DNA from: an uncultured Gemmatimonadaceae bacterium
GTDB lineage: Bacteria; Gemmatimonadota; Gemmatimonadetes; Gemmatimonadales; Gemmatimonadaceae
Assembly (NCBI GenBank): GCA_963790305.1
Contig: CAWBOC010000009.1
Span: forward strand, 1 to 64,000
Reading direction: 5' to 3'
Length of the DNA stretch: 64,000 nt
Shown: positions 1 to 64,000 of the stretch, piece by piece
Numbering within the stretch: position 1 is the stretch's first letter
Layout of the letters: each line of letters opens with the position of its first letter
Notes under the pieces: generated by a model
Told to the model about the DNA's origin: nothing
Databases searched by the model: none
Seen by the model: the letters and a program-made list of their open reading frames with translations, nothing else
Translations under genes and position numbers: made by a program

Positions 1-867
1 TGTCGCGCTGCCGGACGCACTGGCGGCGTACCGCCGGCACGGGGTGACGGTCGCGGGCGGGTCCACCGCCTTCTACTCCATGTTCCTGGCCGAGCAGCGC
101 AAACAGCCCGGCGAGAGGCTGATCCCCACGCTGCGGCTGCTGGCGGGCGGCGGCGCGCCCAAGCCACCGGAGCTGTACCACGCCGTCGTCCGGGAGATGG
201 GCGTGCAGCTCACCCACGGCTACGGCATGACCGAGGTCCCGATGATCACGATGGGGTCGCCGGACGACACCCCCGAGAACCTGGCGACGACCGAGGGGCG
301 GCCGCCCGCGGGGATGGAGATACGGATCGTCGGACGGGGAGGTGCGGCTGCGCGGCGAGGCCGTCTGCCAGGGCTATCTGGACGCGGCGCAGATCGGCGG
401 AGGCCTTCGACGCCGACGGTTTCCTGCGCACCGGCGACCTCGGGCATCTGACCGAGAGCGGTCATCTGGTGCTGACCGGGCGGCTCAAGGACGTCATCAT
501 CCGCAAGGGCGAGAACATCTCCGCGAAGGAGATCGAGGAACTGCTGCACCGGCACCCGGCGGTCGGGGACGTGGCGGTGATCGGGCTGCCGGACGCCGGA
601 GCGCGGGGAGCGGGTGTGCGCGGTGGTGGAACAGCCGGCGGGGGCCGAGCGCCGCTGACGCTGGAGGCGGTGACCGCGTATCTGCGGGCGGAGGGGCTGT
701 CCGTGCACAAGCTGCCGGAGCAGCTGGAGGTGGTGGACGCCCTTCCGCGGAACGAGACCCTGCGGAAGGTGCTGAAGTACAAGCTGCGGGAGCGGTACTC
801 GTGGGGCGACGCGTGCCCGAGCGGTGTCCGCGAGGGGCTCACTTCGGCCGGTCGCTCGGGACCGTGA
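1..867 (+). CDS. AMP-dependent acyl-CoA synthetase/ligase, 5'-partial, frameshifted
   Basis: YGMTE motif, 'GFLRTGDLG', '[22 protein letters not shown]' and '[12 protein letters not shown]' spread over ORFs 44-451, 342-872 and 469-867. Confidence 0.85.
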
Positions 868-1367
868 AGTAGCGGGCGAAGCCGGTCACGACCTCGTCCT
901 CGCCGACCTTGCCGTCGCCGTCCGCGTCGAGGGCGGCGGCGGCCTGTGCGCGGCGGCGTCCTCGCGCGCGCCGAGGGCACGTCAGCACGCGCGCCGCCGC
1001 CTGATGGTGGCCGCGCCGTCGCCGTCCTCGTCGGCGATGGCGAGCGCCGCGTGCAGGAAGGGGCGGGCGATCTCGGCGAACCGGTCGCGGGTTGTCGCGC
1101 AGCCGCTTCACCGCGCCCGTGACGAACTCCTGGCGGGTGACCCGCTGGTCGCCGTCCACGTCGGCGATGCCCGCCATGCCCTGCCAGAACGCCTCGGCGC
1201 CGCTGTAGAGGGCCTGGCCCTTGTCGGACCGGGCGGCGATGCCGAACTCCGCGAGCAGCGCCTGCGGCCGCCCCGCTGAAGTCCTCGCGGTCGATGTAGC
1301 CGTTGCCGTCCTGGTCGAAGGTGGCGAACCGGGCGGCGATCTTGCGCTCGTACTCGCTGCTGACCAT
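839..1367 (-). CDS. EF-hand calcium-binding protein (calerythrin/Cab-like), frameshifted
   Basis: EF loops [30 protein letters not shown] and [12 protein letters not shown] across three frames. Confidence 0.85.
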
Positions 1368-1521
1368 GTCTCTTCGGGGCGCCTTACGTCACGTGGGTGC
1401 GTCCGCCGGAGCGTACGACGCGGGGCCCGTACGGGCGCGGCGAAAGCGGCACTTGTGCCACGACCGGGGAATTCCGGCGACAAGGGCGTGGTGACGACGT
1501 GCGGGACCTCCGACCGATGCG

Positions 1522-1911
1522 TCACGGCCGCTCACGCGGACAGCGGGCCGCCCTCGTCGCCCGGCCGACGCCGCGTCCGCGTACACCTCGAAGAGCCGGC
1601 GTACGCCCAGCGCGGCCAGCACCCGGTTGACGTGCGAGCCGTCCTCCGCGCCCTGGGCGGGCAGGATCAGGCGCAGCCGGCCCTGGCAGGAGCGCATGCA
1701 GCCGGCGGGTGGCGATCAGCACGCCGACGCCGCTGGAGTCGCAGAAGAACACCTCGGAGAGGTCGAGCACCAGATCGTGCCGCCCGTCGGCCACCGCGTC
1801 ATGGACATGCTGGCGCACCACCGGGGACGTGACCAGATCCAGCTCGCCGCGACACGTGGAGCACGGCCCATGCGCCCTGCTCGCCGTCTCGGTCACATTG
1901 AACGTCACCAC
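1522..1911 (-). CDS. STAS-domain anti-sigma factor antagonist, frameshifted
   Basis: 'GELDLVTSPVVRQHV...LVLDLSEVFFCDSSGVGVL' (DSSG phospho-Ser motif), continuing as 'RVLAALGVRRLFEVY'. Confidence 0.85.
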   Translation of the reverse strand: MVTFNVTETASRAHGPCSTCRGELDLVTSPVVRQHVHDAVADGRHDLVLDLSEVFFCDSSGVGVLIATRRLHALLPGPAAPDPARPGRGGRLARQPGAGRAGRTPALRGVRGRGVGRATRAARCPRERP

Positions 1912-2237
1912 GCACGTCCCTTCGGTCGCCGAACGCGAACGGAAGTCCCTACGCTTCCTTGCAGCGCGGCTGCCCAGCGGCCGTTCCCTGAAACACGGCC
2001 GAAAAACGATACCCAGAGAGGCTTGTTTCAGTCGCTTCGATCCTGTTCGACTCGTCGTCTGATCGGCAAGTGGAAGGGTAGCGCGACGTCCACTACCACC
2101 GCGGCGCTCCGCAGGGGGCGCACATTGCCACAAAGGGGCGTGCGCTAGTCGGAGGCGCCGACTACATTCGAGTGAGACAGGCAGGCACGCGGCAGACAGG
2201 GACAGGCGCGGGACAGGGCAGGGCGTGAGGGGGCCGC

Positions 2238-2824
2238 ATGGCGAAAAGGACGCACCGCCCCGCTGGGACCGCAGGATGCAGCAGCGGCTCGCGCGCGGCG
2301 AGGCCGCCGCGCTCGGTGAGCTGTACGACCGGTTCGCCTCGCTCGTGCACAGCCTCGCCCACCGCGTGCTCGGACGACGAGGACGCCGCCGACCGCGTCA
2401 CCCGCGAGGTCTTCGCCTACGTCTGGGAGAACCCGGACGCCTACGACCCCAAGCAGGGCTCGCTGCGCTCCTGGGTCGCCACGCTCACCCACCGCCAGGC
2501 CGTGCAGCGGCTGCGCGCCACCGAGACCGCCGCGCTCGCCGAGGGCGGCGAGGGCACCGCGCGAGGAGCTGGAGCAGAAGGTGCGCCGCGCCTCCGTCGC
2601 CGCCCGCGCCGACTACATCGTCACCTCCATGCCGGCGCCGCTGCGCGCCGCCCTGGAGCTGGCGTACTTCCAGCGCCGCGACTACCGCCAGACCGCCGCC
2701 GACCTCGGCGTCACCGAGGACGAGGCCCGCCGCCGGCTGCGCCTGGGCCTCCAGCTGCTGTCCACCGCCCACGACCCGTCGCCGCACCCAGGCGCACCGC
2801 CCGGCTACGGACGGTGCGCTGTGA
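2238..2824 (+). CDS. ECF sigma-70 family sigma factor, frameshifted
   Basis: Region 2 'ALGELYDRFASLVHSLAHRVL..DAADRVTREVFAYVW..GSLRSWVATLTHRQAVQRLR'; region 4 'LELAYFQRRDYRQTAADLGVTEDEARRRLRLGLQLL'. Confidence 0.85.
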
Positions 2825-4195
2825 ACGGCGCCGGCCGCGGACGACGGCGCACGACGCCCGGACGCCGACGGGGACGACGCCGCGGCCGGGACGGCCGGCG
2901 ACGACGCGGACGGCGCGAACCCCGGCGCCCACGGCCGGCCGGCGCCGACCGACCCCGCGGCACGGCGACCCGCCTGACGCCCCGATGCCCCGCGGCCCCC
3001 GTCGAGGACAGCCGGGCTGCCCGCTGCCCGCGCCCGGAGGACCTCCGGTGACCCGGCACCGCCGTCCGCCGCCGGCCCCGTGCCGCACACCGTGTCCTGA
3101 AGTCGCTGCTCGGCGCCTGGGCGCTGGCCGCCTGCTCCGCCGAGGAGACCGCGGCCGTCGAGGAGCACCTCGGCGACTGCGCGCCCTGCGCGGACGAGGC
3201 GCTGCGGCTGCGCGAGGCGGTCGGGCTGCTGCACACCGACCGAGAGCCTCGACCTCGACCCGCTGCTGCGCTCCCGGGTCCTGGAGGGCTGCCTGGGCCG
3301 CCGCCCGCCGCGCATCCCGGTGCCCGGCTGGGCGACGCCGTACGACGCGGAGACCGCCCGGCTGGACGCCCTGCTGCGGGACATCGGCGACGCCGAGTGG
3401 CACGCGCCGGTGCGGCTGCGCTGGTTCGAGGGCGAGCGCGCCGACGAGCCGGCGTACCACCGTCGCCGGGGTCATCGCGCATCTGATGACGCGTCGACGG
3501 CTGGTCGCGCGCGCGCTCGGGCCTGGCCGACCCGCTGGGCGACGTGCACGCCCCGGCGCCCGACTCCGGCCGCGCGCACCGAGGCGTACTGGCGGGCGCT
3601 CGCACGTCCCGCCCACCCGGGCCGTGCGGGAGCCCTGGCGGGAGCAGAGCCACGCCCTGGTCCGCACGGTGTCCTTCGCCGGGCGCGCGGCGCCGGCGAG
3701 ACTGGCCGTGTCCGTACGGCGACTTCGCCCTGCCGCTGCGCGACGCGATGCTGGACCGGGCCTTCGAGTGCTGGGTGCACGCGGAGGACATCGCGGAGGC
3801 GGTGGACTACCCGTACGAGCCGCCCTCGCCGCGCCACCTGCACCGCATGATCGACCTGGCGGCCCGGCATGCTGCCCGACGCGCTGGCCGCACGCCGCCG
3901 CGCCGGGCTCGCCGCACCCGCCCCGGCCGCCACCTGGTCGCGGCGGGCGCCCCGGGCCGCACCTGCACCTGGAGATCGAGGGCCGGGCGGCGGCGACTGG
4001 CTACATCCCCCTGGACTCCCCCGCCGCCGTGGGCTCCGCCGAACACGAGGTGGCCCAGTCGCCCTGGACGGCGTCGAGTTCTGCCGGCTGGCCGCCGGGC
4101 CATGTCCGCCGGAGGAGGCGGCGGCGGGCCAGGTGGGCGACCGGGAGGCGATCCGGGACGTCCTGTTCGCGGCGGCCTCGCTGAGCCGGATGTAG
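2821..4195 (+). CDS. Zinc-finger (ZAS) anti-sigma factor fused to an MDMPI/DinB-like domain, heavily frameshifted
   Basis: 'SLLGAWAL..EEHLGDCAPC' (HxxxCxxC); 'TVAGVIAHL' and 'FECWVHAEDI' typical of the MDMPI-like family; GTGA overlap with the sigma gene. Confidence 0.7.
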
Positions 4196-4308
4196 AGCCC
4201 CGCGGGCTCGCCCTGAGGGGCGCGGGCTGTGTCGATGCGCGGATCCGCCGCGTGGGCGCGAACGCCACAAACCGCCCGCACTCGCCACAAACGGGACGAC
4301 CCGAGCTC

Positions 4309-5136
4309 CTAGGCGAAGACGACCGTCCGGCGGCCGTTCAGCAGAATCCGGCGCTCCGCGTGCCACTTCACCGCCCGGGCCAGCGCCTGGCACTCCACGT
4401 CGCGGCCGACCGCGACCAGCTGGTCCGGCGTCACCTCGTGGCCCACCCGCTCGACCTCCTGCTCGATGATCGGCCCCTCGTCGAGGTCGGCCGTCACGTA
4501 GTGCGCCGTCGCGCCGATCAGCTTCACACCGCGCGCATGCGCCTGGTGGTACGGCTTCGCGCCCTTGAAGCTCGGCAGGAAGGAGTGGTGGATGTTGATG
4601 ATCCGGCCGCTCAGCTGCTTGCACAGGTCGTCCGAGAGCACCTGCATGTAGCGGGCGAGCACGACCAGCTCGACGTCCTCCTCGCGCACCAGCTCCAGCA
4701 GCTCGCGCCTCGGCCTCGCGCCTTGGTGTCCTTCGTCACCGGGATGTGGTGGAACGGGATGTCGTACGAGCCCACCAGCTCGGCGAAGTCCGTGTGGTTG
4801 GAGACCACCGCCGCGATCTCCACCGGCAGCGCGCCGATCCGCGACCGGAACAGCAGGTCGTTCAGGCAGTGCCCGAACTTGCTGACCATCAGGACGATCC
4901 GCATCTTCTCGTCGGCCCGGTGGATCTGCCAGTCCATCTGGAAGGAGTCGCCGATCGCCGCGAAGCTGGCCCGCAGCTTCTCCACGGTCACCGGCGGCGT
5001 CCGCCGAGAAGTGGACCCGCATGAAGAACAGCCCCGTGTCGTGGTCGCCGAACTGCTGGCTGTCCTCGATGTTGCAGCCGGTCATGAAGAGGTAGCTCGA
5101 CACGGCGTGCACGATGCCCTGCTTGTCCGGGCAGGA
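4309..5136 (-). CDS. purU: Formyltetrahydrofolate deformylase, N-terminus cut at a junction
   Basis: 'SCPDKQGIVHAVSSYL', 'VSKFGHCLNDLL', 'LARYMQVLS..INIHHSFLPSFKGAKPYHQAHARGVKLIGATAHYVTADLDEGPII'. Confidence 0.93.
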   Translation of the reverse strand, partial: SCPDKQGIVHAVSSYLFMTGCNIEDSQQFGDHDTGLFFMRVHFSADAAGDRGEAAGQLRGDRRLLPDGLADPPGRREDADRPDGQQVRALPERPAVPVADRRAAGGDRGGGLQPHGLRRAGGLVRHPVPPHPGDEGHQGARPRRELLELVREEDVELVVLARYMQVLSDDLCKQLSGRIINIHHSFLPSFKGAKPYHQAHARGVKLIGATAHYVTADLDEGPIIEQEVERVGHEVTPDQLVAVGRDVECQALARAVKWHAERRILLNGRRTVVFA

Positions 5137-5413
5137 AATCGTCTGGCGCGAGGCGGTGCGCTACCTTCTGAGCTTCAACGAGCCGGTGCCGGCGGTCCCG
5201 CGGCTCACGACGATCGCAACGGACCGGGCGGCCGACCCCGCGGCCCGGCTCACGGCGGCCTGCGTGCTCCGCTGGCTCGGGCGCTCGTCGGCCGACGTGA
5301 CCGCGGCGGTCCGCGAGTTGGTGCTTCATTCGGACTTGTCGATCTCGTCGGGGGCCCGCACCGAGTTGAAGTTGTCCCGGGACGATCCGAACCCCGTTAT
5401 CATCTCCCCTTGA
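5137..5413 (+). other. C-terminal fragment of an unrelated helical-repeat (HEAT-like) protein
   Basis: Open frame 'AVPRLTTIATDRAADPAARLTAACVLRWLG' ends in TGA overlapping the next ATG; no credible start. Confidence 0.35.
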
Positions 5414-5595
5414 TGTCCACCGCCGCCGTCTTCCCGTTCGACCTGTTCGGCCACGCCGGGACCGGGGCCGGGGCCGCAGCTGCTCGGCGACGTCGTCCGC
5501 GAGGTCGTCGAGGACACGGCCGACGAGCCGCGGCCGACCCGGTCACATCTCTTCGCGCAGGAACTTGCGGTCGAGGAGTTCGCCTTCGAGAACGA
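5413..5595 (+). other. N-terminal gene fragment, possibly arginase/ureohydrolase-like
   Basis: 'MSTAAVFPFDLFGHAGTGAG(P)QLLGDVVREVVED' resembles the ureohydrolase N-terminal P-x-D...G...GP pattern; truncated. Confidence 0.4.
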
Positions 5596-5934
5596 TGGAG
5601 CAGGCGGAGGCCGACGACCGGTTCGCCCACCAATGGCGATTGCCGCTCCAAGAGAGGAAACCGCGCAATGGTCGCGCTCTCGCGGGTTCCCGCCGTAGTC
5701 ACGCGGCGAAACTCCGAGCATACTCGAGGAGACGCCGGACCGTTCCCACCAGGCGAGCGCGGCGGGATTCAGCGCCGACGTCGGATCGAACTCACCGAGC
5801 GCACCGCCAGTGGCGCGAGCGCGCGAGCTGATCTGGCCTGGGTGATAGCCGAAGCCTTGCGTGCTCAACGTGCCCTGCGCCGCCAGCGGCAACTCAATCA
5901 CGAAGAGAGAGAGGAGCCAGTTGGGGCGTATCAC
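5596..5934 (-). CDS. Exported/outer-membrane hypothetical protein, 3'-truncated at the junction
   Basis: Signal peptide then 'QGTLSTQGFGY..SSRARATGGA..NPAALA' (FadL/PorV-like N-terminal pattern); GTGA overlap with the upstream gene. Confidence 0.55.
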
Positions 5935-7218
5935 GGCAGGGAGAAGTCGACGCGAGGAATGTAGCTGATCTCGACACGAGGACGCAGGCTCGCCGGCGCC
6001 TCGTTCGAGTAGAAATAGAACTCCGACGGGAACTCCCCCTCGCGCCCCGAGCGCAGCACGATCACACGCGGAAGATCGGCCTCGGGTGTCAGTCGCCAGA
6101 ACGGGATGGTACCCGCGAGCTCGAAGCGAACCAGCCCGCTGTCACGAGGAGCGCGCGTCTGCTGGAATAGACCCGGGGTGGCACGAAGAGAAGAGCGGCG
6201 CGGCCGACATCGAGCAGATCGCGCGCGATGGAGACGTTGGCTTGACAGGCGTTCGCACCGTGTCATCCGTGCGGCCGCGCACCGGCGCTTGCGTGAGCAC
6301 CAAGGTCGCCCGGACCACCGTCACCGAATCGACGAGGTTGCTCGGGAGCGATAGCCGGAGGTACGCGCGCTGGGCCGGGAGACCGCCGACCGCGAGCACC
6401 TGAGGCGGCGGCGCGGGGGTGCCTCGCAACACGATCAAATACCGATCGAGCGCCGGCAGGTCGCCACCCTCGCCCGTCGAGCTGGACGCTGGACCGACCG
6501 AGCGCGTGATCGTGTCTGCGCCGGCTCGCGCCCAGAACCTGAGGAAGTTGACCGCCGCGATCGGGACCTGCATCGAGGAGTCGGATCGTATGCGAAGCCC
6601 CACCCGCAAGCGGCCGCCCTGCACCCGCGCGCGAATGGCCGCAGTATCCAGGCGCACGAAGACGCTGTCGGGGAGGGAGTCGCGCCTAACGGTGTACGAC
6701 CCGATCAGGGTGCTCGGCCGAAAGCGCGCCCGCACCGCCGCGGTATCGAAGTCCGACGCCGTGGTGTCGACGTCGGATACCTCGATCGTCACCGGAACGC
6801 GCTTGAGGGTATCGCGCCGGCTGAGACTGTCCAGCGCCCCGCTCACGATCGATAGACGCAGCTCGGCCGAGTCCACCTTGGCGACGAGAACCGAATCGGT
6901 GCCTACCGGAATGGTCCGGGGAACGAAGTCGAAGCGCGCGATGCCGGCGGTGATCGCGGGATCGCCGTTTCCGAAGCGCTGGAGCAGCGTGAGCTGATTC
7001 TCGCTGCCGGGCAGCGGGAAGCCGCGAACGCTGGAGTCCAGCACCACGACGGCCTCGAGCGTGTCGTTGACGATGTCGAACCCGCTTTCCGGACACAGCA
7101 CCGGGCAGGCGGCTCCGCCAGTGAAGTCCTCCGAGCACGCGCCCACGGCCACCACGACCGAGACTGCGGCAATGAGCACGGCAAGACGATTAGGCAAGAC
7201 GAGTACTCCGCGCTTCAT
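5931..7218 (-). CDS. Hypothetical lipoprotein, frameshift near 6230
   Basis: MKRG.. hydrophobic stretch with lipobox 'VGAC'; ATGA overlap with cdd. Confidence 0.65.
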
Positions 7219-7620
7219 TGATGGGTAAGCGATTGCGGCGTGAAGGGAGACGGGAGGAGCGCATCCAGGGTCCAGCGTGCTTCCTCGCCCGCGGCGGTCA
7301 CGCTGACGACCTCGATGGCAGGCGCGAATTCCACCAGTACCTGCCGGCAGACCCCGCAGGGCGGCGTCGGCTCGGTGGCCTCGGTGGCGAGGACGATACG
7401 ACTGAACGACCGGACCCCTGCCGCCACAGCCGCGGCGATCGCGCCACGCTCGGCGCAGATCGTACCCCGAACATGCGTTCTCGACGTTACATCCCACATA
7501 AACGTGCCCGTCCGAGTCCTCGAGCGCCGCGCCAACGCGAAAGCCCGAGTAGGGCGCGTACACGCGCATCATCGCGCCGAGGGCCGCGGCGCGCAGAAGC
7601 TCCATCGACGCGTTCGTCAC
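7215..7620 (-). CDS. cdd: Cytidine deaminase, frameshifted
   Basis: '[20 protein letters not shown]', 'ICAERGAI', 'PCGVCRQVL'. Confidence 0.93.
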
Positions 7621-8785
7621 GCCAGCAGCTCGGACAGGAATGACGTCCCACGGCCCCGAAATCCAACGCCCAGCCATTCACCGACCGTCGCGCCGAGATC
7701 GGCGAAGGTCGACCGCTCCCCCAGATCAGTGGGGCGCACGCGCGCACCCGCCACGAGGAGCGGTGCGATCTCCCTTGAATGGCTCGGTGGAAGGCGTCGT
7801 TGGATCATTGCGGGGATCGGCGGTGAGAAAGAGCAGGTCGTCCTCGCGCAGGGCGGAGAGAAGCGTGGGAAGGGTTCCGTCGACTCGAACGGAGCGCTCG
7901 ACGAAACCCCGCTGCGTCGTTTCGGTGCCCCCAGAGCTGGTCGAAATCTACTAGGTTCGCGAAAAGGAACCCACTAGGCATTTCACGCAATGCACGGCCG
8001 ATTGCTTCGAGGCCGGCTGCATTGTCGGGCGTATGCTCAGCCGCGATCGACCGGCCAGCGAAAAGGTCATCGACCTTTCCCACGCCGCGTCGGGCAATGC
8101 CCGCGCTCGCCAGCGCATCGAGCAGCGTTTCCGACGGAGGCGCGATCGAAAAATCGCGGCGATGCGGCGTGCGACTGAAGTGGCCATCGGCTCCCACGAA
8201 GGGACGTGCGATGACGCGCGACACGTCGTGCGGCGCGACCAGCATCTCACGGGCGAGCCTGCACGCGTCGTACAGCGCCTCGAGGGGAACGACCCCTTCG
8301 TGTGCCGCAACCTGAAAGACCGAATCGGCTGAGGTATACACAATGAGATTTCCACTGCGCACGTGCTCGGCGCCGAACCGCTCGATGACCTCGGTTCCGC
8401 TGGCGACGACGTTTCCGATCACTCCACGCCCCACGCGGCGCGAGAACTCGCCAATGACGTCCGGTGGGAAGCCGTTCGAGTACGTGGGAAACGGCTTGGC
8501 CAGGTGAATACCGCAGATCTCCCAGTGCCCGGTGGTACTGTCCTTCCCGGCCGATGCGGGACGCATGCGCCCCCACGCGCCGGCGGGATCGGAAATCGGC
8601 GCGACTCCCTCGAGCGCTCGGAGGCGCCCAAGCCCCAGTCGCTCCAGATTCGGCACGTCGAGGCCCCCGACGGCCAGAGCCAGGTTGCCGAGCGTGTCAC
8701 TGCCGGCGTCGCCGTAGGATGCCGCGTCAGAAGCCGCTCCGGCGCCCACTCCGTCGAGCACGATCACAATGGCGCGACGCTTCAC
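7617..8785 (-). CDS. deoB: Phosphopentomutase, frameshifted near the 3' end
   Basis: '[10 protein letters not shown]', '[10 protein letters not shown]', '[14 protein letters not shown]', 'RVIARPF', '[14 protein letters not shown]'. Confidence 0.93.
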
Positions 8786-9864
8786 GGGCTGGTGCCAACG
8801 CCAAGATACGCACGCGGGAGGCGACCGCGCAGGCGTGTGAGAAGCTCGTACGGAGACATCTCGGCATCACGAGCGACGGTCGCGACGTTGAGCGCGGTGT
8901 CGCCCCCGATCACCGTGGCGACATCGCCTAACGCGCACGGGACGCCGGTGACGTCCACCATCGTCATGTCCATCGTGACCAGGCCCGCGACACAGACGCG
9001 CCGGTCGCCCAGGATGGCGCAGCCGCGGTTGGAGAGGGATCGCGGGTACCCATCGGCATAGCCGATCCCGAGTGTCGCGATCTGCCGGGCTCCCACGGCG
9101 CGATAGGTGGCGTCGTAGCTGACCGTCTCCCCCTCGCCGATGTGTCGCAGGTCGACGACGCGCGCCCGAAGGTGCACCACTGGCTCCGGCTCGACGAGGG
9201 CGCCCTCCCCGCTGCCGACGCCATAGAGAAAGATCCCGGGACGCACGCAGTCCCACTCGCTCCCGTTGCGTCTGGCCACCGCGGCGGAATTCTCGGCGTG
9301 CAAAATCCCTGGGCGCTCTGGCAGCGTCGCCACCGCTAGGCGAAACCGTTCCTCCTGCTCCTCGACCGATCCGTCGTTGCGCTCGGCGGAGTGGAAGTGC
9401 GTGTACGCACCTTCCGGAGGACAGCGGACAATTGCGTCGCGGAGCGCGCCTACTTCGTCCCAGCGCACGCCGGCGCGGCTCATCCCGGTGTCGATGGCGA
9501 GGTGCCACGCGCCGCCGCCGTCGATTCGCCACCGGTCGATGCTCTCAGGACGCGAGAGCGAGGGGATGATTCCCGCCGCGCGCGCGTCGAGAAGCTCGTC
9601 GTCGTCCAGCGGCGTGAAGATGACGAGGGGGCGCGTGATACCGGCGGTGCGAAGCTCGAGCCCTTCGCGCACGGTTGCGACGCCGTAGCCCCAGGGCTCG
9701 AGCGGCTCGAGCGCGCGCGCCACGGGAATGGCGCCCAAACCGTACGCATCGGCCTTGATCATTGGCAGGAGCGGCGCCCGCGCCCGTTGCGCGACCGCGG
9801 CTGCATTTCGCTGCAACGCGCCTAGATCGATTTCGACCCAGGCGCGCTTCTCGGATGCTCGCAT
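8782..9864 (-). CDS. alr: Alanine racemase
   Basis: 'AWVEIDLGALQRN', PLP lysine 'IKADAYGLG', 'GYADGYPR', 'TMDM'. Confidence 0.95.
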   Translation of the reverse strand: MRASEKRAWVEIDLGALQRNAAAVAQRARAPLLPMIKADAYGLGAIPVARALEPLEPWGYGVATVREGLELRTAGITRPLVIFTPLDDDELLDARAAGIIPSLSRPESIDRWRIDGGGAWHLAIDTGMSRAGVRWDEVGALRDAIVRCPPEGAYTHFHSAERNDGSVEEQEERFRLAVATLPERPGILHAENSAAVARRNGSEWDCVRPGIFLYGVGSGEGALVEPEPVVHLRARVVDLRHIGEGETVSYDATYRAVGARQIATLGIGYADGYPRSLSNRGCAILGDRRVCVAGLVTMDMTMVDVTGVPCALGDVATVIGGDTALNVATVARDAEMSPYELLTRLRGRLPRAYLGVGTSP

Positions 9865-9912
9865 TGACGCGTCTCGACTCGGGCGGGTAGTATAACCGGC
9901 TTCGGAGGAGCC
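9864..9912. promoter_or_regulatory. Candidate divergent promoters for alr and mazG, plus mazG RBS
   Basis: Plus strand TTGACG-18-TAGTAT; minus strand TATACT at 9889-9894; GGAGGAG before ATG 9913. Confidence 0.5.
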
Positions 9913-10710
9913 ATGCAAGACAAGACGACGCTTGAAGATGCGCTCGCGCTCATGCGCGATTTGCGAGCGCGGTGCGAGTGGGATGCCGCGCAGACGCACG
10001 CATCACTGCGTCCGTACCTGCTGGAGGAGGCACATGAGCTCGACGACGCGCTTCGCGCCGGCGCCGACGCGCAGATTCGCGAGGAGCTCGCGGACCTCCT
10101 GCTCCAAGTCCTCTTTCACTCGATCATCGCCGAGGAGCGTGGCGCCTTTACCGCGCACGGCGTTGCGGATGCTCTGGTGACGAAGATGCGAGCCCGGCAT
10201 CCCCACCTGTACGGCGGGGGCGCGCGCGGCTCGTGGGAGCACATGAAGGCCGCTACGCGAGCGTCGATCGTCGATGGGCTTCCGGTCGGGTTGCCAGCGC
10301 TTCACCGCGCACATCGACTGCAGGATCGCGCGGCAGGGGTCGGCTTCGACTGGCCTGATGTCGAGGGGCCATCGCAAAAAGTCGATGAGGAGCTGGCCGA
10401 AGTTCGCGAGCAGCTTCGAGAAAATCCGGTGACACCTGGGACGGGCGGCGTGCCGGTGCTCGATGAACGCCATCTTGCGCTGGAAGAAGAACTTGGGGAC
10501 CTTCTGTTCGCGTGCGTTAACATGTGCAGGAAGGCCGGCGTTCACGCGTCGCTCGCCCTCGATCGCGCCAACGAAAAGTTCGCGCGCCGATTTCAGACGA
10601 TGGAGCGGATGGCGGAAGCGCGTGGACAGCGAATGTCCGAGCTCGGACTGGAGGGGCTGGACGCGATGTGGGACGAGGCGAAGCGGAATGAAGCCCCGCG
10701 ACGCACGTAA
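9913..10710 (+). CDS. mazG: Nucleoside triphosphate pyrophosphohydrolase
   Basis: 'CEWDAAQTHASLRPYLLEEAHE', 'EELADLLLQV', 'AAGVGFDW', 'EELGDLLF'. Confidence 0.95.
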   Translation: MQDKTTLEDALALMRDLRARCEWDAAQTHASLRPYLLEEAHELDDALRAGADAQIREELADLLLQVLFHSIIAEERGAFTAHGVADALVTKMRARHPHLYGGGARGSWEHMKAATRASIVDGLPVGLPALHRAHRLQDRAAGVGFDWPDVEGPSQKVDEELAEVREQLRENPVTPGTGGVPVLDERHLALEEELGDLLFACVNMCRKAGVHASLALDRANEKFARRFQTMERMAEARGQRMSELGLEGLDAMWDEAKRNEAPRRT

Positions 10711-10724
10711 CGTCGAGCGCTACC

Positions 10725-12027
10725 CTACGGCCATAACCTGTTCATCAACCGAGGGAACGCGATGCACTCCCGAATGTGCGGCGTTCCGCAAATCCACGCG
10801 ACGGTGCGCTCCAACCCCAGCCCAAACCCTGCGTGCGTGAACGTGCCGTACTTTCGAAGGTCGAGATACCAGCCGTACGCGTCCAACGGCAGCCCCTCGG
10901 CCTTGATGCGCGACACGAGCCTGTCGTAGTCGTCCTCGCGCTGGCTGCCGCCAATGATCTCCCCATAGCCTTCAGGCGCGAGACAGTCGTCGCATAGCAC
11001 CGTGCGCGGATCTTCGGGGTTTTCCTTCATGTAGAAGGCTTTCGCCTCCTTGGGGTAGTTGAAGATGAAGATCGGGCGGTCATGATCCTCGACCAGGAGC
11101 GCCTCGTCCTCGGCCCCGAGGTCGTCGCCCCATTTGAGGGAGCTTCCCTTTCGCTGGAGAATCTCGACGGCCTCGGTATAGGCGATTCGCGGGAACGGCG
11201 GGACGACAGCGGCCAGCTTCGACGTGTCACGCTCCAGCTCTTTCAGATCGTCGGCGGAGCGCTCGAGCGCCCGCTTCACGAGATAGGAGACGAACTCCTC
11301 CTGCAGGCGCATGTTGTCGTTGGAGTCGTTCCAGGCGACCTCCGGCTCGATCATCCAGAACTCCGTGAGATGCCGGCGCGTCTTCGACTTCTCGGCGCGA
11401 AAGGTCGGCCCGAAGGTATAGATCTTCCCGAAGGCGGCGGCAGCGGCCTCGCCGTAGAGCTGACCAGTTTGCGCGAGGAAAGCAGTGCCTTCGTCGAAGT
11501 ACTCCGTCTCGAACAGCCCGGATCGCTCGCCGATGGCGGCCGTCAGAATTGGCGTGTCGACCCGAAGAAAGCCGCGCTCGTAGAAGAAGTCATGGATCGC
11601 CTGCTCGATCTCGTTCCGGACGCGGGCAATGGCCCGCTGCCGCCGGCTGCGGAGCCAGAGAATGGCGGTGATCGAGCAGGAAGTCGACGCCATGTTCCTT
11701 CGGCTGGATGGGATAGTCGGAGGGGCTGGTGCCGATGATCTCGAGACTGGTTGCGCTCATCTCGACGCCCCCAGGGGATCGCGCATCCTCGCGCACTTCC
11801 CCAGTGACGGCGATGGAGGTCTCGACGGTCAACTGCTGAAATCGCTCCCAGACCTCTGGCGCGACGGCGTTCTTGACGATGACAGATTGAAGCACGCCGG
11901 TGCCGTCGCGCAGAACGACGAACGCGACTTTGCCCGACGAGCGAAGGTGCGTGACCCAGCCTCGAACCGAGACGACGCGACCGACGTGCTCACGCAGCAC
12001 CTCGATACGAACGAATGAGGATGTCAT
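10725..12027 (-). CDS. asnS: Asparagine--tRNA ligase, frameshift near 11660
   Basis: OB-fold N-terminus; '[21 protein letters not shown]', '[11 protein letters not shown]', '[19 protein letters not shown]'. Confidence 0.95.
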
Positions 12028-13163
12028 TGATATTGCGGCGGTTACGGAAGTGGACGCGCAAGCTATTTTCCACCCTGGTTGGAGTCAACGTCGCCTGCGC
12101 CGGCGCATCGCGCGACGTCCCTCGCGACCTGCCGGTCGAAGCTCGTGAATATCTCCTCACGCCCACGCGCGCGCCCTCGGCGGGCGAGACGATCGACGGC
12201 GAGCCACAGCTGGTATGGCGAGCGACGGTGGGTCGTGGCGTGTCGAGCCTTCCCGCCGTGTCGTCGCGCGTCACGCTCGTTACGTCGACCGACCGATGGG
12301 TGTACGCCATCGACACACGCAGCGGTGCGACCTTCTGGCGTCGGCGCGGGGACGGCTCGTTCGCGACCGCCGCGGTTGCGGCGGGCGGTCGCGTGTTCGT
12401 TGCCTCCGAGGGCACCGGTGGACGCGTTACCGCGCTCCGGCTCACCGACGGGGGCCGCCTCTGGCAAACGACCGTCGGTGACGTCTCAACACCGCTCGCG
12501 CTGCGCGACTCGGTGCTGTACGGCGTCAACGACAAGGGAGAAGCGTTCGGGCTCGGCGCGTCGCGGGGCAATCTGGTGTGGAGGCGAGAAACAGGCCCGT
12601 CGCGAGGAGGACCGCTGGTCACCGCGGCTCGCGTCGCGGTCGCGACCCTGCGCGATTCACTCATCGTTCTCGATCGCCAGTCGGGCACGCTCCTCGGGGC
12701 ATTCCGGCTCCCCGCTCCGACGGTTGCGCCGTTGGCGTTACTCGACGACAGCACGGCGGTGCTCTCGTCACCCGAAGGGTTCATCACCGCCCTTCACCTC
12801 CGCACAGGAACCGTGCGATGGACCGTGCAAACCGGAGAGCCGATTCCCGGATCACCGGTCGTGCACGGTGACACCGTCTTCGCGCTCGGCGGATCCTGCA
12901 CGCTGATTCGTGTTCCACGTCACGCCCCCAATGTGCCTCGACGCGACGTGATGCCGAACTGCGTTACCGTCGCCACTCCGCTCATGCTGCGTAACGGCGT
13001 ACTCGTTGCAACAGTCGCCGGTGACGTCATGTACATCTCACGGGCGACGGGCGGAGCAGTCTGGACGCGGAGGACGGGCGGCACGATCCGCCACCCTCCG
13101 GTCGTGCTCGATCGTCAGATCGTACTCGCAACGCTCGGCGGAGAGATCTTCGGCTTCCGATGA
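12015..13163 (+). CDS. PQQ-like beta-propeller repeat protein (BamB-like); start uncertain
   Basis: Repeated 'AxDxxxGxxxW' motifs (AIDTRSGATFW, ALRLTDGGRLW, ALHLRTGTVRW). Confidence 0.8.
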   Translation: MRMSLILRRLRKWTRKLFSTLVGVNVACAGASRDVPRDLPVEAREYLLTPTRAPSAGETIDGEPQLVWRATVGRGVSSLPAVSSRVTLVTSTDRWVYAIDTRSGATFWRRRGDGSFATAAVAAGGRVFVASEGTGGRVTALRLTDGGRLWQTTVGDVSTPLALRDSVLYGVNDKGEAFGLGASRGNLVWRRETGPSRGGPLVTAARVAVATLRDSLIVLDRQSGTLLGAFRLPAPTVAPLALLDDSTAVLSSPEGFITALHLRTGTVRWTVQTGEPIPGSPVVHGDTVFALGGSCTLIRVPRHAPNVPRRDVMPNCVTVATPLMLRNGVLVATVAGDVMYISRATGGAVWTRRTGGTIRHPPVVLDRQIVLATLGGEIFGFR

Positions 13164-13631
13164 CCCGAGTCCGCGCTCTGACTCCTCCCGGCCCTGGTGG
13201 CCGTCGCGCTCCCGCTCCGTGCGCAGGAATCGCACGCGGAGCGGGATTGGCGCTCGGTGGCCGGCGTGGCCAAGTGGGTGCTCGCGGGGGCGACCGTCGC
13301 GCTCGGGGTCTATGCCTACAGCGAGCATGACGCTGCCGAGCGCGTGCAGGCGCGCTTGCGAGACCGCTGTGATGGTGCGCCCGAGGTGTGCACCGTCGTC
13401 GACGGCCGCTACACCGACGTAGAGTCGGAGGCGCTGCACCAGGCCGCGGTCCGTCACGATCGCCGGGCTCGCACCGGGATCGTCGCCGGGCAAATCACCC
13501 TCCTGGGCGGTGTGGCGTTCTTTCTTTACGATTTGCGCGGGGATGGTCGTCCTGACAACATTCCCTATCCCTCGCCGCGACGTCCCTCGCACCATCGAAA
13601 TTTCATGCTCGGCGCCCGAGTCCCGTTCTGA
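13160..13631 (+). CDS. Hypothetical membrane protein
   Basis: ORF with two hydrophobic segments; ATGA overlap at 13160 implies an early frameshift. Confidence 0.55.
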
Positions 13632-13633
13632 TC

Positions 13634-15130
13634 GTGTCCATCCGCACCCGTCTCGCGCTCGGTCTCTTCGCGATCGCCGTCGTGCTCCTGCTGCCGCTGG
13701 GGTTGACGCTGCGGTCGCTCGATCGCGTGCACGACGAGACGGTGGCGCTCCGCGACCGGGACTTCGCCGCATCGCTTCTCCTGGGTCGCATGCGTGCAGC
13801 CACGGAGGACCTCCGCACCGCTGAGCTGTCGCTGCTGTTCTTTCCCGATGTCCCGGCGCGGGATGCGATGGCGCTGCAGATCTCGCGGCTCTCGAGCATG
13901 CTCGACACACTGCGGAGATATCAGCTTCGTGACGCGGCCGATCAAATTCGATCGGCGATCACAGCGGTCGTGCGATACGCGCCGCTCGAGTATCAAGCGG
14001 CGCTCGCCAGACGAACGCGCGCGGCCGACACGCTCTCGAACCGCCACGTCGTGCCGGCGATCAACAGCGTCGATCGTGCGATCGCCGCGGCGCAGCAATC
14101 GCTGCGCGAGCGCACGAGCGAGCGCGTTCAGGCCACCGCCGCGCTCACGGAGGAGGCTCAACGCCTCGCGGCGGGCGCGTTGGGTCTCGCGATTGGACTG
14201 GCGCTCCTCATCGCCTTCCTGCTGTGGCGCTCGATCAGCCGGCCGGTCCATGATCTCGCACAGGGAATGGCCGCCGTTGCCGACGGCAACTTTGGACACC
14301 GACTCTCGGTCTCCCCCGAGCGTCGCGACGAATTCGGTCGACTGTCGGGCAGCTTCCGCACGATGGCGGCGCAGCTCGCCCAACTCGATCGCCTCAAGGC
14401 GGAATTCATTTCCGTCGCATCGCACGAGATCAAGACGCCGCTGAACGTCATCCTCGGTTACCTGCAGCTGCTCGATGAGGGCGTGTATGGCCCGATCTCG
14501 GCGCGCCAGCGTGACATCATCAAGACACTCGACACCCAAACGCGATCGCTCGCCCGACTCGTTCACCAGTTGCTCGACGTGAGCCGCTTCGAGGCCGGCG
14601 GGGGAAAGATCTATCCACGGCCCACGGATCTGCGACGGTTCCTGCACGATCTCGAAGGCACCTTCAGAGTTCTCTCCATGCAGCGCGGGATTCATTTCGA
14701 AGTCGAGGAGGCCGACGACCTCCCCGGTGAGGTACACTGGGACGCCGACCGCATGAACGAGGTGCTGGGCAACCTGCTGTCGAATGCATTCAAGTTCACC
14801 GAACGGGAGGGCCGTATCACCCTTCGCGTCGAGGCCGTGGACGACCAGATTCAGCTGGCGGTGGGTGACACGGGAGCGGGTATTCCACCGTCCCAGCTCC
14901 CGCACATCTTCGAGAAATTCTTCCAGGCTGACAATCAGGGCCCGTCGTCGTTGGGAGGAACCGGGTTGGGGCTCGCGATCGCGAAGCAGATCGTCGTCGC
15001 GCACGGCGGATCGATCGTCGCCGACAGCACGCTCGCTGTTGGGACGACGTTCACGATCACGCTTCCCGCACAGGCCGGCCGCCCCTCTACCGCTCTCACA
15101 CGAGAATTTGCGGTGGGCGAGCCCGCGTGA
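13634..15130 (+). CDS. Membrane sensor histidine kinase (TM-periplasmic-TM-HAMP-HisKA-HATPase)
   Basis: H-box 'ASHEIKTPL', N-box 'NLLSNAFKF', 'DTGAGI', 'GTGLGL'. Confidence 0.95.
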   Translation: MSIRTRLALGLFAIAVVLLLPLGLTLRSLDRVHDETVALRDRDFAASLLLGRMRAATEDLRTAELSLLFFPDVPARDAMALQISRLSSMLDTLRRYQLRDAADQIRSAITAVVRYAPLEYQAALARRTRAADTLSNRHVVPAINSVDRAIAAAQQSLRERTSERVQATAALTEEAQRLAAGALGLAIGLALLIAFLLWRSISRPVHDLAQGMAAVADGNFGHRLSVSPERRDEFGRLSGSFRTMAAQLAQLDRLKAEFISVASHEIKTPLNVILGYLQLLDEGVYGPISARQRDIIKTLDTQTRSLARLVHQLLDVSRFEAGGGKIYPRPTDLRRFLHDLEGTFRVLSMQRGIHFEVEEADDLPGEVHWDADRMNEVLGNLLSNAFKFTEREGRITLRVEAVDDQIQLAVGDTGAGIPPSQLPHIFEKFFQADNQGPSSLGGTGLGLAIAKQIVVAHGGSIVADSTLAVGTTFTITLPAQAGRPSTALTREFAVGEPA

Positions 15131-15657
15131 GACGACTTCTCGTTTTCGGCGTGGTTGCGCTGCTTTCAGGGTGCGTGGCCCGGAATCAGCAGCCGCTCGA
15201 GCCGACACCAGAGGAGCGGTTCGTCGAAGTGGCAACCCGTGCGCGCATGGCGGCGGCCGCCGGGGAGCGAGGAGAAGCTGACGTGATCCTGGCGCAGTTC
15301 GTCGAGACGCATCCCGACACCCCAGAGGCTCGCGAAGCCGCGTACTTGCGCGCCATTCTCCGCCTGGAATCGGCGACCTCGCAGGCCGACCGCGACGAAG
15401 CGAAGCGGAACCTCGACGCCTATCTCGCCGACACGACGGTGACGTCGCACATGTCGGAAGCGAGAATCCTCCGGCATCTCCTGACGGCCGTCGACTCCGC
15501 CTCACGGGCGACCGACAGTACGAGCGTTGCTGCTCGTCAGGCAGCGGCCGAGCGGGAGGAAGCGCTGCGCAAGGAGATTCAGACGCTCAAGGAAGAGCTC
15601 GCCAAGACGAACGAGGAGCTCACGCGCATCAAGCGCCGGCTTGGGTCGAGACCCTAG
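15127..15657 (+). CDS. Helical lipoprotein with a C-terminal coiled coil
   Basis: Lipobox 'LSGC'; 'REEALRKEIQTLKEELAKTNEELTRIKRRL'; GTGA overlap with the kinase. Confidence 0.75.
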   Translation: MRRLLVFGVVALLSGCVARNQQPLEPTPEERFVEVATRARMAAAAGERGEADVILAQFVETHPDTPEAREAAYLRAILRLESATSQADRDEAKRNLDAYLADTTVTSHMSEARILRHLLTAVDSASRATDSTSVAARQAAAEREEALRKEIQTLKEELAKTNEELTRIKRRLGSRP

Positions 15658-15750
15658 AAGCGCTAGAAGCGCTAGAAGCGCTAGAGGCGCTAGAGGCGCT
15701 AGAGGCGCTGAACAGCGAATTCCCCAGCGCCTCTAGCGCCTCTAGCGCCT
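15654..15750. repeat. 9-bp tandem (CTAGA[A/G]GCG)x6 with an inverted copy; 26-bp perfect stem
   Basis: 15685-15710 is the exact reverse complement of 15725-15750; lies between convergent stop codons. Confidence 0.95.
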
Positions 15751-17894
15751 TCACCCGACTCGAAACAGCTCGATCGCCCGGCCATAGCGCTCGCCGAGGA
15801 CGCGGCGCATGCCAGAGTGCTCGGAGCGCGTGAGCTCGGGGTCGTGCGCGAGAATTTCTGAGGCCACTTCCTGGGCGAGGAGATTCAGCTCCTCGTCGCG
15901 CAGCGGATCGGCGACGCGAAAGGTCGGCACACCGCTCTGCCGCTGACCAAAGAGATCGCCCATCCCGCGCAGCGTGAGATCGGCGCGCGCGATCTCGAAT
16001 CCATCTTCCGTCCCCGCGAAAATCTCGAGACGCTGCCGAGCCTCGTCGCCGACGTCGCCCAGCAGGATGCAATAGGCTTCGTCCGCGCCCCGTCCTACCC
16101 TGCCCCGCAGCTGGTGCAGCTGCGACAAGCCGAACCGCTCCGGATGCTCGATCAGCATGACCGTCGCGTTCGGAACATCGATGCCCACCTCGATGACCGT
16201 CGTCGCGACCAGGACATCGATCTCGCCATCGCGAAAACGGCGCATAGTCGAGTCGCGGTCCGCGGCGGGCACGCGGCCATGGAGCAGCGCGAGCCGCCGA
16301 TGCGCGAAGGGGCCGGTGGCAGAGCATATCGAACATCGTCGTGGCGGCCTTGAGGTCGGTCTTCTCCGACTCATCGATCACCGGGTACACAATGTACGCC
16401 TGCCTTCCCTTCTCGAGCTCTCGATCCACAAACTCGAGGATGCGCGCACGAGCGGATTCGGGTCGGAGCGCCGTTCGGACAGGAAGGCGTCCTGGTGGGC
16501 GTTCGTCGAGCGTGCTGAGATCCAGATCGCCGTACAGCGTGAGAGCGAGCGAGCGTGGAATCGGCGTAGCACTCATGAGAAGCACATCGGGGCGTTCTCC
16601 CTTCTGTCCGAGCGCCGCTCGCTGCTCGACGCCGAACCGGTGCTGCTCGTCGATGACCGCCAGCCCCAGCTTACCGAAGTCGGTGCTCTGCTCGACCAGC
16701 GCATGTGTACCCACCGCAATGAGTGGTGCGCCTGACGACAGCCGCTCCGCTGCGCTGCGACGGTCGCGTATGCCCAAACTCCCGGTCACCAGAACCGGCC
16801 GAATGCCCAGCGGCTCGAGCATCCGCTCCAACGTCCGCGCGTGCTGCTCCGCCAACAGCTCAGTGGGCGCCATGATCGCGGCCTGAAAGCCGTTCTCCAC
16901 CGCGAGGAGCGCCGCGAACAACGCGACGACGGTTTTGCCGCTCCCAACGTCTCCCTGCAGCAACCGGTGCATGCGCTGAGGCGAAGCCATGTCCTCCACG
17001 ATCTCACGCGTGGCTCGGGCCTGCGCGCGGGTGAGCTCGAACGGCAGCGCCGCCTTGAGCGCGGAGGTCAGCTCCTTGCTTGTTCACGAAGGTGATGCCG
17101 GCGCGGCGCTCGCGGGCCAGCGCGCGCGCGCGCAGCTGCAGGATGTGCACGAACAGAAGCTCCTCGAACGCGAGGCGCATTCGTCCACGCATGGCGTCGG
17201 CGATCGAGGTGGGGCGATGCACCGCGCGCAGCGCGTCTCCGAGCGCCGGCGATCCAACGCGGGCCAGGATGGCGGGCGGGAGATACTCCGTGACCAACGG
17301 CAGAAGCGCATCGAGGTGCTGGTCGATCAGCGAGCGGATTTGCTTGAAGGACATCCCTTCCGTCGCGGGATAGACCGACAGCACGCGCCCTTCGTGCGTC
17401 CCTTCATCCTCCTCACCGAGATTGACGAATTCGCGAGGGTGGAGCTGGCGGCCGTGAAAGAAGCGGACGGGGCCGGTGAGCAGGAGCACGTCGTTCTTCC
17501 GTACCGCGCGGTCGAGAAATGGCTGGCCCGGCCACGACACCTCGATCATGCCGCTGTCATCTCGCACGACCGCCTGAAAGATTCGCAGTCCCTTGCGCGT
17601 TGGGATGACGCCCTTCGAGACGACGGTCCCGATGACCGTCGCATCCATTCCCGGCTCGAGCGACGCGATCGGCGCAACCGTGCTCGCGTCCTCGTAGCGA
17701 TGCGGCAGGTGATACAGCAGATCCTCGGCGGTGAGGATGTTGAGACGCCGCAGCGCCTCGGCGCGGGCTGGTCCGACGCCTTTCAGGTACATCACCGGGG
17801 TGCTGAGCGATCTCACGGGCCGAGGGGATCCAGGATGCTGGACCGCGCGTTGACCGCCTCGGTCGCCTCGCTCGCCTCGGTCCCCTTGGGTCAT
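15751..17894 (-). CDS. recG: ATP-dependent DNA helicase RecG, two frameshifts
   Basis: 'LQGDVGSGKT', 'DEQHRFGV', 'MSATPIPRSL', 'RFGLSQLHQLRGRVGRG'. Confidence 0.95.
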
Positions 17895-18823
17895 TCCTCC
17901 AGCAGCTCCCGTGCGTATTCCTCCGCATCGAACTCGAGGAGATCCTCGGCTGTCTCGCCGACGCCGACGAATTTCACCGGTACGTCGATGGCTTCGTGGA
18001 CCGCGATCACGATGCCGCCTCGCGCGGTGCCGTCGACCTTGGTGACAATCGCGCCGGTGAGCGGCATCGCCTGCGCGAACGAGCGCGCCTGGGCAACCGC
18101 GTTCTGTCCGATGGTGGCATCGAGAACGAGCAGGGTCTCGTGAGGCGCACCTGGGAGGCGCTTCGCGATCACGCGGCCGACCTTCTGGAGCTCGTTCATG
18201 AGGTTGTCCTGCGTATGGAGCCGGCCGGCCGTGTCGACGATGACGATGTCCGTGCCGCGCGCGACGGCCGCATCGAGAGCGTCGAACGCGACGGACGCCG
18301 GGTCGCTTCCTGGCTTTCCCGCCACGAACGCCGAACCGGTGCGGTTCGCCCAGATGCGTAGCTGGTCGATGGCGCCGGCACGGAAGGTGTCCCCCGCGGC
18401 GAGGAGCACCGATCGTCCTTGGCCGCGAAACCGGGCGGCGAGCTTCCCGATCGCCGTCGTCTTGCCGGCGCCATTGACGCCGACAATGAGGATGACCGCT
18501 GGGGTCTCGTCAGGCAGCCGCAGAGACGGGTCGCTGTTCCCGCTTCGCAGCGCTCGTTCGACACCTTTGCGCAGCACGCTGAGAAACTCCTCGTGTGTGC
18601 GGACCTCCCCGCGTGACGCCTTCCCCTCGACTTCCTCGACGAGCCTCAGGGTAACCGGCACGCCGAAATCGGCTTCCAGAAGGAGCTCCTCCAGCCGCTC
18701 CAGTGAGCCGGGCGCGACACCCCCACGGGCGAGCACGCCGACGTCCATGAGAGCGATGTCCTTGACGCGCTGCCACAGCGACTTTCGCGGAAGGTCATCG
18801 GCCTTGCGGAGTATGCGTGCCAT
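17891..18823 (-). CDS. ftsY: SRP receptor GTPase FtsY
   Basis: 'GVNGAGKTT', 'DTFRAGA', 'DTAGRLH', 'TKVDGTARGG'; ATG at 18823. Confidence 0.95.
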   Translation of the reverse strand: MARILRKADDLPRKSLWQRVKDIALMDVGVLARGGVAPGSLERLEELLLEADFGVPVTLRLVEEVEGKASRGEVRTHEEFLSVLRKGVERALRSGNSDPSLRLPDETPAVILIVGVNGAGKTTAIGKLAARFRGQGRSVLLAAGDTFRAGAIDQLRIWANRTGSAFVAGKPGSDPASVAFDALDAAVARGTDIVIVDTAGRLHTQDNLMNELQKVGRVIAKRLPGAPHETLLVLDATIGQNAVAQARSFAQAMPLTGAIVTKVDGTARGGIVIAVHEAIDVPVKFVGVGETAEDLLEFDAEEYARELLEE

Positions 18824-18846
18824 CAAATGCTCGAGAATGAAATTGG

Positions 18847-20650
18847 TTATCGCAGTCCACTGCGGCGGCGAAGAAGCCATTCCGCACAGAGCGCAGAGCA
18901 ATGCGAGGAGAATGGCCCAGCCCTTGTCGCGAAGACGCGGGCGCTCACCGGTGACTGCCCCTTCGCCCACATTTCCCGACTGCACCGTCGGTAGTCGGGG
19001 CAGCAGCTCTCGGGCGCCATTCACCACCAGAATCGCGGGTCCTCCCGCGACAACCACATCGTACACCCCTGCGCCGAGCGGAGCGCTCTCCGCGATGGTG
19101 CTGTTCGCGCCGAAGCGGAGCGTCACCGAATCGACGCTGGCCGGCTCGCCGCGCCTCCGAAGCTGCACGGTGACGGTCGAGTCCGCACTACTTCCACGGA
19201 CCCACCGCACCTCATCCCCCTCGCGGACGATCGCGTCGGCGGGCACCGCTGCTCGCACATCGATCCGCTGTGCGGCCAGCCAATCGAATATACTACCCCA
19301 CAGCGCGTCGTAGGCATCCGCGCTCCGTCCGCCGCGGAATCGCCAGCGCCAGAATCCGGCCGCCGCGACGGTGACCACACGTCGTGGTCGTTCGAGTCCA
19401 CTGATGACCGAGCGGCGATCGAACTGACGCGCGCGTGCGACGACGAGCCCTTCCCAGTCGCCACGCGGCGCGCCGCTTCCGGCGACGAGCGGAGGCAGCG
19501 AGTCCCACGGGATTCCACTCAACGCGCTCGAGATCGGCGACGCGGGCGCCGCCACCGGATACCATTCACCGAGGGTATCGCGCACGTTAGGCACGAGCGC
19601 GAGCGCGCCGGTCGCGGCGGTGCGGGGCGGTCCGAAATGCGCGGTATCCCCGTGCAGGATCAGCAGCGGCGCATCGCGCACCGCGCGCCGCACCTCGCCT
19701 TCGCCAATCGGGGTGAGCGGTCCCTCCAGGCGCCATTCGCTGGGGGTGACACGGAAGTACGCGCGCGTGGGAAGCGAAATGGCCCCGCGAAGCACCGTCG
19801 TCATGAACCGCGCGTCGAGATCGGGACGAGTCGACACCAGAACCGCCCGAGCCGCCCGCGCAATGTCCACGACCGTGGCAAGCGTGTCGTTCGACGGCTC
19901 GGCATCCACTCCCGACAGTGCAGCAGCGAACACGTGCGGGCCGTCGGGCGATGCGAGCTGCACGCGCGCCGCGATGGTGCGCTCGCCGCGCGGGGGCAGT
20001 GGATCGATCGCCACCGTCGCCAGCGCACGTCCATTCAGCGCGAAGGTGAGCCGCGCGTCGGCCGGGACCTGCTCCGCGGCACGGACCGTGACGCGCACCT
20101 CGACCGTGTCGCCCCCGACCACGGCGCGCGGCACGTCCAGCGCGATCACCGCGAGGTCGGTCGACGCCGCCCGCGCGACCACCTCGATCCGCGAGCCGGC
20201 GGGGAGCGCGGGCAGCTCGGCGGGATCGTCGAGCTCGCCATCGGTGACGATCGTGAGCGGGCGACCCGCAGCGAGCGCGCGCTCGATGGCGGGCCGAGCG
20301 CGCGAGGCGCGATCGCCAGGCTGTGTGGGGACGTCTCCGATGCGAGCGCTGTCGCCGAACAGATACAGCGAGTCGTGGGGCGCCGCGCGCGCCTGACGCA
20401 CCGCCGCGCGCCAGGCAGCGGTGTCGCTGCCGCGTCTCCAGCTCGCCGACACATCCAGGGCGACGAACGGCGCCACCGGACGTGCCACGCCCGCCGGTGC
20501 GTCGAGGAGCAACGCAATCACGAGCGCCAGCGCCAACGCGCGCAGCGCGATGAGCGGCGCGCGGCGCGCGAGCCCGCCGGGCTCGCGCCACCCATACAAC
20601 ACCAGTGCGAGCGCGAGCGCCGCGACCGCCGCCACCACCCATGAACTCAT
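18847..20650 (-). CDS. Membrane-anchored hypothetical protein (vWA-like plus Ig/CARDB-like region)
   Basis: N-terminal TM helices, 'LDVSASW' and 'VTDGE' MIDAS-like remnants; true C-terminus 'LCAEWLLRRRSGLR*' in another frame. Confidence 0.65.
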
Positions 20651-20791
20651 GGGCGTCAATTTACGCGAGCTATGCTGTCGAGGGGACTGTTTGCCCCGAT
20701 GAGGAATGAGGAGGGAGGAGTAAGGAATTCATTTCCCGACCCCACGATCTGCATCGCGGTCATGAACCCACAGGACGGTGGCTCGTTGCAC

Positions 20792-20824
20792 AAAAAAAAA
20801 GCGAGGAAAGACAATTTCCTCGCT
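20792..20824 (-). terminator. Intrinsic terminator downstream of the dcw/M23 operon
   Basis: Stem GCGAGGAAA/TTTCCTCGC with a 5-nt loop, followed by T9 on the minus strand. Confidence 0.85.
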
Positions 20825-20856
20825 CCCGCGTCCTCGCTCCGCCTTCCTCGGTCGCT

Positions 20857-22137
20857 CTAAGGCGCCTCCACCGACGCCACGTCGACCGGCGCCACCACTC
20901 CCTGATCGAGTGACGCCACGAGCACCGCGCGCTGACCATCGAACTCGGCGCGCTCGCGCTTCGGGATGGGATCGCCGCCCTTCTGATTGAGCGCCACGCG
21001 CGGGTTGCGGTGCACGCCGTTCACCAGCACCTCGAAGTGGAGGTGCGGCGCGGTCGACAACCCGGTCGAGCCGACGTACGCGACGGTCTGCGCGATCGTC
21101 ACGCGCGAGCCGCGGTGGATACTCCGGGCAAAGCCGCGCAGATGTCCATAGCGCGACACGAAGCCGTTCCGATGGCGAATCTCGAGCACGTTGCCGTACC
21201 CGCCCTTGCGTCCGGCGAACAATACCACGCCATCACCGATCGCGCGGACGGGGGTGCCTGACGACGCGGCGTAATCGATGCCCTGATGGCGGCGCATCGT
21301 CCCGAGAATCGGATGGCGACGCATTCCGAAGCGGCTCGAGATACGACGGAAAGCGACCGGCGTCCGCAGAAACGCTGCGCGCAGGGATCGGCCCGTCTGA
21401 TCGAAATAGTCGCCACCGACGGTCGCGCTCGCATAACGAATCGCCTCGACGGCTTCACCCGACAGCACGAAGCGCGCGGCGAGAACCTTTCCTACTCGAA
21501 CGGCACCGCCCGGACCCACCGACCGCTCGAAGAGGACGCGGAGCTGATCGCCTTCCTGAAGCTCGCGGCTCATGTCGACGCGGTACTCGTAGATGTCCGC
21601 GATCGTCCACGCCAGCTCGGCGCGTGCCGCCGGTGTCAGCTTGTCACCGGCGCCCTTGTCGATCGCTTCGTACAGGTTGGATCGGATGGTGCCACTCACG
21701 ACGACCGTATCGGTCGTCCACGGGAGACGGATTTCTTCGCTCGCCCATCCCTGCTCCGAGCGGCGCACGTGAAGCAGGCGATCGATCGCGAGCTGGAAGA
21801 TGAGCTCCGAGGGCGCGGTGTCGGCAGCGAAGGTGCGCACAGTCACCGGCATCCCTGCACGAGCGCGCCTCGAGTCGAATCCGGCCGCAGCCTCGAGCGC
21901 CCCCACGATATCGGCTCCGGGAAGACCCGCGCGAGCGAGCAATCCGGACAGTGTCTCACCGCGCGCGAGCGTGTCCACCTGCTGCGTCCAGGCGGGCACG
22001 GTAATCGGAGGCGCGAGGGACAGGGCAACGCCGGGCGCCGGCACCGAAAGGTCGGGGAGTCCGTACGCGAGAATGCCGGCGGCAAGCGCGCCGGCAAGAC
22101 AGAGCGTGCCGATTCGTGCGAGGAGTGGGTGCTTCAA
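20857..22137 (-). CDS. M23 family peptidoglycan endopeptidase (MepM-like)
   Basis: 'HQGIDY' (HxxxD), 'YGHL', 'STGLSTAPHLHFE' (HxH); N-terminal TM. Confidence 0.92.
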   Translation of the reverse strand: MKHPLLARIGTLCLAGALAAGILAYGLPDLSVPAPGVALSLAPPITVPAWTQQVDTLARGETLSGLLARAGLPGADIVGALEAAAGFDSRRARAGMPVTVRTFAADTAPSELIFQLAIDRLLHVRRSEQGWASEEIRLPWTTDTVVVSGTIRSNLYEAIDKGAGDKLTPAARAELAWTIADIYEYRVDMSRELQEGDQLRVLFERSVGPGGAVRVGKVLAARFVLSGEAVEAIRYASATVGGDYFDQTGRSLRAAFLRTPVAFRRISSRFGMRRHPILGTMRRHQGIDYAASSGTPVRAIGDGVVLFAGRKGGYGNVLEIRHRNGFVSRYGHLRGFARSIHRGSRVTIAQTVAYVGSTGLSTAPHLHFEVLVNGVHRNPRVALNQKGGDPIPKRERAEFDGQRAVLVASLDQGVVAPVDVASVEAP

Positions 22138-23307
22138 TCCATCTGTCTCCGAATGAAGGTCGGGATCTCCATGTCGCTGAGATCCTGTGCACCGCGACCT
22201 TCACCCGGCTGAGCGGGACGCCGCTGGCTGCCATCACTGACGACCGGACGCGGCGCCTGCAACGGCGCGCGCTGCGGGCGCTGCGCCGGGAACGGAATCA
22301 CCGGCGCGCCCTTCGGGGTGACCGGCTCCGGCTGCTGCGCCTGGACGGCACGATCAAAACCCGTAGCGATGACAGTGACGCGCACCTCACCCTGCATCGC
22401 CGGCTCGTGCACGGCACCGAAGATGATCTCCGCGTCGTCGCCGACGGCGTCGTGAATGATCTCGTTGATCTGATGGACTTCGCCGAGGGTGAGATCCTGT
22501 CCGCCGGTGATATTGACGAGCACGCCCGTGGCGCCCGAGATGGAGACGTTGTCGAGCAAGCGGGCTCGAGATCGCCTGCTGGGCCGCTTCCATCGCGCGG
22601 TTCTCGCCACGCCCGATGCCAGTGCCCATCAGCGCCGCCCCACCCTGCTGCATCACCGTACGCACGTCGGCGAAATCGACGTTGACGAGACCGGTGACGT
22701 TGATGAGGGCCGAGATGCCCTGCGTCGCATGGAGCAATACCTCGTCCGCTTTCTTGAGCGCGTCCTGGAACGGGATGCCCTTCCCCACCACCGCGAGCAG
22801 GCGCTCGTTGGGCACGACGATGATGGTGTCGACATGCTTCCGCATCTCCGCGATGCCCATTTCGGCCTGCCGCATCCGCTTCCGGCCCTCGAACAGGAAC
22901 GGCTTCGTCACGATGCCGACCGTCAGCGCCCCCGCATCGCGGGACATTTCGCAGATGATCGGCGCGGCACCGGTGCCCGTACCGCCACCCATGCCGCAGG
23001 TGACGAACACAAGGTCCGCATTCGTTAAGACACGCGCGACCTCGTCACGGTTTTCTTCGATCGCCTGACGACCGATTTCGGGTCGCGCGCCGGCGCCGAG
23101 CCCGCGCGTGAGCTTCTTGCCGATCTGAATCTTGACGTCGGACTTCGAATTCAGCAGCGCTTGCGCGTCGGTATTCACGGAGATGAACTCGACGCCTTCG
23201 AGGTGCTCTTCGATCATGCGGTTGACCGCATTCCCGCCGCCGCCACCGACGCCGACAACCTTCATCCGGGCGTTCTGGGAGGCGTTCTCTTCGAACTCGA
23301 AGATCAT
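22134..23307 (-). CDS. ftsZ: Cell division protein FtsZ, frameshift near 22560
   Basis: 'GGGTGTG' tubulin motif, 'NVDFADV', C-terminal 'DMEIPTFIRRQMD'. Confidence 0.97.
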
Positions 23308-23481
23308 CTGGTGGAGAGCTCCACTAGGCGTGGGACGGGACGTGCTGGAGGCGGGACGTGCAGGGCCGTGATTCCTCGCGGACCCGCTGGCGCGTCCCGC
23401 GTACTACCGAATCAGGCTCGGCCAATATAATGCTTTCGGGCGATGGCCGCACCCTTTCGTAACCGGCAAACCGTTGGCAAC

Positions 23482-24742
23482 TCAGAAGAAGTCCTGCAAC
23501 CAGTTCCTGACGCGCTGAACCAACTTATCCACACCCGGACTGCTCATCCGCCGGCCCGAAGCCGACCCACTAGCGCCGATCGCCATTCGGTGCGCCCCGT
23601 AATGGGCGAGCCCAACCACCGTCGCGAAGCGTGGAGCTTCCACCGCGTCGACCAGCCCCTTCACCCGCTCGGCCGGCGACCCGACCCGCACCCCCGTCCC
23701 GAAGACGTCGGTCGCCAACTCGGCCGCGCCTTGAATCGCGGCCGCTCCGCCGGTCAACACCATGCCCGCGCTCAGACGGCCGGAGTACCCGGCCGTCTGG
23801 ATGTCGCGCTGCACGAGATCGAAGACCTCGTCCATTCGCTGGTGGATGATGTGGCTGAGGAGCTCTCGCGGTACTTGCCGGTCTCCCTGCGCGACCGTGC
23901 TCGGAAGCACGATGGGCTCGTTCATCTGCCGGGCCATTGGCTCGTACGCGCATCCATAACGCTCCTTGAGACGCTCCGCATCCGCCTGCGTCACGCCAAG
24001 GCCGTGCACGATGTCGCTCGTCACCATGTTGCCGCCGAACGCGATCGTGCCCAGGTGCCGGATCTTCCCCTCGTGGAAGATCGCGAGGTCCGTCGTCCCC
24101 GCGCCCATCTCGACCAGCGCGACACCGAGCTCCTTCTCATCCTCGGTGAGCACGGAGAGCGCGCTGGCGAGCGGCTCGACCACGAGCTCACGCACGCCGT
24201 ATCCCGCCTTCTCCACCGAGCGGCGGAGATTCTGCGCCGGCGACGCCCCAATCGTGACCAGGTACATCTCCGTCTCGAGACGCATCCCGATCATTCCGAC
24301 CGGATCACGGATCCCCTTGTTCCGGTCGACGTGATACTCCTGGGGAATGGCATGCAGGAGCTCGCGGTCGGCCGGGATCGCGAGCGCGCGCGCGACTTCA
24401 TTCGCGCGATCGACGTCAGCTCGCGTGATCTCATCCCCGTTCACGGCAACGACCCCAGTACTGGTCATCGCCTGCACGTGCTCGCCCGCGATGCCACCGT
24501 AGACCCACTCGACCTTCGCGCCCGCCATGCGCTCCGCGTCGTGCATCGCCTTGCGGATGCTTCGCGTCGTTTCCTCGATGTCGGACACGACCCCTTTGCG
24601 CATGCCCGCCGGTCTTCGCCTGCCCGACGCCGAGGATCTTGATCGTGGGGTGCTTGGGTAGGTCGCCTTCCACCTCGGCGATGAGCGCCGTGGTCTTGGC
24701 GGACCCGATGTCGAGGCCGGCGACGAGACGGTCCGGATTCAT
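23482..24742 (-). CDS. ftsA: Cell division protein FtsA, frameshift near 24605
   Basis: 'AGLDIGSAKT', 'EPLASALSVLTEDEKELGV', 'VLTGG'. Confidence 0.96.
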
Positions 24743-25446
24743 TGCACCCTGGCGATCACCTGATCGCGATAGCGAAGATCGAGCTCCACCGCCCGTGCCT
24801 GACGACGTGCGAGGTCGGCCTCGACCGGCAGGATGTCGGCCAGTCGGTCCACGCTGACATCGTCCAGAGCGCGCACGTTCACGGCGCCTAACTCGAGCAC
24901 GATCTCCCGCCGGCCGGCGCGACGCGCGGCGCTCACGCGCTCGTACAGCTGTGGGGAACGCTCGCGAAGCTCGCCCAGCAAGCGCAGCACCGCCGTGTCC
25001 CGCCGTGCGAGCACGGGCAGGTCGACGTTGACACGACTGGGATCAATTGGGAGGGCTCGCCCTGCGGCATCCAGCGGTTCGAGACCGCGGGCCGTGGGCA
25101 CGAAGGCGACCGGCACGCGCTCAGTGATCGTCACGACAAGCGTGCCCGGCACGCGTCGCGCGATCTCGACGTCGCTCACTTGCGGATGTCTGCGCACCCG
25201 CGCAACCAGCTCGTCGGTCTCGTCCCATATGGATCGTGTAGTATCGACTCCGAGCAGCGCCACGATGGAATCAGCGCGGACATAACGAGCGCCCACGACC
25301 TGCACGTGGCGCAGACGAAAGAACGACAGCTCCGCGAGCACTCGCGGCCCCCACCCCGACCCAGTCCCGAGAATCGTCAGGCCAGCGATCACGAGAACGA
25401 GACGTGACCAGCGCCGCGGCCGTCCTTCGCGCTCTTCGTCGCTCAC
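24739..25446 (-). CDS. ftsQ: Cell division protein FtsQ/DivIB
   Basis: TM plus POTRA ('PGTLVVTITERVPVA'), 'LDLRYRDQVI'; sits before ftsA. Confidence 0.88.
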   Translation of the reverse strand: MSDEEREGRPRRWSRLVLVIAGLTILGTGSGWGPRVLAELSFFRLRHVQVVGARYVRADSIVALLGVDTTRSIWDETDELVARVRRHPQVSDVEIARRVPGTLVVTITERVPVAFVPTARGLEPLDAAGRALPIDPSRVNVDLPVLARRDTAVLRLLGELRERSPQLYERVSAARRAGRREIVLELGAVNVRALDDVSVDRLADILPVEADLARRQARAVELDLRYRDQVIARVQ

Positions 25447-26819
25447 GACTCGAGCCGCGCCAGCAGCTCCGGTCCCGTCTTCGTGATGTCCCCGGCACCG
25501 ATCGTCAGCACCACGTCCCCCTTGTGCACCGCCCCGGCCAGCGCCTCGGCCAACGACGGGCGGTCTCCACGCCAGGCGAGCGTGCCCCCTGCCCCATGCA
25601 ACGCGCGCTCGATGAGATCGGACGTCACTCCCTCGATCGGCTTCTCGCGCGCGGGGTAGATCTCGGTGAGAAACACCGCATCCGCCGCCGCAAGCGCCTG
25701 CCCAAACTCGCCCGCGAAGTCGCGCGTACGAGAATACAAGTGCGGTTGGAACGCCGCCAGCACCCGATGACCGGGAAATGCTGCGCGCGCCGCCGCGAGC
25801 GTCGCGCGAATCTCAGTGGGGTGATGCGCGTAGTCGTCGATCACCATCACCCCGCGTGCCGAGCCGAGTCGCTGGAAGCGCCGTTCGACGCCCGTGAACT
25901 CTCGAAGCGCGGCACCCATCGCATCCACCGAGGCCCCGAGTGCGATCCCGCTGCCGATCGCGGCCAGTGCATTGAGTACGTTGTGGCGCCCAGGAACGCC
26001 GAGCTCGACCTCGGCCAGCTCCTCCCCGTCGTAGACGATCTCGAACAGGGATCCCCCCGCCTCGCTGCGCACGTCAACGGCGCGCAACCGCGCATCGCGC
26101 GAAGCAAGACCATAGCGGATCACCTCGGTATCGCTCGGCGTCGCCAATGTGTTGGCGCCCGCGTCGTCGGCGCAGAGAACGATCGTGCGAGCCCCACGCA
26201 CGAACCGCGCGAAGGTGGCGCGAATGTCCTCGAGATCCTTGTAGATGTCGAGGTGATCGGCTTCGACGTTGGTGACGACGGCGACGGTCGGTGACAGTGC
26301 GAGGAAGGATCGGTCGTACTCATCGGCCTCCACGACGTAGAGCGTCGTCGAGCCCGCGCGCAGGTTGCCGCCCCACGCGGCGACGCGGCCGCCGACCACG
26401 CCCGTGGGATCGACGCCCGCGCCTGTGAGCGCGAGCGTGGTCATGACGGTGGTCGTGGTTTTCCCATGCGTCCCGGCGATCGCGACCAGCTCGCCGCCGG
26501 ACACCGCCTCGCCGAGCGCTTCCGCGCGCCTGATGACGGGGCGTCCCAGGGCGCGCGCACGCTCGAGCTCGGGATGGTCCTTTGGCATCGCGCTGGTCAC
26601 GACGAGCGCTCTGGCGCCTTCGACGTGTGCCGGATCGTGCCCTTGTACGATCGAGATTCCGAACCGCTCGAGATCCGCCGTTCCCGCGACGTTGGCATCG
26701 CACCCCGTCACGCGCACGCCCCGGCGAACGAACAGCTCCGCAAGCCCGCTCATGCCCGCTCCGGCAATGCCTACGAAGTGAACGGGACGCGGGTCAGAGG
26801 TGTCGAGCAAGGATGGCAT
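25443..26819 (-). CDS. murC: UDP-N-acetylmuramate--L-alanine ligase
   Basis: 'HFVGIAGAGMSG', 'GTHGKTTT', 'EADEYD', 'DDYAHHPTEI', 'FQPHLYSRT'. Confidence 0.97.
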   Translation of the reverse strand: MPSLLDTSDPRPVHFVGIAGAGMSGLAELFVRRGVRVTGCDANVAGTADLERFGISIVQGHDPAHVEGARALVVTSAMPKDHPELERARALGRPVIRRAEALGEAVSGGELVAIAGTHGKTTTTVMTTLALTGAGVDPTGVVGGRVAAWGGNLRAGSTTLYVVEADEYDRSFLALSPTVAVVTNVEADHLDIYKDLEDIRATFARFVRGARTIVLCADDAGANTLATPSDTEVIRYGLASRDARLRAVDVRSEAGGSLFEIVYDGEELAEVELGVPGRHNVLNALAAIGSGIALGASVDAMGAALREFTGVERRFQRLGSARGVMVIDDYAHHPTEIRATLAAARAAFPGHRVLAAFQPHLYSRTRDFAGEFGQALAAADAVFLTEIYPAREKPIEGVTSDLIERALHGAGGTLAWRGDRPSLAEALAGAVHKGDVVLTIGAGDITKTGPELLARLES

Positions 26820-26984
26820 CTGCCTTACGAGTCGTGTTCGAGATTGGGGCGCCAGGGCCACCGATTGCTGAACTGCCGAATGACACGAAGCACACCAATG
26901 ACTCGGGGTGTCCGTGGCGTTGGCGAGTTGTCCCTCGACCCCTCGGTTCGCGCGCCGCAAGATACCCGGGCATGCGCGCGCGAC

Positions 26985-28076
26985 TCAAGCACGCGCGAGC
27001 GCGAGCACGCGCTTCGCGATCGTCTCCGCCGCCTCCGGCCGGCCCCGGGCGAGCGCGGCCCGCGCCATCGCATCGAGCCGCGCTGTGTCACCGACCAGCG
27101 ATCGCACCTCGCGATCGAGGCGCTCGACGTTCAACTCGCGCTGGGGTAGCTCGCGCGCAGCGCCCGAGGCGACGAGTGCGCGCGCGTTGGCGGTTTGGTG
27201 ATCGGCCGCGGCCGTGGGCAGGGGCACGAGGATGCTCGGGATACCCCACGCGCACAGCTCGGCGAGGGTGAGCGCGCCCGCGCGTGTAACCGCGACGTCA
27301 GCGGCCGCGTACGCATCGGCAATCGGCGACAAGTAGGGCCGAACGCGCACACGCGGTGATTCGAGCTTCGCGTAGTCACTGAAGGCCGCCTTGCCCGTGG
27401 CCCAAATGACGTGCAGGCCGTCGGGAAGGCTGGCGGGGACCCAGGCGCCCACCACTTCATTGAGCACGCGCGCGCCCTGACTTCCTCCGGTGATGAGTAA
27501 CACTCGACCCGAGGCGGGAAAGCCCCAGGAATTGCGCGCGACGTCGCGCGCGGGGCGCGGTATTGGCGGCGGCTCAATCGGATTCCCGGTCTCTTCCATC
27601 CACGCGCCGCGCCGCGGGCGCAGCGATTGCGCCGCTTCGCCGTAGCCCAGGTAGATCTCGCGGGCGACGCGCGCGATGAAGCGCGCCGTGATGCCGGCAA
27701 AGGAATTCTGCTCCTGCAGTGCGACAGGCACGCCGTGCGCCGCACCCCAGGCGCAGGTAGCGGCCGCGGCGTACCCGCCCGTTCCCACGATCGCGGCCGG
27801 CCGCTCTTCCCGCGCCAGGGCGCCGATCTCGCGCCACGCGTTGGCGAATCCAACGATGGTACGCCAGTTCTGCCAGGGACGGCTGCGATAGAGCGGATGA
27901 AGGTCGAGCAGACGGTGCGGGAACCCGCTCGCGGGGAGCACCTCGCGCTCGATGCCACGACGCGCCCCCACGAAGTAGGGGCGCGCGCTAGGGTCGAGCC
28001 GTTGCACCGCGCGGGCAATGGCGAGGCCCGGGTAGAGGTGCCCACCGGTCCCGCCGCCAGCGAACAGAATCCTCAT
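26985..28076 (-). CDS. murG: Lipid II GlcNAc transferase
   Basis: 'AGGGTGGHLYPG', 'GGSQGA', 'DHQTANA'. Confidence 0.97.
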   Translation of the reverse strand: MRILFAGGGTGGHLYPGLAIARAVQRLDPSARPYFVGARRGIEREVLPASGFPHRLLDLHPLYRSRPWQNWRTIVGFANAWREIGALAREERPAAIVGTGGYAAAATCAWGAAHGVPVALQEQNSFAGITARFIARVAREIYLGYGEAAQSLRPRRGAWMEETGNPIEPPPIPRPARDVARNSWGFPASGRVLLITGGSQGARVLNEVVGAWVPASLPDGLHVIWATGKAAFSDYAKLESPRVRVRPYLSPIADAYAAADVAVTRAGALTLAELCAWGIPSILVPLPTAAADHQTANARALVASGAARELPQRELNVERLDREVRSLVGDTARLDAMARAALARGRPEAAETIAKRVLALARA

Positions 28077-29260
28077 GCCCGCGCGTGCGCGAGCGTCACC
28101 GGATCGCTGGCCGTCGCGCCTACTACCCGCTCGTGACGGCTGGCGATGTTGACGAGAATCCCCGTGATGAGGAAGGAGAGGATGAGGTTCGACCGGCCAT
28201 AGCTGAAGAACGGCAGCGTCAACCCGGTCGTCGGCAGGAGGCCAATGACCACACCGATGTGCAGGTAGGCGGTGATCACCGTCGTGGCGGTGAGGCCCAG
28301 CGCGAGCAGCTGCTGGAACTTGGTGCGAGCCATGTTCGCGATGCGGAACCCGAGCACACCGTAAAGTGTGAAGCCCGCCACGAGCAGGAGCAGTCCGACG
28401 AAGCCCCACTCCTCCCCGACGTTGCTGGCGATGAAATCATTGAACGGATACGGCAGGAAGCCGGTCTGCTGTCGGCCTTCACCGTAGCCGACGCCAAAGA
28501 GCCGGCCGGATCCGACCGCGATGAGCGACTGCCGTAGCTGATAGTGCGCCTCGGCGGGCGCCGCCCCTGGATCGAGGAAGCTCGTGAGGCGCAGCAACGC
28601 ATACTGCACACGCTCCATCTCGCGCCAGAGGATCGGGATTGCCAGCACCCCGAGCACGACGAAATGGCCAATGCGTACGCCGCCCGCGAACAGGACCAGA
28701 CCCATGAGCACGGTGAACATCATCGCCATCGACAGGTCGGGCTCGAGGATGACCAACAGATCGAGCACACCCACGACGATGAGAAACGGAAGCAGTCCCT
28801 TCGTGAGGCGGCGCATCTTGTCGCCCTTCTTCACCACCAGCATCGCCGTCCAGACGACGATGGCGAGCTTCGCGAGCTCGGACGGCTGCACGGTGAAGCC
28901 CACCGTCAGCCACCGGCGCGATCCATTGAGGCGTGGAGCGACGGCCCCGGTGAACGGAAGAATGAGCACGAGGAGCAGCAGAATGCTGAGCCCCATCAGC
29001 GGCCACGCCCACGTGCGCCACTTCTCCGCGTCGAGCTTGGCGGCGATCGCGAAGACGACGCACCCGGCGAGCACTCCGGCGAGCTGGCGCACCAGGTAGT
29101 GCGCGCTGGAGTGGCCCCCTTGAACCGCGAGCACCGCGCTCGAGCTGTAGAGCACGACGAGCCCGAACGACAGCAGAATTGCCGTGACGAGCACCAGAGC
29201 TCTCGCCTCGACGCTCATCCGCCAGCGCGTTCGCTCGTGCTCGATCGCAACCGCTCCCAT
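28073..29260 (-). CDS. ftsW: SEDS peptidoglycan polymerase FtsW
   Basis: Polytopic; 'NGSRRWL', 'QPSELAK', 'GLTLPFFSYG'. Confidence 0.95.
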   Translation of the reverse strand: MGAVAIEHERTRWRMSVEARALVLVTAILLSFGLVVLYSSSAVLAVQGGHSSAHYLVRQLAGVLAGCVVFAIAAKLDAEKWRTWAWPLMGLSILLLLVLILPFTGAVAPRLNGSRRWLTVGFTVQPSELAKLAIVVWTAMLVVKKGDKMRRLTKGLLPFLIVVGVLDLLVILEPDLSMAMMFTVLMGLVLFAGGVRIGHFVVLGVLAIPILWREMERVQYALLRLTSFLDPGAAPAEAHYQLRQSLIAVGSGRLFGVGYGEGRQQTGFLPYPFNDFIASNVGEEWGFVGLLLLVAGFTLYGVLGFRIANMARTKFQQLLALGLTATTVITAYLHIGVVIGLLPTTGLTLPFFSYGRSNLILSFLITGILVNIASRHERVVGATASDPVTLAHARA

Positions 29261-30642
29261 TATTGTCGCCCTCCCACCGCAAGGCGCTTGAACGTGGCGC
29301 CTCGCTCCTCGTAGTTCTTGAACATGTCGTAGCTGGAGCAGGCTGGAGACAACAGCACGACGTCACCCGGCGTCGCGAGCGCGCGCGCGCGCGCGAGGAC
29401 CTCCTCGAAGTCCGATCCCAGCCGCTCGAGCGGAACGACACCGCGCAGGTCCTGCTCGATGATGGGGGCCGCTTCACCGTACGCGAGCACCGCCTTCCCG
29501 TTCTGTCGCAGCGGCTCCGCAAGCGCGCGGTACGGCTCGCCCTTGTGGCGGCCCCCGAGGAGCAGAATCGTCGGTCGAGTCATCCCCTGGATCGCCACGA
29601 GCGTCGAGCTGACGTTGGTGGCCTTGGAGTCGTTGATCCACATGACGCCGTTCGATTCGCCGGCGATCTCGAGGCGATGCTTGAGCGCGTGGAACGTGCG
29701 CAGGCCATTACCAATGCGCGCACGGGCCTCGGGCGTCGCGTTCCCCTTGTCGGCAATCATCACCGCGAGCGATGCCGCCAAGGCATTGGCCACATTGTGA
29801 TCGCCGAACAGGTTCAGCTCTCGACGCGGAAGCAGCGGTGACCCTCCCACCACGAGCGCATCGTTCACGCGATCGTAGGTGGCATCGGCATCCGTCTGCT
29901 TGAGCGAGAACCGCTTGTGCGTGCCGACCGCCTCCCGAGCGAGATCGATGGCTGCGCGATCGTCCCCGTTCACGACCCACCGGGAGATCGTTTTTGCGTT
30001 GCGAAAGAGGAGCTTCTTGTCAGCGTAATACTCCTCGACGGTGGCGTAGCGATCGAGATGGTCGGGGGCGAGGTTCGTCAGCACCCCAACGGTCGGCGCA
30101 ATGCCCGGCGTGTCATGCAGCTGAAATGACGACAGCTCCAGGGCGATCCAGCGCGGCGGCTTGCGCTCCATGGCGACGGCGGCGAGCGGCGTGCCAATGT
30201 TGCCGGCATCGATGGCGTCGAGCCCGATCGCTCGCAGCAGGTGGCCGACGAGCGCCGTGGTCGTCGTCTTCCCGTTCGTACCGGTGACCGCGATGACCTT
30301 CGCCTCGGGGAGCGCGCGCAGCGCGATCTCGATCTCACTGACGACAGGCACCCGTGCTTCCCGGGCACGCTCGAGCGCGGTCGCGTCAGGCGGCACACCA
30401 GGGCTGGCGACGACGAGGCTCGAGCGCGAAATACGCTCGAGGTCGTGCGATCCAATGTCGGCGTCCGCACCCTCCACGCGCAGCTCTTTCGCGCCTTCGC
30501 GCACTCCGTCCGACGAGCCGGCATCGGATGCGTAGACGCGCAGCCCTTCGCGCCTCAACAGCCGCGCCGCGGCGACACCGCTCTTCCCGAGCCCAATGAT
30601 CGCGATTTCTCCGCTTCGCCACTTCTCCGGCAGCGTGATCAT
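29260..30642 (-). CDS. murD: UDP-MurNAc-L-Ala--D-Glu ligase
   Basis: 'GLGKSG', 'GTNGKTTT', 'ELSSFQL', 'NDSKATN', 'LSPACSSYDMF'. Confidence 0.97.
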   Translation of the reverse strand: MITLPEKWRSGEIAIIGLGKSGVAAARLLRREGLRVYASDAGSSDGVREGAKELRVEGADADIGSHDLERISRSSLVVASPGVPPDATALERAREARVPVVSEIEIALRALPEAKVIAVTGTNGKTTTTALVGHLLRAIGLDAIDAGNIGTPLAAVAMERKPPRWIALELSSFQLHDTPGIAPTVGVLTNLAPDHLDRYATVEEYYADKKLLFRNAKTISRWVVNGDDRAAIDLAREAVGTHKRFSLKQTDADATYDRVNDALVVGGSPLLPRRELNLFGDHNVANALAASLAVMIADKGNATPEARARIGNGLRTFHALKHRLEIAGESNGVMWINDSKATNVSSTLVAIQGMTRPTILLLGGRHKGEPYRALAEPLRQNGKAVLAYGEAAPIIEQDLRGVVPLERLGSDFEEVLARARALATPGDVVLLSPACSSYDMFKNYEERGATFKRLAVGGRQ

Positions 30643-31772
30643 CGCAGCTTCAGCGTGCTGAGGGCAATGAACGCGCAGAAGATGCCGAGGATCCAGAAGC
30701 GCACGACGACCTGCGTCTCCGGCCACCCGAGCATCTCGAAGTGGTGGTGCAAGGGCGCGCGCAGGAACACGCGATGTTGACGCGCGTACTCCACGCCATA
30801 CCGCCGCTTCCGGTACTTGAACATCACGCGCTGCAGAATCACCGACATCGTCTCGGCCACGAACATGCCGCCGATGAGCAGCAGCAGGAACTCCGACTTG
30901 AGCAGGATGGCCACGGCGCCTAACGCGCCGCCCAGCGCGAGGGCCCCGGTGTCTCCCATGAAGACCTGCGCGGGCTTGGCATTATACCAGAGGAATCCGA
31001 CGCAGGCACCGAAGATCGCGACGCAGAATACGGTGAGCTCGCCCGCTCCGCGCAGATAGTAGATGCCGAGGTACTGGCTGGCATCGATGCGGCCGATCAG
31101 GTACGCGAACAGCGCGAAGGTGCCGGCGGCGATGGCGACGAGCCCCGAGGCGAGCCCGTCGAGTCCATCGGTGAGATTCACCGCGTTGCTCGTCCCGGTG
31201 AGGATGAACGCCACGAACGGCACGTACATCCACGCGAACCATGGCACGATCAGGATGTACTTGTAGAACGGGAGGGTCGTCGACGCGCCGGGAAGCGTCG
31301 AGAGCGGGAACAGCCACAGATACACGCCGAGGATGGTGCCGAGCGACAGCTGGCCAATGAGCTTGTAGCGCTCGACGAGGCCTTCGTTCTTCTTCCCTTC
31401 CCGCTTCTGCTTGAGCTTGAGGTAGTCGTCGAGGAAGCCGATCCCGCCCATCCAGGCGGTGACGAACAGGGCCAGCCACACGTAGCGATTCGTCAGCCGC
31501 GCCCAGAGGAGTGTCGCGACGATCACCGACAGGAGGATGATCAGCCCGCCCATCGTGGGCGTGGTCTTCTTCTCCTGGTGCGAGTCGGGGGTGCCCTCGC
31601 GGATGACCTGGTGAATCTGCATTCCGCGCAGCCGGCGAATGATCGGCGGCCCGACGAGAAACGCCATCACGATCGCCGTGACCACCGCGCCAGCCGCGCG
31701 GAACGTGATGTAATTGAAGAGACGCAGCGCGCCCCAGTATTCCGTGAGCGGAGTGAGCAGGTGGTAGAGCAC
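30639..31772 (-). CDS. mraY: Phospho-MurNAc-pentapeptide transferase
   Basis: 'TPTMGG', 'GFLDDY', 'NLTDGLDGLA', 'FMGDTG', 'APLHHHFE'. Confidence 0.97.
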   Translation of the reverse strand: MLYHLLTPLTEYWGALRLFNYITFRAAGAVVTAIVMAFLVGPPIIRRLRGMQIHQVIREGTPDSHQEKKTTPTMGGLIILLSVIVATLLWARLTNRYVWLALFVTAWMGGIGFLDDYLKLKQKREGKKNEGLVERYKLIGQLSLGTILGVYLWLFPLSTLPGASTTLPFYKYILIVPWFAWMYVPFVAFILTGTSNAVNLTDGLDGLASGLVAIAAGTFALFAYLIGRIDASQYLGIYYLRGAGELTVFCVAIFGACVGFLWYNAKPAQVFMGDTGALALGGALGAVAILLKSEFLLLLIGGMFVAETMSVILQRVMFKYRKRRYGVEYARQHRVFLRAPLHHHFEMLGWPETQVVVRFWILGIFCAFIALSTLKLR

Positions 31773-33151
31773 TAACCGTTGGCCCAGGCAGTGAGATGAG
31801 GGACGAGTCGTTCGAGCCGCACTCCCCGCGACGCCTTGAGGAGAATCACTGCATCGCGAGCGAGTCGTGGCGCGAGCGTCTGCCACAGCTCATCGATGTC
31901 CGGCGCGGCCACCACCCGCGCATCGTCCCGTCCCGCGCGACGCAACGCGTCGCCCATCTCCCCCACGCCGGCCACGACTTCGATGGACGACCGAAGGGCC
32001 CGATCGGCAATCTCCGCGTGCAGACGCTCGGCGTGGGCGCCCAGCTCGCGCATCCCGCCGAGGACGGCAACCCGTTGTCGCCCGCGGCCCACCGAATCGA
32101 GCAGCTCGAGGGCCGCGCGCATGGATCCAGGGTTGGCGTTGTAGGCGTCGTTGATCAGCGTCGCGGTGCCAACCTTCTCCCAGGCGAGTCGCATCGACGG
32201 CACCGGCATCGCAGCGATGCCCTCGGCGGCGAGCTCGAGCGACACCCCGCACTCCTGAGCGACAGCCAGCGCGAGCATCGTGTTGCGCAGATTGTGGAAT
32301 CCCCGGAGGGGAGGTCGCACGGTCACGCCCCGAACGCTCAGGCGACCGAGGCCATCCTCCTCGACCGTCCACTCGTCGGCGTGAAGATCGCCAGACTCGA
32401 GACCAGCGACGACGAGGCGGCGCGCGCGCCCTTTCGCCGCTTCGGCGATCTCCGGCTGTGCGGCGGGGACGATTCCCACACCGACCCCATCGAAGATCGA
32501 TACCTTCTCGCGCATCACCCCGTCGACGCTCCCCAGTCCCTCGAGGTGCCCTTCGGCCACCGAGGTCACGATGGCGATGTCCGGCTCGGCGATCGCGCGT
32601 AACGCCGCAATCTCACCGGGAATGCTCATTCCCATTTCGCATACCGCGATGTCCGCTTCATCGCGAAGCGCGAGCAAGGTGAGGGGCACTCCGATGCGGT
32701 TGTTCAGGTTCCCGGTCGTCGCGTGCACGTCCAGCGCGGCGCCCAGCGCGGCGCGGGTGAGATCCTTCGTGCTCGTCTTGCCGTTGGTGCCCGTGATCGC
32801 GACGACCGGCTTGCCCCACGCGCGCCGTCGAAAGCGTGCGAGGGCGCCGAGTGCCACCGTCGTGTCGGGTACGGCGAACACCGGTACGCCCAGGCCCCCG
32901 GTCCGCTCCGGCCTGGCGACGACCAGCGCCGATGCGCCTTTCGCGACCGCGTCGGGCAGAAAGTCGTGCGCGTCGAAGCGCTCACCAGCGAGCGCAACGA
33001 ACAGGTCGCCTGCGGCGATGTTTCGCGTGTCGGTCGATACGCCCTGCAGCGTCGTCGCGCCACGAGGCCATTGTGTGCGAGCACGCTGGGCGGGAAAGGC
33101 GTCGCCCATGGCCGCGGCGACGTGATCGAGTGTCCAGAACGGAGTGCTCAC
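31772..33151 (-). CDS. murF: UDP-MurNAc-tripeptide--D-Ala-D-Ala ligase
   Basis: 'GTNGKTSTK', 'NNRIGVPLT', 'NDAYNANP', 'LKASRG'. Confidence 0.96.
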   Translation of the reverse strand: MSTPFWTLDHVAAAMGDAFPAQRARTQWPRGATTLQGVSTDTRNIAAGDLFVALAGERFDAHDFLPDAVAKGASALVVARPERTGGLGVPVFAVPDTTVALGALARFRRRAWGKPVVAITGTNGKTSTKDLTRAALGAALDVHATTGNLNNRIGVPLTLLALRDEADIAVCEMGMSIPGEIAALRAIAEPDIAIVTSVAEGHLEGLGSVDGVMREKVSIFDGVGVGIVPAAQPEIAEAAKGRARRLVVAGLESGDLHADEWTVEEDGLGRLSVRGVTVRPPLRGFHNLRNTMLALAVAQECGVSLELAAEGIAAMPVPSMRLAWEKVGTATLINDAYNANPGSMRAALELLDSVGRGRQRVAVLGGMRELGAHAERLHAEIADRALRSSIEVVAGVGEMGDALRRAGRDDARVVAAPDIDELWQTLAPRLARDAVILLKASRGVRLERLVPHLTAWANG

Positions 33152-34665
33152 GTCCGTGATCCCGCGAGCTCGCGCACGATCTCACGCTCGTCGAAGGGCA
33201 GGCGCGCCGTGCCACGAATCTGATAGGTCTCGTGCCCCTTCCCCGCCAGCAGGATCACGTCCTTCGGCGACGCACTCGCCAGCGCACGTGCGATCGCCTC
33301 GCGACGATCCTCGATCCGCTCGTGTTTCCGCTGCATTCCAGTCTCGATCTCGTCGAGAATGCTCTCGGGGTCCTCGGTTCGCGGATTGTCGCTGGTGAGG
33401 ATCACGTGATCTGCAAGCCGCTCGGCGATGCCGCCCATGACCGGCCGCTTGCCACGATCGCGATCGCCGCCGCAGCCGAATACGACGGTGAGCCGACCTT
33501 CCACGAACGGGCGCACTGCATGCAGCGCGCGCTCGAGCGCGTCGGGGGTGTGTGCATAGTCGCGCAGAACCGTCGGACGCTCGTGCACGATCTCCAGGCG
33601 ACCGGGAACCTGTGGAAGGGTCGCGAGGCGTCTCGCCACCTCATCGACCGACACGCCGGTTGCGATGGCCGCCGCCGCGGCGCCGAGCGCGTTCACGACG
33701 TTGAAGTCCCCGATGAGCGGCAGCGTGACGTCCGCGCGGTGGGCCTTGCGCCCGCTCACCTTCGAGGGCTCGACGACGAGCGTCCACGCACTGCCGCGCG
33801 GCGTGTATCGCACGTCATCGGCCCACACCTCGGCACCCTGACCGCGCGATCCGAATCGCAGCCGTCGCGGTCCCGGGGGTAACGCCGTCCACGCGACGTC
33901 GTCGGCATTCACCACCGCGACGCCATTCGTCGAGAGATGCGATACGAGACGCGCCTTGGCGTCGAAGTACAGCTCCATCGTCCCATGATAGTCGAGATGG
34001 TCGCGCGTCAGGTTGGTGAAGACGGCGGTCTCGAAGCGCATCCCTTCAATGCGACGCTGCGCGAGGGAGTGTGATGACACTTCCATCGCGACCGTGCGGA
34101 CGCCGCGATCCCTGAGTGTCCGCAGGACGCGCTGCAGCTCGATCGGTCCGGGCGTCGTGAGCCCTGCCCCGCCCTCGAGGGGAGCGCCCGCACTCCCGAT
34201 CAGCACGCCAATGGTTCCGATCGACGCGCTGGCCGCGGCGGGCTCGTCGAGCAGATGCCGGAGCATCCCGACCGTGGTCGTCTTCCCATTGGTGCCGGTG
34301 ACGGCGATCGCACGAACGGCGCTCGAGGGATCGCCAAAGAAAGCGGCCGCGGCAATCGCGGCGGCGCGACGTCCGTCCCGCACGACGATCGCTGGCAGCG
34401 TCGCGCGAGCCGCATCCTCGACGATCGCGACGGTGGCTCCCCGCTGCTGCGCGTGAGCCAGGTAGTCGTGGCCATCACGCTCGGTGCCGCGCACCGCCAC
34501 GAACAGCGCACCGGAACGAACGGTGCGCGAGTCGTCGACGATGTCTGTCACGGTCGTTGGGAGGATCCCTTCGACGGACAACAGGAGCTCGGCGCGGCGG
34601 AGCGCCTCGACGATTGGCGCGAGCGCCGTCGCCTCGACGACCTCCGCGCCGGCGACCGACATCAC
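33148..34665 (-). CDS. murE: UDP-MurNAc-dipeptide--meso-DAP ligase
   Basis: 'GTNGKTT', 'MEVSSH', 'DHLDYH', 'DYAHTPD', DAP-specific 'DNPR'. Confidence 0.96.
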   Translation of the reverse strand: MMSVAGAEVVEATALAPIVEALRRAELLLSVEGILPTTVTDIVDDSRTVRSGALFVAVRGTERDGHDYLAHAQQRGATVAIVEDAARATLPAIVVRDGRRAAAIAAAAFFGDPSSAVRAIAVTGTNGKTTTVGMLRHLLDEPAAASASIGTIGVLIGSAGAPLEGGAGLTTPGPIELQRVLRTLRDRGVRTVAMEVSSHSLAQRRIEGMRFETAVFTNLTRDHLDYHGTMELYFDAKARLVSHLSTNGVAVVNADDVAWTALPPGPRRLRFGSRGQGAEVWADDVRYTPRGSAWTLVVEPSKVSGRKAHRADVTLPLIGDFNVVNALGAAAAAIATGVSVDEVARRLATLPQVPGRLEIVHERPTVLRDYAHTPDALERALHAVRPFVEGRLTVVFGCGGDRDRGKRPVMGGIAERLADHVILTSDNPRTEDPESILDEIETGMQRKHERIEDRREAIARALASASPKDVILLAGKGHETYQIRGTARLPFDEREIVRELAGSRT

Positions 34666-36642
34666 CGATCGCTCACGAGCCTGACGAGCGCCCCCTCACG
34701 AAGCATGGCGCCGGCGTTGGGCCACGTCGCGGATGCTGCTCCCGTCGCGGCACCCAGCTGAACGCGGAAGCCCGCGCGATGCAGCGTGCGAACCGCTTCC
34801 CGGAGCTGCATGCCGCGAACGTTAGGCACCGCTCGCGAAGCCTTCCCCCCTCCCGACAGGGCAGCCGCCCGAGCGTTGCCCGCCAGCGGCAGATCGACCA
34901 CGTGCCTCGGGAGCTGCTCCTCGACGACCCGCTCGGCCTCGCCAAGGCCCTCCGCGTGCGGACCTGCCTTCGCGGCTGCCTCGAGCGACTCTCTCGATGC
35001 CAGCGCACGCCGATCGAGCGCAGCGTCGCGGGCCGCGATGGCCGCTTCGAGGACGGCGCGCGTCACCGGCGCAGCGGTCTGGCCGCCGTAATACGCGCCG
35101 GTGGGGCGGTCGATCTTCACCAACACGACGTATTGTGGTGCGTCGGCGGGAAAGAAGCCGACGAAGGACGCCGTATACTCGCTCGCGGCATAGCGCCCTC
35201 CGCGAGCCACACGGGCCGTGCCCGTCTTCCCTGCCACGGAGAAGCTGCCCAACCCGGCGCCGCCACCGGTGCCCTCCTCGACCGCTCCGACGAGCATGCC
35301 GCGAACGGTGGCCGCGATCTCTTCGCTCATGACACGACGGACGACGCGGCGCTCGTGACGGAACCGAACGGTCCCATCGGGATCCCGGATCTCGCGCACG
35401 ATCGTCGGCTCGAGCAGCTCGCCTCCGTTGGCGATCGCGGCGTACGCGACAGCCAGCTGCACGGGCGTGACCGCGATCTCGTAGCCCATCGCGAGCGACG
35501 CGGGAGACATGCGCGTCCACTCGTCAGGGGTCATCAGCGTGCCGCCCGCCTCGGAGGGAAACGGGACGCCGGTGGGCGTACCGAACCCGAGATCGCGCAG
35601 CACTTCGTACTGCTCTCGCGGCGCGAGCCGGGAGCTGAACTTTGCGATGCCGATGTTGCTGGAGTGTCGGATGACATCGGTGAGCGTCATCGATGCTTCC
35701 GCGTGCACGTCGGTGATCGTGCGGCCCTCGAGCGTGTAGACCCCGTTCTCGGTGTCGATACGCTCGTCAGGCTTCGCGCGGCCGGTCGCGAGCAGGGCTC
35801 CGGCGAAGAATGGCTTGAGGGTGGAGCCGGGCTCGAAGGGAGCGCTCAGCGCCGGCACGCCGGAGAATGACCCATCGGTGCGATGACTGGCGAGCGCGCG
35901 CAGCTCCCCGGTATGCGGATCGAGAATGACGACGTCGCCCCCCGCCGCACCCATGCGCGCGACCGCATCGCGAAGCGCGCGCTCGGCGATGTCCTGGAGC
36001 TCCCGACTCAACGTCAACACGACTTGATGCCCTTGCACCGGCGCGCGGCCCGACTCGCCGGAGGAGCTCGCGCGGCGCCCACGCGCATCGCGCGCGACCA
36101 GCAACGTCCCTTCCTTGCCGCGCAGCAGCGAGTCGAGGGCAAGCTCGAGCCCGTCGATCGGCTGGTCGTCGGCGCCAACGCGTCCCACCACGCGGCGCAT
36201 GGCCTCGCCATGGGCATAGACGCGGTCGATCGCGACCTCGGTGTACACCCCGCGCATCGCGGTCACGTTCGAGGCATCGACTGGAAGGTAGCGACCCGGG
36301 AGCACCACCCATTTGCGTTTCGCGTCCGTCGCGCGCGCGACCCACGCGGGTGGCACGCCGAGCTTTCGCAGCGATTTGCCGAGGAGGCGTCCGATCACGA
36401 ACTTCCTGCGGTGCGATCGAGAGCTTCACCAGCTCGCGACTCTGCGCGAGGGGAACGCCGCGCGCATCGAGCAGCGCGCCGCGGGGCGCGGGAATCGCTT
36501 TCGCGCCGTAATGCTGTTTGTGCGCACGCGCGGCCCAGGCGCGACCTTCCCAGAGCTGGACCTGCGCGGCGCGGACGACGAGCAGCCCGGCGAACGCGCT
36601 GAGCGCGCCGTGTACGACCTGCGAGCGAGTGAGGCGGGGCAT
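34662..36642 (-). CDS. ftsI: Division transpeptidase PBP3 with C-terminal PASTA domain, frameshift near 36390
   Basis: SxxK 'GSTLK', SxN 'SSN', KTG 'GKTGT'. Confidence 0.93.
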
Positions 36643-36948
36643 CTACGTGCCGGAGCGGGGGGAGCGCGGAAGGATCACGACCTGCGTATCACTCGGGACT
36701 CGCATCCCGAGCCGCCGCTCGGCGATAGGCGCGAGCGTCGAGCGGCTGGCGGCCTCGCGAATCTCGTTCTCCAGTCGTGCCTGCTGCGCCTCGAGCTGGA
36801 CGACCTGCTGCTCGAGCGCGCGCAGGTCCGCCGCCTGCGAGATCCCCGCGGCCCTACGCCAGATGACGCCTGTGGCGATCAGAACGAAACCGAGGAGTCC
36901 GAGCGCGACGAGCGAGCGGCCTCGGAGCGCTATCCGGCGCTTCGCCAT
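36643..36948 (-). CDS. ftsL: FtsL-like cell division protein
   Basis: Basic N-terminus, one TM, coiled coil, 'IAERRLGM'; between rsmH and ftsI. Confidence 0.75.
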
Positions 36949-37886
36949 GCGCGCAGCCTCGCCGACCTCGCCCGCGGGTTTCTCCGCCACCTCGGCCGGG
37001 CTCGCCGTAGATGGGGCGCCGCGTGTACCAGCTCCCCCAGGGCGCGTCCGCGGCAGGTGCAGACGGGCTGGCGTCGGAGGGCACACGCACTCGCGTGCTC
37101 CAGTCGCGGAATGCGCCCTTCACAATGCGGTCCTCGCCCGAGTGGTACGCGATCACCGACAATTGATTCCGCCCGGCTCGAGGTGATCGCGGAGCGCCGG
37201 GAGCGCATGGGCGAACCCGCCCAGCTCGTCGTTGATCTCGATGCGGATGGCCTGAAAGAGACGGGCGAAGTCGGGCGGCCCCGAGCGCGGTCCGAGGGCG
37301 CCGCGAATGGCGCCCACGAGGTCATCGCTGATCGCGAAGGGACGATTGGCGCGGCGTCGGACGACCTCTCGCGCGAGGCGCGCGGCACGGCGCTCGTCTC
37401 CGTATTCGCGAAAGACGCGCAGCAGCTCCAGCTCCGCCGTTTCGTTGAGCCAATCGGCGGCGGTGAGCGGCGTGTCGTCGCCCATGCGCATGTCGAGGGG
37501 CGCGCCTTCCCGAAACGAGAAGCCGCGACGCGGATCATCCAGTTGATGCGAGGAGACGCCAAGGTCGAGCAGAATGCCGTCGAAGCGAGCGGGACCGAGC
37601 TCGGGGATGCGTCGAGGTCGGCGTAGTTGCCAAGGAGGGCGCGGAAGCGGGAGGACTGCTCGTACTGGTGCAAACGGGCACGCGCCGCGGCGATCGCCTC
37701 CGGATCCCGATCGAGCGCTGTGACTCGCGCGCCTTGCTCGAGCAGCAAGAGCGCGTGTCCACCTCCGCCCAGCGTTCCGTCGAGCACGTGCGCACTTCCA
37801 CGCAGGAGGTCAGAGACCTCCTTGGCGAGAACCGGCGCGTGGTATGCGCTCGCCCACCGCGACTCGTTCGTTCGCAACGCGGTCAT
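36930..37886 (-). CDS. rsmH: 16S rRNA m4C1402 methyltransferase, several frameshifts
   Basis: 'HAPVL', 'DGTLGGGGH', '[12 protein letters not shown]', '[11 protein letters not shown]'. Confidence 0.93.
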
Positions 37887-37914
37887 TCTAGCGGCGCATG
37901 GAGCGCAGGGTCAA
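37885..37914 (-). promoter_or_regulatory. Candidate sigma70 promoter of the dcw operon
   Basis: TTGACC-18 bp-TAGAAT immediately upstream of rsmH. Confidence 0.6.
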
Positions 37915-37984
37915 GCTACGCAGATCACAATCGGCACCACGAAAAACGCCGCGGCTTGGTGCTTGCTTGCACTCGCGACCACGA

Positions 37985-38891
37985 ATGCCCCGCACGGTCC
38001 GAAAAGAGCTCATGCTCATCATGCACGGCCAGCGCGCCGACGAACGACGCGCTGCGCCATCTGGTGTCGTGGGTGCGCGACAAAGGACATTCAGTCGATC
38101 CCCGCGTGACGTGGGAGAAGGGCGATGGCATTCGCTTCGCGCGCGAGGGCGCCACGCGTGGCGTCGACGCGGTCATCGCGGTGGGCGGCGATGGCACGAT
38201 CAACGAGGTGGTGAATGGGCTCGATGGCAGCGACGTTCCGCTGGGCATCGTCCCGCTCGGGACCGCCAACGACTTCGCGCGGCAAGTCGGCATCCCGGAT
38301 GATGTCGATCACGCGATGGATGTTGTGCTGCAGCACCGTCCCCGCACGATCGACACCGCGGAACTGAATGGGCGACGGTTTCTCAACGTCTCGAGTGGCG
38401 GCGTAGCGGCGGAGGCGACCGCGGAAACGCCCACCGAGGCCAAGGAGCAGCTCGGCCCTCTCGCCTATGCGATCACCGGCGTTCGGAAGCTGGCCGATCT
38501 CCAGCCGCGCCGGGCGCACATCACCGGTCCCGGCCTCGATCTCAACTGCGAGTTTCTCATCTTCGCCGTCGGAAATGCACGCAGCACCGGCGGTGGCGCG
38601 CGCATCACGCCGCGCGCCTTGGTGACCGATGGCTTGATCGACATTTGCATCGTCGAGGCGATGCCCCGCGCCGACTTCGCGAAGCTCCTCATGCGCATCA
38701 AGAAAGGCGAGCACCTCGGCGAGGCGCGCGTGCGATATCTCCAGCTTCCATCGGTCACGATCGCCGCGGACGGGCCGGTGACGGTGAACGTGGATGGCGA
38801 GTCCTCGGAGGCGACGACGCTCACCTATCGCGCCCGACCGAAGGACCTCCGGATTCATGTTCCGCATTTGCCGGAGGAGGCGCAGGAGTAA
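37985..38891 (+). CDS. Diacylglycerol/lipid kinase (YegS/DagK family), early frameshift
   Basis: 'GGDGTINEVVNG', 'PLGTANDFAR', 'NVDGE'. Confidence 0.9.
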
Positions 38892-38952
38892 TGACAAAGC
38901 GGCCCGACACCGGAGTGGTGGCGGGCCGTCTTCGAACCAACTGCCTTGCCCC

Positions 38953-40681
38953 CTATCCGCGGCTGCCCTTGCAGATAGTTCTTTTTCTGCCCTTCAACCG
39001 CTCGCGTGTACTGCGGAATCGCGTTGAGCAGCTGCGTCGAGGCTTCTTGCCTGCACCTGCGCGCCGCTGCGGCAGGTGAATCATCGCCGTCACGAACGAA
39101 TCCTCGGCGAGCTGTGCCAGCTCGCAGCTCTTCGCCTTCTGGTTCTCACGTGCCGCCTGATCGCCGACGCTGAACGCCGAGGCGCCGAGCAGGAAGCTGA
39201 TCGTGGGATTCGGGGCGATCGAGTCGGCCTGCGTCAGGAGACGCACCGCTTCCTGATAGTCCGCGCGCGTTTGCGACTGTCTCGCCGCGCGGAACTTCTT
39301 GTTCGACTCGACGAGCATCAACTGCCCAACGAGGTTCTTGTCCTCGCCGGCTGCGACGGCTCGCTTCGCCGACGCAAATGCGCTGTCGGTCTGGCCGAGG
39401 TCGACGAGCACCTGCGCTCGACCGAACCACCCGTGCTCGACGTTCGGATTGATGCTCAGTGGCGCGATCGATTGCGGTCAGCGACTGCTGAAGCTGGCCA
39501 GCGCTGCGAAGCATTCTGGCCGTACGTGGACCAGAGTGCGGCGTTGTTGGGAAACTTCGCCACGCCGCGCGCGAGCGTTTCGGCTGCCTTCTGTGGCTGA
39601 CTATCGGAGTCGTATGCGACCGCGAGACGGAGGAAGAAGGCGGTGTCCGCCGACGCGGAAGTATCGACACGCGCGAGGTCTTCGCCGGTCTTCGTGGCGC
39701 CCTTCCAGTCCTTCGATGCGAGCTGGATGAGGAAGAGGAGGTTCGTCAGAGCGCGGATCGCCGGGGTTCTGCTCGACCGCCTGCTCGATAATCGGCTTGG
39801 CGATTTCCGGCCGGCCGCTGGCCGCGATCTCGTTCACGACTTCCGAGACGAGCTTCGCGTCGTTCGGGTAGAACCGAATGAGGCGACCCCACGTCTGCAC
39901 TGACTTGTCGACCTGATTGGCCGCCTTGTAGGCGAGACCGAGCTGCTCCAGCGCCGGACGGCTCATCGAGTCGACGGCGAGCACGGCTTCGAGCACCGGA
40001 ATGATCGAATCCGGCGGGCCTTTCTGCGTGGTCAGCGCGCGCGCAAGGCACACGCGCGCCATCGTCGCCTGCGGGTACTCGGTGAGCGCGGTGCGGGCGG
40101 CGGTGGCGGCGCCGGCGCGCGTTGCCGTCCCGGAGAGCGTTCTCGCAGCCGCGGACATCATCGAGCTGCTTGCGCGCTTCCTGGATCGACGCGACCACCG
40201 CTCGCGCGGCGTCCTCGACCTTGGCGGCCTCTGCAGATGGCAGCGGCTGTACCATCGCGTTGTCGCGCGTGAGCACCATGCGCGTATCGAGACGATAGCC
40301 GGCTGGCGTACGCGTCACGCTGCCCTCGAGGTACTCGTCGCCGCGAAGCTGCGCGGCGAGGAGACGCGCGGTAATCGGGTCGGGGGCCTCGTCAGGCGGA
40401 AACCCGGAGCCCTGAAGAATCGCCTCGACATCAGCTCGCGGGATGACGTACATGTCGCGAATGCGATATGCCGTCGACAACCGCGAGCGGATGGCGTCGG
40501 CCGCCTGGACGGCGACCTTCTTGTCCGCCGACTTGAGCGGCAGCACGGGAAAACGAGGGGCATCGGCGGGAGGCGCGACCGGACGGCGCTGCGCCTCGAG
40601 CGTCGACACCTCGGTCGCGCCCAGCGCGGCGACGATGCCGATCATGGTCGTCGCCCCACGAACCAATGGCTTCACTGTCAT
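38953..40681 (-). CDS. Exported TPR-repeat protein, multiple frameshifts
   Basis: GGAGG RBS, signal peptide 'MTVKPLVRG..LEAQ', TPR-like helices in ORFs 39601-40161 and 38953-39411. Confidence 0.7.
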
Positions 40682-40749
40682 AACCTCCAAGACGTTAGCT
40701 CCTACTACCCGGTTTGCCGCACGGGGGTCCTCAAACGGGCCCGCGGGCA

Positions 40750-40823
40750 TGGGCGAAGAGGGACTCGAACCCCCGACATCCTGCGTGTAAGGCAGGCGCT
40801 CTAACCAACTGAGCTATTCGCCC
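40750..40823 (-). tRNA. tRNA-Val(TAC), CCA not encoded
   Basis: GGGCGAATAGCTCAGTTGGTTAGAGCGCCTGCCTTACACGCAGGATGTCGGGGGTTCGAGTCCCTCTTCGCCCA folds as a cloverleaf with anticodon TAC. Confidence 0.97.
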
Positions 40824-40888
40824 GAACGCGCGGATGCACGTGCCGCCGGGAGCCGCAAAAGCCCCGAAGCCGGACGCCGCGCGCGCCG

Positions 40889-41059
40889 TTATTTCAGAAT
40901 CGCCAGGGGAACGAGTACGCAATACCCGAGCACAAGCATCACGGGTGCCAGGGTAATTCCTCCGCGGGCGAGATCCGCGTACCCGATGCCAAGCGCGAGA
41001 AGCGCGGCACCCCACCACAGTGCCGCGCGCCGCCGCGACCGCGTTTCCGAATTGGGCAT
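40889..41059 (-). CDS. 56-aa two-TM membrane protein (DUF3098-like)
   Basis: MPNSETRSRRRAALWWGAALLALGIGYADLARGGITLAPVMLVLGYCVLVPLAILK; has its own promoter; below the ORF-track length cutoff. Confidence 0.75.
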   Translation of the reverse strand: MPNSETRSRRRAALWWGAALLALGIGYADLARGGITLAPVMLVLGYCVLVPLAILK

Positions 41060-41067
41060 AGGCGTTT

Positions 41068-41096
41068 AGTGTACCCGGGCTCACAAATGGTGTCAA
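41068..41096 (-). promoter_or_regulatory. Near-consensus sigma70 promoter
   Basis: TTGACA-17 bp-TACACT, 8 nt before ATG 41059. Confidence 0.85.
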
Positions 41097-42120
41097 GAAA
41101 ACCCGAGGTGCTCGAGGCACGTCGAGGTGCGTCGAGGTGCTCAAGGTGCGGCTGCGGTTCTGGGCGCGAGGCTTGCCCTCGATCACCTCGAGCACCTGGA
41201 GCACCTTGGTCTCCAAGCAACGCCGCCAACGCACTCTCCCGCGCCGCACGCTCCGCGGCGGCATCGGCGGCCCGCATCGCCTCCAGGCGCCGACGGTCAC
41301 GGCGCCGCCGCGCCACGTAGAGGGGCACCACGACGAGCATCAGCAGCGCCGCCGCCAGCGAGAGATCGGCCGCGATCGCGAGGGCGCCGTACTGCCGGCG
41401 GGTCCGCTGTCGCCATCGCTCCTCGAACTGCGCCTGGGTCACGCCGAAGGCGCGACGGATCGAGACCTCCAGCGATCGCGTTTCGCGCCAGTACTGGAAG
41501 AAGAGCGTGAGCCCGCGCTCCGGATCCAGCGCGGCGAGCTCCGCGACCGCCCGATGCGCGAGCGCGTACGCGGCGTCGGCGCGCGAGGCGCCGCCGGCGA
41601 ACGTCGCATCGAGCGAATCGAGCGTCGGCATTCCGCGCACGAGCAGGGCGACGCTCGTCGCGAGCACCTCTTCTCGACCCCATTCCCCTGCCGCGACGCT
41701 GGCGTAGCCCTCGTGGAACCATCGCGGCGGGAGGTCGCCTAACGCCTCGTCGAGCGCGAGGTGCGCCAGCTCGTGCCGCAGGACGACCACGCGGGGATCG
41801 CCGGCATCGGAGCCGGCGGTGCGGCCCTGCATGATGATCGTGCGCTGCGCGGGAAACGCGATCGCGGCGCCCCACTCCGGGGCCGCGGGACCGATCCATT
41901 CACGAAATCGCCGCTCGTCGGGTGCCACCGCGATGACGACGCGGGCGCGCGGCCGCGGCAGCCAGGGGAAGCTGTCCCGCTCGGCCGCGGCGGTGAGCAG
42001 CGAGCGCATGAGCTGGTTGTCACTCGGATACCCGATGATCGTGAAACGATCCCGGACGAGGCGATGTGGCGCGCTCGGTTGTGCGAAGAGAGATGATGCG
42101 AGAACGACCGCCGCGATCAG
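41093..42120 (-). CDS. Membrane-anchored gluzincin zinc peptidase (peptidase MA-like); ends approximate
   Basis: 'HELAH' plus 'PRWFHEGYA'; N-terminal signal, C-terminal TM followed by an Arg run. Confidence 0.8.
41104..41209. repeat. Degenerate 9-bp (GAGGTGCTC) tandem with an inverted copy
   Basis: cgaggtgct/cgaggtgcgt units facing cacctcgag/cacctggag/caccttg. Confidence 0.75.
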
Positions 42121-43017
42121 GCCGTGGCGCGCGACCGCGAGAGCGAGCCTCCACCCTCGACGTGCTTCAGCATCTCTCCGCAGCGCTTTCCCCATGGATT
42201 GAACTTGTTCGTGCGATGTCCGTCGCGCCACGCATCCATGGCCGCGTCCTTCTGCTCATCGAACCAGAGCGCGCGGCCGAGCTCGAAGTACGCCTCGACG
42301 AGATTCGGGCCGATTTGCAGCGTCTTCTTGAAGAAGGTCTGCGCATCCTCGTACATCTCGCGCTCGAGATACACGAGACCGAGGTAGAAGTGCGCGTACA
42401 GCGTCGCCTTCCGGTCGTTGTCGAGACGGATGGCCTTCGACAGATGCTCGATCGCCTCACCGAAGATGCGCTTCTTGAGGCAAATGTAGCCGACGTTGAT
42501 GCGCGCGAGCGCGTTGGCCGGCTCGCGCATCAGCACCTTCTGGAAGTTCAAGAGCGCGTCGTCGTACTTCTCCTGGAGCATCTGCGCCCATCCCAACAGG
42601 GACTCCGACTGCGGATCGTCGGGCGCGAGCTGCAGCGCACGCGTCAGTGCCTTCTCGGCGCCGTCGTACTCCCCGAGGGAGATGAGGCTCCATCCCTTCT
42701 CGATGAACGTCGAAGCGCCGAGGTGGTCCGCCATGGGCTTCGGACGCTCCGGAGCGAACTGTGGGGCGGCGCCGGGCGAGGTCGACGTCGCGCTCACCGG
42801 GGCCGCCGCCGCCTGCGAGGACTTCCACTTCTCGACGAGCCGCTTTACGTCGTCCTTGAGCGTCGAGAGCTCCGCGATCTGCGCTTCGACCTGCTTGAAG
42901 AGCGAGACAATGTCGCCCTTGAGCGCTTCGCGCTCAGCGGGCGTCGACGCCGCGTCGAGGCGCGCGTTGATGCGCCGCATAACGGGACCGCAAATCGCCA
43001 GCCCCGCCGTCAGGCAT
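42117..43017 (-). CDS. Coiled-coil plus TPR protein
   Basis: N-terminal coiled coil; TPRs from 'FIEKGWSLISLGEYDGAEKALTRALQLAP'; likely ATG 43017 with an early frameshift. Confidence 0.85.
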
Positions 43018-43489
43018 TGTGGGTCGCTCCATCCGCCGCACGCTCGAGCACGAGGCGCTCGTCGGTCGTCAGCAGCCTCGTCACCTCGAGGAAGACGATG
43101 AGGCGATCATTGCGACGCACCACACCGCGCAGGAACTCGGCGGAGAGGCCGCGAAAGAGCGGCGGTGGTGGCGCCAACTCGTCCGACGTCGGGCTGGCGA
43201 CCTCGAGGACGGCGTCCACGATGGCGCCGATCCAGTCGTTCCCCACCGAGAAGACGAGAATGCGCGACTCCGGCCGTGGCTCGATGCTCTCGAGGCCAAA
43301 GCGCAGACGCAGATCGATCACCGGGATGATCCGGCCTCGATACTCGATGACTCCGTCCACCCATTCCGGCACGTTGGGAATGGGCGTCGGCGGCTGGTAG
43401 CGGAGCACGCGCTCCACCGAATAGATGTCGGCGGCGAACAAGTCATCGCCAAGCCGGAAGGTAACGAGCTGCTGTGCGACCGCGGTCAT
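43010..43489 (-). CDS. cheW: CheW adaptor
   Basis: 'QLVTFRLGDDLFA', 'IPNVPEWVDGVIEYRGRIIPVIDLR', 'GAIVDAV'. Confidence 0.92.
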   Translation of the reverse strand: MTAVAQQLVTFRLGDDLFAADIYSVERVLRYQPPTPIPNVPEWVDGVIEYRGRIIPVIDLRLRFGLESIEPRPESRILVFSVGNDWIGAIVDAVLEVASPTSDELAPPPPLFRGLSAEFLRGVVRRNDRLIVFLEVTRLLTTDERLVLERAADGATHNA

Positions 43490-44144
43490 ACCGCCTCCGT
43501 GAGCTGATCCGCCAAACACGCCAGCGCCAGCGACTCGGCGTCGATGAGCGCGAGAAGATCGGCCCCGCGACGGATGACCCCGAGAAGCACGTTGTCATCG
43601 TTGTCGGGGATCGGTGCCCGTCGAACCGCCGCGCCATCGATCGTGAGCACATCCTCGACGTCGTCGACCGCGAGGCCCAGCCGCTTCTCGCGCGATCGCA
43701 GAACGAGCACCGCCGCGGCATCGCGTCCAAGCGCAACGCGCAGCACGCGCTCGGGGGAGTAGATCGGAACGAGCCGCTCCCGGAGCTCGAACACACCCAG
43801 CAGGTGGTCGGGCATCTCCGGCAGATGATGGACCGAGGGCAGCTCGATGGCCTCCTCGACCGCCCCGAGATCGACGGCGAACCGCTCATCTCCGACCCGA
43901 AACACCAGCGTGTCGGACAGCCCTTCCCGCGCTGCGATGGCCTCCCGCAGTGGACGTCGGGTCGGCCCCGATGGCTCTTGATCTTCGAACCGGCGCAGGC
44001 GCCAGCGGCGCTGGAAGCGCTAGAGGCGCTAAAGGCGCTCGGACAGCGTCGGAGCCTCACTGGTGCGTCACTGCCGTCGCGCTCCGCTTGCGCAGGCGTG
44101 CGGCGTGAGCGCTTTCGGCTGTCCGGCTTCTTCTTCTTCGTCAT
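43486..44144 (-). CDS. cheW: CheW-like protein with a low-complexity N-terminal extension, frameshifted
   Basis: 'VFRVGDERFAVDL', 'LPEMPDHLLGVFELRERLVPI', 'GLAVDDVEDV'; start uncertain. Confidence 0.75.
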
Positions 44145-44227
44145 AGCTCGGTACTCGTTGGAGCGCACTGGCTCCAGAGCGGTTAAGTCGAGCGCCTTCA
44201 GCGCCGCCTAGCGCCTCTAGCGCCTCT
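44007..44227. repeat. Two inverted arms of the CTAGAGGCG 9-mer, ~150 bp apart
   Basis: 44007-44041 (..gcgctagaggcgctaaaggcgctcg) versus 44189-44227 (cgagcgccttcagcg..ctagcgcctctagcgcctc). Confidence 0.8.
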
Positions 44228-44258
44228 GACTGAACGGACAGTTCACGCGGAGGCGGCG

Positions 44259-45341
44259 TCACATCACCCCGCTACCCCTGAAGGTCAGCAAATCGGTGAC
44301 GGCGCCGGCGATCGCCGGCAGCGGAAGCACCTGGTCGATTCCCCCCGCCTGCAGCGCCGCGTGCGGCATTCCGTAGATGATCGACGTCGCCTTGTCTTGA
44401 GCGACACCAAGCCCGCCGGCTTCGTGAATGGCCCGCATCCCTTCCGCCCCATCGCGTCCCATGCCTGTCAGCACCACGCCGATCGCCGCTGCGCCGAAGA
44501 CCTCGGCGACGGACTTGAAGAGCGGGTCCGCCGACGGACGCACTCCCCACACCGGCGGTGAGCTGTCGAGCGAGATGACCGGAACTCCGCCCTGAACGCG
44601 CACGCGCATGTGCTGGCCGCCTGGAGCGAGATACACCCGATTGTGCACGACGCGCTCACCATCGCACGCCTCGGCCACGGTGAGTCGCGAGTGAAGGTCG
44701 AGGCGATCGGCCAGGCTCTTCGTAAAGCCTGCGGGCATGTGCTGCACTATGAGCACGGCGGCATCGAGGTCGGGCCGGAGCGCGGGAATGAGATCGGCCA
44801 GGGCCCGCGGTCCGCCGGTGGACGCGGCGATCGCCACGGCACGCGTGGCCCAGGAGCCACCGCCAGCGATGGCCCGTCCAGCCATCGGCGGGTCGGCGCG
44901 GCGAGAGAGCATGGGCATGCCGCGCAGATTCACTTCGCGCGACGCGCGGAGTGCGTCGAGCAGCCGATCGCGAACGCTATCGAGATCGAGTGAGATCGGC
45001 CCGCTCGGCTTCTTGACGAAATCGACCGCCCCGAGCTCGAGGGCCCGGATGGCCGGATCGCGTCCCGACTCGGCCGCCGCGCCGCTCAGCATCACCACCG
45101 GGCGCGGTGTCTCGCTCATGATGTAGCCCAGCGCACCGATGCCATCGAGCTCGGGCATCTCGATGTCCAGCGTGACGAGATCGGGATCGAGGGCGTGAAT
45201 CTTCTTCAGCGCTTCGAGGCCGTTGCGCGCCGTCCCGACGACGCGGAACTCCGCCGAGCCATCGATCATCTCGGAGACGAGCTTGCGCATGAAGGCGCTG
45301 TCGTCGACGACGAGGACCGTCGGCAGCCTAGAGGATGACAT
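44259..45341 (-). CDS. cheB: Chemotaxis methylesterase with receiver domain
   Basis: REC 'VVDDS..LDIEMP'; catalytic 'ASTGGP', 'QHMP', 'GMGRDG'. Confidence 0.97.
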   Translation of the reverse strand: MSSSRLPTVLVVDDSAFMRKLVSEMIDGSAEFRVVGTARNGLEALKKIHALDPDLVTLDIEMPELDGIGALGYIMSETPRPVVMLSGAAAESGRDPAIRALELGAVDFVKKPSGPISLDLDSVRDRLLDALRASREVNLRGMPMLSRRADPPMAGRAIAGGGSWATRAVAIAASTGGPRALADLIPALRPDLDAAVLIVQHMPAGFTKSLADRLDLHSRLTVAEACDGERVVHNRVYLAPGGQHMRVRVQGGVPVISLDSSPPVWGVRPSADPLFKSVAEVFGAAAIGVVLTGMGRDGAEGMRAIHEAGGLGVAQDKATSIIYGMPHAALQAGGIDQVLPLPAIAGAVTDLLTFRGSGVM

Positions 45342-45819
45342 GCCCGGCCCTCAGCGATTTCACCGTGAGGCGGCCATCGCGGACGTCGAAGTACACGCTG
45401 CGACCGTAATCCCCACCGACTTCCTGCGCGACGATCGGAATGCCCGCGTGCTCGAGTGCGGCCCGCGTCGCGACCACGTTCCTCTCCCCGATTTGAAGCC
45501 CCGTCGCCGACAGCAGCGAGGTGAACATGCTCGCGCCGCCGACGATCTTGGCCCGCATGCGCCCCGTGCGCGCGCCTAACGCCTGCATGCGCTCGCACAG
45601 GAGCGGCACCGCCGTCGACGGGAACTTCGCCCGGTTGGACCGGTCCTGCGACATGCCAGTGCTCGGCAGGAGCACGTGCGCCAGTCCGCCGATGCGCGCT
45701 TCCGGGTCGTGCAGCGCGATCGCCACGCAGGAGCCCAGCCCCACCGTGACGAGGAGTGTGCCGCCATTGGCGACGGCAAAGTCCGCCACCTTCACGCGGA
45801 TCTCGGTCGGGGCGCTCAC
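45328..45819 (-). CDS. cheD: Chemoreceptor glutamine deamidase
   Basis: 'TVGLGSCVAI', 'LAHVLLP', 'AKIVGGASMF', 'IGERNV'. Confidence 0.95.
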   Translation of the reverse strand: MSAPTEIRVKVADFAVANGGTLLVTVGLGSCVAIALHDPEARIGGLAHVLLPSTGMSQDRSNRAKFPSTAVPLLCERMQALGARTGRMRAKIVGGASMFTSLLSATGLQIGERNVVATRAALEHAGIPIVAQEVGGDYGRSVYFDVRDGRLTVKSLRAGHVIL

Positions 45820-46640
45820 GGCTTCCGGAAGATGCGCTCGCGCGGATTCACCGGCACGAACAGGTTTCGCGTGGGACCGAGGAGCGTTTCCACTTTTCCG
45901 AGGACGAGAAACCCGCCCGGCACGAGCGCGTCGAAAAACCGCTGGAAGAGCAGCTCCTGGGAAACGCGGTCGAAGTAGATGATGACGTTGCGACAGGTGA
46001 TGAGGTCGAGCCCCCCCGACGGTGTCGGCTCGTGAAGCAGGTCGCGTCGCTCGAACTGCACCATCGCCTTTACGCGTGGATCGAGCGAGTGGGGCGGCTT
46101 GGGCGTGAAGTACCGGCGTCGGATCGCCGGCGGCGTGTCGGCGAAGGCGTCCTCGCCGAAGGTGCCACGCTCCGCCGCCTTGAGACTCAGGCGATCAATG
46201 TCGGTCCCGAGGATCATGATGCGGGACAGCGCTTTCTCATCCTTGCGTTGCATCGCCTCGCGGTGCAGCAGGATCGCGAGCGAGTAGGGCTCCTCTCCCG
46301 ACGCGCAGCCCGCGCTCCAGCACCGAATGTGCTCGTCGCTCGCTGGCCACAGGGCGGGAATCACATCCTCGGCGATGGCGGCGAACGTCTCCCAGTTTCG
46401 AAAAAGCTTGGTGACGTTGATGGTGAGCGCATCGAGCAGGAGCTCGTACTCGCGCGCGTCGCCATCGAGGATCGCGGCGTAGTCGCGATAGGTATGGACA
46501 CCGCGGGCACGCATACGCACCGCGATGCGGCGACGAAGGCATTTTTCCTTGTAGCTGGCGCACCCGAAGCCGCGCTCACGCGAGATCTTCTCCGTGAGCG
46601 CGGCGAACTCCGCGTCGGCCGGCTGCTGCTGGACGCTCAC
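45816..46640 (-). CDS. cheR: Chemotaxis methyltransferase
   Basis: 'TINVTKLFR', 'WSAGCASGEEPYS', 'GTDID', 'CRNVIIYF'. Confidence 0.96.
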   Translation of the reverse strand: MSVQQQPADAEFAALTEKISRERGFGCASYKEKCLRRRIAVRMRARGVHTYRDYAAILDGDAREYELLLDALTINVTKLFRNWETFAAIAEDVIPALWPASDEHIRCWSAGCASGEEPYSLAILLHREAMQRKDEKALSRIMILGTDIDRLSLKAAERGTFGEDAFADTPPAIRRRYFTPKPPHSLDPRVKAMVQFERRDLLHEPTPSGGLDLITCRNVIIYFDRVSQELLFQRFFDALVPGGFLVLGKVETLLGPTRNLFVPVNPRERIFRKP

Positions 46641-48256
46641 ATCACCGTCCGGACGAGGTCGAGATTGGTGCGAATGAGCGCGTTCTCGGGATCCAGCTCG
46701 AGCGCTTTCTCCCAGCACTCGAGCGCCGCCTCGCGCTCGTGCTTGCGATAGCGAATGTTGCCCATCTTGAACCACACGTCGTGCCCCTGCCCCGGCGCCA
46801 GCCGTGCGGCACGCTCGTACGATTCCAGTGCGCGATCGTACTGCCCAGCGCGATAGTGGCAGTCGCCGAGGTTCTTGTGCAGGTGCGGCAGCCCGCTGTC
46901 GTCGCCGAGGCCGGTTTCAGCCGCCTCCACTGCCTGACGATACTGCCCCGCGCGCTCGAGGAGCGTCGCCTTGAGATTGTGGAGCGCCGCCACGTGCGGA
47001 TGCACGGTGAGCGCCTCGTCCACCAGCGCCGAGGCGCGCTCGAAGTCGCCGCCGAGCGCCGCGGCCAGGGCGGCGTAATGGAACCAGGGGGCCGTCGGTT
47101 TGCGCTTGCCGAACAGCGGCCGCGCCGCCGCGAGGAGCGCGTCACCCTCGTCGAGCTGCCCGCGCCTGAGGGCCACGATGCCAAGCGCGATCTGCACGCG
47201 AGGGTCCGCCCCGCCCCCGCGACTCACCGCTTCCTCGAGCGCGATCTGCGCGTCATCGAGCCGCCCGGTCCGCTCGAGCACGAAGGCGAGGTTGTGGAAG
47301 ACCGCCGCCGGAGCGTTCGGTTGGCTTGCCGCCTCGCGCAACGACTCCTCGGCCTGCGGCAGGCGTTCGTTACGCAGGTGCACGAGCGCCATGTAGAAGA
47401 GCGCCTGCCCGTCGTTCGGCCGCAGCTCGGCGACACGTCGGAACTCGCGCGTGGCTTCCTCGTACATGCCGGTCTTGTAGAAGGCGATGCCGAGGTTGCG
47501 GTGCTCCTCGACGCGCGCCTCCCGGACGACGGCATCGGACGCTTTCGACTTGCCGATGCGGTGCAGAAAGCCGGCGGTCGCGAGACCGTAGAGCGCCTTG
47601 CCGACCTCGAACTCGCCGAGGCCCGACTCATCGACGAGTGCAGCGACATCGCGCCGCCCGTCGACCAGCGGGATGAGCTGCTCCTGCTCCATCGTGAGCT
47701 CGGCATCACTGGCGGCCAGCTTGGTGCGATCGAGCTCGAAGATGATGTCGAAGCTCGGGATCTTCTTCTCGATGAGGCTCCACTCGTCGACACGCCGTGC
47801 CCCCTCGAGCAGCAACGACTCCGGGTTGATCGACACCAGAAAGTCGCGCTCGTCAGGCAGCACGTCGGCCTCGAAGCTGAACGTGCCCTGCGTCCAGGTG
47901 AAGAGGAAATACACGGCCTCCTCGATCTGGAGACGGATGTACCGGTGCAGCTCCTCGCGCGTGAGGATCTTCTGCTCGATGAGGATCTCACCGAGCCGCT
48001 TGTCGCGCTGGCGACTCTGGGCCTGGATCGCGGAGTCGAGCTCCTGCTGCGTGATGAGCCCGTTCTTGACGAGAATGTCGCCGAGGCGATCGCGGCGGTT
48101 CACGATCGACGCGTACGAGATACGACCGCGCGAGAAGTACACCGTGCCGAAGCTGCTGCGGTCCGCCACGCTCAGACATCCCGTCTTCTGCCCCATGGCG
48201 AGCAGCTGGAGGACGTCCGGAAGGCTGGCTTCGCGAAGACTGCCTTTGATCGCCAT
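46637..48256 (-). CDS. DUF4388 (PatA-N-like) plus TPR protein
   Basis: 'IKGSLREASLPDVLQLL..KTGCL', 'RLGDILV', 'WTQGTFSF', 'LLLEGARRVDEW'; C-terminal TPRs. Confidence 0.85.
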   Translation of the reverse strand: MAIKGSLREASLPDVLQLLAMGQKTGCLSVADRSSFGTVYFSRGRISYASIVNRRDRLGDILVKNGLITQQELDSAIQAQSRQRDKRLGEILIEQKILTREELHRYIRLQIEEAVYFLFTWTQGTFSFEADVLPDERDFLVSINPESLLLEGARRVDEWSLIEKKIPSFDIIFELDRTKLAASDAELTMEQEQLIPLVDGRRDVAALVDESGLGEFEVGKALYGLATAGFLHRIGKSKASDAVVREARVEEHRNLGIAFYKTGMYEEATREFRRVAELRPNDGQALFYMALVHLRNERLPQAEESLREAASQPNAPAAVFHNLAFVLERTGRLDDAQIALEEAVSRGGGADPRVQIALGIVALRRGQLDEGDALLAAARPLFGKRKPTAPWFHYAALAAALGGDFERASALVDEALTVHPHVAALHNLKATLLERAGQYRQAVEAAETGLGDDSGLPHLHKNLGDCHYRAGQYDRALESYERAARLAPGQGHDVWFKMGNIRYRKHEREAALECWEKALELDPENALIRTNLDLVRTVM

Positions 48257-50170
48257 CAGCGGAGATCCTCAATGATGCGCCCGGCAAGGTCGGGCCAATC
48301 CCACACGGTCTTTTCGCGGTCGCCGAAGTGCGTGTCGCCTGACGGCGTGGCGCGATGCACCGGCGTTGACCGGCGCACCGATGTCACCCGCGCGACATCA
48401 GCGCTCGTAAGGCGCCGGTTGTCATTGCCCGCCATCTCGGCCAGCCGTTCGCCCACGCGAAGCACGTCGCGGGCGGTTGGCATCTCCAGCGCAGCCGCCG
48501 CGTGCAGCACCTCGGGAGCGGGCTCCACCCCTGCGGCAGCGAGTGCGCGGGCGATGAGCTTTTCGCGCAGCAGTCGGTCCGGTGGCTGGATCTCGACGAC
48601 GAGACCACCCTCGAACCGCGAGCGCAGCCGTTCGTCCATCTCGGTCAGCGTGCGCGGCGCGCGCGAGGAGGTGAGGACGACCTGCTTCCCCGCCTCCATG
48701 AGGGTGTTGAAGAGATGAAAAAACTCGTCCTGCGTTCGCTCCGTGCCAGCGAACATCTCGATCTGATCGATCAGCAACGCGTCCACACGGCGGTAGCGTC
48801 CACGCCAGGTCTCGATCGCGCTGTCCTGAAGCGCCGCGATCAGCTCGTTCACGAAGTCGCTGGCGTTCACGCAGGCGATCGTCATCGCGCCGCCACTCGC
48901 GCCGGCGAGCTCGTTCCCGATCGCATGCAGGAGATGCGTCTTCCCCACGCCGGGACTTCCGTGGATGACCAGCGGGTTGTACCGGCGGCCCGGCTCCTCG
49001 ACGATCGCGTCCGCGGCATGTACCGCCAGCTGGTTGGAGGGACCGACCTCGAACTCGGCACGAAGGAGCGACCCGTCGGGCGGCGGGGGCGGGGCCGAGT
49101 CGGCGCGAAGTGTCTCCGCCAATCGCTCGAGATCCTCGATCGCGTCCGGGTCGCGAAACTGCACCGAGCCGCGCTGCGTGGGATCGAGCGCGACGATCTC
49201 CTGCTCCAGTGCGCGCAGCCGCGTGACCTTCTGCTCGAACTGCTGAAGAAGCGCGTCGGGATCCGCGGTATCGGGGCTCTGAAGCGCGCGCTCGAGCGCG
49301 GCTGTTCGGTACCCCTGCGTCCGCCATTCCGCTGTCAACTCGACGAGCCTCACTCGACGCGCATCGACATGCTGCGCGACGGCGACCGCCAGGCCCGAGA
49401 GGAAGCTTTCGTATTCTCCGCTCTTGGGGGCGAGACGCTGCGGTCCGCTGCCGTTGCCGCGATCGCCCAGCAGGCCCTGAATGCTCTCCACGGTCACATC
49501 GCCTTCGCCCAGTGTCTGAAACGCGATCAACCGGTTGATGGCGCCATGCATCTCGCGCACGTTGGCGAAGACGACGCGTGCAACCTCCTCGACGACGCCG
49601 GGTGGGAACGTCACGTCGCGCTCGTCGCACCGGCGCCGCAGGATCGCCACGCGCGTTTCGTAGTCGGGCGCGCCCATGTCGACGAGCAAGCCGCCGGAGA
49701 AGCGCGTCATCAGGCGGTCGTCGAGATCGGCGATCTCCGCCGGCGGCCGATCGCTGGTGAGCACGATCTGCTTGCCGCTCCTCTGCAACACGTTGAACAG
49801 CCGCAGCAGCTCGCTTTGCGTCTCCTGCCGTCCGGTGAGAAACTGCACATCGTCGAGGAGCAGGACATCGAGCGCCGCAAAACGCTGGCGGAACGCGTCC
49901 GTCTCCCCGCGCGTCACCGCCTGATGCAGAATGCTCGACGAGCTCATCGGTCGTGACGTACTCGGCCTGGAGATCGGGCTGCAGCTGCTTCGCGAGCTGT
50001 CCGATGGCGGACAGCAGGTGCGTCTTGCCGAGCCCCGATGCCGCGTAAATGAACAACGGGTTGTAGGCCGCTCCCGGCGACTGCGCGACTGCGCGCGCCG
50101 CCGAGACGGCGAGGCGGTTGGCCGCGCCGACGACGAAGGTGTCGAAGCGAGAGCGGACGTCGAGGGCCAT
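48256..50170 (-). CDS. Protein with two tandem DnaA-type AAA+ domains and no DnaA domain I or IV; frameshift near 49935
   Basis: 'FDTFVVGAANRLA..YNPLFIYAASGLGKTHLL..LLLDDVQF..RLMTRF..NVREMHG' and 'FEVGPSNQLA..YNPLVIHGSPGVGKTHLL..LLIDQIEM..TQDEFFHLFN..RLRSRF'. Confidence 0.92.
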
Positions 50171-50173
50171 GCG

Positions 50174-50782
50174 CTACCGGCTCCCGGCCTCGGCCGGCGA
50201 CGCCAGCCGCTTGAGGACGAGCTCCGCGATGCCCCGCAGCGTCTCGAAGACCCCGATGCCGTGCAGCGCGTCGGCAGCGAAACGTGGCACGCCGCGGAAG
50301 TTCAGCGCCTCATCGAGCTCATCCACCGACATGATCATGTCTCGCGGCAGATCCTGCTTGTTGTATTGCAGAACGAGCGGGACCGTCCGAGGGTCCATGC
50401 CCTGGTTGCCAAGGTTGGCGTGCAGGTCCTGGAGACTCTCGATGTTTTCGTCCAGCTGTCGCGACTGACTGTCGGCGACGAAGACCACACCGTCCGCGCC
50501 CTGAAGGACGAGCTTGCGCGTCGCCTGGTAGTAGACCTGTCCCGGGACGGTGTAGAGCTGCAGCCGCGTCGTGAAGCCGGAGATCGTTCCGAGATCGAGC
50601 GGGAGGAAATCGAAGAAGAGCGTGCGATCGGTCTGCGTGGCGAGCGACACCATCTTGCCCTTCCGCTCGTCAGGCACCTGGCCGTAGACGTAATGCAGAT
50701 TCGTCGTCTTCCCCGACCGCCCAGGGCCGTAGTAGACGATCTTGCACGTGATCTCGCGGGACGCGTAGTTGACGAGAGACAC
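50174..50782 (-). CDS. mglA: MglA-family small GTPase
   Basis: 'REITCKIVYYGPGRSGKTTNL', 'TDRTLFFDFLP', 'TVPGQ', 'NKQDL'; closely resembles Myxococcus MglA. Confidence 0.95.
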   Translation of the reverse strand: MSLVNYASREITCKIVYYGPGRSGKTTNLHYVYGQVPDERKGKMVSLATQTDRTLFFDFLPLDLGTISGFTTRLQLYTVPGQVYYQATRKLVLQGADGVVFVADSQSRQLDENIESLQDLHANLGNQGMDPRTVPLVLQYNKQDLPRDMIMSVDELDEALNFRGVPRFAADALHGIGVFETLRGIAELVLKRLASPAEAGSR

Positions 50783-50787
50783 GATCG

Positions 50788-51285
50788 TCAGGACGAGGGG
50801 GTGATGTTGCGCCGTCCGGGCGCGCGCCCGAACAGCATCGCGAGGTTGCGATTCAGCTCGACCTCGAAGTTCTCGTCGAGCATGGGGGCGGCATCGGGGA
50901 CCTGCACCTTCGACTGCAGGAGGGCCGTGCGCAGCTCCTCGAAGTATAGTTGCACGAGACCGAGCGAGCTCTGCTCATCGAACACGGTGAGGAGCAGACA
51001 TGTCCCACGTGGCGTCGCCGCTTCCGCGAGGTAGAGTCGCCGCTTGGCACCCGCGTGAAAGACATCGCGAAAGCCTTTTCCGTCAAGTGTGCGACCGAGC
51101 TCGCGCACCGTCGCGTAAATGCCGGCCGCGAGCGCCGCCGCCGACATGACGTCGACCGCGCGCGAGAACCCGCTCTGTCCGAGCACCTGCCCGCTCGGAA
51201 AAATGAGCAGCGCGAACGTGACACGGGCATCGTCGACGAAACGCTTCAATGGCGCCTCGACCCAGGGCTCGGCGACGCTGATCAT
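50788..51285 (-). CDS. mglB: MglB-like roadblock/LC7 protein
   Basis: 'AALAAGIYATVRELG', 'LLTVFDEQSSLGLV', amphipathic C-terminal helix ending 'LAMLFG'; adjacent to mglA. Confidence 0.8.
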   Translation of the reverse strand: MISVAEPWVEAPLKRFVDDARVTFALLIFPSGQVLGQSGFSRAVDVMSAAALAAGIYATVRELGRTLDGKGFRDVFHAGAKRRLYLAEAATPRGTCLLLTVFDEQSSLGLVQLYFEELRTALLQSKVQVPDAAPMLDENFEVELNRNLAMLFGRAPGRRNITPSS

Positions 51286-51632
51286 ATGACGAGCCGCTCC
51301 AGCGCCTTGAGCATCTCCATCCGCATGAGGCCGATATTCGCGCGCGCGTCGGCGACGATCACGAGCACCATGTCGTTCTTCCCCGCGGCGCACACGTGCC
51401 CTTCCGTCGCGCGGAGGCGAAGGAACGTGACGCCTCCGAGTCCGGCGGCATCCGCCGACAGGCGCGCCTTGCGATAGAGGGACGCCGCGAGCGCCGCGAA
51501 CGCCGGGCCCTTCATCCCCACGTGCAGCGTCGCGTCGATGATGACGCCGTCGGTCTCGTCGACGAGCAGGCTGCCACGCACGCCGCGTTGGCGCGTGAGG
51601 GCCGCGATGATGGGCGTCAGATTGGTCTTCAT
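51282..51632 (-). CDS. Roadblock/LC7 protein
   Basis: 'GVRGSLLVDETDGVII', 'FAALAASL', 'ANIGLMRMEM'. Confidence 0.82.
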   Translation of the reverse strand: MKTNLTPIIAALTRQRGVRGSLLVDETDGVIIDATLHVGMKGPAFAALAASLYRKARLSADAAGLGGVTFLRLRATEGHVCAAGKNDMVLVIVADARANIGLMRMEMLKALERLVI

Positions 51633-52468
51633 CCGCCCCCCTTCTTCAGCCAGGTGCCCGCGCGCTCGACGCACCGGTCGAGCACGCGATGCACGAGTCC
51701 GAGGGGCATGGCCTTCGACGCGGCGACCAACAGCAACGCATCATCGCGCATGGGGGCCATCGCTACGACGGCGGCGTCGGTCTCGACGGTGAGCGACGAC
51801 CAGTCACCGAGTCCGAGGTGACGCATGGCCCGACGCGCCTCGTCACTGACCCCGCTGAGCTCGGCACCCACTTCCTGCGCGACGTCGCGGCCGTCCTGCG
51901 TCAGGTACGTGCCGGCCATGACGAGCCCGGTGGCGTCGAGGAGGAGCGCGGTGTGCTCGCCGCCTTCGGTGATCTCGTCGAAGAGGCTGAGGTGCTCAGG
52001 GTGCTCAGGGTGCTCAGGGGAACGGCGGTCCGCACCCTGAGCACCCTGAGCACCCTGAGCACCCTCTCGCAAATGCACCCGCACCATGGCGAGCGCCGTC
52101 GCCACCGTCTCGTCCTCGCCATCGAGCTCCGACGCTTCGCTCAAGTAGGTCTGCGCTTCGACGTACTTGCCTTGCTTGAACAGGACGTACCCCATTCCCT
52201 TGCGGGCGCCGAGGTGGGCCGGGGCGATGCGCCGGACCATGTCCCACTCGTCGAAGGCGCGCTCGAGCTCGCCGCGGTCGACGGCAATGCGCGCGAGCAA
52301 ATCGTGCGACTCGGCGTCGTGCGGATGCCGCTCGAGGCCGCGGAGCGCGACCTTGAGCGCGAGATCGAGCTGCCCGCCCTTCCGCAGCGCTTCACCCAGC
52401 TGCAGGTAGACGGGGCTCGCGGGGTCGCGGGCCAACTCCTCGCTCAGGCGGCGAATGTCGTCAGCCAT
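51629..52468 (-). CDS. TPR plus roadblock/LC7 fusion protein
   Basis: N-terminal TPRs; C-terminal 'ALLLDATGLVMAG..LGLGDW..MPLGLV'. Confidence 0.8.
   Translation of the reverse strand: MADDIRRLSEELARDPASPVYLQLGEALRKGGQLDLALKVALRGLERHPHDAESHDLLARIAVDRGELERAFDEWDMVRRIAPAHLGARKGMGYVLFKQGKYVEAQTYLSEASELDGEDETVATALAMVRVHLREGAQGAQGAQGADRRSPEHPEHPEHLSLFDEITEGGEHTALLLDATGLVMAGTYLTQDGRDVAQEVGAELSGVSDEARRAMRHLGLGDWSSLTVETDAAVVAMAPMRDDALLLVAASKAMPLGLVHRVLDRCVERAGTWLKKGGG
51991..52063. repeat. In-frame palindrome of the 9-mer GGTGCTCAG; 29-bp perfect stem
   Basis: 51991-52019 is the exact reverse complement of 52035-52063; 15-nt loop. Confidence 0.97.
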
Positions 52469-53606
52469 GGGCGCGCCCCGTCAACAATCCGTGGAGGGCG
52501 GACGCGCTCGCGAGCGCTTCACGCACACGAGCGGCATTCCCGCTGTTAGGCAGCATACGAAGGTAGCGCTCCCATGCCGCCATGGCTTCGCCAAGATCCC
52601 CTCGGGCCGCCGCGCAGTAGCCCGTCTCGAGATGGGTTTCGGCGTGCAGCGGGTCGAGCTGCAGCGCTCGCCGCAGCTCCTCGGCAGCGTCGTTGAGGCG
52701 ACCCGCTTTGCTCAGCGCACGGGCCATGGCGACCCGGGCCTCCGCCATCTGCGGATCGGCCGAGATCGCCTGGCGCGATGCCGCGAGCGATCCTTCCACG
52801 TTGCCGGATTCCAGCAGCGAACGCGCACGCTCAATGTGGGGGCGCGCATCCTCCGGTGCGCCCACGTGCTGCGGCGTCACCAGACGCGGGTCGCGCAGCT
52901 CGATGACACCCGTCGTCACCATCCCGTAGACGACCTTCGCGATGTCGAAATCGCTTTGCCCCAGACGCAATGCGATCTCGCGCAGGTCCTTGGCCCCATC
53001 GATCTCGGCGAGCACTTCCCACTCGTTGGGCAGCAGGTCGAGCAGCGACGGGTGATCGGCCCGCAAGGGCGCGAGCACCGGCACCACTCCGACGTGTGGC
53101 ACCTTGCCTTCTATGCGCGACCATTCGTCGATGCGGCGCGCGCCCTCCATGAGCAGCGACTCGGTCGAGATGCGCACCAATGCCTCGCTCGGCGCGTCCG
53201 AGATCGGGCGCTCCTCGAAGGAGAAGTATCCCTCTCGCCACGACATCAGCTCGAACACCACTTCCTCAATGTGGAGCCGCACGTGCCGCTCGAGCTCCTT
53301 CGGCGTCACCGCTCCCATCTCGAGGAGAATCTCGCCGAGTCGCCTCGCGTCTCCCTTCTGTTGCGTCGCTCGTGCCCGGTCCAGATCCGCTTCCGAGATC
53401 TTTCCCGCCCGCACCAGCATGTCGCCCAATCGATGCGGATTGCTGCGGATGGAGGCGAACACGACAGCGCCACCGTCGAAGAAGACGGTGCCCTGATTGT
53501 CGCGCAGCGCCGATACGACGCTCAGCGCGCCCGTCTTCCGGCTCAGGTCGAGCAGCTGGAAGACGTCGTGGATTCCAAGCTCGCGCAGCGGTCCTTCGAT
53601 CGGCAT
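52461..53606 (-). CDS. DUF4388 plus TPR protein (paralog of 46637-48256)
   Basis: 'IEGPLRELGIHDVFQLL..KTGAL', 'WREGYFSF', 'LLMEGARRIDEW'; C-terminal TPRs. Confidence 0.85.
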   Translation of the reverse strand: MPIEGPLRELGIHDVFQLLDLSRKTGALSVVSALRDNQGTVFFDGGAVVFASIRSNPHRLGDMLVRAGKISEADLDRARATQQKGDARRLGEILLEMGAVTPKELERHVRLHIEEVVFELMSWREGYFSFEERPISDAPSEALVRISTESLLMEGARRIDEWSRIEGKVPHVGVVPVLAPLRADHPSLLDLLPNEWEVLAEIDGAKDLREIALRLGQSDFDIAKVVYGMVTTGVIELRDPRLVTPQHVGAPEDARPHIERARSLLESGNVEGSLAASRQAISADPQMAEARVAMARALSKAGRLNDAAEELRRALQLDPLHAETHLETGYCAAARGDLGEAMAAWERYLRMLPNSGNAARVREALASASALHGLLTGRAHG

Positions 53607-53608
53607 CG

Positions 53609-56314
53609 CTAGGCGACCTCCTCGCGCGAGCGGAAGATGCGCTGCAGGTCGGCCGCGGTCCGCGCATCGCGTCGCGCGCGTCGTGCGAACTCGCTGGCGG
53701 GCTCCACATCGACCACACGCTGCCACTTCGCGATCGCGTCGCGATACCGATGCTGCTCGGCGAGCAGAACCCCCTGGTAGTAGAGCGCTCCGGCATGATC
53801 AGGATCGAATCGCACAATGCGCTCGAACCCCGTGCGAGCATCGTCTCGCCGCTCGAGCGCCAGCAGCGTCTCGCCGAGCGCCAGGAGCGCGTCGAGGTTA
53901 TAGGGGTCGCGCTTCAACAGGTCGACGAGCGGGCCGAGCGCTTCCTTGGCGCGGCCGAAGTTGCGCCGGACCGCGGCAAGCTCGAGCGTCGCCTCGACGT
54001 ACGTAGGAACGGCTTCGAGCGCGGCGAGCAGATGCTCCTCCGCTTCCTTGGCCTGACCGCGCTCGGCCACCAGGCGCGCAAGCTCGAACCGCACGACCGC
54101 GAAATCCCGGTCCAGGTCGATGGCATCGCGATAGGCGATGATCGCGCCCTCGACGTCCCCCACCGCGCGCGCGACGTCGCCGATCTTCTGGAGAACATCC
54201 GGGCGCGCGGGCGCGAGACGACGCGCCTTGTCGAGATGCTCCAGAGCGCCCGCCGGGTCACCCTCGTCCGCGCGCGCCGAGGCGGCGAGCAGGAGCCCCT
54301 CCACGCTCGTTCCATCGACAGCGAGGAGCTCCTCGGCGACGACACGGGCTTCGGTGGCACGGCCGAGCACGAGCAGCGCGCGTGTCTCGCCTAACAGGGC
54401 GCGTGTCGGGACGTGACCGTTCAGGCCGCGCGCCTCGCGATAGCGCTCCAGCGCCTCGCCGAACAAGCCCTGGCGCGTGAACACATCACCGAGCAGCGCG
54501 AGCCCTTCCCCGCGGTCCCCGCCGCGCGTCATCGCGCGGCTGATCTCGGCCGACGCCCGCTCGAGCAGCCCTTTGGTGAGGTAGTCCACCGCCATCGCGT
54601 AGGGGTTCGCTTCCCCCGGCGCTGCGGTGTCCGCCTTCGCCGGCTTGAGCGACGTGAACAGCGAGTCGAGGACGCGTGCGTCGAAGGCGAACTCTTCGAC
54701 GCTCTCGTCCTGGCGCTTCTCACCGCCAAGGTCGGGGACGATCGAGAGGTCGGGATCCTCGTACTCGAGATCGATCGCCAGCTCGAACTTTTGCGCGACG
54801 TAGTACGGATCGATCTCGAGCGCGCGCTTCGTCTCACGCAGGGCGCCCTCGAAATCGCCGAGGTTGGAGAGCGCGAAGCTGAGATTGTAATGCGCTTCGG
54901 CGTACTCGGGACGTGCCTGAATGGCGCGGCCGAAGGCGTTGCGCGCATCCTCGTACTTCTTGAGCTCCGCCAGCACCAGACCGATCCCGTTCCACGCGAC
55001 GGGCTGCTCGGGCTCAACGGAAAGCACCTGGCGATACGCCTCCAGCGAGAGCTGAAGGCGCTTCCCCTTGAACAGCAGCAGGGCGAGGTTGAGCCACGCC
55101 TTGGTGAACGCCGCTTCGATACCGAGCGCGGCACGGAAGGCGTCGATGGCCTCTTCCGTTTGGCCGCCATGGTACAACGCCACGCCGAGATTGTTGTGCC
55201 CGATCGCGTACCGCGGATCGGACTCGAGTGCGGTGCGATAGCTCTGCGCCGCGTCGGCGTACCGGCCTTCCTGATGGAGTGCGACGCCCCGCTCCGCCCA
55301 GAGCTTGGGGCTGCCAGGCTGCTCGGCGACGAGCTGCTCGTAGAGCTCGTAGGCGGCGCGCGTATCCTTCCGCAGCAGGTGCACCTCGGCCATGGCCTGC
55401 ATAACGAGCAGGCGATCCTCACCCCGCTCCAGCGCAATGCGATACTCGCGTAGCGCCTCGGCGTAGTAGGCCTTCTGGCGAAACGCGAGCCCGAGATTGA
55501 AATGGGCGAGCGTCTTCTCTTCCGCGACCTCGAGCCGCTCGGCCGCGCGTCGACGCTGCTCGGGCAGGAGCGTCTCGTACCGAGCGTCCTTGTATCGCTC
55601 CAGGGAGAGGTTCGCCTGCGCGCGCGAGAGCGTCGGGTTGAGCGCGATCGCCCTCTTTTGCGCGGCACGTGCGTCCTCATGACGTCCCATGTCGCCGAGC
55701 ACGAACCCCATGAGGTAGTGCGCGTCGGGATTGTCGGGGTTGAGCTCGAGCGCGCGCTTGAGCGCGGCCAGCGCCTCGTCGTTGAGGCCGCGGTTGTAGA
55801 TGACCTCGCCGAGGTAGAAGTTCACCACCGAGCTGTTGGGCTCGAGCGCGAGCGCGCGCTCGAACCACTGCTGCGCCTTCTCGAGATCCCCGCTCGCCTT
55901 CTCGGCGAGCCCGAGCTGCACGATGGCACCGAGGTCTTCCGGGTGGTGCAGCAGGAGCGCGCTGAACTCGCGCACCGCTTCCGTCACGTTGCCGAGCGAG
56001 GCGTACGCGCGCCCGAGCTCCCAGCGGGCATCGCGGTCGTCGGGGCGTTGGCGGAGCCGCTCCGTCAGCTCGGAGACGCGACGGTCGTAGTAGCCGGTGT
56101 TGAAGTACGCGATCTCGAGGTTCCGCTGCGCGACCTGCATCTTCGAGTCGAGCTCGAGCGCGCGCGTGAATGCGGACACCGCTTCCTCGTAGAGTCCCTT
56201 GTTGAAGTAGAGAACCCCGAGGTTGTTATGCGCCCCCGCATCCGACGGATCGATCCGTCGAGCGAACGAGCGCAGGACCTCGCGGTCGCGCTCGGATGTG
56301 AGGACGGGGGTCAT
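53609..56314 (-). CDS. Large cytoplasmic TPR-repeat protein (901 aa)
   Basis: Many 34-aa repeats (AHNNLG, AHYLMG, AWNGIG, AHYNLS); no signal peptide. Confidence 0.92.
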   Translation of the reverse strand: MTPVLTSERDREVLRSFARRIDPSDAGAHNNLGVLYFNKGLYEEAVSAFTRALELDSKMQVAQRNLEIAYFNTGYYDRRVSELTERLRQRPDDRDARWELGRAYASLGNVTEAVREFSALLLHHPEDLGAIVQLGLAEKASGDLEKAQQWFERALALEPNSSVVNFYLGEVIYNRGLNDEALAALKRALELNPDNPDAHYLMGFVLGDMGRHEDARAAQKRAIALNPTLSRAQANLSLERYKDARYETLLPEQRRRAAERLEVAEEKTLAHFNLGLAFRQKAYYAEALREYRIALERGEDRLLVMQAMAEVHLLRKDTRAAYELYEQLVAEQPGSPKLWAERGVALHQEGRYADAAQSYRTALESDPRYAIGHNNLGVALYHGGQTEEAIDAFRAALGIEAAFTKAWLNLALLLFKGKRLQLSLEAYRQVLSVEPEQPVAWNGIGLVLAELKKYEDARNAFGRAIQARPEYAEAHYNLSFALSNLGDFEGALRETKRALEIDPYYVAQKFELAIDLEYEDPDLSIVPDLGGEKRQDESVEEFAFDARVLDSLFTSLKPAKADTAAPGEANPYAMAVDYLTKGLLERASAEISRAMTRGGDRGEGLALLGDVFTRQGLFGEALERYREARGLNGHVPTRALLGETRALLVLGRATEARVVAEELLAVDGTSVEGLLLAASARADEGDPAGALEHLDKARRLAPARPDVLQKIGDVARAVGDVEGAIIAYRDAIDLDRDFAVVRFELARLVAERGQAKEAEEHLLAALEAVPTYVEATLELAAVRRNFGRAKEALGPLVDLLKRDPYNLDALLALGETLLALERRDDARTGFERIVRFDPDHAGALYYQGVLLAEQHRYRDAIAKWQRVVDVEPASEFARRARRDARTAADLQRIFRSREEVA

Positions 56315-56317
56315 GCG

Positions 56318-56938
56318 TCAGGCCAGTCGTACCGCGCGAAGGATGGCTTGCAGCGACGCGAGGTCCGGCAGCAGGAGGAAGAAGCCGCGGAGATGCTCGT
56401 TCTGCTCCTGGAGGAAGAACTGGCTCTCGACGTAGAAGACGTGATCGCGATCGGTGCCGAACTGCAGGAAGGCTGTCGACAGGATCGCGGAGGACATGTC
56501 GATGGCGAGGCTCGGCGGCGACGGCAGGAGCATGAGGCCCATGAAATCGCTCAGCGCGTTCATGTACGCGCCGCTGAGAATGTTTCCAGCCTCCTTGATC
56601 GCCGACTGCTCGAGCGCACCCATCTCCTGCGAGGAGCCGGACGGGCGGCGCAGCATGAGCTCGGCGAGCCGCATGGCCGTCGGTCGCGGAAAGACGAGCA
56701 GCGTTCGGCCCGTGAGGTCGCCGAGCATGTGCATCAGCACGGCGGCAATCGGCTCTTCCGGCTCGCTGAGCTGCGTCGGCACGTCCTCGAGCGACGAGAT
56801 GTTGATCGTCGGCACGCTGATCATGATCGTGCTGCCGGTCATCTGCGAAAGCGCCGTCGCCGCATGGCCCGCCCCGATGTTGGCCACTTCGCGCAGTGCA
56901 TCGAGCTGGACGGCCTTCAATTCCTTGATGTCGTTCAT
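56318..56938 (-). CDS. cheC: CheC phosphatase
   Basis: Two active-site motifs 'DALREVANIGAG' and 'SAIKEAGNIL'. Confidence 0.93.
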   Translation of the reverse strand: MNDIKELKAVQLDALREVANIGAGHAATALSQMTGSTIMISVPTINISSLEDVPTQLSEPEEPIAAVLMHMLGDLTGRTLLVFPRPTAMRLAELMLRRPSGSSQEMGALEQSAIKEAGNILSGAYMNALSDFMGLMLLPSPPSLAIDMSSAILSTAFLQFGTDRDHVFYVESQFFLQEQNEHLRGFFLLLPDLASLQAILRAVRLA

Positions 56939-56946
56939 TCTCTCCT

Positions 56947-58843
56947 CTACAGAAGGCTGCCCACGTCCACGATCAGCGCCGGGGCCCCGTCGCCCAGGAT
57001 GGTCGCGCCGCTGAACAACGCGGCCGCGTTTCGAACGGCATCGAACTGCTTCACCACGATGTCCTGCTGCCCCGCGAGCTCGTCGACAACCAGTCCGGCG
57101 CGACGTTCCCCGACCTCCAGCACGATCACCTGGGGCATGCGCGCGCCGTCGGCGGCGAGGCCGAGCAACGACCGGAATCGCACGAGTGGCAGCACGTCGT
57201 CGCGAAGCATGAGCACCTCGTGGCCTTTCACCGATTTGAGGGCGGCGCCTTCCAGCTCGACGGTCTCGTTCACGTGCGTCATCGGGACGGCGAACGTGTC
57301 GCCATCCACGCGGACGAGCAGCGCGCGCAGAATCGCCAACGTGAGCGGCAGGCGCAGCGTCACCGTGGTGCCGCGCCCGGGAATGGAGCGAATCTCCACC
57401 GAGCCCCCGAGCGAGCGGATGCGAGCGTGCACGACGTCGATGCCCACGCCTCGGCCCGAGATGTCGGTGACGCGCTCGGCGGTCGAGAAACCCGGCCGTG
57501 AGATGAGGCGAATCAGATCATCGTCGTTGAGCTCGGTGCGTCCCGTATCGACGAGACCGAGATGCCGCGCCTTGGCGAGCACTCGATCGCGATCGATGCC
57601 TCGCCCGTCGTCGCTCACGCGAATGGTGATCGACGAGCGCTCGCGCGCCGCCGACAACACGAGCTTTCCTGCCGGAGGCTTCCCCGCCGCGACGCGCTCG
57701 GACGCCGACTCGAACCCGTGATCGATCGCGTTGCGCAGGAGGTGAACGACGGGATCGCCGATCTCGTCGAGCATGGACCGGTCGAGCTCGATCTCCTTCC
57801 CTTCGATGGTGAACTCGATCTGTTTGCCCAGCGACCGCGCTGCGTCCCGAACGAGCCGCGGGAAGCGGTCGAACACCTGCCACACCGGCACCATGCGGCT
57901 GGCCATGATCTGGTCCTGCAGATCGGAGACGAGCCGCGACGCTTCGGTGACGGCCTCGGTCAGCGCCGGATCATCGCGGGTGATCGCGAGCTGAACCAGC
58001 CGGCCGCGGGTGATCACGAGCTCCCCGATGAGGTTCATGAGCGCATCGAGGCGGCGGAGATCGATGCGCACGTTGCGCGAGGAGCGCGCGCGTCCCGATT
58101 CGGCGGCTTTGGCCGCGGCGCGGGCCTTGGGATCCTCAATGTCTACGCGATCGACGTCCCCGGCGGCGCGGAGCGCCGAGGCGATATCCGCCGGGGGCGC
58201 ATCGGTCTCGAGACGGATGGCGAACTCGCGATCGAACTGCTCGGCCTGAAGCGCCTCCACCGGCGGGAGCACCTCGAGCACGCGGCCTAACGATTCTGCT
58301 CGCTTCACCACCACGAAGGCACGCACGCCCCGGAGCGGAGCGTTGGCGGCGAGGCGGATGCGGATCAGCAGTTGCGAAGGCGCGAGAGGCGCTGAGAGGC
58401 GCGAGGGGCGCTGGGGGCGCTGAGAGCGCTGGAGAAGCGCTGGTGATGGCCGGGAATTCGCCGCTCATGCGGCCCATCGCACGCAGCCGCTCGATCACCG
58501 GGCTCGCATCCGCCGTCGCATCCTGACCGCGCACCGCTTGCTCCACCGACGTCTCGAGCACATCGGCCGCCTCGAAAAGCGCGTCCATGACGGTCGGCGT
58601 GATCTTCCGCTCTCCGCGCCGCACGGCGTCGAGTACCGTCTCCAGCTCGTGCGTCAGCGTCGCGACCGCCTCGTACCCCATCGTCGCGCTCATCCCCTTC
58701 ACCGTGTGCACCGCGCGAAAGATCGCGCTCAACGGCTCCGCAGCCGCTGGGTCGCGCTCCAGCTCCAGCAGCAGATGGTTGATCGCCGAAAGGTGCTCTC
58801 GGCTCTCCGTCAGGAAGAGGTCGGCGTAACGGGTGAGATCCAT
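56947..58843 (-). CDS. cheA: Chemotaxis kinase CheA (P1-P2-P3-P4-P5), frameshift near 58330
   Basis: 'FRAVHTVKG', 'LDALMNLIGELVI', 'HLLRNAIDHG', 'SGRGVG', C-terminal CheW domain. Confidence 0.97.
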
Positions 58844-58849
58844 GGCCCT

Positions 58850-58975
58850 GGGGTCAGGAGTCAGGAGTCAGTGGTCAGGGGGTGTCGGGGTCTAGGTGTG
58901 AGGAGACCGGCTCGCGCATGCCCTGACTCCGACCACCTGACACCCCCTGATCCCTGACTCCTGACTCCTGACCCC
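58850..58975. repeat. Long hairpin of the 7-mer CAGGAGT/ACTCCTG between cheY and cheA
   Basis: 58850-58871 pairs perfectly with 58954-58975 (22 bp), plus an inner 12-bp stem tcagggggtgtc/gacaccccctga. Confidence 0.95.
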
Positions 58976-58978
58976 TCG

Positions 58979-59341
58979 TTATCCAAGTACTCGCTGCACT
59001 GCTTCGAGAACTCTGCTCGGTTGGAAGGGCTTGACGACAAAGTCCTTCGCGCCTGCCTGAATCGCTTCGACCACGAGCGCCTGCTGCCCCATGGCGCTGC
59101 ACATGAGGACCTTCGCGTTCGGGTCGAGCTTCGTGATCTCACGCACCGCATCGATCCCGCCCATGTCCGGCATCACGATGTCCATCGTTACGAGATCGGG
59201 TCGCAGCTGCTTGTACTTCTCGACGGCCTGGACGCCCGTCTCAGCCTCCCCGACGATCTCGAAGCCGGACTGCTGCAGGATGTCGCCGATCATCGTGCGC
59301 ATGAAGATGGCGTCATCGCAGATCAGCACCGTGTGACTCAC
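58979..59341 (-). CDS. cheY: CheY response regulator (Bacillus/Thermotoga-like)
   Basis: 'ICDDAIFMR', 'TMDIVMP', 'CSAMGQQALV', 'VKPFQ'. Confidence 0.95.
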   Translation of the reverse strand: MSHTVLICDDAIFMRTMIGDILQQSGFEIVGEAETGVQAVEKYKQLRPDLVTMDIVMPDMGGIDAVREITKLDPNAKVLMCSAMGQQALVVEAIQAGAKDFVVKPFQPSRVLEAVQRVLG

Positions 59342-59352
59342 CGTTCCCTCCG

Positions 59353-59777
59353 CTAGAGCAGGACGTGCTTGATGATGGAGTGGATGTCGAGGATAATGAC
59401 GACTTTGTCGTCCATTCGTCCCAAGCCGACGATCGATGCATCTTCGCCATCGCGCTCCGTCGCGTGCTCGATCGATTCGGCGGGAAGCATCATGACGTCG
59501 TTCACTTCCGCGACGGCGATTCCGACGAGCTTTTGACGGTGCTCCACGAGGATCACGGAGCCATCCGACGCGAGCGAGCTGTTCCCGTCCAGGCGTGAGC
59601 CGAGGTCGAGAACGGTGACGATCGTCCCGCGAACGTTGATCAGCCCGGCGACGTAGGCGGGCGCGCCGGGGACGCGCGTGGCGCGTCGCACGGGGAGGAT
59701 CTCGCGCACCGCGTCGAGATCGATCCCGTAGAGCCGGTCGCCGAGGCGGAACAGCACCAGGCGGCGAACGGGGACAT
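59353..59777 (-). CDS. cheW: CheW adaptor; start approximate
   Basis: 'LFRLGDRLYGIDL', 'VPGAPAYVAGLINVRGTIVTVLDL'. Confidence 0.92.
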
Positions 59778-60766
59778 CAAAGGTTGGTGCGGTAGAAGCC
59801 AAAGTGGTCGAGCGGGTCGGGGGACTCCAGCGGCTCGCCAGCCACCGCGTCGAGCGCCTTGCGGAGGTCAGCGGGAAGCGGAGACCGCAACTCGACCGTC
59901 TCGCCCGTTTCCGGGTGAGGGAAGATCAACCACGCAGCGTGCAGGAAATGACGCTTCGGCGGGAGTGCAACCAACCGCCGACCGCCTCCTCCGCCGTACG
60001 TGTCATCCCCCAGCACGGGATGCCCGATCGACGCGAGATGCACGCGAATCTGATGGGTGCGCCCCGTGTGCAGGTGCGCCCGCAGCAGATCCGCCGAGTC
60101 GAATCGGGCCAGCCGGACGAAATCGGTCTTTGCGGCCTTCCCCGTATTGACGACCGCCATCCGCTTTCGGTCTCGCGGATCGCGGGCGACCGGTTTCTCG
60201 ACAGTCACACGGTCGGAGGTGAGATGCCCCCATGAAACCGCGGCGTAGCGGCGCTTGATGCGGCGGCCCGCCAGCGCCGCCCCGAGCCACCGATGGGCCC
60301 GATCGGTCTTGGCCACGAGCAGCAGCCCTGACGTCTCCTTGTCGAGCCGGTGGAGGATCCCCTCGCGCCCGGTGCCTCCCTCCGCGGCCAGCGACTGCCC
60401 ACGTCCCTTCAACGCGTTGACGAGGGTCCCCGTCCAGTTGCCCGGAGCTGGATGCACGACCATTCCAGCCGGCTTGTCGACGACGAGCGCGTGCTCGTCC
60501 TCCCACACCACGGTGAGTGGAATGTCCTCGGCGAGGACGGGACGATCGGGAGGTGGAGGGATGTCGACCGCGATGCGTTCCCCGGTCGCCGGCCGGTACG
60601 AGGCTTTCTCGCGGCGCCCGTCCACCGTCACGTTCCCGTTGGCGATGAGCGTCGCGGCGCCGGTGCGCGAGAGATCGAGTCGTGAGGCAACGAGCAAGTC
60701 GAGCCGCAGGCCCGGCGCGTCCTCGATGACGAACTGGTGTAGCCCCGGAGTGGGCGCGCTAGTCAT
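59777..60766 (-). CDS. rluD: RluA/RluD family pseudouridine synthase
   Basis: S4 domain, 'KPAGMVVHP', 'HRLDKETSG', 'GRTHQIRVH'. Confidence 0.93.
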   Translation of the reverse strand: MTSAPTPGLHQFVIEDAPGLRLDLLVASRLDLSRTGAATLIANGNVTVDGRREKASYRPATGERIAVDIPPPPDRPVLAEDIPLTVVWEDEHALVVDKPAGMVVHPAPGNWTGTLVNALKGRGQSLAAEGGTGREGILHRLDKETSGLLLVAKTDRAHRWLGAALAGRRIKRRYAAVSWGHLTSDRVTVEKPVARDPRDRKRMAVVNTGKAAKTDFVRLARFDSADLLRAHLHTGRTHQIRVHLASIGHPVLGDDTYGGGGGRRLVALPPKRHFLHAAWLIFPHPETGETVELRSPLPADLRKALDAVAGEPLESPDPLDHFGFYRTNL

Positions 60767-60804
60767 GCATCCGATCGCCTAAGGTGCAGCGACGCCCGCT
60801 GTCT

Positions 60805-61335
60805 TCAGGCGCGTTCTACGGAGCTTGCGACACTCGAGGCCGCGGCGCGGGCGCGCGCGCGATCTTCCGCCCACAGGGACCAGGCCAGCATGAAGGCTCC
60901 GATGCTGACCGCCATGTCGGCCACGTTGAACGTCGGCCAGCGCTGCATGCCGACACCGATGTCGATGAAGTCGACGACGCCCATGGGATGCCGAATCCGG
61001 TCGATCACGTTGCCGATCGCGCCGGCGCACACGAGCCCGATCGACGCGATGCGGAACCGGTCGGGGTCAGGCGTCTGCCGATAGAGCCGCCCGAGAATGA
61101 CCAGCGCAACGATCGCGAGGGCGAGAAAGAGCCAGCGTGAGTACGGACCTAACGATATACCGAACGCGGCGCCGGTGTTGTACACGAGCGTGAGACGGAG
61201 CCAGTCCCCGATGACTTCCCGCGGAATCCCGCGCGGCGCCAGCGAGGCTTCGGCCCAGGCCTTCGTCACCACATCGAGCACGATGATGGTCACGATGAGC
61301 CCCCAGAAGAGAACTCGCCGGCTGCGCGCGCTCAT
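60805..61335 (-). CDS. lspA: Lipoprotein signal peptidase II (downstream copy)
   Basis: 'NTGAAFG', 'GAIGNVIDR', 'VVDFI', 'FNVAD'. Confidence 0.95.
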   Translation of the reverse strand: MSARSRRVLFWGLIVTIIVLDVVTKAWAEASLAPRGIPREVIGDWLRLTLVYNTGAAFGISLGPYSRWLFLALAIVALVILGRLYRQTPDPDRFRIASIGLVCAGAIGNVIDRIRHPMGVVDFIDIGVGMQRWPTFNVADMAVSIGAFMLAWSLWAEDRARARAAASSVASSVERA

Positions 61336-61868
61336 CGGGAAGCGCCCTGGGACTCGGTGACGACCGGCACGGCCGCGACCGAATGCTTCCGGTCTTCCTG
61401 CCAGAGAATCCAGGCGAGAAGCACCGCGCCGAAAGTGATCGCGACGTCGGCCACGTTGAACGTATAGAACCGCGCGCTACCGATGCCGAGGTCGATGAAA
61501 TCCACGACGCCGCGCGAGGAGCGTACGCGATCCAGCATGTTGCCGAGCGCGCCCGCCGAGACGAGCGCCAGCGCCGCGGCGCGCGCGCGATCCCGCAGGT
61601 CGGTCGCGCGGTAGAGCTGACCGAGGATGACCAGGGCGACCGCGGCGAGCGCGATGAAGATCACCCGCGAGTACGGCCCGACCCCGATGCCGAACGACGC
61701 CCCGGGGTTGTACGCGAGCGTCAGCTGCACCCAATCGCCCACCACCTCGTGCGGAACGTATTCCGGGACGAGGTGCGTGACGGCGAGCGATTTGGTGGCG
61801 ACATCGAGCGCGAGAACGACCAGGAGCAGTGGCCAGAACAGCGTGGCCTTAGGACTGCTTCTTCCCAT
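61332..61868 (-). CDS. lspA: Lipoprotein signal peptidase II (upstream copy)
   Basis: 'NPGASFG', 'GALGNMLDR', 'VVDFI', 'FNVAD'. Confidence 0.95.
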   Translation of the reverse strand: MGRSSPKATLFWPLLLVVLALDVATKSLAVTHLVPEYVPHEVVGDWVQLTLAYNPGASFGIGVGPYSRVIFIALAAVALVILGQLYRATDLRDRARAAALALVSAGALGNMLDRVRSSRGVVDFIDLGIGSARFYTFNVADVAITFGAVLLAWILWQEDRKHSVAAVPVVTESQGASR

Positions 61869-62271
61869 CTTCCTCGCGCTGCTTGTCCTTGATGCACAGC
61901 CGCGCGTGGGGCAGCGCGTCGAGTCGGTCGAAGTCGATGTCTTCGCCGCACTGCTGGCACTTGCCGAATGTCTCGGGCGAGCGGTACAGGCGGCGCAGCG
62001 CCTCGTCGATGTGCCAGAGAAAGCGTCCCTCCTGGGATGCGAACAGGAAGGCCTTCTCGCGCTCCATCGCATCGGTGCCCTGGTCGGCCATGTGGAACGA
62101 GTACGAGCTCAGATCCCCATCGGCCGACTGTGGCGTCGCATTGAACGCCTCGCTGTAGTTGCCAAGCTCCTTGAGCACGCGCTTGCGCTCCTCGAGCAGT
62201 CGCTTCTCGAAGTGCGTCAGCAACTTCTTGCTCATCGGCTTGGACTTCTTCGCGCTCGCTGAAGACGCCAT
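61849..62271 (-). CDS. DksA/TraR family protein
   Basis: Coiled coil with 'HMADQGTD' tip; 'FGKCQQCGEDIDFDRLDALPHARLCIKD'. Confidence 0.9.
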   Translation of the reverse strand: MASSASAKKSKPMSKKLLTHFEKRLLEERKRVLKELGNYSEAFNATPQSADGDLSSYSFHMADQGTDAMEREKAFLFASQEGRFLWHIDEALRRLYRSPETFGKCQQCGEDIDFDRLDALPHARLCIKDKQREEDGKKQS

Positions 62272-64000
62272 CTAGCTCACTCTTTTCAGGGCGACGCGCA
62301 CATGGAGCCCATCGAGCTCCAGTGACTGCGTCACGTTGACGGTAGTCGGGAAGGTCTCGCCCACACTCAATTCGCGGGCCAGAACCTCGGCGGAAATATA
62401 GTCGGTGAACTCGCGCGCGGTGGCCTCGAGTTCCGGGTCGCCCGCGACGTAGACGACGATCCGGTCGCTCACCGCGAAACCTGCCTCCTTGCGCATTCGC
62501 TGGATCTTGCTCACCAGCTCCCGGGCGAACCCCTCGCGGCGGAGCGCCGGCGTCACGCTGGGGTCGATCGCGGCGAAGAAGCCGCCGGCCTCCTTCACGA
62601 CGAGGGTTCCCGACGCTCGCCGCACGACCGTCAGATCTTCAGCGGTCAAATGGTGCGATTGGCCGTTCACCGAGATCGCGACGGGCTCACCGCGCTCGAA
62701 CGCCGCCAGGGCATCGGGGGTCAGGGACGCGACCGCTTGCGCCGCCAGCGGCGTCGCCTTGCCGAATCGCTTGCCCAGGGACCGAAAGTTGGGCTTCGCC
62801 TCGAGTCGGACGAGCGCATCGCCGGTATCCGCGAACTCGACCCGCTTTACGTTGAGCTCCGCCGCCAGGAGCGGCACTAGCTCTGGCAGCGACTTCGACG
62901 CCCCCTGCGGAACCACGCACACCATCCGGCTGAGCGGCTGGCGTACCTTGACGTCAGCCTCCTCGCGGGCCGCGCGCGCGAGCGTCGCTAGCGTTCTCAC
63001 CTGTGTCATCGCCCGCTCGAGGTCCGGCTCCGCATGCACGTTACGCGCGTCGCCGCCGTCGTCGTGCCGCGTGTACGGCGCGGTGTGCACCGTAGTCCCC
63101 GTGAGCTCGCGATGCATCCAGTCGGTCGCGAATGGCGCGAATGGCGCCAGGAGGCGGCAGGTCACGACGAGGATTTCGTGCAGCGTCGCGAACGCCGCTC
63201 GGCTGTCCGGCGTGTCCACGTCGTAGAAGCGGGACCGATTGAGCCGCACGTACCAGTTCGAGACGTCGTCGACCACAAAGTCCATGACCGTCCGCGCCGC
63301 GAGCGTCGCATCGTAGGCTTCGAGCTGCGCGTCGGCCCGGCGCTCGACGCTCGTAAGGCGCGACAGCACCCAGCGATCGATCAGCGGTCGCTCCGCGAGC
63401 GGCGGGTCCGACTCACCCGGTGACCACCCGAAGTTCGCGTACTGGGCGAAAATGCCGCTGGTACACGTTCTTGAGCGTGAGCAGAAACCGGCCGGCGAGC
63501 TCGCGAATGCCGGACTCATCGAACCTCCGCGGGAGCCAGACCTGGCTCGATGCCACGAGAAAAAGGCGCACGGCATCGGCGCCATGGCCTGGAATGACCT
63601 CCCAGGGATCGACGACGTTCCCGCGACTCTTGGACATCTTGAGCCCTTCCGCATCGAGCACGAGATCGTTGACGACCACGGCGCGATACGGGGCTGTATC
63701 GAACGGCGCTCGCCCCCCTGCCCCCTGACTCCTGACTCCTGACTCCTGGTTGTTCGGCAACGCATCGCCCAACCCGGTCGCGATTGCGAGCAGCGAGTAG
63801 AACCATCCTCGCGTCTGATCCACGCCCTCGGCGATGAAGTCCGCGGGGTACTGCGAGGGCAAAATGTCCTGGTTCTCGAAGGGGTAATGCCATTGAGCAA
63901 ACGACATGGACCCCGAGTCGAACCACGTGTCGATGACCTGTGGCACGCGCCGCATCGACCCCTGGCACTTCTCGCATGGCCACTCATACCGGTCGATGAA
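62272..64000 (-). CDS. ileS: Isoleucine--tRNA ligase (type 2-like), 5'-partial, frameshift near 63460
   Basis: 'DTWFDSG', 'EGVDQTRGWFY', 'KMSKS', 'SNWYVR', 'KVRQPL', 'EGFARELV..IQRMRK'; no C-terminal Cys zinc finger. Confidence 0.95.
   Translation of the reverse strand, partial: SSTGMSGHARSARGRCGACHRSSTRGSTRGPCRLLNGITPSRTRTFCPRSTPRTSSPRAWIRREDGSTRCSQSRPGWAMRCRTTRSQESGVRGQGGERRSIQPRIAPWSSTISCSMRKGSRCPRVAGTSSIPGRSFQAMAPMPCAFFSWHRARSGSRGGSMSPAFASSPAGFCSRSRTCTSGIFAQYANFGWSPGESDPPLAERPLIDRWVLSRLTSVERRADAQLEAYDATLAARTVMDFVVDDVSNWYVRLNRSRFYDVDTPDSRAAFATLHEILVVTCRLLAPFAPFATDWMHRELTGTTVHTAPYTRHDDGGDARNVHAEPDLERAMTQVRTLATLARAAREEADVKVRQPLSRMVCVVPQGASKSLPELVPLLAAELNVKRVEFADTGDALVRLEAKPNFRSLGKRFGKATPLAAQAVASLTPDALAAFERGEPVAISVNGQSHHLTAEDLTVVRRASGTLVVKEAGGFFAAIDPSVTPALRREGFARELVSKIQRMRKEAGFAVSDRIVVYVAGDPELEATAREFTDYISAEVLARELSVGETFPTTVNVTQSLELDGLHVRVALKRVS
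63725..63748. repeat. (CTGACTC)x3 heptamer tandem inside ileS
   Basis: Same unit as the 58850-58975 hairpin; encodes 'QESGVRSQ'. Confidence 0.85.

Follow-up and report, generated by a model that had tools for sequence, protein, structure and literature searches.

Which cellular process is controlled by one long operon that carries both Che genes and polarity genes, as in one soil-dwelling member of Gemmatimonadota, a phylum that has been little studied? The initial annotation of the window (the whole 64-kb stretch of DNA that we analysed) had listed 19 co-directional genes with mostly overlapping or abutting junctions, had proposed polarity, surface motility or division as their function, and had suggested examining the conservation of gene order, internal promoters or terminators that would split the che block from the mgl block, and contacts between the blocks. 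It knew of no characterised system of this composition, and our literature search likewise found no description of the operon. The reading to which we incline, on balance and with moderate confidence, is that of a Frz-like controller of type IV pilus polarity, hard-wired in a single Gemmatimonadales operon that is also the sole Che pathway of its host.

The cluster, its integrity and its conservation

The Pfam hits bear out the order of 19 same-direction genes, on the minus strand from 59802 to 40939 (Table 1); the annotated end at 41093 has to be moved, as the last ORF of the 19 ends at 40939. With start codons refined, 17 of the 19 junctions within the cluster are overlaps or gaps of no more than 29 nt, in agreement with the annotated overlaps, and the wider ones are those from cheY to cheA (135 nt) and from cheB to cheW2 (114 nt). 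Promoter-like sites (2, against 1.0 in shuffles) and terminator-like sites (7, against 7.4) are not above chance in the cluster, and the cluster scan gave no consensus site of either type splitting the che and mgl blocks. The last gene is preceded by a gap of 188 nt, and there is a promoter-like site at 41096-41068; the last two genes are perhaps a unit of their own. The conserved 20th gene is read in two frames in the window, and both parts align in one frame in the G023 locus by coordinate arithmetic. The HExxH protein has HELAH at residue 153 and TM-like segments at 29-50 and 281-309, while no TM-like segment was detected in the 901-aa TPR protein. The TPR protein at the operon end has an N-terminal hydrophobic stretch that, on an unscored reading of the sequence, may be a signal peptide.

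Table 1. Genes of the cluster, with the matches on which their identification is based.
Gene or product	Coordinates	Strand	Evidence
cheW1	59353..59802	-	Pfam CheW 117 bits; likely start GTG 59757
cheY, single-domain response regulator	58979..59341	-	Pfam Response_reg 109 bits; NCBIfam CheY_Halo 136 bits, below cut-off
cheA	56947..58843	-	Pfam Hpt, P2, H-kinase_dim, HATPase_c, CheW, in two frames
cheC/cheX-type CheY-P phosphatase	56318..56938	-	Pfam CheC 82.6 bits; NCBIfam CheC_Thtogales 177 bits, below cut-off
All-TPR protein, 901 aa	53609..56314	-	Pfam TPR families; 45/45 loci with enough flank
PATAN(DUF4388)-TPR 1, MshEN-like insert	52461..53606	-	PF14332 108 bits
TPR-Roadblock/LC7 fusion	51629..52468	-	Pfam TPR; Robl_LC7 34 bits
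Small Roadblock/LC7 protein, 116 aa	51282..51632	-	Pfam Robl_LC7 31 bits
mglB, Roadblock-fold GAP homologue, 165 aa	50788..51285	-	Pfam Robl_LC7 (PF03259) 30 bits; MglB structure match
mglA, Ras-like GTPase	50174..50782	-	M. xanthus MglA match, 254 bits
DnaA2, tandem DnaA-domain-III ATPase, ~637 aa if intact	48256..50170	-	Pfam Bac_DnaA, twice
PATAN(DUF4388)-TPR 2, MshEN-like insert	46637..48256	-	PF14332 133 bits
cheR	45816..46775	-	Pfam CheR 160 bits, CheR_N; likely start GTG 46640
cheD	45328..45819	-	Pfam CheD 108 bits
cheB, receiver and methylesterase	44259..45341	-	Pfam CheB_methylest 219 bits, Response_reg
cheW2, basic low-complexity N-terminal extension	43486..44144	-	Pfam CheW 88 bits
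cheW3	43010..43489	-	Pfam CheW 122 bits
TPR protein, 287 aa	42117..42980	-	Pfam TPR families; 50/50 loci
HExxH (Peptidase_MA_2) protein	40939..42231	-	Pfam 37.5 bits; 47/47 loci
Conserved 20th gene, unknown N-terminal part and TPR	39601..40750	-	tblastn synteny

Three of the genes, cheA, the DnaA2 gene and cheW2, are frame-broken in this assembly, which could be taken to mean that this strain keeps the cluster only as a relic, decaying and without function. The cheA break lies near 58393, in the repeat-rich P1-P2 linker (three-frame reading); the gene is unbroken in two relatives (G003 and G008), and a metagenome contig of 99% identity is longer by 8 bases behind 58393, enough by arithmetic to restore the frame. 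The break in DnaA2 is a 1-nt insertion at 49931, as placed by DNA alignment to G004; a 94% identical metagenome contig lacks the extra base, and the gene is unbroken in 20/20 relatives. In cheW2, the break falls between the ATG at 44144 and the frame of the CheW domain (offset 2), and G004 has a single ORF. Unrelated genes in a 20-kb control stretch (10000-29999) are affected as well, with at least five frame changes, including ftsZ and ftsA, which are unbroken in two genomes of the same genus, and elsewhere in the genome a T2SSE gene is split too. Because the same assembly noise occurs throughout the window, the frameshifts of the cluster are not evidence of gene decay, and we regard a relic as hardly tenable.

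The gene order is kept across Gemmatimonadales far above chance. A strong DnaA2 match (E 5.4e-70 or better) is present in 38 of 41 genomes (the window's own and 40 relatives), and all 20 relative loci fetched around this gene keep the order, with amino-acid identities of 35-90%, and in 19 of them mglA is the gene immediately upstream of DnaA2. The order recurs in another 80 Gemmatimonadota loci, retrieved by way of PATAN-TPR 2, where, counting for each gene only the loci with enough flank, we found DnaA2 in 72/72, mglA in 65/65, mglB in 62/62, PATAN-TPR 1 in 53/53, cheC in 43/43, cheR in 69/72 and cheB in 60/62. At the scale of the phylum, 253 of the 401 genomes sampled have the DnaA2 mid-domain. 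One genus, represented by G019, has lost DnaA2 and kept all other cluster genes. We read the operon as clade-wide and vertically inherited in Gemmatimonadales.

A Che pathway independent of flagella

The host genome, whose assembly is 94% complete, encodes one CheA, that of the cluster, which is therefore its only Che pathway. Pfam gave no MCP gene in the cluster, and the seven MCP genes of the genome all lie outside it. The kinase has the domains listed in Table 1 only, without a receiver, and the best NCBIfam models for the Che proteins (CheA_Halo, CheY_Halo and CheC_Thtogales) all score below cut-off. As the initial annotation had stated, Pfam gives no flagellar or pilus genes within the window, and none beside the cluster. 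In the genome as a whole, there is no FlhA above cut-off and no flagellar export gene was found, while type IV pilus genes are present, with PilM and ten T2SSE matches, nine of them above the family cut-off.

The simplest interpretation of such a locus would be an ordinary flagellar chemotaxis operon carrying passenger genes, since its CheC/CheD/CheW/CheA/CheY/CheR/CheB content is as in Bacillus, Thermotoga and archaeal systems; moreover, in some flagellated relatives the cluster CheA is the only one (a single CheA hit each in G023, G079, G167, G217, G225, G303 and G321), so that the cluster may serve flagella as well there. This interpretation is nevertheless very improbable, given the lack of FlhA above cut-off in the host and the distribution within one family (f2), in which the DnaA2 mid-domain is found in 160 of 166 genomes and FlhA in 33, which leaves at least 127 genomes that carry the cluster without FlhA. 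Conversely, FlhA is present in 13/13 genomes of another family (f10) and the cluster in 0/13, six flagellated relatives (G279, G047, G190, G150, G074 and G124) have a CheA 10-25 kb from FlhA, and the presumed passengers are as well conserved as the che genes. Judged from gene content, the cluster is independent of flagella. PilM, for its part, occurs in 377 of 401 genomes of the phylum, including families without the cluster; being near-universal, it makes the phyletic pattern allow a pilus output without singling it out.

Polarity switch, PATAN adaptors and the link to pili

The GTPase aligns over its full length (residues 1-194) with the MglA of Myxococcus xanthus (5ymx/6h17; E 5e-75), and has the stretches CKIVYYGPG, DRTLFFDFLPL and LYTVPGQV unchanged in common with it; by this similarity and these shared P-loop, switch and G3 stretches, it is a member of the MglA family. 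The Robl_LC7 protein encoded beside it, with a gap of 5 nt, matches M. xanthus MglB (6h5b_B/6izw_B; 48 bits, E 1.5e-11) and is by homology an MglB, hence a putative GAP, while the 116-aa Roadblock protein matches only generic Roadblock chains in the PDB. The PF14332 scores of the two PATAN-TPR proteins (cut-off 25) place both among PATAN proteins. Their PATAN inserts match the c-di-GMP motif model NF053729 (49.4 bits for PATAN-TPR 1 and 52.7 for PATAN-TPR 2, cut-off 38). MshEN c-di-GMP receptors are described as carrying two tandem 24-residue motifs, RLGxx(L/V/I)(L/V/I)xxG(L/V/I)(L/V/I)xxxxLxxxLxxQ (PMC5013675). By regular expression, a loosened form of this motif matches PATAN-TPR 2 twice and the strict form does not, both copies in PATAN-TPR 1 are degenerate and fit neither form, and the two loosely fitting copies are kept in only 6 of 18 PATAN-TPR 2 orthologues; the inserts may add a c-di-GMP input. 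A link to pili comes from cyanobacterial phototaxis, as in Synechocystis the PATAN domain alone is reported to bind the N-terminal domains of PilB1 and PilC and to reverse phototaxis (bioRxiv 10.1101/2021.06.11.447907), and mglA and mglB are described as often encoded close to PATAN genes (bioRxiv 10.1101/2021.06.11.447907; PMC4316618).

Gene content, order, conservation and domains are computed, and from them we infer every functional link of the following scheme. The seven MCP receptors encoded elsewhere would signal through the three CheW and CheA to the single-domain CheY, with CheC resetting CheY and with CheR, CheB and CheD adapting the receptors. CheY-P would act on a switch made of MglA, MglB and the two other Roadblock proteins, and the output would pass through the 901-aa TPR protein, a candidate SgmX-like effector, and through both PATAN-TPR proteins, as adaptors, before reaching PilB/PilC, the motor of the type IVa pilus. 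The outcome would be the choice of the pole that bears pili and the time at which cells reverse, comparable to the action of Frz on MglA in Myxococcus. Among polarity, surface motility and division, pilus control appears to be the best-supported option.

The output could also be an alternative cellular function without motility, with exopolysaccharide, biofilm, development or remodelling of the envelope as the target, in which c-di-GMP and the HExxH and TPR proteins at the operon end may take part; the presence of the two-TM HExxH protein in 47/47 loci and of a TPR protein with a possible signal peptide in most loci would fit, as would the MshEN-type motifs. We consider this decidedly unlikely, as the MglA switch regions are near-identical to those of the Myxococcus motility GTPase, PATAN is already tied to the pilus motor, and the last two genes, given the gap and the promoter-like site described above, may be a separate unit.

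Several known systems resemble the scheme in part. Frz has a CheA-CheY fusion kinase (FrzE), an in-cluster cytoplasmic MCP (FrzCD) and a dual-receiver protein (FrzZ). In the cluster the CheA is not fused to a receiver, and genes for an MCPsignal domain or a dual-receiver protein are lacking, so we rejected its membership in the Frz system, though it may function in a similar way. It differs further in having CheC and CheD, both of which, to our knowledge, are absent from Frz, and neither DnaA2 nor the pair of PATAN-TPR proteins has a described Frz counterpart. The likeness to the M. xanthus Frz-MglA/MglB(/MglC/RomR/RomX)-SgmX system lies in the Che pathway, MglA and a Roadblock GAP, together with extra Roadblock proteins, large TPR proteins and type IV pili as the presumed output; here, however, all genes are in one operon, whereas Myxococcus mglA is described as encoded apart from its partners (PMC4316618). 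With cyanobacterial Tax/Pix systems and their PatA-type (PATAN-REC) proteins, the cluster has in common a chemosensory pathway and a PATAN output with a two-repeat helical insert; PATAN is fused to a receiver there and to TPR here, which makes direct phosphorylation of the PATAN protein impossible, and MglA, MglB and DnaA2 are added. Pil-Chp of Pseudomonas aeruginosa (PilG/PilH) is reported to be a Che-like pathway that polarises type IV pilus extension (PMC10519157). That property is presumably shared. We know of no MglA, Roadblock, PATAN or AAA+ ATPase in Pil-Chp, and its kinase and regulator architecture, as far as we know, differs.

The tandem ATPase and its predicted partner

The DnaA2 protein contains Bac_DnaA (PF00308) twice, and each half of the AlphaFold2 model resembles DnaA domain III (8bv3_A; Foldseek, TMt 0.96, rmsd 1.4 A, 41% identity). 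Pfam gives no match to Bac_DnaA_C, the DNA-binding domain IV, and TIGR00362 aligns over profile positions 104-338 only. We rejected an identity as replication initiator for want of domain IV, the true dnaA being elsewhere in the genome (G000:C5), and an identity as Hda/HdaA by its two modules, its 637 aa and a TIGR03420 score of 160.7 bits, below the cut-off of 194.8; the database labels 'DnaA/Hda family protein' and 'chromosomal replication initiator' are probably misleading. The fold of domain III is what it shares with DnaA and Hda, while the two modules, the conserved helical mid-domain that joins them and a conserved C-terminal tail motif (REKxVWDWP...RxIEELR) set DnaA2 apart from them. 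In both modules Walker A and Walker B are invariant and the motifs that we take to be equivalents of DnaA boxes VI and VII are well conserved, so that DnaA2 looks like an oligomerising AAA+ protein.

Complex prediction, on alignments built in this analysis, docks the DnaA2 tail in the TPR groove of PATAN-TPR 2, with a median ipSAE of 0.83 against 0.02 for the best of three controls, a mark attained by 116/157 solved complexes and 2/215 mismatched pairs. This predicted cross-block contact recurs among runs (at least 88% of contacts shared; PATAN-TPR 2 pLDDT at least 66) and falls on invariant residues, E619 and W625 in the tail and L291 and D465 in the TPR domain. In G019, which has no DnaA2, PATAN-TPR 2 keeps 7/13 interface columns against 31/57 other TPR columns; by this column count, its whole TPR part is decayed, and not the interface specifically. 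Tethered by its tail, DnaA2 would probably undergo ATP-dependent oligomerisation and serve as a scaffold or timer.

An oligomerising AAA+ protein of this kind, with its Walker and box VI/VII-like motifs, would also suit a cell-cycle or division polarity module, in which MglA, Roadblock proteins and DnaA2 mark either a pole or the plane of division, for budding or asymmetric division, or else position and partition the receptor array, with Che as input or cargo. There is a precedent in the ParA-like PpfA, from a Rhodobacter che operon, which partitions the chemoreceptor array at division. Of the 30 relatives' loci that reach far enough, 23 have the cluster immediately before the dcw division cluster, with ftsI following within ~3-4 kb, and in the window ftsI-murE-murF-mraY-murD-ftsW-murG-murC-ftsA-ftsZ lie downstream in the same direction; it is this conserved place that keeps the division reading alive. 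However, the adjacency is perhaps plain inherited synteny, and in the window a plus-strand gene stands between the two arrays. DnaA2 also lacks the DNA-binding domain of DnaA, the G019 genus dispenses with it while keeping everything else, and the documented links of MglA and PATAN are with pili, so that we consider a division module unlikely.

We tentatively suggest that a duplicated DnaA domain III motor may have been recruited as a cytoplasmic part of polarity or motility, as an ATP-driven oligomer docked through a C-terminal peptide to the PATAN-TPR adaptor at the pilus base, with its assembly state set by Roadblock proteins as MglB sets MglA. If this is true, the module would place two nucleotide switches, one for GTP and one for ATP, under a single chemosensory pathway, and it might link polarity to the neighbouring division machinery.

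Layout and conservation of the che-mgl cluster

The che-mgl cluster is a real, strongly conserved operon. Its gene array and order, as read in the initial annotation, are borne out by Pfam and NCBIfam with only small coordinate corrections, and all of its genes lie on the minus strand. After refinement of the start codons through Shine-Dalgarno-like sequences upstream, 17 of the 19 in-cluster junctions are overlaps or gaps of at most 29 nt, the two wider ones being cheY to cheA (135 nt) and cheB to cheW2 (114 nt). A consensus scan of the cluster gave 2 promoter-like sites where shuffled sequence gives 1.0, and 7 terminator-like sites against 7.4 after shuffling, neither of them above chance, and no site of either kind lies between the che and mgl blocks, which leaves the single module that had been proposed undivided by consensus signals. 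The overlap between the last TPR gene and the HExxH gene has counterparts of like length in relatives (75-111 nt, from tblastn coordinates).

Features of the window and their positions
Feature	Position	Strand	Content or basis
lspA, first of tandem pair	60805-61335		Signal peptidase II (Peptidase_A8); pair flanked by dksA-like zinc-finger gene and rluD
lspA, second of tandem pair	61332-62072		Signal peptidase II (Peptidase_A8)
che-mgl cluster, full span	59802 to 40939	minus	Pfam, NCBIfam
Cluster order, first part		minus	cheW1, cheY, cheA, cheC, 901-aa TPR protein, PATAN(DUF4388)-TPR 1 (Pfam, NCBIfam)
Cluster order, second part		minus	TPR-Roadblock, Roadblock, mglB, mglA, tandem DnaA-domain ATPase, PATAN-TPR 2 (Pfam, NCBIfam)
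Cluster order, third part		minus	cheR, cheD, cheB, cheW2, cheW3, TPR protein, HExxH (Peptidase_MA_2) protein (Pfam, NCBIfam)
20th conserved gene	39601-40750		After the HExxH gene; found by tblastn synteny
PATAN-TPR 1	52461-53606	minus	
Tandem DnaA-domain ATPase	48256-50170	minus	
PATAN-TPR 2	46637-48256	minus	Overlaps ATPase gene by 1 nt
TPR/HExxH gene overlap	42117-42231		About 115 nt, different frames
cheA frame break	near 58393		Within repeat-rich P1-P2 linker
ATPase additional base	49931		Relative to same-genus genome G004
GC-rich repeat	about 15648-15753		About 100 nt, short tandem units (GGCGCTAGA-like)
GGCGCTAGA-like repeat, cheA linker	58380-58450		
GGCGCTAGA-like repeat, cheB-cheW2 spacer	43906-44258		
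GGCGCTAGA-like repeat, cheW2 N-terminal region			
dcw cluster	22137-36425	minus	ftsI, murE, murF, mraY, murD, ftsW, murG, murC, ftsA, ftsZ
FtsY-like ORF	17894-20728	minus	945-aa open frame; SRP54 GTPase domain spans residues 743-943
Control-stretch frame changes	near 24630 (ftsA), 22558 (ftsZ), 17080, 16315, 11661		Against two same-genus genomes

The ATPase query gave a strong match (E 5.4e-70 or better) in 38 of 41 genomes, namely the window's own and 40 relatives from three families (37 of 40 without the unpublished G015); in G011, G019 and G024, it matched merely at the level of true DnaA. About 20 kb around the ATPase gene was taken from 20 genomes and searched by tblastn with 25 window proteins. 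The order was kept at every one of these 20 loci, up to the contig limits and at 35-90% identity, and rluD, upstream of the cluster, was also retained. Variants lack mglB, mglA, cheR, cheB and two cheW genes (G018), cheR, cheB and the cheW pair (G037), cheR (G023) or cheD (G020). In G019, which belongs to a genus without the ATPase, all other cluster genes are retained and mglA adjoins PATAN-TPR 2.

A second set was drawn through PATAN-TPR 2, which gave 573 confirmed stretches; the 80 best-ranking ones make up the set, all labelled Gemmatimonadota or Gemmatimonadetes, bar one titled 'bacterium', and MAGs labelled Gemmatimonas are among the carriers. Counting only loci with enough flank, these best 80 carry the ATPase (72/72), mglA (65/65), mglB (62/62), Roadblock (61/62), TPR-Roadblock (56/56), PATAN-TPR 1 (53/53), the 901-aa TPR protein (45/45), cheC (43/43), cheR (69/72), cheD (66/69), cheB (60/62), cheW3 (51/55), the TPR protein (50/50) and the HExxH protein (47/47), all these counts being conditional on the cluster gene through which each locus set was picked. 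Both sets thus uphold the expected conservation of the neighbourhood within Gemmatimonadota. Even sampling of the phylum gives a less biased estimate: the helical mid-domain of the ATPase is present in 253 of 401 genomes. By family, it was found in 73/93 (f1), 160/166 (f2), 5/5 (f3), 5/7 (f4), 2/2 (f5), 3/70 (f7) and 4/4 (f8), and in none of the genomes of f6 (0/30), f9 (0/4), f10 (0/13), f11 (0/3) and f12 (0/3). Four unpublished genomes (G015 from f1, G086 and G204 from f2, G125 from f8) are counted in the phylum tallies of mid-domain, CheA and PilM; without them, the family counts fall by one or two and the conclusions are unchanged.

Frameshifts in the assembly

Three cluster genes are interrupted in the window. 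The cheA gene is read in two frames, the ATPase gene carries one additional base, with protein parts in G004 that are 94-98% identical to the window's, and cheW2 has its N-terminal extension and its CheW domain in different frames, the break lying at about 43960-44144. A further frameshift site, at about 40160, falls in the conserved 20th gene. The ATPase is in a single frame in 20 of 20 relatives, and cheA is unbroken in the two relatives G003 and G008. In 10000-29999, a control stretch made up of unrelated genes, there are at least five frame changes, affecting ftsA, ftsZ, a recG-like helicase and a class II tRNA synthetase, at places where the frame is unbroken in two genomes of the same genus, and a T2SSE gene on another of the 13 contigs of the window's genome is likewise split. 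A soil-metagenome contig (99% identical) has 8 extra bases behind the cheA break, which by arithmetic restores the frame; a 94%-identical metagenome contig has no additional base in the ATPase gene but carries one single-base gap whose position is not given, so it is not decisive alone. Judged from the intact relatives, the control stretch, the split T2SSE gene and the metagenome contigs, the frameshifts should not be taken as evidence of gene decay. We attribute the cluster indels to assembly noise that gathers in short tandem repeats; a pseudogene reading of the cluster is rejected on the strength of the control stretch and of both metagenome contigs. That cheA could be two separate genes is also rejected, since the first start codon of the second frame (58326) falls within the P2 domain.

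Indel noise extends across the whole window, at about 1 per 4 kb, so care is needed for any gene call from this assembly. The very long N-terminal extension of the FtsY-like ORF, in particular, is conditional on its frame being real. The same-genus genomes G004 and G008 contain the GC-rich repeat dozens of times; in G004, one copy sits in the cheB-cheW2 spacer. Units similar to the repeat occur within coding linkers, exactly at two frameshift sites.

The tandem DnaA-domain ATPase and neighbouring proteins

In an alignment of 18 orthologues, both ATPase modules share an invariant Walker A motif (GxGK[TS]H) and a Walker B motif of the form LLxDD, and motifs resembling DnaA boxes VI and VII are well conserved in each. 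The architecture also comprises a conserved helical mid-domain between the modules and a conserved C-terminal motif after a disordered linker. Foldseek of the whole AlphaFold model (mean pLDDT 84.3, pTM 0.47) retrieved DnaA domain III of B. subtilis (TMt 0.96, rmsd 1.4 A) and, with lower similarity, p97 and other tandem AAA+ proteins; it retrieved nothing that matched the mid-domain alone, for which the ESM Atlas gave no usable match either. Pfam found no DnaA DNA-binding domain in the protein, and the window's genome has its true dnaA elsewhere, on contig C5. Public annotation routinely mislabels the ATPase as a replication initiator, under names such as 'DnaA/Hda family protein' and 'chromosomal replication initiator'.

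Short terminal peptides are frequent ligands of TPR domains, and PATAN-TPR 2 is the constant downstream neighbour of the ATPase; for these two reasons, we modelled the ATPase tail (residues 585-637) with full-length PATAN-TPR 2, using an 18-row alignment for each. The complex score has a median of 0.83 (runs 0.82, 0.83 and 0.87), against 0.02 for the best of three controls. Of 157 solved complexes, 116 attain the same mark, as do 2 of 215 mismatched pairs, a rough benchmark as custom alignments were used. At least 88% of contacts agree between runs, with a partner pLDDT of at least 66. In the model, tail residues 610-637 run along residues 284-494 of the TPR domain, which spans about 250-539. 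On the tail side, the contacts include E619 and W625, both invariant, and K620 and V622, both nearly so; on the TPR side, they include L291, D465 and G491, all invariant, together with positions 390 and 393, between which the invariant W391 lies. The prediction supports binding of the ATPase tail in the TPR groove of PATAN-TPR 2, and it is for this pair that the interactions across the cluster expected in the initial annotation gain partial backing. In the ATPase-less G019, PATAN-TPR 2 (locus L035, G019:C12, 16908-18437) has lost its MshEN-like insert and its last TPR repeats. The TPR part has decayed generally there, not at the interface in particular (7/13 interface columns kept vs 31/57 other TPR columns).

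The match of window MglA to MglA of M. xanthus extends over the full length (254 bits, E 5e-75), the switch and G3 stretches being identical, and window MglB matches MglB of M. xanthus and Thermus, while the matches of the other small Roadblock protein are confined to generic Roadblock/LC7 chains. Both PATAN proteins exceed the cut-off of the NCBIfam model for the MshE-related c-di-GMP motif. Set against the 24-residue MshEN motif as it appears in the published text (PMC5013675), PATAN-TPR 2 fits a loosened form only, the motif of PATAN-TPR 1 is degenerate, and just 6 of 18 PATAN-TPR 2 orthologues retain two loosely fitting copies; because of these fits, c-di-GMP sensing by the PATAN proteins is no more than plausible.

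Output of the pathway and known polarity systems

In the window's genome, which is 94% complete, the cluster's CheA is the only one; there are seven MCP genes on other contigs, ten T2SSE matches (nine over the family cut-off), one PilM and no FlhA over cut-off, and PATAN domains are confined to the cluster. In the phylum sample, FlhA occurs in 47/93 genomes of f1, 33/166 of f2, 0/5 of f3 and 0/4 of f8. Given the mid-domain count in f2, at least 127 genomes of that family have the cluster and lack FlhA. Family f10 has FlhA throughout (13/13) and no cluster. CheA lies 10-25 kb from FlhA in six flagellated genomes (G279, G047, G190, G150, G074 and G124), and the flagellated G100, without the cluster, carries a conventional operon of the form cheA-cheW...cheB-cheR, in which the encoded CheA shares 39% identity with that of the window. 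Seven flagellated genomes with a single CheA match count against a clean split between flagellar and cluster systems. PilM occurs in 377 of the 401 genomes, and families that lack the cluster have it too, so its phyletic profile does not discriminate: a pilus reading is allowed, not singled out. We consider control of type IV pilus polarity the most likely output, at slightly better than even chances.

A role in division or polarity is an improbable alternative, kept alive by the conserved place of the cluster just upstream of the co-directional dcw cluster. Among the relatives' loci that reach far enough, 23 of 30 have ftsI no more than about 3-4 kb beyond the cluster, and a plus-strand diacylglycerol-kinase-like gene intervenes in only 7 of 30.

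For pilus polarity control, the closest comparison is Myxococcus. Wuichet and Sogaard-Andersen 2015 (PMC4316618) place group 1 MglA in Gemmatimonadetes, report some mglA genes near PATAN genes, and note that Myxococcus and Bdellovibrio do not encode mglA close to its partners; 'chemotaxis', 'CheA' and 'DnaA' have 0 occurrences each in a word search of that paper. Other papers describe a PATAN domain that by itself reverses phototaxis in Synechocystis and binds the N-terminal domains of both PilB1 and PilC (Han et al., bioRxiv 10.1101/2021.06.11.447907), PATAN proteins among the candidates considered in the SgmX study (PMC11580455), and a Frz system present only in genomes also encoding MglA, MglB and RomR (PMC3441718). 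The literature searched, which covers journals outside subscription, yielded no description of the cluster. It would work most like Frz acting on MglA, yet it is no member of the Frz family and adds the new ATPase and the PATAN-TPR adaptors; and whereas in Myxococcus the parts of the polarity pathway are scattered over the genome, here the candidate parts form one conserved operon.

The chemosensory route to the MglA switch is still under study in Myxococcus, and this operon lists a full set of candidate parts, common to 253 of the 401 genomes sampled from a soil phylum that is abundant but has received very little study. It names new players, the double DnaA-type ATPase, the PATAN-TPR adaptors and the extra Roadblock proteins, and it offers, in the ATPase tail and the TPR groove, one specific predicted contact that can be tested cheaply.

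Follow-up and report, generated by a model that had tools for sequence, protein, structure and literature searches.

To our knowledge, domain III of DnaA has been described almost exclusively in two settings: as the engine of replication initiation and as that of Hda, which regulates it. Structures of this domain have been solved from B. subtilis (8BV3 and 8BTG), T. maritima (2Z4R), and A. aeolicus (1L8Q, 2HCB, and 3R8F). Hda (or HdaA) carries an N-terminal motif that binds the sliding clamp. TPR proteins that serve as receptors of C-terminal peptides, such as the PEX5-PTS1 type, are another known class. PATAN-domain proteins are known to be linked with the MglA polarity module (PMC4316618). 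The passages of that survey that concern AAA proteins or ATPases name no DnaA-type ATPase beside mglA. By title or abstract, nothing relevant among the literature matches listed links DnaA-like proteins with MglA, PATAN with DnaA, or MglA and DnaA with Gemmatimonadetes.

A tandem DnaA-like gene and its reading frames

The window that we analyzed is a 64,000-nt stretch of DNA from a soil Gemmatimonadaceae bacterium. It contains a one-strand cluster (CheW-CheY-CheA-CheC ... CheR-CheD-CheB, with MglB, MglA, and PATAN genes), and a stretch that encodes two DnaA-like modules lies within it. We saw no DNA-handling genes in the cluster. The relevant features are:

46637..48256, minus strand: protein of 539 aa with PATAN (DUF4388), an MshEN-type c-di-GMP motif at residues 54-110, and a TPR domain at about 245-539; predicted docking partner (DUF4388 at 6.7e-39 plus TPR families; NF053729 at 52.7 bits, cut-off 38; MshE 5htl at 6.2e-5)
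48259..48336, minus strand: Trp-rich tail, EKTVWDWPDLAGRIIEDLR, at the C-terminus, following a disordered linker; predicted peptide for TPR docking (invariant residues and complex model)
48379..49068, minus strand: module 2, with GSPGVGKT, Walker B LLIDQ, TSSR, box VII ERLRSRF, and the sensor II Arg in TARD (PF00308 at 1.5e-51)
49057..49422, minus strand: family-specific domain of three long helices that lies between the two modules (AF2 pLDDT 86.8; helical-domain profile at 2.3e-53)
49465..49929, minus strand: remainder of module 1 in frame B, with Walker B LLLDD, sensor I TSDR, box VII DRLMTRF, sensor II NVRE, and the lid (profile matches and alignment)
49930..49931, minus strand: frameshift site, one extra T (minus strand GAGCATTCTG, versus GAGCATCTG in congeners)
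49931..50170, minus strand: 5' piece in frame A, codons 1-80, which holds module 1 from its start up to and including Walker A, SGLGKT (PF00308 positions 1-77 at 6.7e-26; 97.5% identical to residues 1-81 of congener G008)
50174..50782, minus strand: mglA, Ras-like polarity GTPase (5e-75 to M. xanthus MglA, 5ymx; 1.6e-63 to T. thermophilus MglA, 3t12)
50788..51393, minus strand: MglB-like Roadblock/LC7 protein (Robl_LC7 at 3.5e-7; MglB model NF052242 at 32.3 bits, below its cut-off)

An initial annotation treated 48256..50170 as a single gene and read across a break in it without comment. The tandem DnaA-like stretch covers 1915 nt, a length that three does not divide, and no single open frame spans it in the window. 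An extra T at 49930/49931 leaves an 80-codon piece in frame A (50170..49931) and a 563-codon ORF in frame B (49929..48256), which join only if that T is skipped. The same annotation gave the spacing to the neighbors correctly. The stop of mglA is 3 nt from the ATG of the tandem gene, and the tandem stop overlaps the start of the PATAN-TPR gene by 1 nt.

The extra T is missing from all eight same-genus loci, which have one base fewer, and it is the sole indel relative to congeners G008 and G004 between 44210 and 52000. It is also absent from both of the near-identical metagenome contigs that span the site. These come from two other studies and, apart from the T, differ from the window at 0 of 173 nt and 1 of 315 nt, at a depth of only 2-3. 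Because the congeners and the near-identical contigs lack the base, it is either an assembly error or a private mutation. A programmed +1 frameshift was ruled out, as the loci from 19 relatives are all single-frame and 8/8 congeners lack the extra T.

If the mutation were real, the gene would be a recent pseudogene in this strain, with module 1 truncated after Walker A. The extra T is, after all, present in the assembly; it could be real in the sampled population, given the shallow depth of the opposing contigs; and the family is dispensable in many lineages. For instance, three genera from the same taxonomic family have no match to the helical-domain profile (g12, 0/7; g33, 0/5; and g17, 0/3). 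But neither half of the gene has another indel or a stop, and the halves are 97.5% and 93.9% identical to G008 at the protein level. The contigs from the other studies are identical or nearly identical to the locus around the site except for the T. Also, relative to both congeners, the assembly contains some 20 more insertions of a single base at 36.4-40.2 kb. They disrupt two genes that are intact in G008, one for a TPR protein and one DAGK/YegS-like. We consider a pseudogene unlikely. The gene is split in the assembly, more likely by a consensus error than by a real mutation.

Domain architecture and catalytic sites

When read through the extra T, the product has 637 amino acids: a DnaA domain-III module, a three-helix domain, a second module, a disordered linker, and a Trp-rich tail. 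Its N-terminus, MALDVRSRFDTFVVG, begins 8 residues before the domain-III signature. The initial annotation had described two DnaA domain-III modules, and both are there: Bac_DnaA (PF00308) matches the 563-aa ORF in two stretches (3e-77) as well as the 80-aa 5' piece. Scanning the organism's own genome for Bac_DnaA returned the same three pieces as scanning the window. In the intact ortholog P0003, PF00308 matches twice (8.2e-111), and neither DnaA_N (PF11638) nor Bac_DnaA_C (PF08299) is found even at E ≤ 1, in agreement with the claim that domain I and the DnaA-box HTH are absent. The same scan identified Bac_DnaA_C in the genome's own DnaA (7.8e-24). The separate canonical dnaA that was expected beside dnaN is indeed present in this genome: it encodes DnaA_N, Bac_DnaA, and Bac_DnaA_C, and it lies elsewhere, on contig C5, 219 nt upstream of dnaN. 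The tandem gene is not at the dnaA-dnaN/oriC locus but between mglA and the PATAN-TPR gene.

Domain III is complete in each module (IIIa and the lid) and carries Walker A and B, sensor I, the box VII arginines, and the sensor II arginine. By sequence, both modules belong to the initiator clade. The motifs quoted in the annotation (AASGLGKT, LLLDD, NVRE, GSPGVGKT, LLIDQ, TARD, RLxxRF twice, and the end ...FGDREKTVWDWPDLAGRIIEDLR) were all recovered. With a pTM of just 0.45, the AF2 model of the full-length protein does not fix how the two modules are placed relative to each other, and an arginine finger acting in cis is a conjecture. Residues 598-625 have pLDDT under 50 when the protein is folded alone. 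When the helical domain was compared to 48,161 chains from the PDB, the top match was EzrA (4uy3; Z = 6.4, rmsd 2.9 Å, 109 aligned residues). Because a Z of 6.4 reflects a common arrangement for a helical bundle, we do not assign a fold to this domain.

The tandem protein scores 488.6 bits against TIGR00362 (cut-off 343.9), but this is the sum of two domain-III stretches (profile positions ~104-338), so it passes the cut-off because the module is duplicated. For the same reason, databases give these proteins names like "chromosomal replication initiator protein," which can mislead pipelines that find origins or count dnaA genes in Gemmatimonadota. The models for Hda all score below their cut-offs (TIGR03420, 160.7 vs. 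194.8 bits; NF005982, 74.4 vs. 268; NF051883, 53.5 vs. 300). In a quick phylogenetic tree, E. coli Hda groups with neither module, and its branch is long. The backbone of this tree is not resolved, and no resolved branch sets either module apart from the diversity of DnaA. An AU test did not reject a single clade of module 1 and module 2 (p = 0.379), which does not demonstrate such a clade. Foldseek also lists type II AAA+ unfoldases (p97/Cdc48/Rix7), with TM scores of only 0.25-0.37 and rmsd of 26-30 Å.

The initial annotation proposed one canonical and one altered ATPase site. The catalytic motifs of module 1 are invariant in 16/16 orthologs, and module 2 does have LLIDQ here. But across the 16 rows of the alignment, the Walker B acids of module 2 are DQ in 3, DE in 2, and DD in 11. 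LLIDQ is found only in part of this genus, and neither DQ nor TSSR occurs outside the genus. Also, the stem for this genus is 0.66 in the tree for module 2, versus 0.19 for module 1. In this alignment, the asymmetry is peculiar to this genus. The description of sensor II in module 2 as degenerate was mistaken: R575, which is the arginine of TARD, aligns with the arginine of NVRE and is invariant in all 16 rows.

Other functional residues of DnaA are also retained. Both modules have the equivalents of K178, D235, R281, R285, and R334 from E. coli DnaA. In 8/8 rows of module 2, R227 of AID-1 remains R, the ssDNA-binding position V211 is I or V, and R245 remains R; module 2 also keeps K243/R245. 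Module 1 has H/N and E at the ssDNA-binding (H/B-motif) positions, and in the organism's own DnaA the residue aligned to 245 is A. (For the roles of these residues in E. coli DnaA, we relied on parts of PMC10325909.)

Distribution, conserved gene order, and predicted tail docking

Among named organisms, the family is confined to Gemmatimonadota. Of 401 genomes sampled from the phylum, 129 gave no match to the profile for the helical (linker) domain, so the function is dispensable. The order MglB-MglA-tandem-PATAN/TPR is kept in the loci of all 19 relatives. An ortholog of the PATAN-TPR gene is directly downstream in each of the 24 loci examined (the 19 relatives and 5 distant members of the class), while MglA is upstream in only 3 of the 5 distant ones.

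None of the five distant members has lost module 1, the helical domain, or the tail. Module 2 is absent from two of them and decayed in three, and all three of these two-module forms keep RLxxR in module 2. The window copy has the family layout: a DnaA-III module, the three-helix domain, the Trp-rich tail, and a PATAN-TPR gene directly downstream. By sequence, then, the constants of the family are one catalytically complete DnaA-type AAA+ module, the three-helix domain, and a flexible linker with a Trp-rich C-terminal peptide; in this taxonomic order, the tail is preceded by an inserted second module of DnaA type. As a rough count, a regular expression for the tail matched 25 of 68 representatives of 560-760 aa in its strict form and 46 of 68 in its relaxed form. 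Of the 22 that the relaxed form missed, several show the tail motif by eye and at least 2 are ordinary DnaA with domain IV.

Within the tail, E619, K620, W623, W625, R631, and E634 are invariant in the 16-row alignment. We modeled a complex of the PATAN-TPR protein (539 aa) with residues 588-637. The score, which is the model confidence, was 0.73 (0.59, 0.73, and 0.74 across runs), and the best of three controls scored 0.00. The mark for this score is reached by 116 of 157 solved complexes and by 2 of 215 mismatched pairs, a calibration that is only rough because we supplied our own alignments. Contact agreement across runs was at least 55%, and the pLDDT of the partner was at least 52. In the modeled interface, residues 612-636 of the tail lie in the TPR groove, against TPR residues 261-494. 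Because TPR proteins with C-terminal peptides are a well-known class of pairs, part of the pass may reflect likeness to solved complexes; PEX5-type chains are among the matches found. Given the model, the tandem protein is probably tethered to its PATAN-TPR neighbor.

Proposed function and comparison with known systems

We propose that the product of the locus belongs to a conserved family of Gemmatimonadota, as yet undescribed, that is derived from DnaA domain III, and that the protein is an ATP switch or scaffold of an MglA/Che/PATAN signaling complex rather than a replication initiator. We put the probability of this joint proposal at about 0.5. The initial annotation also suggested that a DnaA fold had been repurposed as a nucleotide switch or scaffold. 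That idea fits with the absence of the domains that bind DnaA boxes or recruit the helicase, the separate dnaA-dnaN locus, the fixed synteny, and the docking model. The assembled gene is broken, and the asymmetry on which the annotation relied is limited to one genus.

The annotation's other suggestion was an Hda-like modulator that assembles with the true DnaA. Such a protein might be an inactivator or a filament cap, and would couple the polarity or chemosensory state to initiation through the box-VII arginines and the surface of module 2. Both modules do score as DnaA, not as generic AAA+ (the summed TIGR00362 score), neither is separated from DnaA diversity in the tree, and both retain the E. 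coli DnaA equivalents listed above. Furthermore, module 2 retains the DnaA-type arginine finger, AID, and H/B positions, including R227, K243/R245, and the V211-type residue. We found no direct support for this role, and we think it improbable: the protein falls short of the Hda models and lacks domains I and IV, the gene is beside dnaA or dnaN in 0 of the 24 loci inspected, the DnaA-like module 2 is absent or decayed in all five distant members, and the 129 genomes in which the family was not found all need DnaA. Retention of the H/B-motif positions in module 2, together with the A at 245 in the organism's own DnaA, could instead point to a binder of single-stranded nucleic acids, which would grip ssDNA in the manner of DnaA and recruit DNA or RNA to the PATAN-TPR complex, as in DNA uptake or pilus-linked processes. 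Module 1 has other residues at those positions, the single-module members retain only the module-1 type, and the cluster shows no genes for handling DNA, so we give this idea little credence. Least convincing is a component of an anti-phage or conflict system, an AAA+/STAND-like NTPase with TPR partners. There are weak matches to nSTAND families, to mad8 from PADLOC (3.9e-8 over 26 residues), and to AbiO. But the PADLOC matches are confined to the P-loop, none were found for the three neighbors tested (two PATAN-TPR proteins and MglA), and the synteny is maintained vertically across an order alongside housekeeping-type Che and MglA genes, which is unlike a defense island.

For a signaling switch or scaffold, we can sketch how the parts might work together. 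The tail would dock in the concave TPR groove of the PATAN/MshEN-TPR protein from the overlapping downstream gene. The ATPase would thereby be tethered to a scaffold, itself a probable c-di-GMP binder, within a polarity and chemosensory complex of MglA/MglB and Che-type proteins. ATP at module 1, with the box-VII arginine from module 2 or from another copy, would toggle the protein between assembled and free states, by analogy to the head-to-tail contacts of DnaA, and hydrolysis would reset the switch. In this genus, module 2 lacks the second Walker-B acid and the sensor-I aspartate, so it would bind ATP and hydrolyze it poorly. The full scheme is tentative, and we hold it as a possibility to be doubted more than believed: a DnaA-derived AAA+ protein as the ATP-driven assembly switch of a polarity or chemosensory complex, working with MglA/MglB and anchored by its Trp-rich peptide, which would sit in the TPR groove of a PATAN scaffold that senses c-di-GMP, with module 2 becoming a pseudo-ATPase whose conserved role would be the donation of the arginine finger.

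If this scheme is true, it would be a new class of signaling switch, built from the engine of the replication initiator, that may still sense ssDNA through module 2. A DnaA engine that lacks all DNA-recognition parts is a constant member of a signaling operon throughout a bacterial class. The family adds an unknown player to the control of polarity by MglA and PATAN, and it offers a natural system for probing the roles of initiator-clade AAA+ proteins outside of replication.

Among known systems, DnaA domain III is the best structural match (8bv3_A, TMt 0.95, rmsd 1.7 Å, 41% identity; 2z4r_A, TMt 0.91). Unlike DnaA, the tandem protein lacks domains I, II, and IV; the module is duplicated in one chain, with a novel three-helix domain between the copies and a Trp-rich C-terminal peptide added; and the gene sits with MglA, PATAN-TPR, and Che genes instead of dnaN, in a genome with a separate canonical DnaA. 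Like Hda or HdaA, it is a homolog of DnaA domain III without the DNA-binding domain, but it differs in its tandem architecture and in being encoded in an operon for signaling rather than for replication. With the MglA/MglB(-RomR) polarity modules of M. xanthus and T. thermophilus, the cluster shares the matches to MglA, an MglB-like Roadblock protein, PATAN, and Che (Frz-like) genes. And with the PEX5-PTS1 type of receptor, it shares a predicted mode of binding, in which a short conserved C-terminal peptide on a flexible linker enters a concave TPR groove. The differences from that type are that the peptide is rich in Trp (EKxVWxWP...RxIExLR), that the partner carries PATAN and MshEN-type modules, and that the binding is a prediction.

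The reading frame and its break

The interval 48256-50170 (minus strand) had been described as a single gene for a tandem protein. It does encode two DnaA modules, but its length is 1915 nt, or 3 x 638 + 1, and it does not contain a single open reading frame. To read through as one chain, the protein needs one base to be skipped, a point that the initial annotation left unstated. The ORF listing instead gives two overlapping ORFs in different frames:

48422..50170, minus strand: frame-A ORF, starting MALDVRSRFDTFVVG and meaningful only up to ...DELVEH
48256..49947, minus strand: frame-B ORF, meaningful from ...LHQAVTRGETDAFRQRF onward to its end

Pfam's Bac_DnaA is found in the window in three pieces: frame A holds profile positions 1-77 (6.7e-26), frame B holds positions 81-162, and the third piece is a complete second copy (1.5e-51). 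Three-frame translation and reading of the DNA place the break at GAGCATTCTGCAT (minus-strand text). All eight same-genus genomes have GAGCA-(T/G/A)CTG at this site, which is one base shorter, so the extra base is a T at window position 49930/49931.

This extra T is probably an error in the consensus. It is the sole indel in 44210-52000 relative to two genomes from the same genus, G008 and G004 (87% DNA identity). We also compared the stretch with the public sequencing runs that are richest in its words (best word share 0.37). Two runs, from two studies, yielded near-identical contigs over the frameshift site, both without the extra base (at a depth of 2-3); apart from that base, one contig matches throughout its 173 nt and the other has 1 difference in 315 nt. 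The remaining two runs had no contig spanning the site. A private recent mutation is the alternative explanation, and the gene would then be a genuine pseudogene of the strain. The loci of all 19 relatives lack the frameshift, which excludes a programmed one.

Measured against both G008 and G004, the same assembly has about 20 more single-base insertions at 36.4-40.2 kb (window 36394-40119). This is a badly polished stretch or else a decaying region. Two genes that are intact in G008 are broken here:

about 38956-40699: TPR gene (579 aa), split into 4 pieces in 3 frames
37663-38888: DAGK/YegS-like lipid kinase gene (408 aa), split into 2 frames

Architecture and motifs of the intact protein

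For all work beyond the frameshift, we used P0003, the natural ortholog from G004 (637 aa), as a stand-in. It is 94% identical to the window's protein across a 563-aa part and 98.8% identical across the first 80 residues.

Segments of P0003 in the AF2 model (pLDDT 83.1, pTM 0.45)
1-235: module 1
236-257: disordered stretch
252-357: helices
about 368-597: module 2
598-625: disordered stretch
628-636: short C-terminal helix

The top Foldseek matches are DnaA domain III (8bv3_A, TMt 0.95 and rmsd 1.7 Å; 2z4r_A, TMt 0.91), while two-ring AAA+ proteins reach a TM of only 0.25-0.37. The helical domain, modeled alone (pLDDT 86.8), has no specific match in the PDB (best Z 6.4). As the initial annotation had claimed, domain I and the DnaA-box HTH are absent: a profile search of P0003 found neither DnaA_N nor Bac_DnaA_C at E<=1. 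Its supposition of a separate, true DnaA also holds. A canonical DnaA of 482 aa, with both DnaA_N and Bac_DnaA_C, is encoded elsewhere in the genome (contig C5), and dnaN lies 219 nt downstream.

Our alignment has 16 orthologs, drawn from three of the order's families. (L017, one of its rows, comes from G015, an unpublished genome, and is never the sole basis of a claim.) Invariant in module 1 are Walker A, Walker B (D106, D107), sensor I (S139, D140, R141), box VII (R152, R156), and sensor II (N203, R205). In module 2, invariance extends to the box VII arginines (R514, R518) and to the sensor II arginine (R575). Given the invariance of R575, sensor II of module 2 is not degenerate, contrary to what had been proposed. 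The related claim of one canonical and one altered site fits the window's genus and not the family: Walker B of module 2 is DQ in three rows (the window's closest relatives), DE in two more rows from the genus, and DD in the other 11. The replacement of TSDR by TSSR in module 2 is likewise genus-specific, and the genus has a long stem for module 2 in the tree (0.66 vs. 0.19 for module 1). Together, these sequence comparisons argue that the asymmetry is local decay of module 2, not the family's design.

A quick maximum-likelihood tree, built from 55 domain-III rows without L017, has supported clades for module 1 (100), module 2 (99), and the DnaA of Gemmatimonadota (99); its backbone is without support, and two of its rows have long branches, E. 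coli Hda (4.43) and DnaC (10). In an AU test with 37 rows, a single clade of both modules was not rejected (p = 0.379, ΔlnL = 3.52), which is compatible with internal duplication of the module.

Distribution and gene neighborhood

In databases, members of the family are named "DnaA/Hda family protein", "DnaA ATPase domain-containing protein", or "chromosomal replication initiator protein". Wherever a source is named, it is Gemmatimonadaceae, Gemmatimonadales, or Gemmatimonadota. Searching 1.84 billion representatives gave numerous full-length clusters (640-690 aa), the most distant at 32% identity. Some far longer representatives with similar DnaA-III modules, P0165 (1876 aa), P0170 (1990 aa), P0260 (1248 aa, 5 stretches), and P0162 (897 aa), could be fusions or relatives with multiple modules.

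To avoid DnaA itself, we used a profile of the helical domain; it hits 272 of the 401 genomes sampled from the phylum and 104 of 147 genera. (Without the unpublished genomes G015, G086, G125, and G204, all of which match, this is 268/397.) Among the matches listed, all are from the same class or closer.

Genomes matching the helical-domain profile, by family of the phylum sample (the window's own genome is left out)
f1: 73/93
f2: 161/166
f3: 5/5
f4: 5/7
f5: 2/2
f6: 0/30
f7: 21/70
f8: 4/4
f9: 0/4
f10: 0/13
f11: 0/3
f12: 0/3

We considered five distant members from the class with 12 kb of context. The two from f8 and f5 are single-module proteins (about 395 aa: module, helical domain, and tail). 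In the f4 member, module 2 has no lid and its Walker B is "DG", and in both f7 members it has no intact P-loop or Walker B. RLxxR in module 2 is kept by all three two-module forms, and the Trp-rich tail is kept in 5/5. What stays constant is a core of module 1, helical domain, and tail, and the variation lies in module 2.

The gene lies inside a one-strand cluster with Che and MglA genes.

Order of the cluster
CheW, CheY, CheA, CheC/X
TPR (901 aa), PATAN-TPR (421 aa), TPR-Roadblock (279 aa), Roadblock (130 aa)
MglB-like protein, MglA, tandem ATPase, PATAN-TPR (539 aa)
CheR, CheD, CheB
past a gap: another CheW and a TPR gene

The window's MglA matches that of M. xanthus at 5e-75. The order MglB-MglA-tandem-PATAN/TPR, and with it the linkage to mglA, is kept at 19/19 relatives' loci. 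Among the distant members, MglA is upstream in only 3/5, whereas the PATAN-TPR ortholog is directly downstream in 5/5, so the PATAN-TPR protein is the invariant partner. An MglA survey (PMC4316618) notes PATAN proteins near mglA; its AAA/ATPase passages mention no DnaA-type ATPase, and its supplementary neighborhood table may list one.

Three other features of the window are as follows:

43976-44230, between cheW (43010-43519) and cheB (44259-45341): short elements around 43997-44042 and 44188-44228
51985-52070, inside the TPR-Roadblock gene (51629-52468, minus strand): 86-nt palindrome with a perfect stem
60805-61335 and 61332-62072: adjacent signal peptidase II genes (Peptidase_A8, LspA; 1.7e-37 and 3.5e-32), the second with an N-terminal extension of about 80 aa

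The short elements recur dozens of times in G004/G008 (84-95% identity, both strands, often in tandem 27-nt steps), and their stretch is rich in indels between congeners. Each arm of the palindrome has three GGTGCTCAG-type 9-mers, and the folding energy of the palindrome as DNA is -44.7 kcal/mol (z = -10.85). It sits in frame where a linker joins the TPR part to the Roadblock part, and it encodes GAQGAQGAQG...PEHPEHPEH. Copies are found at about 9 other places in the genome, on both strands, with many more in G004 and G008, and indels of 9, 17, and 3 nt separate the congeners at this place. The palindrome resembles a REP/MITE-like element that is tolerated within a coding linker.

The PATAN-TPR partner and the likely role

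Within its PATAN domain, the PATAN-TPR protein (46637-48256) has two tandem RLGxxL(I/V)xxG...L...Q motifs of the MshEN type (residues 54-110). It scores 52.7 bits on NF053729 (cut-off 38) and matches MshE (5htl) at 6.2e-5, and 14 orthologs all keep the RLGxxL...Q residues. These motifs suggest that the scaffold probably senses c-di-GMP. We found no published description of a PATAN domain with inserted tandem MshEN motifs.

Because the tail of the ATPase has invariant residues (E619, K620, W623, W625, R631, and E634), is disordered when the protein is folded alone, and is encoded by a gene that overlaps the start of its TPR neighbor, we modeled the complex of the full PATAN-TPR protein (14 aligned rows) with tail residues 588-637. 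The score was 0.73 (runs 0.59, 0.73, and 0.74), against 0.00 for the best of three controls, and passes a mark attained by 116/157 solved complexes and 2/215 mismatched pairs, a calibration that holds only roughly here, as the alignments were our own. Contact agreement across runs was at least 55% and partner pLDDT at least 52. The modeled interface joins tail residues 612-636 to TPR residues 261-494 and includes the invariant H321, N427, K461, N462, and D465. The model supports, and does not show, binding of the tail in the TPR groove. C-terminal peptides bound by TPR domains form a known class of complex, and likeness to such solved structures may explain part of the pass.

The most likely reading, to which we give a probability of about one half, is that the protein serves an MglA/Che/PATAN signaling complex as an ATP-dependent switch or scaffold subunit. 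The tail would tether the ATPase to the TPR groove of the putative c-di-GMP sensor; module 1 would be the working ATPase; and module 2 would be its built-in partner, with an arginine finger as the conserved contribution. Architecture, conservation, gene order, and the presence of a separate true DnaA are shown by the data, and the tether has the support of a model; we infer that assembly would be ATP-driven and that the complex would act in polarity.

Rival readings are a DnaA-directed modulator, a binder of single-stranded DNA, or a defense system. The protein passes the NCBIfam equivalog cut-off for DnaA (488.6 bits vs. 343.9) only because its two domain-III stretches add up, and the Hda models score under their cut-offs. 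As for binding DNA, passages of PMC10325909 give residues 211 and 245 of E. coli DnaA as the ssDNA-binding H/B positions and 227 as AID-1. In that numbering, module 2 retains 211 I/V, 245 R, and 227 R in 8/8 rows; in the same rows module 1 differs, with H/N at 211, E at 245, and A/Q/E at 227. Against a defense system, PADLOC matches only at the level of the P-loop.

We found no published link between a DnaA-like ATPase and MglA or PATAN. New here are the frameshift and its probable nature as an artifact, the confinement of the "LLIDQ" change to the window's genus, the single-module and decayed-module variants that define the core, the asymmetry between modules at the H/B positions, and the model-supported complex of the tail with the TPR protein.
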